Origin: Candidatus Omnitrophota bacterium
GTDB lineage: Bacteria; Omnitrophota; Gorgyraeia; Zapsychrales; JANLHA01
Assembly (NCBI GenBank): GCA_963662715.1
Contig: OY759724.1
Coordinates: forward strand, 1,140,001 to 1,172,000
Length of the DNA stretch: 32,000 bases
Direction of reading: 5' to 3'
Both the position numbers and the translations under genes were made by a program. The notes below the pieces were generated by a model. That model ran no database searches and had not been told where the DNA came from. It saw nothing but the letters and a program-made list of their open reading frames with translations. Shown here in pieces: positions 1-32,000 of the stretch. Positions within the stretch are counted from its first letter, which is position 1, and each line of letters begins with the position of its first letter.

Positions 1-3000
1 CCTCAGCTATAAAAATATCCGACGTCCGGCTGTGTTTTATAAGTCTTCTGAGCTCTCCCTGGACAAAATGTTTATTCGTGCGGGCATTCGCGGCGCGGAG
101 AACCCGAGATAAAATATACGCGAATTGTTCTTCATTGAGATGTTGCATAACGTCCCGGTCAGCCATCGCGGCTAAAAATCCCTGCAGCTGCCGCCAGTCC
201 GGTGTGGCCAAAACGCATTCGGAAAGGATTCGGACGTTTTCTGCGGGGTTATCAAAAGTGAACCAGCTGGCCATAGCATCGGCCACGCTAAGAGGATCAT
301 GTCTCTGGACCTTCTGCAGGACGGAAACAGCAGCCTGATTCTCCAGGATATGGTCGATGAAGGAAGCAACGCGATGATCGAGCCGGTAATTGATACGGGC
401 TAAATACGCTTTCAGGGAAGGAATGACAGAAGGAATGGTCGCAGGGCGATAAACAAAATGGTACGGCCTGCTGGAATCCAGATACGCGGTGATCCAGTCA
501 AAGACAGAAAACACTTCGGACAACATATTGTTATTGGAAGGCCGGTGATGGTTTAAGATAATATGCTTCTCGGAATCGCTCAAAGAAATGGCTTCGGCCT
601 GTATCCTATCCACGGACCCGCTGGTGTGCACAAGGGTGATATGGGCCCGCTGCTCATCGAACAATTCTCCCGGATAATTGACCATAGGAAGTATGGAGCT
701 CTGCCCTTTGCCGAGATCGTGCATCAGCCCCATTCTCCAGAGCATATAAATGTCCTCTTCCGGCAGATCAAATTGGCGGCCGAAAATAACACCCAATTCT
801 GATACGGCCTCTCCATGCCGCCAAACGTTTAACATGCCGGACCGGTACAAAGATCTTAATAAAGACTTTTCTTTCGACCACAGGGACACATCGATCGGGG
901 AGCTGTTAACCTGCTGTGTTTTAGCCCGGACCGGCTTCTTGTGACGGAAAAGAATAACGCCTCCTTCGATGTAATCATATATAGTTTTGACGTCCTGATG
1001 CGTTGCCCTTTCAACTTGTTGCCCGAGAAGCCGTAACTTTCCTGCATCAAATTCCTGTTCATGAGAGGAAACCGATCCCTCATGGTCTTCCTCAAACGGG
1101 ATGGAAACAACTAGCGTCCCGCTGACAACTTTTAACCAATCCAGGATATATTCCAACGGAGTTTTATTCATTAAATGTTCCAGGACATGATTGACAACCA
1201 TAAAATCAATAAGCTCCCCTCCCAGGGTTGTTCTCACGTGTTGGACAAAACCCGGATCATTGACATCAGCAACAACCCACTGCGCATCCAACTGAGGATA
1301 CGAAACAGCTTGCTCAACAGCAAATTTCATATCCGTCAGCTTATGATCTAACCCGACAAATTTGACTCTTCTAGAAAGCTCTCCGGGCAGGAGATTAAAA
1401 GCCGTAAAGATAAAATGGCCAAAGCCCGTGCCCAGGTCTGCCACGCGAAGCGTTCTATCCGGATTTGCCGTTAAATCTTTTTGTAAGGCCATGATGGCAA
1501 CAGCGTAAATCCAGCTAAAATGCTGGATGTGACTATAATCCGGCCCGTTCAATTGATATTGCCGATAACGATATTTCTTCCTTCCTGTTATCAACGCCTG
1601 TGTTTGCTCTTCAAAAGCTTTTTGTGAATTTCTGAAGAATTCCGCCAAAACATCATCCATCGCCGCTTCCCGGCCTAATTTAGTCCGGTTCAGCCAGGAA
1701 ACAAGCTTGAGGATTAAACCTGAGCGACTTATATCTTGTCTTCTTGCCCGTCGGCTTTGGGGCACTCGCAGAAACCCTTTTCCGAACAAATCCTGCGCTT
1801 CAATACGTTGCTGCCAGACACTGTCCCGGTCAATAAGCCTTGCTGCCTGATTTTGGCTATTCACAAAATAATGGACAGCACGCCGCACCTGCCCATGGGT
1901 TAATGTCACCACTTGTTCCGCCTTTAGCAGTTCCATTTCATGGCCGGTATAGCGTGTCTCTATATTTTGTTGTTTTAATATCTCATCGAATTTTTCCGGA
2001 GAGATAACCGAGAAGCTTACTTGCGGGAAGTTGAGGGTTAATAATTTTTCCAGGATTATATAAACATCGGCTCCTGTCCTGGCGACGACTTGAATAAGGA
2101 CCGATTCATTGTTTTCGGCAGACATTCTGAACAACTCTCTCGCCCGGACCACATCTTCATCCGTAGCCGCGTTCTCAATCAGCGCCAAGGCTTTGTCAAC
2201 ATAACGGCAATCCGTACGAGGGAACAGATGATCGTAAACTTTATAAAGCACGACCGCCCCGAAGCATGCCGTTATCAGGGCCCAGGATGTTAGACCAAAG
2301 ACTGCCAGGCCGAAAAGTCCGAAGGCTGCGAAACCGGCAAAACTGAAGATACCCTTCATCAAAACTCTTGAGCTGTTATAGTTTCTTTCAAGACCTAATA
2401 AACTTGTCTCTCCGTAAACCTGAGCTTTAAATGTCCCGGGGAACTGAATATCAGATTTATCATTCCCATCTACCGGGGAAGACGTTCGCAGGTAAAAACG
2501 GTCAATCAAAGTCGGATATTCAAAAATCTTGCGGCTTCGATCGAGCGTCTCAAAAGCCTCTTTCCGGTCAGCCGGCAACGGGGCAGGGAACCATTCCGGG
2601 CCCGGCAGGCCGGGGAGCAAATCAATGAGGAAAATATCCGCCGTAATCCCGTTGCGTGATGCGTCCTTAAAACTGCCGATATACATCATAGGCGTCTTCA
2701 GCTCTGCCGTAACAGCATGCAGGTGCTTTCTGGACGGAATATTCTTCTGATGCACTGTCGCCAAATAATACCGTCCGAACAGCCCGGCATACTCGAGGCT
2801 GATTTTCAGCAACTCTGATCCCACGCCCCGGCCCTGCATATCCGGGACAACAATAGATGTTCCGAGGACGAGGCCCGACGATCTTAAGATCTCAAATGTC
2901 ATCGGCAGAAAATCATTCGGCGACATTGTCTGAAGTATTCTTACAGCCTTCGTGCGGCCTTCATCGTCCTGAGCACTCCATACCTGCAGGATATTCTTGA

Positions 3001-6000
3001 TTGTTTCTGCTGTTGTTAATGTGCGGTAAACTTCAGCAAATAGATTCCCGGTAAAATAGTCCGTCTTGGGATATATTTTTCTCCAGGAAACAATGTCCTG
3101 AGCAAGAGCAGAGTAGCCCCCGGGGCCAACGGCTCTGACCGAATAGCGGCCGTTCCCGGACAAGCCTGCCGGGACCGGAGAGCTGGCCGCGGCTGCTGTT
3201 GATGACCTCTGTACAGCGCGGACATCTACGACCGGCCTGCTTTCCTGGCAGACAGAACCCCTGTTCTTCTGTGCATGCCTTATCCGGCAAACATCTCTTC
3301 TAAAGACGTCTTTGACCTGCGATAACACAACAATCAGTTTTGAGACTGCATCTGCAAGAGAAGACAATAACTCCTGCATTTCAGCAACGACGACAATAAA
3401 CATATTGGCTCGGATTGTTGCCACCGGCGGGCTGAGACCGGTTGAAACAAAATGTTGGCCGGCCGTTTTTCTGGCCAGGAAGGCTAAGGACCAGGGACTC
3501 TCCCCGGGATCGTTAACTGATATATCTTTATGGACGACCCAAGACGCAAGTGAAAAAATATCATGACTATTTTCTTCAGCCCGGACAGGAGAATTTGCCG
3601 TTTCCACAGGGACAACCGGCCGGTCTTGCGGCCGGGATCGATAAGGCGATCTTTCCGGAGTCCGGACCGGAGCTTTCATGATTTGCGGCCAGATCATTGG
3701 ATTCAGCCATGAAGGCGTCGGCAGAGGCATGATTCCTTGAACCGGAACATCAATGACCTCTGCTCCCGGAACTATTGTCTTCGATGGCAGATAAGACTCA
3801 TGATTCAACAACGGCGAAGAAGACGTCACAATCACAGCTCCGACCGTTTTTTGCGGATGCGTTACCTGCGTCCGGCCTGATAGGAATACGGCATATTCCT
3901 CCTTGGTCAAAGGAGAAGATGAGGTGACCGTAACAGCCCCAACGTGTTTTAAGGCATAAGAGGTCTCGCCTCCGGTTTTCCCGTTCTTCTGTTTTGCCAG
4001 GTATTCCGCATATTCCTCGGCACTCAAAGGCGAAGAAGATGTCACAGTCACCGCGCCTATCTGTCTCTCGCGACTCTTTTGCATATAAAGGCCACTATCT
4101 TGGCTTCCCAAATACGCGGCATATTCTTCGGCGCTCAACGGCGATGAACTGGCCACGGTAGATGCGCCCACCCGGCTTACGCTTCTTTCCTTAATAGCGC
4201 TCTCTACAGCAACAGCATCTTGATTTGCCAAGTACGCGGCGTATTCTTCGGCGCTCAACGGCGATGAACTGGCCACGGTAGATGCGCCGACCGGAATTTT
4301 CTTATAAACTGACTGAGCGGGCATCTCATCAATTAAACGTAACTGACTTGCCTGTCCTGCTTTTACGGAAGGTCGAAGAACTTTCGTATAAGCATGATTC
4401 AAAACGTTAAAAGCCCTTAACAGGAATCTCACGAGGAAATCTAACAAGAACATAAATATCAGCATAATTCTGTTCAGCAGGGATGAAACAGCGATAACAA
4501 TGACATCCTTCTGCTTTTCGTCTTCACTCACCGCCGGGAATTCCCAGGCAATCTCTGTCTTCCCTGTATCAACTTCCGGCTTTCCTGGAACACGGACAAC
4601 ACCTCTCGTCCAATTGAGCAGCGCTATGCTTATCCTTTCGGAAGAAATCATTTCTTTCCCGTAAAGGAACGGCAACATTATCGGCTTAGGCAACACAAGC
4701 TCCGCTAATGCGTTAAAATCTCCGGCTTTTGTTTCCAGCGGGCTGCTGCTCTTTCTTTTGTCTGAACGTGTTTTCCGTCCGCCGGATTTTAACTGCGACC
4801 GCGGTAACGGCCTAACGTTTTTCCCGGAGTTACCGGCAGGGACAGCCTTTTGTATTCCCGCGGCTTTCTGCTGAGAATAAACATCCTGTTTAACTTCTTC
4901 CTTAATCTGACGAACCGGATATTGGCCTTCAGCCTTCCCTGTTGTCTTGTCTTTCGTACTGCTCTGGGCCAAAGAAGGTTTAAAGGCCGGGGACACAATA
5001 TTTTTAAATATCTCAACAGCATAACTGCTCATAAACGTATAATCAGCCGCATCCTTACCGTTAACGTAGACAACAACTATTCCGGCATATTTATCCCCCA
5101 TGGAGAAGAGGAACGATGCCGTTCGATTATCGCGATTATCTCCTGTGCCGGTTTTCCCGCGGTTATGGACACCTGCTTTAAGATCAGAGTCACTTATGCG
5201 TGCTCCGCTGGCCGTCCCCCGCTGCACAACATCACCCAGGACATCCAGCAAGACTTCCGCCACAGCCGGGTTCAAAACCTGCTCTCCTTCCCCTCCTTTA
5301 GGATTCTCAAACCAGGTCTCCCACGGTGTCCCCCGGGCGAGAATGAGCTTTTCAACCTCCACCGTCTTCTTCCTCACACCTTTATTCAGGAGAATATTCA
5401 TAAATTCAACCAGGGCGCTGGGAGTGTCTCCCGAACAACCGAAAGGCAATGCCAGAGAAGGATACACCTCAAACGGATACCCCATTTGCTGCCAGAACGG
5501 AGTGAAATACCTGGCCATAATTTCTTTCTCGATCAACCAATATATTTCATTATTCATCTTCCAGGTAAACCGCGGCTTCAATAGCCATTGCGCGGATTGC
5601 TCAAGGATGGTTGCTGTTGTTGCGTCCTGCAACGCCGGCCCTTGTGCCACTTGCCCGGATAACCATGTTTTCCACACACGGGCGAGGTCGGTTAAGAATT
5701 TTCTGGTATCCTTATCCTGATACTCCTTAATCGTCGCTTGAATCCGTCCGTTATTCTTCTGGACACGGCGGATAAAGGATTCGAGCAAGGCGCGCGTCTT
5801 CTCTTCTTCCTTCCTGACAACTTGGCCCATAAACATGGCCCGGGTAGGATTGTCAGGATTATCCAAAATGTCTTCGAGTGTGGAACCCCACTCTTTAAAG
5901 ACATAATAACGGATCATATCCTGGGTTAAACGGGCAAAAGGCAGATTGATGGAATACTGCGTCGCCTGCCAAAGTGTCGGGCTAAGGGCATCGTGTCTTT

Positions 6001-9000
6001 TGGTCCAGTTATCAAAATCAAGAACCCCGCCGTCGGTCACAAACGGCTGCGGCTTGGCGGAGTAGGTTCTTTGCATGGCGGCGTAAAGCACTTCCTGCAA
6101 GGACGCTTTCGGACGATGCCGCAAGTATTCAATCATCCACAAAGTTATCGGATCATATTGTTTAAGCGATTCTTCCTGCAGAGCCTCTTTCGGCAGACCG
6201 TGATATTTTTCGTAAAGCTCTGCGATAATATCGTCAAGATACTGGGCTTCTAAACGCGGCTTTGCGGTCGACCCCAGTTCAAGCATGCTCTGGGAAGCAA
6301 AGCCGGAGAAATCAGTCTCCTGCTCGGCGTATGTATCCAGGTGAACAACAACTCTGTTCGGCTCACCAAGGCCGCCTTTCTCCGTCACAAAAACACTGTA
6401 ACGGACTTTTGACAGATCGTCACCCGGCTTCATCCACTGCTGCTTCGTATATCCGGACAGGATAACCTGCGGATCATAAAGGCTGTTTAATCCTTCCGCG
6501 ATTCTGTTCTGCAGACCTTCGTCTGTTGTAAGAGTTACTTCTAAATGCATATTGTCAACAGCTGCTCGGTGGATGTCTCCGTTGCCGGACGTCCTGCGTA
6601 AATTCTCGGTCAAGGCATTGCGCACCGTTATTTCCGGACGTTCCCGTCCATAATCAATACTGCGCGGATCAGGGCGCCGCTGATAATTCCACTCGATCTG
6701 TGCCGCCGCAGCCTTTTGATATAATTCTTCACTCAGATATCCCTTCTCCTTCACTTTCAAAAGAAGTCTTCTGGCTTCTTCGACAATATGATCCGGATGA
6801 CTCTGCAGTTGAGTGGGATACCGGACAGCCGTAATAAGGGTGGCTGAGCGCAGGAGGGCCTGAGGCAATGTTTCCGGATTATTAAACCGGGCAAAGAACT
6901 CTTCCTGAGATAAACCGAAATAGGCGTGCAGCGCGTTACGGAATCCGGTCAATTCTCCCCGGTAAATCTCCGGCCCTCCGGCAAACCTGAGCTGATTCAA
7001 ATAATTCAGGACCCCTTCCTGAACCATTCTCCTTTGTTCGCCGTTACTCAGATGCAGAGACGCAATGGATATCTGCCGCAATTTCTCAGCAACATTCGGC
7101 GTCTCCCCGTTCGGAGAATAATGCAGCTTGGCGACCTGCGTTAAAATGGTACTTGCCCCGGGCGTTCTTTCTCCGTTTCCTGTTATTCCTTTGGTGACGG
7201 AATTAATAACATACTTCCACCCAGCTTTTAACTGTGCGCCTTCCTGAATAACCCAATTCCCCATCGGCGGCGATTGCGGGTCCTCCGGGAACAAAATTCT
7301 TAATATTTCTTCGTTTTCTCTTACAGCCGCTATTTTGATAATAAATGCCGGAATGTCTTCGTAGTTTTCAATACGGTCTTCCACATATTCAAAAGCCGTT
7401 TCATGGTCAATGTCATAAATGACAAGCCCTCGTCCGGAGTCATAGAACCACGGAACAACGCCATAATCCCCTAACAGCATCCTGAAAGCTTTCGACTGGC
7501 GGGCCTGACGGGTCAGTTCAAAGTCCTCTTCCAAAGCCGGTATCCATCGAGGAATGATGATATAGCCACGGCGTTTCGGCAGGGCTCCGGTATTCGGGAA
7601 AATAATCTCATCCGCTGATGATTTTCCTTCTTCCACTGTCCAGGTAATTTGTGAATTCAAATAATGGAAAAGTTGAGAATAGACAACCCCGAACCGGGCC
7701 TCCATGCCGGCCAGCCCTAACATCAAGACTGTCAGAACACCCAGGCGGACTGAGAAAGGAGCTTTACGTGGCAGAATCTCCCACACGCTCATGATCAGCA
7801 GATACGGAAGGATGACCGCTGCAACGAAGACAATATTAAAGAGTGCCGGAGAGAAGAAGAAAAAGTGCGAAAGCATATACACAAAACTGCAGGCTCCGGC
7901 CGTGGATAAAGATACCAGAATTTTCTCGGGACTGAAAGCTGTCCGAAGGGCTGTCCGCCCGGGGACATCCAGGATGGAATCATGACGCAAAGCGTAGGAC
8001 AGATGCCACATGGCCTGGAAGAAGACTATGGTGCCGATAAGCCATGGCAAACTGACGGCGCTAAAGACCGCGGAGAATCCGAAGATGCTCCCGAGAACGA
8101 AAGCCGAGCCGCCCAAAATCATTCCTGCAGGCTGATATAACACAGGCAGGAACAGGCGACCGAAGAATTTGCCCCAAGCAGGATGTTTCCGATCCTTTAA
8201 CATCTCCTCAACCGAGGACGGGCTCAATAACCGTAATCCCGTCATGATGTGTATCCTAAGTTGGTTGAGGCGTGCCAATAAAGCCGCCTGATATTTCCTA
8301 ATGAAAGGAGGCGTCTCTTTCTTAAGCTTAGCCACAAATGCCGCAAATTGCATCTGCCACAGCAGCCGGGCTATGTCCCAATCGTTTATGCGGTGACGGT
8401 ATCTGCGGGCCGACATTCTCAGCTTAAGACTCCATGTCGACCACCGGGTCCCTAACTGTTTCTGCCACAATATCCGCTGTATGTTCCAACCGGACAGGAG
8501 TGTTTGCGTCCTTCGCATCACGGTCCGGATACTGCGACGCCATACCGGCCACCGGGTTTCTAACTGCTTTTGCCGCAACATCCATTCCGTCTTCCACATA
8601 AACTTGCGGTTGTGATATTCCCTAACCAGTGAACGGATCTTAACTCTCATGTCTGACCATTGAGTCTCCATTCGTTTCTGCCATAAGATCCAGTCCTCTT
8701 TGCTTCTGTATTGTTTGTATTTCAGGACAGCAAACGTAATGAAGGCGGACCACAGCGCCCGGATCCATAGGCCGAACTGTTTTTTGTCACGGCTCTTTTC
8801 GCTTTCCTGCGGCAACGGATTTTCGTCTTCTATCGGAGAACTGGCCCCAGCATCTTCATCATCAGAGGATTCCCCGATGATCTGCTTGCCCTTCTTCACC
8901 GCGGTTTTGTCTGTTTGTTGCGTTGTGGCGTCCAGAGACGGCGCCTTTTTAGAGTTCTCGGGTAATACCCATACATCAGCAAAGACCCGCCTGCTGTATT

Positions 9001-12000
9001 CCTCTGGCCTTAAAGCATTCCCGCCGTTCCCGTTCTTATGATTTCCGATTGGCCGGCCGGCAGGGGCTGACAGATTATGCGACCTGTAAACAATCTCGTA
9101 GAAGCTGTCATGATCTTCGCTTTGTTCGTTCATTAATTCATAAACAGCCGTCAAGACGTCTTTAAAGACAGGATGAACGGTCATGTCGGCATGTCCCTGC
9201 ACAAGATCATGAACGGCATCTTCAATCGTCGGTGAGAAACCGTTTCTGTCACTGTCATCATCATGATACGGCCTGGTCATATCGTTGTATCCGTCAATAT
9301 AATCGGCAAAGAATGTTATCATCAGCATCTTCAATGTCCTGGGGTGCGTTCTTATATTTTCATCCTTCAAGGCATCTCTGAGATCGTGATGATATCTGAT
9401 ACTGGCCTCGATGCTTGTATCAAATATAAATCCCGCCTTTCTTAAATCGACAACACCCTGTTTAGGATGTCTCCTGACAATTCTCTTTTCCCATTTAGAG
9501 AGCTTTCTCGGGGAAACAATTAATCCGAATATCTCTTTATGAGTTACTTTGGCAATGTCATGCAGATAAGCGGCCGTTCTTAAATCTTCGATGAATGCCT
9601 CGTCCTCACTCAGTCTTCTGGCGAGAATCTCTCCCAGGTCAGCCACAGCCAGAATATGCTGAATAACGCTGTCCACCTGATCTTCATACCTGACCACGTC
9701 TCTGGCATCAGGGATAGCCCAGTACAGCTGGCCGACGTCCGGCAGCGCTCCGTCAAAATAGTTTTGAATATATTGCTGCAATGAATTACGGCCCAAAACT
9801 TTTCTGAAATGGGCTCCCGTTTCAAGGCCAAAAATCGCAGGATGATTAAAAACAATGCGGGCCGCAAAGAGGAGTTCTTCATTCTCTTTCAGCTGCAGAT
9901 ATTCCATCAGCCTTGCCTCCTGATGCTTCTGATCATCAAGGAACCGGCTGGAAGCATCGAGCAGCCCCGTGAGGACTAAGCCGAATGTTTTATAGAAGTG
10001 GTAATCATCAATATACTGTCGAGGGCCTTCTTGAAGCTCCAAGAGTTTATCAAGAACAAAGACATGCAGATAAAGGGTACGGCCGTCCGGGGAGAAAGCG
10101 AGCGGAGAATGTTTTGTCAGGCGGATATCAGAAGTTATGATTAAATCCTCCGGTGGTGCTTGCGAAAAATAGGCCGAACGGGAAATCAACAAACTTATGG
10201 CTTTCTTTTGATCCCTGGTTAATCGCCCCAGAATGTTCGTGAAATAAACAAGACGGCTCTTCACGGACACTCTAACGGCTATCGGGGATTCGAGGTCATA
10301 TCCGGCCGCCGCGGAAGGAACAAGCTGAACCGGCGAAGACGACGCCGTATTCCGTCCGGCGATAACGGCACTGGACACCTTGCTGTCCAGTAATGAGCCT
10401 GCTTGGTCCACACGTTCCTGTTTCGTTCCCGGGGTCCGGCCCATGGGGCCCTGCAGCAAGGTTTCAATCATATGCTGAACGCAGACAACTCCCCGCAAAC
10501 TGTTAACAACAAACTGACCGTAAGACAACACTAAGAAACTATTGACGATAAACGGTCCGCAGGACAAAGCCGCCAACTGGTCACGGAAAATCTCTGTGGT
10601 CCACGGCTCTGTTTCATCATCGCTCTTTTGCTGTTCTGCTTCATAAGCAACAGTTTCGAAATCCTCTCCTGAGGACAGCTCTTGCATTTCTATGGTTCCC
10701 TGACGATTCTTGTCGATCACCAGAGAGCCCGGGAAGAACAAAGACGCCAGGCGCAGTTTATCCGCCGTCCGTTTCTGCTGTTCAATCATAAATAATGCCA
10801 GCTCCGCGGGATAATAACGGTCGAAATCGACTGCCCGGGGAACGGGCATAAATCTCAAAAGAAGCAGATATTCTTCTTCATCCCGGCGGTCAAAAATATA
10901 CGGATAAAGGTAATACTTCACAAAAATATAATTAGCGAGCAGCCTCGACATCCTTTCACTTCCGTTATAGAGAGGATGAATATGAACTAATCTGTAAAAC
11001 GCCAGGGCCGCAAGCCTGATGGCTTCTCTCTTTTGCGAGACAGCATCCAAGCGGTCAATCCTTGCTTCCTCCTCATCAAACCAGGCAAAGAATCTGCTCA
11101 AGAGATAATCTTTGATATATATTTTTAAAGACATCATTTTCTTTAAAGCGTCCGTTTCCGACGGGAACGTCCACCCTAAGGCCTGCACATTGGAACGCCG
11201 GTAGACATCGTGATAGTTAACGTTAACAGGGATGTTCATGCAGACAATACGGTAAAGCTCCTCAAATGTGGCCCTGGTGAAGCGGCTGCCTGTCCGACCG
11301 GCCAAAGCATTGATATACTGTCCTCCGGCTATAAAATCATTTCTTTCCCGGTCATTGCTTAAACTTTCAATCGTACGGTCGCCGGCAAAGAATGGCTTAA
11401 GGATTCTTTCCCGAGGGAAGTCCAGCGCCATTTCATTCAAGGCGCGTTCAATGGTGCTGATGCGTTCATTTTGAACAGAAGGATTGCCGATATTCTGAAG
11501 GCCGCGGAGAGGTTCCAGGTATCCAACATAATCGGTAAGATTCCACTGCTCGACAGACAACGGTCTTTGCGCAAGATCATTCAGGAGGCTTTCAAAAGCT
11601 GAGACGAAAAAGTCAGCATGCTCTTCCATGAGAACACATTCGAGGACAAACTGAATAATGAACCTGTAATGCGCCTTAACAACCGCCCCGTGTTCAAACA
11701 GCATATCGCTTAAAATGTCCAGGAAAAATTCCGGCGACCGGGTTTGGGCGTAGGGACTCTCCAGGACAACAATGAGCGTCTGCCATGCGACAACCGCCAA
11801 AGAATGTCTTTCTATACCCGTATATCTCTCAACTCCGAGGAGCAGCATCTTCAATGATTCCGAAAGTTTTTTATCCACTTCCTCCCGCAAGAAATAGGCG
11901 GTTATTTTCCTTTCCTCCGCTATGGCCTCTTCGGCATTTCTTCGCATATGAGAGACGACGGATTTCAGAATTCCGAGGCCCAAATCATTGCTGCCCGGCT

Positions 12001-15000
12001 GAGGATAGAGGTTGGTCCGTAAGATAAGCGAAAGAATACTCACAAACCCTTCCTGCAATAACAGGCCGGGATAATTGGAAGAAACAAAGCTCGGACTGTT
12101 CCGGTAACGAACCCAGGCCTGGTTAACAAACAGCGCTTTTTGTTCAGGGAAGAACGTGAACATATCCGGGGATTGGTCGACCACAGCTATTGTCAGACTG
12201 TCGTCTTCCCCGGAGAATGCTTCACGAATGATGGCGGCATCCTGCTTCTTCAGGGCATTCTTCATTCTTTGCGCAAACATCGCAGCCAAATCTTCTTCGT
12301 CCGGAGACGTTCCCGCCAGCATTCTTTTATCAAAACGTATATTCATAAATCCGTCCTCGATGCGGACAACCGCCGTTTTATAACTTTCCGTTTCCTGAAG
12401 ATGTCTTAAAATATGGTCCGCTCCGGAGCACCCTTCCCTCGTTATCAAATCAACAGAAGCCGCTCCGTTTTGATGCCCATCCCGCAAGGGCCATAGTCCT
12501 GCGAGAACCGGGCTGCTGGTTGTTGTTTTTTCGAAAGAAGCCGTGCTGTCCCCGTTGCCGTAAATCCAGAATGAATACTGGGCCGGAGAAACGATGTGTT
12601 CACCAATCTCTTTCAACAGGCCTTCGGGAATGCGGCCTTTGCTGTACTTCCGCGGGTCAGGCGAAGCATAATTCCGGACAAACGGATTTCTTCCTTCGAG
12701 CATGCTTAAAACAATACCTTTCCGGGTGCGAACCTCAGGGAGAGCATGATTCTCCGGAGTATCAATGACAACAATATCCCCGCCGTTACTGACAAAGACA
12801 TCCCTTAACGCTTCTATAACATGCGGTCTCCATCCGTAAGGCTGCTGTCCGGTATGTTCGATATCCGCCGGCGGGAAGAAATCGGCAATGATTCTGTTGA
12901 CCACTTTCTTAAGTGTCCGGTTGGAATATTTCTCGCTTAATAATCGGGCTTTTATCCTGAACGGCACGCACGACCTGGATTGAATGTTTTCCAAATACAG
13001 ATATGAGCTGTTCTCATATCCGAAAACTTTTGCCGATATAGAACCCAGTTCAACAGAATGTGCGCTTTCCCTGTCAAAAATCACATCTCCGGCTTTGCTC
13101 AAAAGAACTCTTACGGAATGACGCATTATGCGTTCCAAAATGACCTCGGCCTCTCCGCCTCTGCGGGTCGTCCAGGATATCTTTCGGCCGTTCAGCTCTT
13201 CCAGCAGTTCATGAACGGATACGGCCTTTTTCATCTCCTGCGACGCCCCAACCGGTGAACTCGCCGCCTCGGCCCATACCGACGTCTTTAAAGTCATCTT
13301 CTTCCCCGGGGCCAAAACGATAAGATTGGCCTCCGGAATACCTTTGGCCGCAAGTCTGAGCATATCCGTGGAAGAGGTTTGCGGTTCAATACAGATAAAA
13401 TCTTTTCGGGATGTCACATACAGAACAGTGTTTTTAAACAGCGCATCCGCTTCCAGCATCGTTCTTATACCGGCCGGATGATCTATCCGGCTTTGATAAG
13501 GAACTTGGCTTCCGATATGAAAAACATGGTCGTATTCCGAGTTCTTCCCCAGCCTTCGTCCCCGGGTAAAGTCAAACCGGTCTTTAGCTTTGATCAAACG
13601 CCCGGACGGGAAACACTTCCTGGCGTACCACAACTTCCCTGCCGGCATGGTAATCCGGACGTCTTCAAGATCGGCCCCTTCAGCCAATGCCGTGTTGAAA
13701 TAATAATGCATACTGTATCCGACAGGAATTTCGTGATCGCTTTGGTTGAAGGCAACAACCTGTGACGTCCACCGGCCATTTCTGATACTGTAAATCATCG
13801 TAAAAGTCAGGCCCTGATAAAGCTCTGGGATCAACTCATAATCACTGAACCTCACTTCTCCCGTCACAAAAACTTCCCGGCCTCTGTCCCTGTACCCCGA
13901 AGGGCCTAATTTAAACGGTAATTTTCTGACAAAACCGTGGCGGACACTCCGCTCGCTGTCTTTTGTAACAATTTTGGCATCAATCAGTGACGGCTCTAAT
14001 AAAGGAACGATCCATGTCCGGCCGCTGGAATCCCGCCAGAAGACTTCACCTTTCTGGTTCGTCTTAAAACGGTTCGCGAAAGGAAAGAGGAGCGGTGCGC
14101 CGCTGGGGTGGATCAAATTATATTCCCGGCCGGCGACTTTGACATAAAATCCGACGGGATTAAAGCCCTGGGCAAAATTAACCTTAAGCCTTGCCCCTGT
14201 CGTACTTTCCTGTAAAGATAATGTCCCGTCTTCATGATAAATGACCGGCAGCGGGCTGGAAGTGTTTCCTGTCATTTTTTCCACCGGGGAACTTCCGGCC
14301 TCAACTTCTTTCAACAGCAAGTTGAGGTAATCCCCAATATCCTTGCCTAATTCCTGCTGGTATTCAGAAGGGATCTCTGAAACACGGAAGTAATCCATAT
14401 CCAGCCAGCGGCTGTCTGAAGCATCCGGATTCCTTTCTAAATACGGGTTCGGAAGCAAATAAGCCCCTGTGATAGCGGACAACAGCGTGTCTCCGGGAAG
14501 AGCCTTTGTATCTTCAGGGGAAATCCCTAACGGAAGCTCCATATAGGCATAGCTGACCCGTTGCCGGAAGTATTCCAGGTCAAGCTGCTGGCGCAGATAT
14601 AACGACGGGATTTTTTGCTCCTTTAACGACCAGGCCGGCAGGCTCTGCCGGCTTTCCAGCGTGTCAACAACCGGCTGGTGATATCGCGCGGCATACCCTG
14701 TTCTATAGACGTCATTGTAAGGCAAAGCGTTCTGATAAATTAACGGAGAAACAAATCCGCCATGCAAGCTCAGGAAATGGACACCCGGCAGTCTGCGGGA
14801 CAATCCCTGGATAACAAGCTCTTCTTCCGGAGCGATCGGGGCCACGGCCCGCAACGAAGACAGGAGATTTCTCCATGCCGGAACCCTCTTCACGAGGTCC
14901 TCAAGCAAATGATCCAAATACGCATTAACAACCAGACGCGCCCCGTTTGTGCTGCCAAGGAATCCTTTCTCATGCTTACGGAGAACTTCATCCCCATGAT

Positions 15001-18000
15001 CCTCTATCCTCTTAAGGACCTTTATGAGTAAAGATCTAAAAGCTGTTTCTTCCTCTTTTAACACATGCGATACAGCTTCATCCGTCGTGTCTTCCCGGCT
15101 CAAAGCTTTAAGGAACCCGGTTAAAGCGAGCGCTTCTCCTAACGGGGTGTGTGTCTGCGGGAATTCCACAAAGCCAATCTGTTCCGGTATGTAATTGGTT
15201 TTTATGCCTTCGGCAATCTCCGATAACGGTTCTAACGGATGATGCTTGCCGGAAAAGACAAGGATATTAGGGGTAATATCTCCGAGCTCGGCAAGAATCT
15301 GATTCACTAAACCATCTAACAGCTCCTGTTCATTAAGCAGACTGCTTCCCGACAAGCCACCTATGCTTAATTGATCTTTCTGATCAGGTTCACTCATTGG
15401 GCTGCTTGCAGAAGAAGGCCGCACGAAAATTTCTCCCAGTTTAACAACAAGATCATTCAAGCGCACTCTCAAGTCCATCGCCTCCAGGCGTAAGGCATCC
15501 CTTTCCGTTTCCAGAGCTAATAACCAGCCCTGAATATTCTGTTTATCATCAGGCTTCAAGTTTGACGTCTGTTCCATTTGCAAGGCACGCAATTTTGCTT
15601 GCTGAATAAGATTATTATCCAATCTCTGCAGAAGGATTTCCTGGTCATCCAACAACTGTTTAACCAAAGCCGTCTTATCCGGGGAATCCATCTGCGCCGA
15701 TTTCAGATCTCTTTCTAACTGGCTAATTTCTTCGAGTCTCGCCTTTACTCTTAGAGCACGGGCACCCAAGGAATCCACCTCCTGTTTACGATATACAGCA
15801 AAGCCATTGCTTCTCATAATAGTGCGGCCATAAAGATGACCTAATGAACCCCAAATCTTTTCGTCGGTGATCGACTCGAACTCTTCAAAATAGAATTTTT
15901 GACCTCGATGTTCAAAATAAATCGGATAGTACTTCTTCAATATTTCAGACATATAATAACCTTGCGTTCTAAGCGTCCGGAAAAGTTCAAGAGGCAAGTT
16001 TTCTTTTCCGGTAAAAGCTTTCTCAAAAATCAAATCAACAGGCCGCTTGGCCACATCAGCGACTTGCCTCGAACTAAAACGATATACGTCTTGTTGCCAA
16101 TAATAGATGACTTTTCTCTGACCGGCCCAATCTGTAAAACTGATTTCATACACCCCAACCCCGTCAAAGCTGCTCTCTATTTGATGGATATGAATATCTC
16201 TGAAGCCATCTTCTTTTAAATTCATTTCTATAAATGGTTCCAGTCCTATTTGACTTTTTCCAACGCCGTCTTCGGCTTTCCCGTATTCGGAACCGTAAAT
16301 AATTCTGCGCTGCAATGGATCGGGGATATACCGCCTTCTGGAATTCTTTAAATAATCTTCCAGCATCCGGTCCAAAGCTTGCTGTCCTTCTAATTTCTGT
16401 TTCTTACCGGTTGAAAACACAAGATCTTCTGCTTTATAAGGGACTCTAAAAGGATGCATGTTCACAAAATGGACAATCTCAATGTTAGGGAATAGCTCAA
16501 AGATTCGCAAATCTAATCCTCCGGGATAAACCGCCGAACGGACATCTAACTGAAAATCTTTATAATAATGAGCTCGGGATAAGAAGGAATTCTTCGCCTG
16601 AGCAACATCCCCCTGTTTAATTAATCTTAAAATCTCTCTTTTATCTTCTTCATGGACTAATGCCTTTGTATAAAGGGCAACGTTCTTAAGAATCATCTGT
16701 TGTTCTTTTTGGCCTATTGGAGAAGAAGTCCGCAATGAGTTAGGTGTTGCGCCCCTCTTCTGTGCCGGCCGGATTTCCTGCCGTTTCGTCACCGGACTGC
16801 TCGCAGCCCCTTCTTCATGCTTGGCCAACCCGTTGCGGCAGGCATTCGCTATATAAGAATTGTTTTCTTCCGCCCCCTTGCGCAGAGCTTCAAGGGCCTG
16901 CTCGGAATACGGGATCGTCATGCCGTAAGCTAGACCACGGGCCGCCGTACTGCGTACAAATTCGTTGGAATCATAGAACAAAAGATCCGCCAGGCCGGCT
17001 TCCGCCTCACGCGAAGCAGGATAAAGCTGACTGAGAGCCCCGACAAACCATTCACGGTTTCTTAATCCCAATTCATCAAAAGCCTGATGCCCGGACGCGG
17101 AGATCAATAACCCAAGTGCTGTACCGCTGACATATTCTGCTGCCAGCATCTCCTGGACAGCCTTTAACGCAGCCCGGGTGGCCTCATAAAATTCATCGCT
17201 TCTGTAATCCTGAATTTGCAGAGCTTTCTCTAAAGCCTCTTCGACTGAAGAAGATGACGTATCATAACGGTCGTTTTTAACGGCTTCACCGAAGAAATCA
17301 AAAACAACCAGGCGGTCTTCCCGGGCATAAACCGATATACCGAAACCGTCAATTCTCGGGAAGACCGCGACTGTTTTTGCTCTTGAAGAAAGATATTCAA
17401 AAATATCCTGCGGTGTCGTATATTCCTCAAAATAGTCAGCATCTGAAGAAACGGCCGCCGAGAAGACAGTAACGTCATCTTCCGGCCGGATGAAACGGAA
17501 GACAATATCAAAATATTCCTCCTGGGTTAATCCATAAGCGTAGTGCCCCACAGGATTAATATGAATTAAACCTTTGTCTTTCATAAAAATCGACAAACAG
17601 ATGGACGTATTGGCCAGTAATGTTTTGCCAGGATGATTCGCAAATAACTCAACACGGCCCTGTGCGACCTGAACACAATCCGCGATCGTATAGGCAAGAA
17701 GTTGTGCCCGAACGTGCTTAGGAATATCGGAAACTTCCAGATTCTTATACTGAATCAACAGGTCCATCTCATTCATCGCCGGGCTGGAAACCGGAGAAGA
17801 ACTTGTCTTCTGCGAAGAGTCATCAGGGGCCTGGTTCAGGGCTTTCATGCGGTTGATATAATCAGCCACTCCTACCACAACCTGTTTGAGCGATTTCACG
17901 GGCATATGTCTGAGATGCCCCAAGCGGATGACCTTTTCTGCCGACACCTCTTTAAGCTCTTCTTCTAAGAGAATATGATAAACAAGAATTTTATCAGACC

Positions 18001-21000
18001 GCTCTAACTCAATCATCGGGAATTCCGATACCAGCTCCAGGATATGAGGATGCTGATAAAGAATAAACATAAGCCAGTTGCCCATCAAGAATGATTCCGG
18101 CTTGGGTGTTTCCGCCGCATCCCTTTTCGCCGGAGCGGGACGGGGCACCCTGGCATAGGCCCCGGCCGTCCCTCTGATCTTCTTAATGATTTCATAATAA
18201 ACTTTATTCGGCCCCGACACGCCCTTTAACCGTTCCAGGAAGGTGTTCTCTCCGAGATAAGCTTCCGCGGCCACGGCCTCTTCCAGGGCAGGGCTTGTTT
18301 TCCATGACCGGCTGTCCCGGTCATAGAGAGCAAATGTCGATTTGTCCCAGGAAGCTTTTGTTTTTAATCTTTCGCTCTTGGCCTTCATCGCTTCCAGATA
18401 AACAGTTGTCAAATTCGACACGAATGGTTCGGCGTTAAATACGGCTTCTCTCAAAGAAATTTCCTCTTCCGGTGTTGTTAACCTTTCAATTTTTCCATCC
18501 TGAACGACATACGTTTCACCAGGGATTCCCTTGGTCAAGAAAATACATTCCCGTCCCTTAGACATACGCCAGTAAATAAATTCCCCGTCATAACGCGGAA
18601 CATTCTCAACATGAGCAAAGCCTGCCTGTCTTACGGATGCCGCATACCCGTCGACAATCTCAAGAACCTCTTTCTGCCGGCGGCGGATGCTCAAATCAAA
18701 CTCACCGGCGGCCTTGACCATCTTCCGGATTGATTCCACTTCCCCTGCCATAAGCCCTTGACGCTCTGTCCGGATGGTCTGGGCCGGGATATTGATATAA
18801 ACATTCTTCACAGGACCTTGAGCCGGAAGCGTTAATTCTAAGACCTGTCCCTGCTGTGTGAAACGAGGCAACATTCCTACTCTGGAGAGGTTGAAAAGAT
18901 TCAGCTGTTCAAAGACCTTGGCTACTTGTCTCTGTGCTGATTTCACGGCATCCTGCGCCGCCTGCCCGGCGTTGACCCTCTGATCCGTATAATAAATCTC
19001 CAAAGCAATTCTCTGATAAACCTCAACTTCATTTTCCGGGGCCACCGTATCTTTAAAGGAACCGTATTGCTGCTTCGATAAGAAATAGAGCTCTAAGGTA
19101 TTTTCCCGCCAGTAAGGATAAACTTTCACGTCTTCCGGCGCGCCCTTCATGTCCTCTTTAAAGGCAAACCATCTCACAGGCGTATCAAAAATTCCAAACA
19201 CGACTTTATTGGGATAAATTCTTTCACTATGGATATCCCGCTGTTCCGTTGAAGCGACAAGCTTCTCGAATCTTCGTGTGAATAATTGGGAGGCGAAAAC
19301 ATATTCCTGCCCAGAAACCGGGGAACTGGCCTGATGATAAGAAGAATCTTTAACATTGCGCGGCGCAGGGATCTGCTGGATGGCGTGCCGGCGGAAAGTA
19401 AAGGTCTTTTCCGGAGCAGCATCCCCGAATCGCTCCCCGTAATCCGAAATAATCCGGCCGACTTTCTGCCCCAGGCTCTCGTCTTCACTGATGTTTTCAA
19501 AAAGATCAAAAAGAGGGAGTTCAAACATTCTCAATAAGTCAGAGATATTCACCCATAATGTGCTGACAAGAGCACCTTCCCGGCTTAAGATCAATTTTTC
19601 TTGCAGGACGCTCCGGGCCACATACAGCCTCCAGCCGACATAATCCTTGAATTCATTCCTTTCCTCAGATAAAACGCGCAAGACCTCTATCATATCTACC
19701 AGAGTCTGCGGGCCCTTTCTGGTATAATACACATCAAACGCTTTATCCTGCTGCGCGAAGGATTCAAAAATCAGGCTGACGGCTTCCGCCAAGGTGACCT
19801 GATCATTCGGGAGCCTTTCGGCAACACCCTTGTTCGTCAAGAACTCCATGAACAATCTCTTCATCACAAGGTTAACCCTTTCTGCCTGCTCCTGACCGGT
19901 CCGGCGGACGTTTCTCTTGCGGGCGTAACGGGCGGACAACTCCTGCCAAACAATCTCAGCCTGACGCCACAAAGCTTTTTCGATGCGGGACGCCAGCCTC
20001 GGACTCCACAACGGCATGGCCAGCCAAAGGTTGAAAAGATATTTCCATTCTGTCAGCAGGCGCTCAGCCGGGGTTTTCTTGTTCAGTTCATCGAGGAACG
20101 CGGCAGCCACTTTATCCGTTAAACATAACGTATCAAGGACCTGAGCCTGTCTCCGGGTATGAAGCTGAATCTTAAAGCCTTGGGCATTGGTCATCGTCTC
20201 CCGGTGAGCCCAGCTGTCAATGTATTCAATCTCCTGCTCTGTTTGAGACGATGTTCGGGGCAGGACCAGTCCTGGGAATAAAAGGAATATTTTTCGTACG
20301 TTTTCGGGATAAGTGTCCTTAATATAGGCGATATCACCCTCTGTCATTTGACGCAGCAGAGGATGTGTCCAGCGGTGATACTGCGCGCTGAACACCAGCG
20401 GATTTGTCTGCTGCTGCTCAAAACGTTTACGCAACGTCACCATAACCGGATGCTGCATGATACCGTTCAGGAACCCTGCCGTATTATCGCCGGTAAATAC
20501 CGAAGAATAGGCCGGCATGGTTTCCGTTTTCGACCGCAGATAATCAAATATGGACATTTCCTTTTCAAGCGTCTCTTCTCCGATATAACGTATACGCCGG
20601 GTGACGCTCGGCAGCATCGGATAATCCTTTTTCAGGGCCGCGAAATCCTCTTCCGGAAGAGCTTGTATGACAACCGTAATATTGTTCCCAAACCACGCCC
20701 TTTCCGCCGAACCTTTGCCGGTCCACTGAATGTTAAGCTCCATAAAATCTTCAAAGCGGCGGATCATATCAGGGAAAAGACCGAAACGGAACACCGCGTT
20801 GGTGACTCTTCTGCTGTCGCCTTTTGTCGAGTGGCTTAACGTTTGTACTTTTCGCCATTCGCCGCGGCCGATCAGAGTGAACAGTTCCACATCGCTCTGG
20901 GCGATTTGATCTTGAACATTGAACTCCCGGCCGAACATCAGAGGATAAATTTTAAGCCATTTCTTGAAGGTTTCCGGCTCATGCCGGGCCATATCGTAAA

Positions 21001-24000
21001 TAATCCAGTTCAACAGGATCACATCATCCATGCCCTTATAAAGACTCCGTTGCGCCTGCTCCCAAACCGACTGTCTTAATGCCAGAAGTTCCGCCGTCTC
21101 CTCCCTGAACAAGTCGTCCTGTTCGAATGCGGCGCAAATGTTCTTAACATAGTTTATGACGGCACGTCTTGATACTCCCAGCTGTTTATGAACTTCAACG
21201 ATTGAGAACGGAGCCCCGGAAGTCATCCGGTCAAAAACCTCCAGCTCCCTGCTCAGACTTTCAGGAGCGCGGTTCTGGGCAGAGCCGGTGAGAGCCAGGT
21301 AATGTTCTCTTATTTCCCGTGACAATTCTGCATCTTGCTGACACAGATAACGTAAAGCTGTCCGGATGAAATAAACCCGTTCAGCCGCGTTGGCAAAAGG
21401 CCCGTTTCCTCCCGGAAGAACGCCGTCTGACGTGTCGTGGCCGGCGGCCTTGATCGGGGAACTGGCTGTCCGGCGAAGGACAATAAACGGTGCCTGCGGA
21501 TTTCCGTCTACAATTTCGAATCCGGCTTCAGAGAGATGCCCCGTCTGGAACGGGAACGGCCCCGTAACTTCATGCAGGCTGAACCCGCCGACTTTCGTTA
21601 ACCGGGCAATCTGTCTTAACATCTCAAGTCCGTTCGGGATATTAAACATAAAAAGGTCAAACACCAGCTGGCTTATCGTAATGTCGTAAGGATATTCGAA
21701 CATGAACTGCGGCGTTTCAAGGATACTGCCCGGAATGATCGTCAACTTCGTCTGACCACCGACATACCGGGCCAATCGGACATTGGTGTCAAGGCCTTCC
21801 ACCTTAGTCAAACCTAACCGCCTCAGGGTTAATAACAGTTGTCCGGTCTGCGGCCCTATCTCAAGAATCCTTTTATCAGCGAGCGGGCCGGCAAATTGCT
21901 TCAATTTATAAATCATTTCCGTATAAGCGTAATACTTCTGCACCGGCACGCTGAACCGGGCAGCCGCGCTCTGCAGGAATGAATCCCAATCCGTTTGAAC
22001 GCTTCTGACACGGGTATCGATGGCTTCTCTGTCCAACGGGAGAAGATCCAGCTCAATCGGGGAAGAAGACAAGACATGCCTGCTGATAAAATCTTCCAGT
22101 GTCATAATCTCTAAAGGTTTCTCAGTCAGGTCATTGATGCTTTGTTCGCGGGCCGCTGTTTCTTTCAGGCCTTCCGCCTTCATATACTGCCGTTTCCGGG
22201 CAGAGAACTTCTTCAGCAGCTTCTGGTAATCCCTGTGCGAATCAAACTCAAATCTGGTCAGTCCGGTGAGCAGGGAAACCTTGTGCATATCAAATTTATG
22301 GAAGCGTACGGCAAGCTGCGGGCTTAAAATAAACAGCGGGATGTCAAGATCAAGACGAGTAGCCTGATGCAGGTCTCCCAGAGAAGGTAAATACTCGTCC
22401 TGGTCATGCGAATGCGCGAATAATACGGTCTCTGCCCCCAGACCGGAAATACTGATCCCGGTTGGGTCACCCTTGACAATCTGCCACCATCCATCACCGG
22501 AAGCGACAAACCCGAACTCGCGTTTCTGGTACCTCGGAAGGATTCCCGCCAAGCCGGCGATGATGTCTGTCCGGCAAGAAGAAACCCGGCCTTCCCGGAA
22601 AATAATATTTAAGAAAGGCTGCAGTTCCTCCGGGCTTTGGGCCACAAAAGTCTTCCGGGTAGACGGCCAAAGGTTCCTGAAGGCCTGAACAAGGTCGCTG
22701 ACCTGAACAGGGGAACTTGCCGAAGTCGGCCTTTCTTCACTTTCCGGTGCAGCGGAGCTGAATTCTTTGGAATAATACTGATGGGCCGCATGACCTTCCA
22801 CAAAGACTGAATTGCCCTGAATCAAAGTATACCCCAGCCGGTCTGCCGTCCGGTCGTAAATCTTCTGCGCCTGTTTTTCCGGGAAAGCCCCGTTCCATCT
22901 TTGAACGTGATAGCCGGAAGGCAGTAATATTAATTTCTTCACGCCCAATAACGGCGTAATTCTTTCTAGAGCATAAACCATGACCTCCGGCCAGTCTTTG
23001 AATATCCTCTTGGAACTGTCGGTCAAACTTCCTTCAAACTCGCACTGCCGAGCCGCTTCCACAACAGAGTTGCCCCTGACATAGAATCTGGCAAAAGCGA
23101 ATGCTCCCGGATAGACTTGAGATGTCTTGACGATATCCCTCCTGAACCTCCATGGGGTTTCAGGCAGAAGGACGACATAATAACTGCCTTTATCATCAAC
23201 AAAGTGTCCGGTCATGGCAGCCGCAGCAAAGACCGCCAACCTTGCGGCAAAGGGTTGGGCTATATCAACAACATGCAACGGTAAAGCTTGATCCATCGCA
23301 GTAAACTTTATGGGAAGTCGCGTTTCTGATTCTTCAGCATGTAGTAATGACAGGGCTTTCAAATGTTTGACGCCGCCGGCCGTTACAATCTCATGAACAA
23401 TAGATCTTTTAACCTCAAAGGAGAATTGTTTATAATTCCGTAAAATATGGTTGTTCAGAAAATCGGCATCTCCCAATTGACCCAACATTTGCACGCTATG
23501 AGACTGTAACAGGGCCAGATCCGAATCATTTAAGTACGGGAAATATCCGTTCCTGCCGGCAACAACCGCCCGGAGGACATCTTTGACCTCCTTCACCAGT
23601 TTTTCGGAAGTTCCGGTTAACAATTTGGGCAGCAGGCGGACCGCGCGAATACCCACAGACAAAGGTTCTGCCTTCAAGAACACTTTCACGCTGTTCATCA
23701 CGGTTGCTTCTTCAGCCACAGCAGGAATCCGGGATAAGGAAACTTGAATCATGGACTGAAGCGTAGCGTCGGTCTGCGGGTCAAGATAAACCTCGACCAG
23801 CGGACCAAATGCCGCCAAAGCATCTTCCTTCATTTCTCCCATCGCCTGCACGAGGTAAGGCCGGAGAGCCCGGGTGGAATAATCGCCTTCCGCGCCTTCT
23901 TTCAAAATATGAATGTAAGTATGAAGAGCTCTCCGGCCGCCCCGACGGACAAGGATGTCCATGATCGCCGGCCTCTTTTCAAGCCCATGCCCCTGACGGA

Positions 24001-27000
24001 TGATCTCCTTCACGGCGTTGATAACATCGGCCGGAGACTCCGACGGCCCTTTCGTCTCACGGGTCACCGGTGAACTGCCGTTCTCTGCCCCATTCCCGTT
24101 TCGGGTTTCGCCGTTCATGCGACGTTTGATACCCGTGATGACTCTGTATATCTGCCCGTCTTGATTAACGACATTTAAAATTCTCTCCGAACCCGGGGTC
24201 ACGTAAGATTTAACCGTATCCATGAATATATTTTTATAAGGAAGCCAGAACGCCGAGCCGACCAGCGCCAAAGGCTTCTCATAGAGTAAACCTGTCTGCA
24301 GATACTGGACATGGTGGAAAACAGCGATCTCGGAAAGGACATCAAATGTTCCCAAACGGCCCGGCAAAATAAAATGCCCCAGGACATTTTCCGTGAGAAG
24401 CAATTTCAGGACATAAGGATCCCGGGTCCTGAGAATATTGTTTTGGGTAAACTGGCTGACAACGGCGCGGCCGTTGGTATTATTCAATCCTTCATAGAAG
24501 ACCCCTTGCAGCTGCGTTGCCTTATATCGTTCGCGCCATTCAGGAATTTTAATTGTGTTCACTTCATCAATGACGGCTTTGGCAATAGGGCCGGTTCCGA
24601 CCACCCTGATGGGGATATCCATGCTGACAGCATGCCGGGTTATCGTTCTGACCATCTCAAGATCATGTCTCTGTTCAGGCTTGGCCTCGTCAAGACGGCT
24701 GCTGCCGATAATGACAATGGCCTGCGGCCATTGGTTAAGCACCGGCAATAAACGGCTGATCTCCGCTTTTGTCTGATGCAAGGCTTCAACCGTGTACGGC
24801 AATTCGCCATTGGCATGCCTGCCGGATTCAATAGATTCTTTCATCTGCCGGACGAGCGAGCGGGCGGCTTTCAGCAGATAAGCGTCAAGAATCTTTCCTG
24901 CCCTCATGTTATCCCGGTCTTTTTCAACAGCCCTCATGACAGCCCTCTGCTGTTGACCGGAAAGCATGACCTCCGGATAAAATCTGATCTCCGCCATACG
25001 GTTTTCCCGCCAGCCGTATGATTGCCAACGGCTTTTCATCGTGTCAATGACAGGCTTCCAGAATTCATTGGCGTAGACCAGCACCCCTGATCTCAAGCTT
25101 TCGTCAAACTCATCTTTTGTGCCGAAGCCCCCGACTCCGACATTAACAGCCAGGGCTTTCCGCAATAACGCCATCTTCCGCGGAACAAAATGCGTGTAAT
25201 AACGGTGGATTTCCACGTCTTTATTTAAAGGCTGTCCTTTAATATACAGCTTAAAGCCCTGGGTTTTCTGCCGGAAAATCTTCTGGCTCATCTCAGGCTG
25301 GATCCATTGAATATTATCGATGGCGAATCTTAAGAAGAATATCTCCTTTTGGCTTAAAGGCCCGCGGGCGGACAAGTATCCGCTGAGAATCGCCTGCATG
25401 AGGCCGGGTCCTCCGCCCGTGCAGGGCGTTAGTCCCGCCTCCAGCAAGGCCTGGCCGAAGAAGACTCCAAAACGATACTCGAGCGTTCCGGGGGCCACAA
25501 CGTTTCCGCCGTAAGAGGTAACCGATGCCGGCAACTTTTCTTTGAGCAGGATGACGTCATTAATTTCGCGCACTAAACGATCCCTCAATATAAGCAGGTA
25601 TTTCTGTTCATTGAGCTGGTTGACCGGAGAACTCGACAGATGGTGAGAAGAATATCTGAAATTCTGACGCACGGAACCTCTCCCCTGTAACGGCTGCCCT
25701 AATCTTGCAAAAACTCTTTCCGGGACACTGTCTCCGTATTGGGCAGAGTAATCCGAAATAATCCGGCTAACCTTCTGCCCCAAAGTTTCGTCTGCAGAGA
25801 CACTCTCGAAAAGATCAAAGAGAGGAAGTTCAAACATTCTCAATAAGTCGGAGATATTCACCCATAACGCGTCGACAAGGGACTCTTCCCGGCAAAGCGG
25901 AAGTCTGTCCAGCAGGACGCCGCGGGCCACATACAATCTCCAGCTGATGTAGCGCTTGAATTCGTTTCTTTCGTTCGTCAATGTGCAAATAACTTCCATC
26001 AATTCTCTTAGGGTGTGAGGGCCTTTTCTGTTGTAATAAATATCAAACGCCCGGTCTTTCTGGGATAACGCTTGGGCAATGACATGAACATTCTCCTCAA
26101 AGCTTCTGTCTGCGCCCGGGACCATTTCAGGGACCGCTTTGCCGGACAATAAATCAAACAGGAATTTCTGAACCCCTGAACCATAAACCGCATCATCATT
26201 AAGCATTTCTTCAAATACTCCAGAGACTGTTGTTTCACGGCTTCCGACAAAAATCCTTCTTCCCTGCTTCCATATTCTGTCCCGCTCCACATCATCAAAC
26301 ACAAATACCGGCGTGAGCAGGTTAATGTTACGATCGTTTTCCCGGTTAATCGCCATGACCGGGAAGCCCCGCTGATCGACATACACGAGCATCCGTTCAC
26401 TTGTATGCGGCCCTAAGTAAGCGACAATACTGGTTTTTTCAGCCCATGGAAGTTTTAACTCGCCCTGCCTGGAAGGTTTCGCATGGTTTTCATTGCGGTA
26501 AATCCCCTTACCGTCAACAATCAGGAATCTGCGTCCGGATACCAGTTTCGACAGATAACTGATATATTTCACCCGGCTCTCGATAAGCTCATACCGGTCA
26601 CCGTAAACCCGGATCAGGGCATTCTCGTCATGAGAAACCTCTGTTTCAACTGATTTATAAATCAGCCGGGCATTCCGGACAAGAAATTCAGGGGCGACCG
26701 CTTCTCCTGCTTTGAATGCACCTCTCGGTAATTTATAATCTTCATAGAAGGTGAAGAACGGCTGTTCCTCCTTGCCCAACCGGACCGGAAGATAGCGGAT
26801 ACGGATAGCCGTGGCCCGGACACCGGAATCGTTGAGCCGTTTCATAAAAAGCTTCTGGTTCAAGTTCAGGGCCTGATAATTTTCCCTTCCCACAACCATA
26901 AGCAATTGCCACTCACTGTGACGGCTGTTCATATATTCAATACGGATAAAACCGTCATAGGCCTGCTGTTCCAGATTTTCCGCGGCAAGCGCCGAAGGGA

Positions 27001-30000
27001 TATCCTGCACACGGACCGGCCAGCTGTTAATCATCCACTGCATCAACGATGCGTTCTGATAAGGCGTATATATTCTCCGTCTTCTGTCTTTGCTGCGGAA
27101 GCCTCCCCGGTCATCTGTTTCTATGCCTAAAACAAAGCCGTTGACGTTCTGTTTGTAAATCAGGTGAGAACCTCCCAGCCTCGTCTCAACCAGACGTCCC
27201 TCCTGGTCAAAAATCTCGTAAAGGACATTGAGGACAGCCGCTGTTTTATTAAACGGATATTCAGAGTAGCCGCGCAGGAAAAGCTCCGAGTCTGATTTTC
27301 TGCTGAAGAACAATCTCACCGGCGTCTGCCCGGCCGGGACATAACCGTAGCGCTTACTGAACATTCTGATCTCGCCGGTGATATCCGGCATCAGTTCGAC
27401 AATGCCGATCTCCTGACTCCAGAGCGCGGCCTTGAACCCTCTCATCATGGCTCTTTCCTCAAGACTCATGGCCCTCTTGCGGATGAACCGCGAAATAACC
27501 TCCCCGCTGTTATTCAATAAAAGACCGTAGCCCGCCTGGAGCAACCGGATTCTTTCTTCAACATTTCCTTCCGCCAAATGAAGGGCACGTGAATAAGGTC
27601 CTTGTTGGTCTGTTTGTGTTGAAAGGCCTTCATACCGGACAGACATGTTGCGGAAAGTTTCTTTCAGAACACGGCCGTAATTCTTTTCCCATGCAGCAAA
27701 TTCAAAATGACCATTCCTGTGACTTTCGGCCGTTCCCTCATCCGGCAGGATGTGCTGGACCGGAGAACTGGGCGCCAGGATTATTTCCCGTCTCTTTGGA
27801 AGAAGCAAGTCCGGATTTTCTCTGAAATAAGACTCCAACTCAGCCTGTCTGGCTTCTACGGAAGGATGAGTGTCTTGATGCTGCTCAGCCAAATTCAAAT
27901 GAGCGTATAATCTGCTCATCTTCTCAAGAGCCTGCAAAGCTTCCTCAACGCTAAACCCTGCCTGTTTCACGGCGGCCAAAGCAAACCTGTCCGCCTTGAA
28001 CTCCTGATGATGTCTGAATCGGACCCATTCTTCTTTCGCATGGGATGTGGCTTCCGGGTCTCCATGAAGGAAGCGGAAAACGATTCTGTTTCTGATATCT
28101 CGATAAAAGACATGCCCCAGTTCATGGCCATAAATCCAGGCCAGTTCGGTATCAGTCATCTGATCGCTCAACCCTGTCCTCATCACGACACGCTTCGCAC
28201 AGAGGGAACAGAGTTCTTTATGATCCTGGGATTCCGGATGATAGATGAGCAGCGGATAATAAGCGGCTATCGCATTCAACAAGATATGGTTTTGGATAAC
28301 GGCCATAATTCTGCCCCATATACGGTGAATCCGTTCATACTCCTGGACAAATTGAGGATGTTGAGCCGTATAGAGTTCCCGGGCGTCAGACAAGAGGGCT
28401 AATGTCACAGTGGCATCGGAAAGCTGTTCTAATTGAGGTAAACGTGTATAAAAATCAAAACGGTTCATCGTCGGGAAAGCCTCCATAATGGACATGAGCT
28501 GATGCGAAGCGAGTTTAAAGTGCATGGTGATGATTTTCTTTCTTAAGATAAACAGACCGTCCTCATGAGGAAGGGACGCGATATGATCCTGCAGGATTTT
28601 CTGCTGAAGGGCCTCGTGATATTCCACCGGGCTGGAGGCCGGCACCAGCTGGTCTTCCTGCATGCTCAGCCGGATCACCCTTTCCTTTTGAGGCAGGCTC
28701 ATCCAGTCCTGAATGGCGACGGTGTGACGAACATCCCGGAAGTCCCAAGAGACATCCACAACCGCAAAACCTTCTGCTGTCTCTGCCAGCATGGCGCCTT
28801 TCCCTCGCTCAACAAGAACGAAACGCACATTGCTCAGGGTCTGGCCGCCGATCTCTATGAGCGATTGAACTATCCGTTCCAGATCCTGTTTAACTCCTGA
28901 ACGGTAGGCAAAGACAAGCGTCAGTGTCTCTGAAGAACGTTTCTTCAATTGCTTTATCATTTCGGAAAGAGCGATTTTTCTGGTTATAAGATAATGATCG
29001 TAATTAATAAGATTTTTACAGGACAGAAGGTCATAACGCGGGAAGTATGGGTTTTCAAAATATAAATGATGCTGCGCCAGGCCGAAACGCTGTCCGTAGG
29101 ATTCATACATTCCTGTTATTCCGACACACTCCAGCAAGTCGCCGGTCCCGACAACAACACCTTTCTCCAATGCGACAGGCTCTTCCGTCGGCCGGTGATA
29201 GATCAGCCGGTCGCCTTTCTTAATTGGCCTGGAATGGATGCCATAACTATGGGCGAACAATTCCCCGCTGATCTTCAATTGCCGACGTATCTGCGCCAAT
29301 CTGTGCTGTTTCCCGGAAGCGCGGACGATCGGGGAGGATTGCGCTTGAACAGAAAGGTCCATCCGGGACGCTGGAAGTTCTTCACTCGACAGTTCGACCA
29401 TCAGGTCCCAGAAGTCCGGCATGATCCCTTCATAATCCGGATGGTCTGTCTGCAGCGTCTCATACGCCTCTTCCCCGATCTCCCGGAAATCCTTCATATC
29501 CTCCGCATCCAAACGGTTCACGTCAAACCATCTCTGACCTATGTACCCCCGGCTCTTCACGTCATAGCCCAGGATCCCCGCCAAGGTGATCTTCGCCTCT
29601 CGCGCCTTCTTCTCCCCGCGCGGGTCCGCGTTCCACATCCGGCTCAATAACTCTCCGCTCTCCAGCACGCTCTTCGCGTCCTTCGGCGTCAGCAATGTCA
29701 GATACAACCCTTCATTCCCTTCAAAATATTCATGCAGTTTCCTCGCATACTCCCCTTCCTTCGTCTGCGCCTTCCTCTCCGCTTCCGTGTACGAATAGTG
29801 CAGGTGCACATACCCCAGCTCCTGATTCGCCTGCTGGTTCGCAAACATCTGGTTCGCCACATACAGCGGCGACGGATACGCATGCCGCGGCGTCCCAAAC
29901 AGCTCGATGTTGATCGGCGCCCGCAGATACTTCACATCCGCCAGCTTCGGCTCCGGCTTGTAATACACGCTTCGTCTGAACATCGTCTCGATCGGCGTAG

Positions 30001-32000
30001 TTCTTACCAGCTCCCACAACTCCTCATCCGTGATCCCGCCCTCCGGCACATTCAACGCCTTGCGCCAGTACAACGCATTTGTTGGCTCATCATACAGGTA
30101 ATCCACAACACTCCGACCTTCCGGCAGCACCAGCTGATGCGTCGGAATCCAGATATACCGACTCGCACTGCTCCGCTCATCAAACGTGAACCGCACCGAT
30201 GACTGCAGCTGCAGCCCCAGCTCTTCCCTGCGGTCTTCTCCGAAACCTCTTTCTTTCAACCCGGCATCCGTATAGGTCTTCAGGCCCGGGAACGCGAACG
30301 TCCAGCCCTTGTACCACCAATCCAGCGGCTTGACGTCCATCCCCAGGATATGCGGCATGATAAAATGCGTGAACTGATCGCCCGGCTGCCTGGCGATGAT
30401 ATACGCCCCGAACTGGATCGGTTTGGCAAATCCTTTCACCTTGCGGCTGAACACCTCTTCGATCTCATTGAGCCGGTGCGGCCCGTTCCACGGCCGCGGC
30501 GTTACCCCGCCCTCTTCGATCGGCGAAGAAGTTTCTTCCAACGGCCTTAAGTCTCTGATCAAATCAAATTCGGCTAAATACCGCAACTCCTGGTCAGTCA
30601 AACGCTGTTGAGAAGAAGCGTTACGGACTTTACGAATCAAATCCTGCAGCTCAGGATTTTGCTCCCCGGTGAAAACATAAGGCACAAACCCGAAATGTTT
30701 AATGTAGAACACAGCCGCCCCGGCTTGCAGGGCATCGTCAGCAAACTCTTTATGAGCTGTTTCTCCTCCGAATTGTGAATTTGAAATAACAACGCCCTCA
30801 ACATCAGGATATAAAATCCGCACCGCATTCAATCTCTGTTCGAATATCTTCCTGGAGAAATAATGCCTGAACCTCGGGATGATCTTATATCCGATTGTGA
30901 TCTTATCATCCAGCAATGAATGGAACGCTCCATGACCGATCATGAGCTGCTTCTCCAGCAAGAAACCTTCCGCGCAGTTCGTCAGATCATCAGTGAACCA
31001 CATGATCTGCTGAATGCCAAAATCATGAGTCGCCACACAGCACGTTCGGGTCCCTTTGGCGCTGAATCCTCCGATCCAGAATTTCTGGAGTTTGAAATAA
31101 TCTATGAACTGTTTCAGGTAGGCCTGTCTTTGCTGTTCGGAAGCAACCAAGCGAACGTTCGGGAGAGATAAGAATGCTTCTAAATCGGCTTTGACGACCT
31201 CCGGGCTCTTGTCGTCATTGACCGGGGAGCTGCTGACACTATCGTCACGGCGGGTCGCGTCTGCTGACTGATCTTTAATGATCCGGACAGTCTGGTCAAA
31301 AACAAGCTCATAGACCGGGTCAAAGCTGTGGTCCAGGTACCGGTTATAAACTGTGAGGACTTTTTCCCTCCGGGCAATTGTCACATACGCCTGAGCCGGC
31401 AAATAGCTTCTGACCAACAGCACTTTAACTGTCCATTGTTTAAGTTCTACCTGATGCTCCACCTGCGCCAGCCGCCAGTGTTTCAAATACTTCTCTGGGA
31501 AGACATCATAATATTTCTCATATCCTTCATTGAGGAAAGGCAAACACAATTGCGTCTCCCATCTTTCCAAATGCTTGCTGACCAAGCCCGTTTGCGCATC
31601 TCTGTGTCTGTACCAGCGGGCAAGCATCCTCGTCCATGTCAACAGGGTTTCCCAGAGCCGTGTGCCGATACGATTCCGGAAGACAATGATTTCATTTTGT
31701 CCGGCTTCTGGCGCGGAAGACCGGGCATGCATTTGGACTTTTACAGCCTGCTGCCGACCTATCGGGGAAGAAGTTTTATTCTGCTCTTTTCGGTCTTCAT
31801 CCGAACTCTTTAAAACTTGTTTCTGTGCCGCGTGATCATGCGTCGTCAAAAGCTTCTGTGAGTTGGGCCATAAGGCCATAAGACCCAGGATGCCGCCGAT
31901 GACGTAGGAAACAACATCCCATTTATCCGGAGTTGAAGTGATGCCCCACCACTCCAGGACGACAGAAAGAGCAACCATCCAGAAAAGCGTTGTCTTGGCA
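1..32000 (-). CDS. Single giant multidomain ORF, open at both window edges (10,666 complete codons, 31999 down to 2). It is an internal fragment of a membrane-associated multi-enzyme protein of more than 10.6k aa.
   Basis: I read every plus-strand triplet in the phase starting at coordinates = 2 mod 3 (2-4, 5-7 ... 31997-31999). None is tta, cta or tca, so there is no TAA, TAG or TGA on the minus strand. All catalytic motifs and all 31 SSPx motifs listed here fall in this one phase. None of the 22 minus-strand ORFs in the supplied track is in this phase (their upper coordinates are 0 or 2 mod 3, never 1). This fits a track that reports only ATG-to-stop ORFs closed inside the window. Confidence 0.96.
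450..830 (-). other. Second HD-superfamily phosphohydrolase domain (HD-GYP-related layout)
   Basis: The sequence contains WRHGEAV (His 815-817), LMHDLGKG (HD = 716-721), LVHTSGS, ILNHHRP and FSVFDWITAYLDSSRPY. An SSPI junction at 893-904 separates it from the methyltransferase. Confidence 0.6.
940..1560 (-). other. Class I SAM-dependent methyltransferase domain (2)
   Basis: The sequence contains LRVADLGTGFGHF (motif I, VADLGTGFG = 1418-1444), KFVGLD, DFMVVNHVLEHL and LKVVSGTLVVSIP. Confidence 0.82.
2246..2350 (-). other. Predicted transmembrane hairpin (2 helices)
   Basis: GIFSFAGFAAFGLFGLAVFGLTSWALITACFGAVVLY. Confidence 0.6.
2620..3140 (-). other. GNAT-family N-acetyltransferase domain
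   Basis: GTSIVVPDMQGRGVGSELLKISLEYA (QGRGVGSELL = 2807-2836) matches the acetyl-CoA-binding motif A (Q/R-x-x-G-x-G/A). The module fills one inter-motif interval (234 aa). Confidence 0.75.
3600..3800 (-). other. Proline-rich linker
   Basis: PLPTPSWLNPMIWPQIMKAPVRTPERSPYRSRPQDRPVVPVE. Confidence 0.6.
3806..4300 (-). repeat. Five in-frame tandem repeats of 33-40 aa, each containing the SSSPL junction motif
   Basis: The unit consensus is vGA(s/v)TV(a/t)SSSPLSAEEYA-x-YL. The SSPL positions are 4256-4267, 4136-4147, 4025-4036, 3908-3919 and 3809-3820, giving periods of 120, 111, 117 and 99 nt. The two upstream units share a 57-nt stretch (4232-4288 vs 4112-4168) with 2 mismatches. Confidence 0.9.
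4415..4504 (-). other. Predicted transmembrane segment (1-2 helices)
   Basis: VIVIAVSSLLNRIMLIFMFLLDFLVRFLL. Confidence 0.5.
5000..6560 (-). other. Penicillin-binding transpeptidase domain
   Basis: The three motifs occur in canonical order: LELGSTAKP (SxxK = 6260-6271), DFDNW...ATQYSINLPFARL (SxN = 5945-5953), and NRGKTGTGDNRDN (KTGT = 5144-5155). The spacers are longer than in typical PBP1 proteins, with about 106 and 266 aa between motifs. Confidence 0.78.
6740..7350 (-). other. GT51 (peptidoglycan glycosyltransferase)-like domain, divergent
   Basis: TPGASTILTQVAKL (7133-7165 region) resembles GxSTITQQ, and EGVLNYLNQLRFAGGPEIY resembles KxxILxxYLN. The EDxxFxxHxG motif is not recognisable (AAVRENEEILRILFPED). 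The RKxxE glutamate motif is also not recognisable (AEKLRQISIA). Confidence 0.5.
7700..8180 (-). other. Cluster of about 5-6 predicted transmembrane helices
   Basis: The hydrophobic stretches are FLPVLYQPAGMILGGSAFVLGSIFGFSAVFSAV, LPWLIGTIVFFQAMWHLSYAL, ILVSLSTAGACSFVYMLSHFFFF, ALFNIVFVAAVILPYLLIMSVW and VRLGVLTVLMLGLAGM. The cluster lies immediately upstream of the PBP-like unit. Confidence 0.7.
8330..8700 (-). repeat. Four Trp/Arg-rich repeats of about 33-36 aa
   Basis: The four units are WILWQKRMETQWSDMRVKIRSLVREYHNRKFM, WKTEWMLRQKQLETRWPVWRRSIRTVMRRTQTLLSG, WNIQRILWQKQLGTRWSTWSLKLRMSARRYRHRIND and WDIARLLWQMQFAAF. The recurring core is (I/L)LWQKQL-x-TRW. Confidence 0.65.
8723..8776 (-). 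other. Predicted transmembrane helix
   Basis: FGLWIRALWSAFITFAVL is flanked by basic residues (KKQ ... KYKQYR). Confidence 0.6.
9260..9670 (-). other. HD-superfamily metal-dependent phosphohydrolase domain (HD-GYP-related layout, GYP absent)
   Basis: The sequence contains VIQHILAVAD (His 9656-9658), AAYLHDIAKV (HD = 9557-9562), RRHPKQG, IRYHHD and FFADYIDGYNDMTRPY. Confidence 0.65.
10890..11330 (-). other. Fic/DOC (Fido) domain with a non-canonical active-site motif
   Basis: The sequence is AIRLAALAFYRLVHIHPLYNGSERMSRLLANYIFVKY. The motif position HPLYNGSERMSR = 10943-10978, compared with the canonical HxFx[DE]GNGRxxR. His and both Arg residues are retained, while GNG is replaced by GSE. 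Confidence 0.65.
13262..14248 (-). other. Aldose 1-epimerase / galactose-mutarotase-like domain
   Basis: The ordered blocks are LLFPFANRF, VRHGFVRKLPF, VGYSMHYYFN, FPSGRL, DRFDFTRGRRLG, YDHVF and DFICIEPQT. They match the order of conserved blocks in the Aldose_epim family (PxxNR, HGF, HxYFN, iPxG, fDF..g..lg, D..F, f.ciEPqt). The module fills exactly one inter-motif interval (333 aa). Confidence 0.6.
15430..15775 (-). other. Coiled-coil region (about 115 aa)
   Basis: ARLEEISQLERDLKSAQ ... LLQRLDNNLIQQAKLRALQMEQ ... ETERDALRLEAMDLRVRLNDLVVKL is rich in L/E/Q/R/K with heptad-like spacing. No predictor was run. Confidence 0.5.
16810..17040 (-). other. HEAT / PBS-lyase-type repeats
   Basis: LADLLFYDSNEFVRSTAARGLAYG and EALRKGAEENNSYIANACRNGLA form two consecutive HEAT-like units. 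Confidence 0.4.
19328..19860 (-). repeat. Copy X of the conserved C-terminal subdomain of about 180 aa (paralogous to 25634-26170)
   Basis: See the entry for 25634-26170. The offset between the near-identical cores is 6309 nt (in frame), and both copies end in an SSPV junction (19316-19327 and 25622-25633). Confidence 0.85.
21137..21208 (-). other. Helix-turn-helix-like segment inside the 712-aa module X
   Basis: PFSIVEVHKQLGVSRRAVINYVKNI shows a pattern of hydrophobic helix, G-x-S/T turn, and basic recognition helix. This is a weak call made by eye only. Confidence 0.3.
21500..21950 (-). other. Class I SAM-dependent methyltransferase domain (1)
   Basis: The sequence contains RILEIGPQTGQLLL (motif I, ILEIGPQTG = 21842-21868) and KVEGLD (acidic end of strand 2), followed by YDITISQLVFDLF and LTKVGGFSLHE. 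Confidence 0.72.
22290..22620 (-). other. JAB/MPN (JAMM) metalloenzyme domain
   Basis: The sequence reads KREFGFVASGDG ... VLFAHSHDQDEYLPSLGDL. This is an exact JAMM motif H-x-H-x7-S-x2-D at 22373-22414, with the usual upstream Glu. Confidence 0.72.
23440..24040 (-). other. HEAT/ARM-like helical repeat region
   Basis: About 200 aa of short amphipathic helix pairs, for example PAIMDILVRRGGRRALHTYIHIL, LRPYLVQAMGEMKEDAL and IRAVRLLPKLLTGTSEKLVKEVKDVL. Assigned by eye only. Confidence 0.3.
24215..24730 (-). other. LOG-like domain 2 (degenerate glycine motif)
   Basis: The blocks IVIIGSSRLDEAKPEQ (24661-24720), VVGTGPIAKAVIDE, HFILPGRLGTFDVLSE (approx 24320-24375) and KPLALVGSAFWLPY occur in the same order as in domain 1. 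The first motif is degenerate. Confidence 0.45.
25040..25550 (-). other. LOG / TIGR00730-like (Lysine_decarbox family, SLOG superfamily) domain 1
   Basis: TPCTGGGPGLMQA (GGGPGLM = 25397-25417) matches the GGGxGxM motif. VGVGGFGTKDEFDES (approx 25100-25140) followed by VLVYANEFWKPVIDTM matches the PGGxGTxxE motif of the LOG family. Confidence 0.6.
25634..26170 (-). repeat. Copy Y of a conserved C-terminal subdomain of about 180 aa (paralogous to 19328-19860)
   Basis: Copy Y reads KFLFDLLSGKAVPEM...DRAFDIYYNRKGPHTL...ERNEFKRYISWRLYVARGVL...LWVNISDLLRMFELPLFDLFESVSADETLGQKVSRIISDY. The other copy reads RLFMEFLTNKGVAERL...DKAFDVYYTRKGPQTL...ERNEFKDYVGWRLYVARSVL...LWVNISDLLRMFELPLFDLFENISEDESLGQKVGRIISDY. 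A 58-nt core (25810-25867 vs 19501-19558) differs at only 3 positions. Confidence 0.85.
27830..28330 (-). other. M48-family zinc metallopeptidase domain (HtpX/BepA-like)
   Basis: The sequence contains GHELGHVFYRD (HELGH = 28112-28126), a downstream HHQEFKADRFAL block, and THPSVEARQ (His at 27866-27868). This matches the HExxH ... ExxAD ... HPxxxxR pattern typical of Peptidase_M48. Confidence 0.78.
29339..30517 (-). other. GC-rich module of unknown function (393 aa) bounded by two SSPI junction motifs
   Basis: The module lies between SSPI 30518-30529 and SSPI 29327-29338. I recognised no family by eye. Hand-counted GC of 60-nt lines is 55-65% inside (for example 29821, 29881, 30481). Lines just outside (29221, 30541) give 45%, and lines sampled elsewhere (9301, 16501) give 38-43%. 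The plus strand is strongly C-rich in this interval. Confidence 0.7.
31420..31670 (-). other. Trp/Arg-rich helical segment following the TM helices
   Basis: The sequence reads RLWETLLTWTRMLARWYRHRD ... LERWETQL ... LKHWRLAQVEHQVELKQW. Its composition and W spacing resemble the clearer repeats at 8330-8700. Confidence 0.4.
31868..31990 (-). other. Two predicted transmembrane helices (most N-terminal part visible in the window)
   Basis: The translation gives TTLFWMVALSVVLEWWGI (approx 31940-31990) and WDVVSYVIGGILGLMALW (31868-31921), two hydrophobic stretches of about 18 aa. No predictor was run. Confidence 0.6.

Follow-up and report, generated by a model that had tools for sequence, protein, structure and literature searches.

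Does a 32-kb stretch of DNA (hereafter the window) with one frame open from end to end belong to a single gene, and if so, what kind of protein does that gene encode? A six-frame translation of the whole window showed that the minus-strand frame from 31999 to 2 contains 0 stops in 10,666 codons; the remaining five frames contain 294 to 613 stops and the longest open stretch among them is 258 aa. Chance is excluded as the source of the open frame, because log10 P(no stop) lies between -228 and -274 under nulls based on how often stops occur in the other two minus frames (4.8% to 5.7%) or on mononucleotide composition (5.1%). GC content by codon position in the giant frame is coding-like (55/39/54%). 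Slices of the window are alike in codon usage (r 0.76 to 0.92) and in tetranucleotide usage (r 0.70 to 0.83), and this homogeneity therefore gives no compositional hint of a chimera. The 10,666 codons of the window are real coding sequence and come from the interior of one giant gene; both ends of the gene lie outside the window, with the frame open at 2 and at 31999. The first-pass annotation had described one stop-free internal fragment of true coding sequence, and the stop count, the chance probability, the codon-position GC and the homogeneous usage bear this out; its chance figure of 10^-222 under a uniform null is of the same order as ours. Promoter-like and terminator-like sites show no excess in the window (22 versus 21.9 and 21 versus 21.4 expected, respectively), and no RNA genes were found in it.

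2..31999, minus strand: continuous open reading frame of 10,666 codons, internal fragment (stop counts, chance probability, homogeneous composition)

About 25 modules, each 200 to 730 aa long, follow one another along the polypeptide. Pfam covers about 10% of the protein, leaving about 90% without a family assignment, and no homologue was detected for the first 1,200 residues. Profile calls were graded against the curated cut-offs of Pfam and NCBIfam, and matches above cut-off were obtained for M48, LOG, aldose epimerase, Fic, HD and GT51.

27836..28195, minus strand: M48-type zinc metallopeptidase domain, residues 1269-1388 (Pfam Peptidase_M48, 44 bits versus 20.3)
25634..27769, minus strand: 712-aa module without family match, residues 1411-2122 (self-BLAST, DNA repeat D1)
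24077..25633, minus strand: LOG / tandem Rossmann module, residues 2123-2641, GGFGTKDE at 2290 (Pfam Lysine_decarbox, 32.1 bits versus 27; PDB 5zi9)
22718..24076, minus strand: module without Pfam match, residues 2642-3094 (homologous to part of Omnitrophota fragment P0005)
22373..22414, minus strand: candidate JAMM-like pattern HSHDQDEYLPSLGD, residues 3196-3209 (regular-expression match only)
21584..21919, minus strand: weak SAM-methyltransferase-like domain, residues 3361-3472 (Methyltransf_23 19.7 bits, Methyltransf_25 16.1 bits, cut-off 27)
19328..21463, minus strand: second 712-aa module, residues 3513-4224 (C-terminal 185 aa paralogous to residues 1943-2127)
16820..17017, minus strand: weak HEAT-like repeat, residues about 4995-5060 (HEAT_2 18.6 bits, cut-off 27.7)
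13223..14245, minus strand: aldose-1-epimerase-like module, residues 5919-6259 (Pfam Aldose_epim, 58.3 bits versus 27)
10925..11275, minus strand: Fic domain with degenerate active-site motif HPLYNGSERMSR, residues 6909-7025 (Pfam Fic, 30.9 bits versus 24)
9362..9667, minus strand: HD / HDIG phosphohydrolase domain, residues 7445-7546 (Pfam HD, 49.3 bits versus 22; NCBIfam HDIG, 29.7 versus 27.6)
3770..4297, minus strand: five tandem mini-units of 37-40 aa, residues about 9235-9410 (sequence reading; DNA repeat D2)
2729..2863, minus strand: weak GNAT acetyltransferase-like motif A region, residues 9713-9757 (Acetyltransf_1 17.7 bits, cut-off 20.7)
1142..1438, minus strand: second, weak SAM-methyltransferase-like domain, residues 10188-10286, VADLGTGFG (Methyltransf_12 21.3 bits, cut-off 30)
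530..823, minus strand: second, marginal HD domain, residues 10393-10490, HDLGK (Pfam HD, 22.5 bits versus 22)

The M48 domain carries HELGH at 1292 and EFKAD and has partial NCBIfam LoiP/BepA matches, the Fic domain has PDB matches to FICD and 3cuc, and the second HD domain matches the Omnitrophota protein P0024. The GNAT-like motif A is QGRGVG at 9722. The JAMM-like assignment rests solely on the pattern HxHx7Sx2D at 3196, for which Pfam and PDB searches gave no support. Degeneracy of several catalytic motifs (Fic, GT51 motif 1) means that some of the modules may not be enzymes. The earlier count of more than 15 intact motifs was thus too high: M48, LOG, the Fic family, HD and SxxK/SxN/KTG stand, but the Fic motif is degenerate, JAMM is a pattern only and several others are below threshold. 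The broader description, a largely non-repetitive chain of unrelated enzyme domains with transmembrane (TM) segments, agrees with our data in that unrelated Pfam families and hydrophobic segments were found, Tandem Repeats Finder found nothing, and self-BLAST returned a single internal duplication in the whole fragment, alongside five short units of 37-40 aa. This duplication is the last 185 aa shared by both 712-aa modules (52% identity), and the underlying DNA repeat D1 is 72% identical over 300 nt.

Judged by sequence similarity, the closest relatives are Omnitrophota giant-gene fragments, among them the gene of Ca. Velamenicoccus archaeovorus LiM, which encodes 39,678 aa. For the LOG module, identity is 62-64% with HQP11152.1 (labelled Candidatus Omnitrophota), 62% with Omnitrophota P0003/P0154/P0155 and 24% with the V. 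archaeovorus giant gene; the module aligns over its full length with free-standing proteins of 400-600 aa. One of the Omnitrophota fragments matched at 62% is 4,597 aa long. The epimerase module shares 49% identity with a stretch inside the LiM giant gene (L001) and with Omnitrophota P0001/L002; the corresponding LiM stretch (NZ_CP019384.1:115853-136863) is stop-free for all 21 kb. When the named matches were looked up, the top-scoring representative match P0003, together with P0005, P0007 and P0024, was labelled Omnitrophota/Omnitrophica, and others among the top eight were labelled Bathyarchaeia, Elusimicrobiota and Chlamydiota. Neighbouring modules of P0003 sit 6,500 aa apart in the window, and the epimerase and LOG modules occur in LiM in the opposite order; by these alignments, modules are reshuffled between relatives.

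The modules are joined by short polar linkers ending in an SSP peptide. S-S-P occurs in 32 copies, against 2.35 +/- 1.43 expected from residue shuffles, and is the most over-represented tripeptide in the protein (z 19.6). The full junction peptide is [S/A/T]-S-S-P-[V/I/L], with V, I, L, M or A always following SSP, and the 10 residues before it are linker-like (68% polar versus 55% overall). The Ser codons at SSP are mixed, which therefore places the constraint on the peptide.

893..31771, minus strand: SSP motif, 32 copies of [SAT]-S-S-P-[VIL]; residue of the first Ser and SSPx coordinates in the lines below
SSP 77, 257, 491, 888: 31760-31771, 31220-31231, 30518-30529, 29327-29338, minus strand
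SSP 1122, 1411, 2123, 2642: 28625-28636, 27758-27769, 25622-25633, 24065-24076, minus strand
SSP 3095, 3312, 3513, 4225: 22706-22717, 22055-22066, 21452-21463, 19316-19327, minus strand
SSP 4734, 4738, 5067, 5092: 17789-17800, 17777-17788, 16790-16801, 16715-16726, minus strand
SSP 5532, 5903, 5914, 6247: 15395-15406, 14282-14293, 14249-14260, 13250-13261, minus strand
SSP 6495, 7221, 7720, 9085: 12506-12517, 10328-10339, 8831-8842, 4736-4747, minus strand
SSP 9245, 9285, 9322, 9361: 4256-4267, 4136-4147, 4025-4036, 3908-3919, minus strand
SSP 9394, 9606, 9840, 10366: 3809-3820, 3173-3184, 2471-2482, 893-904, minus strand

The positions of these sites were compared with independent segments defined by homology or Pfam (n=16). 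SSP lies inside 0 of the 16 segments (random mean 5.95), and 9 of the 32 segment ends fall within 15 aa of an SSP site (P 0.0015). The same test gave 0/7 for P0003 (P 0.007) and 0/7 for LiM (P 0.006). Individual modules follow this pattern: the M48 domain lies within the SSP module 1122-1410, residues 2648-3100 align with P0005 600-1015 (BLAST, 30% identity, E 1e-58) with both match ends on SSP sites, and the projected C-termini of 14 free-standing LOG-type proteins lie about 11 aa before SSP 2642. Two-domain enzymes among the relatives fit within one SSP-to-SSP interval. Each recognisable module corresponds to one whole free-standing enzyme, including a PBP-like protein with its own anchor. 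Each of the five tandem mini-units contains one SSP, in the consensus VGA[SV]TV[AT]SSSPL[ST]AEEYAAYL, and two such units are also present in Omnitrophota P0003. Shine-Dalgarno sequences with a start codon are not in excess at the SSP junctions (4/32 versus 3.5).

SSP punctuation is also found in LiM and other Omnitrophota giants. Among the long homologues compared, it is confined to Omnitrophota-labelled proteins and one labelled only 'bacterium', and SSP is at chance level in Chlamydiota- and Elusimicrobiota-labelled and other unnamed ones. The residue after SSP is V/I/L in this lineage versus A/S in LiM, which is consistent with a co-evolving recognition partner. An Omnitrophota origin is indicated by the protein similarity of two modules together with the SSP motif, and we consider it very probable that the window is an Omnitrophota-type giant-gene fragment with this modular architecture. 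The first-pass annotation had raised possible membership of this class, and the matches at 49% and 62-64% identity and the shared junction motif point the same way. It had also called the class poorly understood, which as to rarity does not hold, since thousands of proteins of at least 10,000 aa are catalogued in Omnitrophota (Nielsen & Lui 2026, bioRxiv 10.64898/2026.06.07.730766). The giant-gene class is therefore already known, and what is new here is the SSP punctuation between modules. It goes unmentioned in the papers on Omnitrophota giants that were consulted, and the words SSP, linker, motif and cleavage are absent from the Nielsen & Lui preprint; Kizina et al. 2022, outside that scope, may discuss junction motifs.

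One recognisable unit resembles a complete class A penicillin-binding protein (PBP).

4955..7768, minus strand: complete class-A-PBP-like unit, residues 8078-9015 (Pfam Transgly, 38 bits versus 27)

It consists of a TM anchor, a GT51 transglycosylase and a transpeptidase-like domain, and aligns from one end to the other with P0002, a free-standing protein of 1,031 aa (27% identity, E 3e-75). A profile search with it reached the E. coli PBP1B transpeptidase (E 2.7e-4), and the unit matches TIGR02074 PBP_1a (E 2.9e-12). The SxxK/SxN/KTG motifs claimed earlier are present as STAK 8577, SIN 8683 and KTG 8949; all three are kept in the free-standing homologue, and the motif region matches PBP1A/PBP1B profiles. 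The GT51 domain scores above cut-off; the earlier annotation had not named it. GT51 motif 1 (EDxxFxxHxG) was not found in the unit and the motif-3 Glu is apparently replaced. Residues 8078-9015 are thus like PBP1a/1b/1c in their N-terminal TM anchor, GT51 and SxxK/SxN/KTG. They differ in being embedded in a giant chain, in having about 300 extra residues between the two halves, and in being very divergent (TIGR02074 46 bits versus a curated cut-off of 509), with the atypical P0002 as closest relative.

Membrane topology was read by hand with the positive-inside rule from a crude hydropathy scan.

31871..31999, minus strand: two moderately hydrophobic helices (AKTTLFWMVALSVVLEWWG..., VVSYVIGGILGLMALW), residues 1-43, tentative (sequence reading; below hydropathy threshold)
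7697..8122, minus strand: cluster of about five TM helices, residues 7960-8101 (hydropathy peaks 1.96, 2.52, 1.7; positively charged loops)
4421..4504, minus strand: TM helix, residues 9166-9193 (hydropathy 2.29; positively charged flank after it)
2246..2353, minus strand: hydrophobic hairpin, probably two TM helices, residues 9883-9918 (hydropathy 2.01, sequence reading)

At least five TM segments or clusters had been reported earlier. TM segments are indeed present, but the strong ones all lie in the last quarter of the fragment (7960-9918), with the weak pair at the N-terminal window edge and no hydrophobic segment in residues 44-7100 in the scan. The last helix of the cluster is the anchor of the PBP-like unit and aligns with the N-terminal TM of P0002; the region of TM helix 9166-9193 is homologous to P0003 4203-4365. 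In the model that we favour by a little, only the PBP-like unit would be exported and the rest would be cytoplasmic. The first roughly 7,900 residues would remain in the cytoplasm, the side on which families with nucleotide, SAM or acetyl-CoA substrates would then lie. The five TM helices would place residues 8107-9165, the PBP-like unit and nothing else, in the periplasm, and helix 9166-9193 would bring the chain back, with the hairpin following. The model places all SSP sites on the predicted cytoplasmic side, while the site list includes 9085 and the exported stretch is 8107-9165.

The SSP peptide may label sites at which the giant chain is cleaved or modified. We propose that the giant gene would be translated as one chain, with the consequence that many enzymes would be co-expressed and co-localised near the membrane in a cell with a tiny genome. 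A dedicated factor, acting in trans or in cis, would recognise the invariant SSP junctions. Site-specific proteolysis at SSP, releasing the modules of a bacterial polyprotein, is the most likely single reading, although it is a conjecture that we hold only tentatively. The proteases encoded within such genes would be the candidates: M48 in this fragment and C39/S8 in relatives described in the literature. The junction peptides could otherwise serve phosphorylation, glycosylation, chaperone docking or folding. The SSP motif gives testable candidate processing sites.

Most bacterial megaproteins are NRPS/PKS assembly lines or repetitive RTX/adhesin giants. Both identities are refuted here within the sensitivity of Pfam and NCBIfam, as searches found neither condensation, adenylation, KS, AT or carrier-protein families nor RTX, Ig-like or cadherin repeats, and the fragment lacks tandem repeats and has a single internal duplicate. 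It is highly improbable that the giant frame is an assembly artefact, such as a chimeric contig or genes fused by collapsed indels. The closely related contig L004 illustrates the fragility of such assemblies, as it contains a stretch of N, shifts frame at an ambiguous base and has a single in-frame TAG, but errors create stops and frameshifts and do not remove them, 32 kb is free of all three stops (P around 10^-230), and composition and codon usage are uniform. Like architecture has also been verified by long reads and closed genomes in the literature, and the homologous 21 kb of LiM are stop-free in a complete genome. An origin in another phylum with very long genes (Elusimicrobiota, Chlamydiota, Verrucomicrobiota, Planctomycetota) is quite unlikely. 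The window holds no flanking gene, rRNA or phylogenetic marker, proteins of at least 10,000 aa are known across the PVC group, and the LOG module also matches long proteins labelled Elusimicrobiota and Chlamydiota. Against this, both of the best matches, at 62-64% and 49% identity, are Omnitrophota, as is, apart from the one 'bacterium', every protein with SSP above chance level.

For Archaeovorins, West-Roberts et al. (2023, bioRxiv 10.1101/2023.11.21.568195) predict most domains to be extracellular and propose prey adhesion and wall digestion. The peptidoglycan-directed GT51/transpeptidase-like unit and the aldose-epimerase-like module would suit such a role, yet a mainly extracellular adhesion and prey-cell-wall-degrading protein seems unlikely here. 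Most recognisable families (Fic, HD, LOG, methyltransferases, GNAT) use ATP, nucleotides, SAM or acetyl-CoA, residues 44-7100 lack a hydrophobic segment, the positive-inside reading leaves only the PBP-like unit outside, and profile searches found no adhesin, dockerin, lectin or glycoside-hydrolase family. There is a substantial chance, though short of an even one, that the chain remains uncut and acts as a membrane-tethered multi-enzyme scaffold in which SSP is an uncleaved linker feature (phosphorylation/glycosylation, docking, or a proline-kinked hinge). TM-only giants are described as membrane-anchored with cytoplasmic domains (Nielsen & Lui 2026), Seymour 2023 reports that the LiM giant ORF yielded detectable peptides and that its protein was proposed to form a surface 'coat', the residues before SSP are linker-like in polarity, and the five tandem SSP mini-units right after the TM helix resemble a binding or modification array more than cleavage sites. 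A purely flexible linker would not be expected to carry an invariant tripeptide at 32/32 junctions with a lineage-specific next residue, however, and proteolytic release at SSP better suits the proteases embedded in these genes and the modules that equal complete free-standing proteins, private TM anchor included.

Among the closest known systems is the LiM giant ORF, with the 'Archaeovorin' type of West-Roberts et al. 2023. It and the present fragment each run for tens of kb without a stop and are mosaics of unrelated enzyme domains, TM helices and mostly unannotated sequence, with methyltransferase, peptidase, GNAT, HEAT-like and epimerase content in common; the epimerase domain of that type was found there by structure prediction. 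There is direct homology to LiM in two modules (epimerase 49%, LOG-like 24%) and SSP punctuation is common to both, but module order is not conserved, most modules are unshared, and the residue following SSP differs as given above. The hallmark SecA_DEAD and N-terminal C39/S8 domains are not in this fragment, nor are NUDIX and GT1/GT5. It has the GT51/PBP-like unit, Fic and M48, which the consulted sections of that paper do not list; SLT lytic transglycosylases are mentioned there instead. The Class 1 'multi-enzyme metabolic cluster' long proteins of Gorgyraeia (Nielsen & Lui 2026) likewise have many distinct Pfams with none dominant, matching 'module 1' content (methyltransferase, GNAT, HD), and membrane anchoring with long TM-free stretches. 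The window protein is nearly an orphan in sequence, and 80% of Class 1 are singletons at 30% identity. It carries fewer recognisable Pfams per unit length (about six confident families in 10.7 kaa), and it has a TM-free run of about 7,000 aa, compared with roughly one helix per 370-480 aa in the catalogue. Viral and eukaryotic polyproteins (picornavirus, flavivirus) offer a functional analogy only: there is no homology, cleavage here is conjectural, and the present case has a cellular host, a scale 10-100 times larger and interspersed TM segments. What they share with it is one ORF holding many complete unrelated proteins, a short conserved peptide at every junction, and embedded proteases.

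Six-frame translation of the window yielded one frame, on the minus strand from position 31999 to 2, with no stop in 10,666 codons, against 294 to 613 stops and a longest open run of 258 codons in the five remaining frames. Under a base-composition null, or one built on how often stops occur in the other two minus-strand frames, the chance of such a stop-free run is 10^-228 to 10^-274. GC content at codon positions 1, 2 and 3 is 55%, 39% and 54%. Composition is uniform between slices of the window (codon usage r 0.76-0.92, tetranucleotide usage r 0.70-0.83), GC content lies between 46% and 52% throughout, and none of these three measures gave any hint of a chimera. The absence of stops, the low probability and the uniform composition confirm the observation in the first-pass annotation that the window is internal to a single giant ORF. 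Both ends of the gene, including the N-terminus, fall outside the window, and the protein (at least 10,666 aa, open at both ends) reaches the threshold of at least 10,000 aa for a "large" protein.

All 2-kb bins of the window have a negative plus-strand GC skew (-0.04 to -0.14), which makes the coding strand G-rich along its whole length here; this is consistent with a leading-strand gene, as reported for complete Omnitrophota genomes. Neither promoter-like sites (22 vs 21.9 expected) nor terminator-like sites (21 vs 21.4 expected) are in excess in the window, and Shine-Dalgarno sequences with start codons are no more frequent at the junctions than by chance; these tests, which are weak, lend no support to separately expressed modules. 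No RNA genes or ribozymes were found inside the ORF, and there are no marker genes within the window.

Searching Pfam with the entire chain, and with overlapping pieces of 700 aa, identified six families above the curated cut-offs (residue numbers are those of the minus-strand protein).

Residues 1269-1388, minus strand: Peptidase_M48, above the cut-off, with HELGH and EFKAD motifs
Residues 2250-2303, minus strand: LOG/Lysine_decarbox, above the cut-off
Residues 6020-6241, minus strand: Aldose_epim (epimerase), above the cut-off
Residues 6909-7025, minus strand: Fic, score 30.9 vs a cut-off of 24
Residues 7445-7546, minus strand: HD/HDIG, above the cut-off
Residues 8261-8412, minus strand: GT51 Transgly, score 38 vs a cut-off of 27

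Two SAM methyltransferases, one GNAT, one HEAT repeat and a second HD domain were sub-threshold or marginal. None of the six confident and four weak Pfams occurs in more than two copies. Recognisable families cover roughly one tenth of the chain, leaving about 90% without a family assignment, and sequence searches of the PDB returned matches to LOG, FICD and HD only. The chain had also been described as rich in intact family-specific motifs, which holds for the SxxK/SxN/KTG set and less well for Fic and JAMM. The Fic-like active site at residues 6909-7025 is degenerate, reading HPLYNGSERMSR in place of HPFx[D/E]GNGRxxR (Phe to Leu, D/E to Asn, Asn to Ser and Gly to Glu); the region is Fic-like, with canonical AMPylation activity in doubt. 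The putative JAMM motif is a pattern match with no Pfam or PDB sequence support. The description of the chain as largely non-repetitive was borne out: Tandem Repeats Finder detected no tandem DNA repeats in the window, and self-BLAST recovered a single internal pair of 185 aa with 52% identity.

The chain is punctuated by the tripeptide Ser-Ser-Pro (SSP). The window protein contains 32 copies (sites in 893-31771, minus strand), compared with 2.35 +/- 1.43 and a maximum of 7 in 500 residue shuffles. SSP is its most over-represented tripeptide (z 19.6 by composition, z 8.3 against a first-order Markov model) and SSPV its most frequent tetrapeptide. The residue after SSP is V, I or L at 30 of the 32 sites and M or A at the others, the residue before is usually S, A or T, and the ten residues upstream are polar and linker-like. 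Spacing between sites is mostly 200-730 residues. The serine codons at SSP are a mix of all six, so selection is on the peptide, not the DNA, and a DNA-level cause (recombination or an RNA signal) was rejected.

SSP sites coincide with the boundaries of homology. With each site numbered by its first serine, the epimerase homology (5919-6259) is bracketed by sites 5914 and 6247, that of the LOG module (2122-2647) by sites 2123 and 2642, and a block of homology to P0005, another Omnitrophota protein (2648-3100), by sites 2642 and 3095. The C-termini of 14 free-standing LOG-type proteins project to about 11 residues before site 2642, and both copies of the internal duplicate terminate at an SSP site. 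None of the 16 segments defined by homology or Pfam contains a site deeper than 15 residues from its ends (random mean 5.95, minimum 1, in 20,000 trials), and nine of the 32 segment ends are no more than 15 residues away from a site, where 2.85 would be expected (P 0.0015). Two-domain enzymes in relatives each fall within a single interval between sites, as seen for the N- and C-terminal domains of PRPP synthetase and for GDE_C with alpha-amylase.

Two of the modules, measured from one SSP site to the next, are both exactly 712 aa long (residues 1411-2122, positions 25634-27769, and residues 3513-4224, positions 19328-21463, both minus strand), and neither has a family match. Their resemblance is confined to the last 185 aa (52% identity), which include the identical 21-mer LWVNISDLLRMFELPLFDLFE; a full-length duplication was rejected as the first 530 aa have no detectable relation. 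AlphaFold2 gave an all-helical, low-confidence model of the duplicated 185-aa element (pLDDT 45.7) and an unusable model of residues 3100-3700 (pLDDT 34.5), as the input alignments held one or two sequences only.

The same punctuation is present in other Omnitrophota giants. We counted 16 SSP sites in HQP11152.1 (0.8 expected) and 16 in MBP7216039.1 (1.0 expected), both Omnitrophota fragments, and 24 (1.3 expected) in a stretch of the Candidatus Velamenicoccus archaeovorus LiM chromosome, where the next residue is A or S. Pfam domains again lack internal sites, with zero of seven in HQP11152.1 (P 0.007) and zero of seven in LiM (P 0.006). SSP is at chance level (0-2 copies) in long homologues from Chlamydiota and Elusimicrobiota, in further long homologues, and in P0002, a free-standing homologue of part of the chain. 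The motif is not mentioned in Nielsen & Lui 2026 (bioRxiv 10.64898/2026.06.07.730766), in Seymour 2023 or in West-Roberts 2023 (bioRxiv 10.1101/2023.11.21.568195), and a literature search returned no Omnitrophota polyprotein paper and nothing relevant on giant SSP linkers or cleavage sites. In a survey of a handful of fragments, the junction rule is a property of the class and not of the locus, and it is undescribed within the literature searched.

Five tandem units of 37-40 aa occur at residues ~9235-9410 (positions 3770-4297, minus strand), directly after a transmembrane (TM) helix at 9166-9193. Their consensus is VGA[SV]TV[AT]SSSPL[ST]AEEYAAYL, every unit carries SSP with extended conserved flanks, and HQP11152.1 has two units of the same kind. 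The array could provide docking or recognition sites for a reader of the motif.

Of four regions used in protein searches, three yielded relatives. Residues 1-1200 (positions 28400-31999, minus strand) had no homologue among 5.8 billion proteins in a word-seeded search. In this index the epimerase module has a single match, a fragment of 1,086 aa, open at both ends, from an Omnitrophota MAG. A scan of GTDB genomes with the resulting two-sequence alignment found the epimerase domain on the LiM chromosome (NZ_CP019384.1:115853-136863) at 49% identity; a metagenome search with the epimerase alignment found no related loci. This 21-kb LiM stretch is stop-free over 7,003 codons and so belongs to the giant ORF of 39,678 aa described for LiM (Seymour 2023). 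Within it, the window protein matches at 49% identity over 344 aa and at 24% over 464 aa. An exhaustive HMMER search with residues 2051-3250 returned 156 relatives. The best relative is HQP11152.1 (4,597 aa, Candidatus Omnitrophota, open at both ends, 62-64% identity), and many of the others are fragments of 3,000-7,000 aa. Among the hits whose labels were looked up, this protein and several others are Omnitrophota or Omnitrophica, while the labels Bathyarchaeia, Elusimicrobiota and Chlamydiota also occur near the top of the list. The strongest homologues are labelled Omnitrophota and share the SSP punctuation, which together lend strong circumstantial support to an Omnitrophota host.

Similarity to the relatives is strictly modular. 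The module with the TM helix and mini-repeats comes immediately after the LOG module in HQP11152.1, whereas in the window 6,500 residues separate the two; the other 3,650 residues of HQP11152.1 have no match in the window. A LOG-like match is downstream of the epimerase in LiM and upstream of it in the window. A metagenomic contig 99% identical to HQP11152.1 (L004; JGI 3300026159, Ga0265424_1064242) has a TAG at ~19240 in place of the serine codon just before SSP, reading GASTVM*SSPVSLEEY vs GASTVMSSSPVSLEEY in HQP11152.1, and the frame goes on unchanged. Other apparent gene breaks on this contig (259-314 and 4150-4310) fall on a run of Ns and an ambiguous base. Either the TAG is a sequencing error, or the protein is naturally truncated at precisely a module junction.

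Residues 8078-9015 (positions 4955-7768, minus strand) align end to end with P0002, which is 1,031 aa long and has an N-terminal TM anchor and a GT51 domain (27% identity, E 3e-75). The transpeptidase motifs STAK (8577), SIN (8683) and KTG (8949) are kept in P0002. A profile of the two sequences matches the transpeptidase domain of E. coli PBP1B (E 2.7e-4), and there is a match to TIGR02074 (NCBIfam PBP_1a; E 2.9e-12) far under the curated full-length cut-off. The end-to-end alignment, the retained motifs and the PBP1B and PBP_1a matches argue that the chain embeds a complete, very divergent class-A-PBP-like protein. GT51 motif 2 (GASTILTQVAKL) is present, motif 3 is altered, and motif 1 (EDxxFxxHxG) was not found in residues 8078-9015 by regular expression or by eye. 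The unit and P0002, its sole detected relative, form an atypical GT51 lineage without motif 1, in which some 300 additional residues separate the glycosyltransferase and transpeptidase halves. On its contig (Logan, L003), P0002 neighbours aldolase, Usp, HhH-GPD, UDG and deaminase genes. In the window, the PBP-like unit and the TM anchor that belongs to it lie in the longest SSP-free interval, 7720-9085.

We predicted topology by a crude method, a Kyte-Doolittle scan combined with the positive-inside rule. The scan found about 8-10 hydrophobic helices in 4-5 clusters across the fragment and no hydrophobic segment in residues 44-7100. The strong segments are the following.

Residues 7960-8101: about five TM helices, with inter-helix loops rich in Arg/Lys
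Residues 9166-9193: a TM helix followed by a basic stretch
Residues 9883-9918: a hydrophobic hairpin

The last helix of the 7960-8101 cluster aligns with the N-terminal anchor of P0002, which would place the GT51/transpeptidase unit outside. We infer that the first ~7,900 residues and everything after 9193 are cytoplasmic and that the PBP-like unit alone is periplasmic. This topology fits the cofactors of the recognisable families (ATP/nucleotides, SAM, acetyl-CoA) and would set all 32 SSP sites on the same side of the membrane.

What is established is one ORF of whole-enzyme modules with a conserved junction peptide between them, shuffling of modules among relatives, membrane segments and one peptidoglycan-type unit that is predicted to be exported. 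The invariance of SSP at every junction, together with its lineage-specific next residue, leads us to argue that some factor reads the motif. The whole chain would be synthesised as a single polypeptide, so that many enzymes would be expressed and placed together in a host-dependent bacterium with a small genome. Site-specific proteolysis at SSP would make this chain a polyprotein. The giant genes themselves encode candidate proteases, namely M48 in the window and C39/S8 in published relatives. Proteolysis at SSP is the single most likely reading, held at somewhat less than even confidence. Ranked next are readings in which the chain stays intact as a scaffold and SSP marks modification or docking sites; taken together, these also fall a little short of an even chance. 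A narrower form of the proteolytic reading is that [S/A/T]-S-S-P-[V/I/L], or SSP-[A/S] in LiM, acts as a bacterial polyprotein processing signal, with a dedicated, co-evolving protease cutting each junction of the Omnitrophota giants on the cytoplasmic side and freeing dozens of complete enzymes at a fixed stoichiometry; SSP would then also be where whole-protein modules enter, leave or change places. We put this forward tentatively and consider it rather unlikely.

The giant ORF alone is of modest importance, being one further sequence-unique member of a class catalogued in thousands; the added value is the junction rule. For these proteins the main open question is whether the working form is a single multi-megadalton chain or many cut products, and the absence of known cleavage points has stopped even their computational dissection (West-Roberts 2023, 10.1101/2023.11.21.568195). 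SSP provides a rule for dividing giants into units that make biological sense when structures are predicted or sequences annotated, and points to its reader, a protease or modifying enzyme. It is common to the LiM giant, the one Omnitrophota giant protein with cited expression data, and defines precise positions to look up in proteomes already at hand. With cofactor-dependent enzymes placed on the cytoplasmic side and the PBP-like unit alone exported, the predicted topology would also, as regards the window fragment at least, challenge the prevailing view of an "extracellular adhesin / wall-degrading" protein.

Two known kinds of giant protein were rejected: an NRPS/PKS megasynthase, with no carrier-protein, condensation/adenylation or KS/AT families in Pfam and NCBIfam searches, and a repetitive adhesin or RTX giant, with no tandem DNA repeats and a lone 185-aa self-BLAST pair. 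In West-Roberts 2023 (10.1101/2023.11.21.568195), proteins of at least 10,000 aa are termed large and those of at least 30,000 aa giant. The Archaeovorin type is described there as having numerous transmembrane regions, a divergent SecA_DEAD / SecA preprotein-binding domain, a signal region at the N-terminus that carries a peptidase of type C39 or S8, and a repertoire of GT, methyltransferase, GH, peptidase, NUDIX, GNAT and HEAT domains without dockerin or TSP3 repeats. The window protein likewise has numerous predicted TM regions, and shares two modules and the SSP punctuation with the LiM Archaeovorin. Among its families are an M48 peptidase, an epimerase and weak methyltransferase, GNAT and HEAT matches; NUDIX, GT1/GT5, GH, dockerin and TSP3 gave no match in the window protein. 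The hallmark SecA_DEAD and C39/S8 domains are missing from the fragment, with no SecA family match across it in Pfam or NCBIfam, and may lie elsewhere in the gene; as SecA_DEAD could be encoded beyond the window, its absence here is compatible with Archaeovorin membership. The predicted topology is nearer to the "TM-only, cytoplasmic-domain" reading of Nielsen & Lui 2026 than to the mostly extracellular prediction of West-Roberts 2023. About 80% of such long proteins are sequence singletons (Nielsen & Lui 2026, 10.64898/2026.06.07.730766), so the uniqueness of the window protein is expected. In Class 1, "multi-enzyme", of the same study, many distinct Pfams tile the chain, none is dominant and there is no bulk tandem repeat; the window protein likewise combines many Pfams with no dominant copy number and no tandem repeats. 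By the applicable tests, the locus belongs with both the Omnitrophota large/giant class and the "multi-enzyme" class.

Follow-up and report, generated by a model that had tools for sequence, protein, structure and literature searches.

An S-S-P-aliphatic signature at the module boundaries of a giant Omnitrophota reading frame, a candidate polyprotein cut-site code

A characteristic of the Omnitrophota is their giant open reading frames (ORFs), 10,000 to 147,000 codons long, and whether each yields a single chain or many cut proteins is an explicit question. Cleavage of these giants has been suspected, with the cleavage points stated to be unknown (West-Roberts et al. 2023, bioRxiv 10.1101/2023.11.21.568195). 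The question arises in concrete form in a 32,000-nucleotide stretch from a Candidatus Omnitrophota bacterium (hereafter the window), where a short peptide motif, S-S-P followed by an aliphatic residue, recurs throughout such a frame. What is this motif for, and could it be where the chain is cut?

The sole long open frame of the window lies on the minus strand (reverse-complement offset 1; 2..31999). It spans 10,666 codons with 0 stops and is open at both ends; the other five frames have 294–613 stops each. The window holds a portion of a giant multi-enzyme ORF, of the type that encodes the Omnitrophota giant proteins. The strand went unstated in the initial annotation, whose coordinates are plus-strand positions of reverse-complement codons. 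The frame is composed of about 25 unrelated, protein-sized modules with a median of ~350 residues (gaps over 60 counted). Pfam and NCBIfam recover in-frame M48, LOG, aldose epimerase, Fic and GNAT domains, two methyltransferases and two HD domains, as well as a PBP1-type transglycosylase/transpeptidase (GT51/PBP1). The 10,666-residue chain holds many distinct divergent domains, none of them dominating, and most of it is without a Pfam match. Self-BLAST of the ORF found no large internal paralogy; in the window no Rfam families were found, and promoter- and terminator-like sites are not above shuffled expectation. The Omnitrophota giants of the 'Archaeovorin' type likewise combine a stop-free ORF of >10,000 residues with many divergent enzyme domains and a few transmembrane helices, and the content of methyltransferases, GNAT, peptidases and glycosyltransferases (the latter in the window's relatives) matches published descriptions. 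In contrast, the C39, S8 and SecA-like domains highlighted by West-Roberts et al. are not in the window. 'Multi-enzyme metabolic clusters' form class 1 of the giant proteins in Nielsen & Lui (2026, bioRxiv 10.64898/2026.06.07.730766).

The 31 SSP[V/I/L/M] sites listed in the initial annotation, together with an NSPV at 3584 and an SSPA at 17777, all translate as it stated. Its rough estimate was about one or fewer by chance; the ORF's own composition predicts 0.57, and 2,000 residue shuffles of the ORF, a check preset there as a refutation test, gave a mean of 0.58 sites and a maximum of 4, an enrichment of ~50-fold. The SSP tripeptide itself occurs 32 times against 2.3 expected and is followed by V, I, L, M or A in 32/32 instances. 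Independent sites number ~27 of the 31, as five are copies within one tandem repeat (aa 9245-9394). A small residue (A, S, T or G) precedes the motif in 24 of the 27 non-redundant sites, as had been claimed. Relative to random positions, the flanks are more hydrophilic (z = −3.5), again as described, and more disorder-prone (TOP-IDP z = +5.9).

The first Ser codon across the 31 sites is AGY in 16 and TCN in 15, and no nucleotide conservation beyond the peptide requirement was found at the sites. This mixture of codons places the selection at the peptide level, in line with the original suggestion that the peptide and not the DNA is conserved. A DNA-level repeat or recombination site was rejected because the codons are scrambled and carry no information beyond the codons themselves; internal translation starts were rejected as well, Met being depleted after the sites and Shine-Dalgarno-like motifs not being enriched. 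Two slight departures remain, namely a weak bias to CCG at the Pro codon (26/31 sites versus 59% background; P = 0.02) and a mild bias in the first Ser codon (P = 0.007). Such biases might be expected if the nascent S-S-P paused the ribosome while a module folded, or skipped a peptide bond like the viral 2A 'StopGo' elements. Pro is a poor substrate for peptidyl transfer, and an event of this kind would explain separate proteins without a recognisable processing protease. However, known stalling and 2A elements need a longer nascent-chain context, whereas the flanks here are unconserved, the codon biases are weak, and we know of no bacterial 2A-like activity; a co-translational event is thus very improbable. 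The chance is slimmer still that the chain is separated at S-S-P without any protease, through a bacterial counterpart of 2A 'StopGo' or some other ribosome-level event. Compatible with it are the lack of a protease tied to the motif, the mild codon biases and the autonomous modules with their own export signals, and were it true, dozens of separate enzymes would be made from one start codon.

All sites are on the minus strand. SSPI at aa 77 (31760..31771) and SSPV at aa 257 (31220..31231) are followed by SSPI at aa 491 (30518..30529) and SSPI at aa 888 (29327..29338), the N- and C-terminal boundaries of a family-specific 'HxH…TPxD' module (the HxH module), and by SSPV at aa 1122 (28625..28636) and aa 1411 (27758..27769), the corresponding boundaries of an M48 module. 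These four sites fall in the low-confidence tails of two AlphaFold (AF2) models, around folded cores, with pLDDT<50 in the tails at aa 491 and aa 1411. Then come SSPV at aa 2123 (25622..25633), aa 2642 (24065..24076) and aa 3095 (22706..22717), SSPI at aa 3312 (22055..22066) and aa 3513 (21452..21463), SSPV at aa 4225 (19316..19327) and a double site, SSPV-SSPA, at aa 4734-4741 (17777..17800). Similarity to the Omnitrophica fragment L002 stops at the SSPV of aa 5067 (16790..16801), while SSPI at aa 5092 (16715..16726) and SSPM at aa 5532 (15395..15406) mark the start and end of a module conserved in another relative, L001, which has SSPI at the latter position. SSPV at aa 5903 (14282..14293) is the first of a doublet, and SSPL at aa 5914 (14249..14260) starts the aldose-epimerase module; here the Aldose_epim match reaches profile position 298 of 299 at aa 6241, and SSPV at aa 6247 (13250..13261) lies 5 residues past the end of the match. 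Beyond it are SSPV at aa 6495 (12506..12517) and aa 7221 (10328..10339), SSPI at aa 7720 (8831..8842) and SSPL at aa 9085 (4736..4747). The tandem repeat (3770..4309) consists of five units of 33–40 residues with the consensus VGAVxVxSSSPL[ST]xxE[YL]xxY and carries the SSPL sites at 4256, 4136, 4025, 3908 and 3809. Last are SSPV at aa 9606 (3173..3184), SSPV at aa 9840 (2471..2482), with a hydrophobic helix beginning 44 residues downstream, and SSPI at aa 10366 (893..904), at the start of the second HD module.

Every confirmed Pfam or NCBIfam domain sits between SSP sites, and no site is within any domain envelope. The initial annotation had placed a series of named domains between the motifs: M48, LOG, the methyltransferases, the epimerase, Fic, HD and GNAT are borne out, but its JAB domain is not, and its LOG pair reduces to the one match above threshold in the ORF. 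With the sites outside the Pfam envelopes, in disorder-prone segments and, in four cases, in low-confidence AlphaFold tails, x-S-S-P-aliphatic is a peptide-level-selected signature in a short unstructured linker at each module boundary.

The motif is not peculiar to the window. It is enriched 30–60-fold in related fragments on at least eight other contigs (GC 39–54%, mostly labelled Omnitrophota), a small sample of ~10 fragments, several of them from error-prone long-read assemblies. The observed/expected counts are 12/0.19 in L001, 5/0.10 in P0002, 15/0.26 in L003, 8/0.17 in L006, 7/0.14 in P0018 and 5/0.10 in P0023. The nearest homologues (P0002, P0004, P0018, P0009 and P0022) are labelled as Candidatus Omnitrophota or Omnitrophica MAGs; other labels are Planctomycetales for L003 and Zixibacteria for P0008, a 1.6-kb contig. 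Neighbouring ordinary genes on the same contigs show 1 motif site in 5,932 residues, and this lone site is again a junction, linking an N-terminal extension of 83 residues to an FAD oxidase, in a gene that adjoins a giant gene. The motif was not found in ordinary M48 proteins.

Homologous modules keep the motif at matching ends despite 25–33% identity and different neighbours. HxH homologues have SSP[I/L/V] at the end matching window aa 491, and P0003, P0004 and P0008 have SSPI or SSPV at the end matching aa 888; the end matching aa 1411 has SSPL in P0009 and SSPA in P0010, and that matching aa 6247 has SSPS in P0022. More generally, of the 15 similarity end-points that could be scored, 9 are no more than 20 residues from a site, versus a background of 0.114 (P = 8e-6). 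The module at aa 5092-5531 is motif-bounded on both sides in the window and in L001, with differing neighbours. The module at aa 9394-9605 (3185..3820, minus strand) has a homologue in L003, and the alignment there begins exactly on an SSP site in both sequences; as the L003 copy directly follows the HxH module, the module order differs by ~8,500 residues. Modules have thus been reshuffled between relatives, and the breakpoints lie on the motif. Since none of the three checks named beforehand as able to refute it (residue shuffling, linker position and conservation in homologues) did so, the proposal of a defined, peptide-level-selected junction element is well supported.

Could the motif be just an inert hinge, inherited along with shuffled cassettes and recognised by no enzyme? 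Breakpoints on the motif would be expected in that case, and Ser/Pro-rich linkers are common in multidomain proteins. Against this, S-S-P stays unchanged in lineages whose GC ranges over 39–54%, even though the modules between the sites retain 25–33% identity or have diverged beyond recognition, and the scrambled codons leave no DNA-level recombination site. A passive linker should also tolerate substitutions to T, A or G, yet only 5 xSP[VILM] variants occur in the ORF against the 31 exact sites. Further, the flank consensus changes coherently by lineage, being [A/S/T]-SSP-[V/I/L] in the window, [V/S]-SSP-V in L003 and [L/M/F/Y/I]-SSP-A in L006, which indicates a co-evolving reader. We therefore give the inert hinge little credence. 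Across the lineages compared, the S-S-P core is invariant, with the positions on either side drifting by lineage.

A reader need not be a cutting enzyme. S-S-P-aliphatic might instead be bound, and left uncut, by a partner that handles the modules of the giant chain in turn, for example a chaperone, a prolyl isomerase or a factor for secretion or assembly; the tandem SSSPL units would then act as a high-avidity docking array. A short sequence in disordered linkers that is conserved while its flanks drift is typical of a linear motif, and the extended VGAVxVxSSSPL[ST]xxE[YL]xxY unit, present in six copies in L001 and so kept in two lineages, resembles a binding element more than a bare cut site. 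Nevertheless, a motif that occurs once at each module boundary and never within a module is more what one expects of processing, no domain stood out as a candidate reader, and docking leaves unaccounted for the N-terminal-type export signals that follow certain sites (see below). A docking role is accordingly a rather unlikely one.

The preferred alternative is that the reader is a protease, for which the ORF itself offers two candidates, both between SSP sites. The first is the M48 zinc-metallopeptidase module (aa 1122-1410; 27770..28636, minus strand), which scores 42.7 bits against Pfam PF01435 (cut-off 20.3) and is catalytically intact, with the HELGH, EFKAD and THP..R motifs, the invariant residues H197, E198, H201 and E238, and ZMPSTE24, 3c37 and BepA as its top structural neighbours. 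Intact peptidase modules recur among these giant ORFs. The second is the family-restricted HxH module (aa 491-887; 29339..30529, minus strand), located near the N-terminal end of these giant genes. A search of 1.84 billion representatives gave just 6 homologues for it, and 5 of these lie on SSP-punctuated fragments. H262, H264 and D304 are invariant across the homologues; set against the JAB/JAMM pattern E...HxH...S/TxxD, the invariant HxH and TPxD motifs stand 40 residues apart, and an upstream Glu conserved in the homologues ('PIEFG') is Gln in the window copy. No recognised fold emerged: the six homologues have no match to JAB or anything else in Pfam at E <= 10, a PDB profile search with the module found no JAB, and Foldseek with its AF2 model (pLDDT 59.7) gave no match at E < 0.001. 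Its earlier identification as JAB was consequently rejected as unproven. One HxH homologue is a free-standing gene that has both a Shine-Dalgarno sequence and a stop codon of its own; it starts and stops at the module boundaries and ends 7 residues short of the position where the window has SSPI. The searches behind these counts differ in depth: word-indexed homology searches with three regions of 190–1,818 residues returned 2 matches per region, while an exhaustive HMMER search with aa 257-1456 returned 15, all to the HxH or the M48 module. In that exhaustive search, the modules at aa 257-490 and 888-1121 had no detectable homologue among the 1.84 billion representatives.

A second line of evidence comes from export signals. 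Two non-homologous modules in relatives start with Tat-type signals 1–16 residues after an SSP site ('SSPI-TRREFLKYVVQGGIGISLMGFGVY' and 'SSPIELHQQTSLAQERRTVLKIGLYGFITMMLAPQGLWA'). These combine a twin-arginine [S/T]-R-R-x-F-L-K with a moderately hydrophobic h-region (TRREFLKYVVQGGIGISLMGFGVY in P0004, P0018 and L003; ERRTVLKIGLYGFITMMLAPQGLWA in L001); no other RRx-hydrophobic-hydrophobic-K motif in 29,364 residues precedes a hydrophobic region. Other modules start with signal-anchor-like helices; no Tat signal was found at module starts in the window, the instances being confined to its relatives. A lytic transglycosylase identity for the Tat-signal module of P0018 was dropped, as Pfam gave no support. 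Internal helices preceded by RR can anchor in the membrane without cleavage, an observation that counts against a cut-site code.

As the motif is kept by relatives, its likeliest role is to mark the points at which the giant precursor is cut, and we assign a probability of roughly 45% to S-S-P being a polyprotein cut-site code with an invariant core and lineage-specific flanks. A dedicated endopeptidase would recognise and cut the motif, converting the giant precursor into separate proteins; a cell would thereby be using the polyprotein strategy of viruses, and the single ORF would in effect serve as an operon. The cut would probably fall just before or within S-S-P, leaving a short S-S-P-x N-terminus, with the variable −1 residue as P1. 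Such an N-terminus fits the 5-residue n-region ahead of the twin-arginine motif in 'SSPI-TRREFLK'. The Tat signals after sites, the lineage-specific flanks and the ends of the free-standing homologue favour cleavage but do not prove it. To our knowledge, no protease has S-S-P specificity and M48 enzymes are not polyprotein processors. Also against a cut-site code, the HxH module is without a recognisable protease fold, and the C39 and S8 peptidases proposed by West-Roberts et al. are absent from the window.

Much the same features could be read as a sequon for modification, in which a dedicated enzyme adds an O-linked glycan or a phosphate to one Ser of S-S-P-aliphatic and the giant protein stays uncut; the modification might stiffen the linkers or shield them from proteases. 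The sites lie in exposed Ser/Ala/Thr-rich linkers and are often in doublets 4–25 residues apart (in the window and also in P0008, P0023 and P0005), glycosyltransferase modules are present in relatives, and the lineage-specific flanks are as compatible with a co-evolving transferase as with a protease. There is also a likeness to bacterial general O-glycosylation, which uses the D-[S/T]-[A/I/L/V/M/T] sequon in Bacteroidetes and, with Neisseria PglL, Ala/Ser/Pro-rich low-complexity linkers. The Bacteroidetes sequon is similarly short and Ser-centred, has an aliphatic residue next and often lies in exposed regions between domains; however, the SSP motif is without its Asp and has an obligatory Pro, and sequons are not spaced one to a module boundary. 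A sequon further leaves unexplained both the Tat signals, with their N-terminal function, directly after sites and the free-standing homologue ending at the motif position. Many modules are of cytoplasmic type (SAM methyltransferases, GNAT, LOG, HD), whereas the site of general O-glycosylation is extracytoplasmic, and Pfam/NCBIfam revealed neither an oligosaccharyltransferase nor a kinase module in the window. Modification is therefore unlikely, if less so than the other non-cleavage roles.

If cleavage were confirmed, this would be a cellular organism that produces ordinary enzymes by the dozen, a number of them equipped with export signals, from a polyprotein in the manner of a virus and under a cleavage code of its own. 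A universal, easily searchable boundary signature would supply a rule for splitting the giants into units for structure prediction and annotation. It also lets the cleavage question be put directly to proteomic data, by looking at x-SSP-x for semi-specific termini or modified Ser, and the lineage-specific flanks could help to trace the enzyme through co-variation. Kizina et al. reportedly obtained proteomics of the V. archaeovorus giant protein in 2022. No prior description of the junction was found in the literature searched, as the initial annotation had supposed for SSPV-type junctions: as words, SSPV and SSPI turned up only as unrelated acronyms, and the full texts of West-Roberts et al. 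2023 and Nielsen & Lui 2026 contain no mention of a junction motif of any kind.

Among known systems, MARTX toxins had been offered as the closest analogy. The analogy is fair functionally, as both are very large bacterial proteins with unrelated enzymatic modules, module shuffling and unstructured linkers bearing a short recurrent site. In MARTX, a cysteine protease domain releases the effectors by cutting after Leu in the inter-domain linkers. Membership in that group fails, however: the 10,666 residues have no RTX repeats or CPD (C80) domain (Pfam, E <= 0.01), and the site is [A/S/T]-S-S-P-[V/I/L] as opposed to x-L-[A/G/S]. Instead of 3–5 modules there are about 25 or more, including housekeeping-type enzymes, some with their own export signals. 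The polyvalent proteins of phages and conjugative elements, reportedly described by Iyer, Burroughs, Anand, de Souza and Aravind in 2017 (J Bacteriol), are also long, with unrelated enzymatic domains and zincin-like metallopeptidases proposed as processors; they differ in being far smaller and on mobile elements, and we know of no defined recurrent junction tetrapeptide in them. Viral polyproteins, cut at their junctions by proteases such as picornavirus 3C (at Q/G) and flavivirus NS3, are alike in having one ORF, protein-sized products, a conserved junction signature, embedded protease modules and flanks co-varying by lineage. They differ in that the context here is a cellular chromosome, the giant gene of L004 having rpsB, tsf and gyrB as neighbours, and in that no similarity to viral proteases is present. 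The HxH module had no tblastn match in phage or plasmid collections, and an IMG/VR scan was likewise empty.

The minus strand of the window (reverse-complement offset 1) holds its sole long open frame, with 10,666 codons and no stops, which runs off both window ends; the other five frames contain 294-613 stops. The initial annotation had placed 31 SSP[V/I/L/M] tetrapeptides in this ORF, together with the variants NSPV and SSPA, and translation confirmed every one: all the 12-mers, reverse-complemented, read as reported (8 SSPI, 15 SSPV, 7 SSPL and 1 SSPM, plus the two variants). Its rough estimate of about one or fewer expected occurrences also held, since the composition of the ORF (Ser 6.9%, Pro 4.6%, V+I+L+M 24.9%) predicts 0.57 sites and 2,000 shuffles gave a mean of 0.58 with a maximum of 4. 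There are 32 SSP tripeptides versus 2.3 expected, and the next residue is V, I, L, M or A in 32/32. Five sites lie inside one tandem repeat with 33-40-residue units and are not independent, leaving about 27 independent sites. As anticipated, a small residue (A/S/T/G) precedes the motif in 24 of these 27, and the position before it is rich in Ala and Thr. The NSPV variant (3584-3595, minus strand, aa 9469) may not be a true junction, given its location inside a block (window aa 9394-9544) aligned to L003, a fragment of a related giant gene; the remaining xSP[VIL] variants (aa 709, 5750, 7237 and 7297) have hydrophobic surroundings and look like chance occurrences. The ORF is also very poor in Cys (35 of 10,666 residues, 0.33%).

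The first Ser codon of the sites is AGY in 16 cases and TCN in 15, the Pro codon displays only a mild CCG preference, and we found no nucleotide information at the sites beyond what the peptide requires. Thus, as originally proposed, the conserved object is the peptide and not a DNA repeat. An event at the level of the ribosome is a highly improbable account of the sites, and internal translation starts are not indicated at them.

Every domain detected with Pfam and NCBIfam in the window ORF is wholly contained between consecutive sites. On the minus strand, these are M48 (about aa 1269-1307), LOG (about aa 2159-2304), two methyltransferases (aa 3361-3425 and about aa 10188), aldose 1-epimerase (aa 6020-6241), Fic (aa 6909-7025), two HD domains (aa 7445-7546 and about aa 10393), a PBP1-type transglycosylase and transpeptidase (aa 8261-8412 and 8846-8958) and GNAT (about aa 9713). 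The domains that the initial annotation had seen between motifs are thereby recovered, except for its JAB domain and one of its LOG pair, of which a single hit reached threshold. For the epimerase, the profile match ends at aa 6241 (position 298 of 299), with the next site following at aa 6247. With doublets and the tandem repeat excluded, inter-site distances range from 160 to 1,365 residues (median about 350), sizes typical of ordinary bacterial proteins. The largest module (4748-8842, minus strand, aa 7720-9084; 1,365 residues) is a PBP1-like peptidoglycan synthase with GT51 transglycosylase and transpeptidase domains, a periplasmic-type enzyme amid cytoplasmic-type ones, with 2-3 hydrophobic helices ahead of it (aa 7969-8097, by crude hydropathy).

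Compared to random positions, the site flanks have a higher disorder propensity (z = +5.9) and are more hydrophilic (hydropathy z = -3.5), in keeping with the first description of them. In an AlphaFold model of aa 471-910 (pTM 0.62), the folded core spans residues 37-405 and both SSPI sites lie in tails with pLDDT < 50. In that of the M48 module (aa 1096-1440), the catalytic core has pLDDT 80-94, the downstream SSPV falls in a tail with pLDDT < 50 and the upstream site in a region of about 50. The linker location predicted for the sites is thus borne out by both models. We regard a passive linker role for the motif as quite improbable.

Homologues of the window protein are very scarce, with two matches in each of three word-indexed searches and 15 when 1.84 billion representatives were searched exhaustively with HMMER (query aa 257-1456). 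All genuinely related fragments show the same punctuation, in a set that is small and in part from error-prone assemblies: L001 (ENA, GC 39%, about 3,100 residues) has 12 sites with 0.19 expected, L003 (a MAG labelled Planctomycetales, GC 54%, about 4,200 residues) 15 with 0.26, L006 (JGI, about 2,300 residues) 8 with 0.17, and the protein fragments P0002 (NCBI Omnitrophica MAG, 1,361 residues) 5 with 0.10, P0018 7 with 0.14, P0023 5 with 0.10, P0008 5 with 0.12 and P0009 3 with 0.17. The long-read assemblies L001 and L004 carry many frameshifts, with rpsB split in L004 and the module at aa 5092 spread over two frames in L001; gene calls there fragment the giant ORF artefactually, and as a result databases will under-report such genes.

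Ordinary genes on the relatives' contigs, including rpsB, tsf and gyrB fragments adjoining the giant gene in L004 and PilZ, GH94 and solute-binding protein genes past its end in L006 and L007, have a single site in 5,932 residues altogether, and seven ordinary M48 peptidases have no SSP-aliphatic site. The lone site separates an 83-residue N-terminal extension from an FAD-linked oxidase (L007 3875-5674; '...SASSSSVSSPVEDAV...') whose gene directly follows the stop codon of a giant gene; the junction motif is therefore present in a normal-sized neighboring gene too. A PilZ-domain gene pair follows the giant gene's 3' end in two unrelated metagenomes (L006 7004-7921, L007 5771-6969), a case of conserved synteny.

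The SSP-aliphatic sites are therefore real, highly non-random and family-wide, and enrichment, linker location and like-punctuated relatives support their original description as a defined junction element. The S-S-P core is invariant across relatives and the flanks differ by lineage: residue -1 is A/S/T in the window, V or S in L003 and L/M/F/Y/I in L006, and the fourth residue is V/I/L in the window and mostly A in L006. A Ser modification sequon would place its target within this invariant core; we consider it unlikely.

Sequence comparisons indicate that the modules are autonomous units that have been shuffled, and that the breakpoints coincide with the motif. First, the module at aa 5092-5531 shares 54-68% identity with a stretch of L001, bounded by SSPI and SSPM in the window and by SSPH and SSPI in L001, and the adjoining modules differ. 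Second, the similarity of L002 to the window ends at SSPV 5067. Third, the HxH module (29339-30529, minus strand, aa 491-887), with invariant HxH and TPxD motifs, aligns with P0003, P0004, L003 and P0008, all of which carry the junction motif at either end of it; in L003 its immediate successor is a homologue of the window sequence that starts at aa 9394, some 8,500 residues farther on, and that alignment begins exactly on an SSP site in both sequences. Among the 15 similarity end-points that could be scored, 9 are no more than 20 residues from a site, versus 11.4% by chance (P = 8e-6). L008 (ENA ERZ17293991, 2,408 nt) has a free-standing HxH gene with its own AAGGAGG-TTG start, whose stop codon lies 7 residues ahead of where the window has SSPI. 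On either side of this gene lies a near-identical in-frame stretch, GQSSSFT[S/N]RLNA[F/S]SLSQL, which suggests a tandem array or a repeat-flanked cassette.

The tandem repeat (3770-4309, minus strand, aa 9231-9410) comprises five 33-40-residue units, whose junction motifs form part of an extended conserved element (VGAVxVxSSSPL[S/T]xxE[Y/L]xxY). Six copies are found in L001 (6812-7547), with no other occurrence among 5.8 billion proteins. Uncut, the repeat could act as a high-avidity docking array; we judge a docking function of the motif distinctly unlikely. If the sites are cut, several peptides some 38 residues long would be released from it.

Cleavage at the sites is the best-supported mechanism, with a probability of about 0.45: the ORF has the anatomy of a polyprotein, in which units the size of single proteins are joined by exposed linkers with a short junction signature, peptidase modules are embedded, and the flanks co-vary by lineage as though following the pockets of an enzyme. 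Twin-arginine signals function normally at an N-terminus. Two non-homologous modules in relatives open with such signals, 1 and 16 residues past a site ('SSPI-TRREFLKYVVQGGIGISLMGFGVYKW' and 'SSPIELHQQTSLAQERRTVLKIGLYGFITMMLAPQGLWA'), and among the 29,364 residues of the data set no others of the kind occur; as far as sequence can tell, these two openings are the strongest new pointer to real cleavage. Were the chain cut within S-S-P or directly ahead of it, a short n-region of normal type would remain before the signal. Further modules open with signal-anchor-like helices, and the window ORF has, besides the helices of the PBP1-like module, single hydrophobic helices at aa 9173-9191 and 9888-9912; going by crude hydropathy only, a chain left uncut would carry a SAM methyltransferase and an HD domain to the outside of the cell.

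The window protein fits the Omnitrophota giant multi-enzyme ORFs (West-Roberts et al. 2023; Nielsen & Lui 2026, class 1), and its nearest homologues bear the Omnitrophota label. Cleavage of these giants has been suspected, with cut points not known (West-Roberts et al. 2023); neither paper mentions a junction motif, and the literature searched yielded no account of an S-S-P-aliphatic junction. MARTX toxins and viral polyproteins offer no more than a functional analogy; the window ORF lacks RTX and CPD domains, and its motif differs from that of MARTX. A tblastn comparison with the HxH module gave no phage or plasmid match.

Two modules are candidate cutting enzymes. The M48 module (aa 1122-1410) is intact (HELGH, EFKAD and THP..R), with ZMPSTE24, 3c37 and BepA as its nearest structures. 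The HxH module is found only among relatives of the giant ORF (6 homologues in the 1.84 billion representatives searched); in L004 and L005 it occupies the start of the giant gene or a position close to it. Its fold has no match in Pfam, PDB or Foldseek, and its earlier JAB label is thus unsupported; the homologues conserve a Glu in 'PIEFG', where the window copy has Gln ('PIQFG'). In another Omnitrophica polyprotein fragment, P0002 (L002), aa 1072-1187 weakly match peptidase M50 (site-2 protease) between a degenerate SSSL upstream and SSPV downstream, which would be a third type of metallopeptidase module among the giant-ORF fragments.
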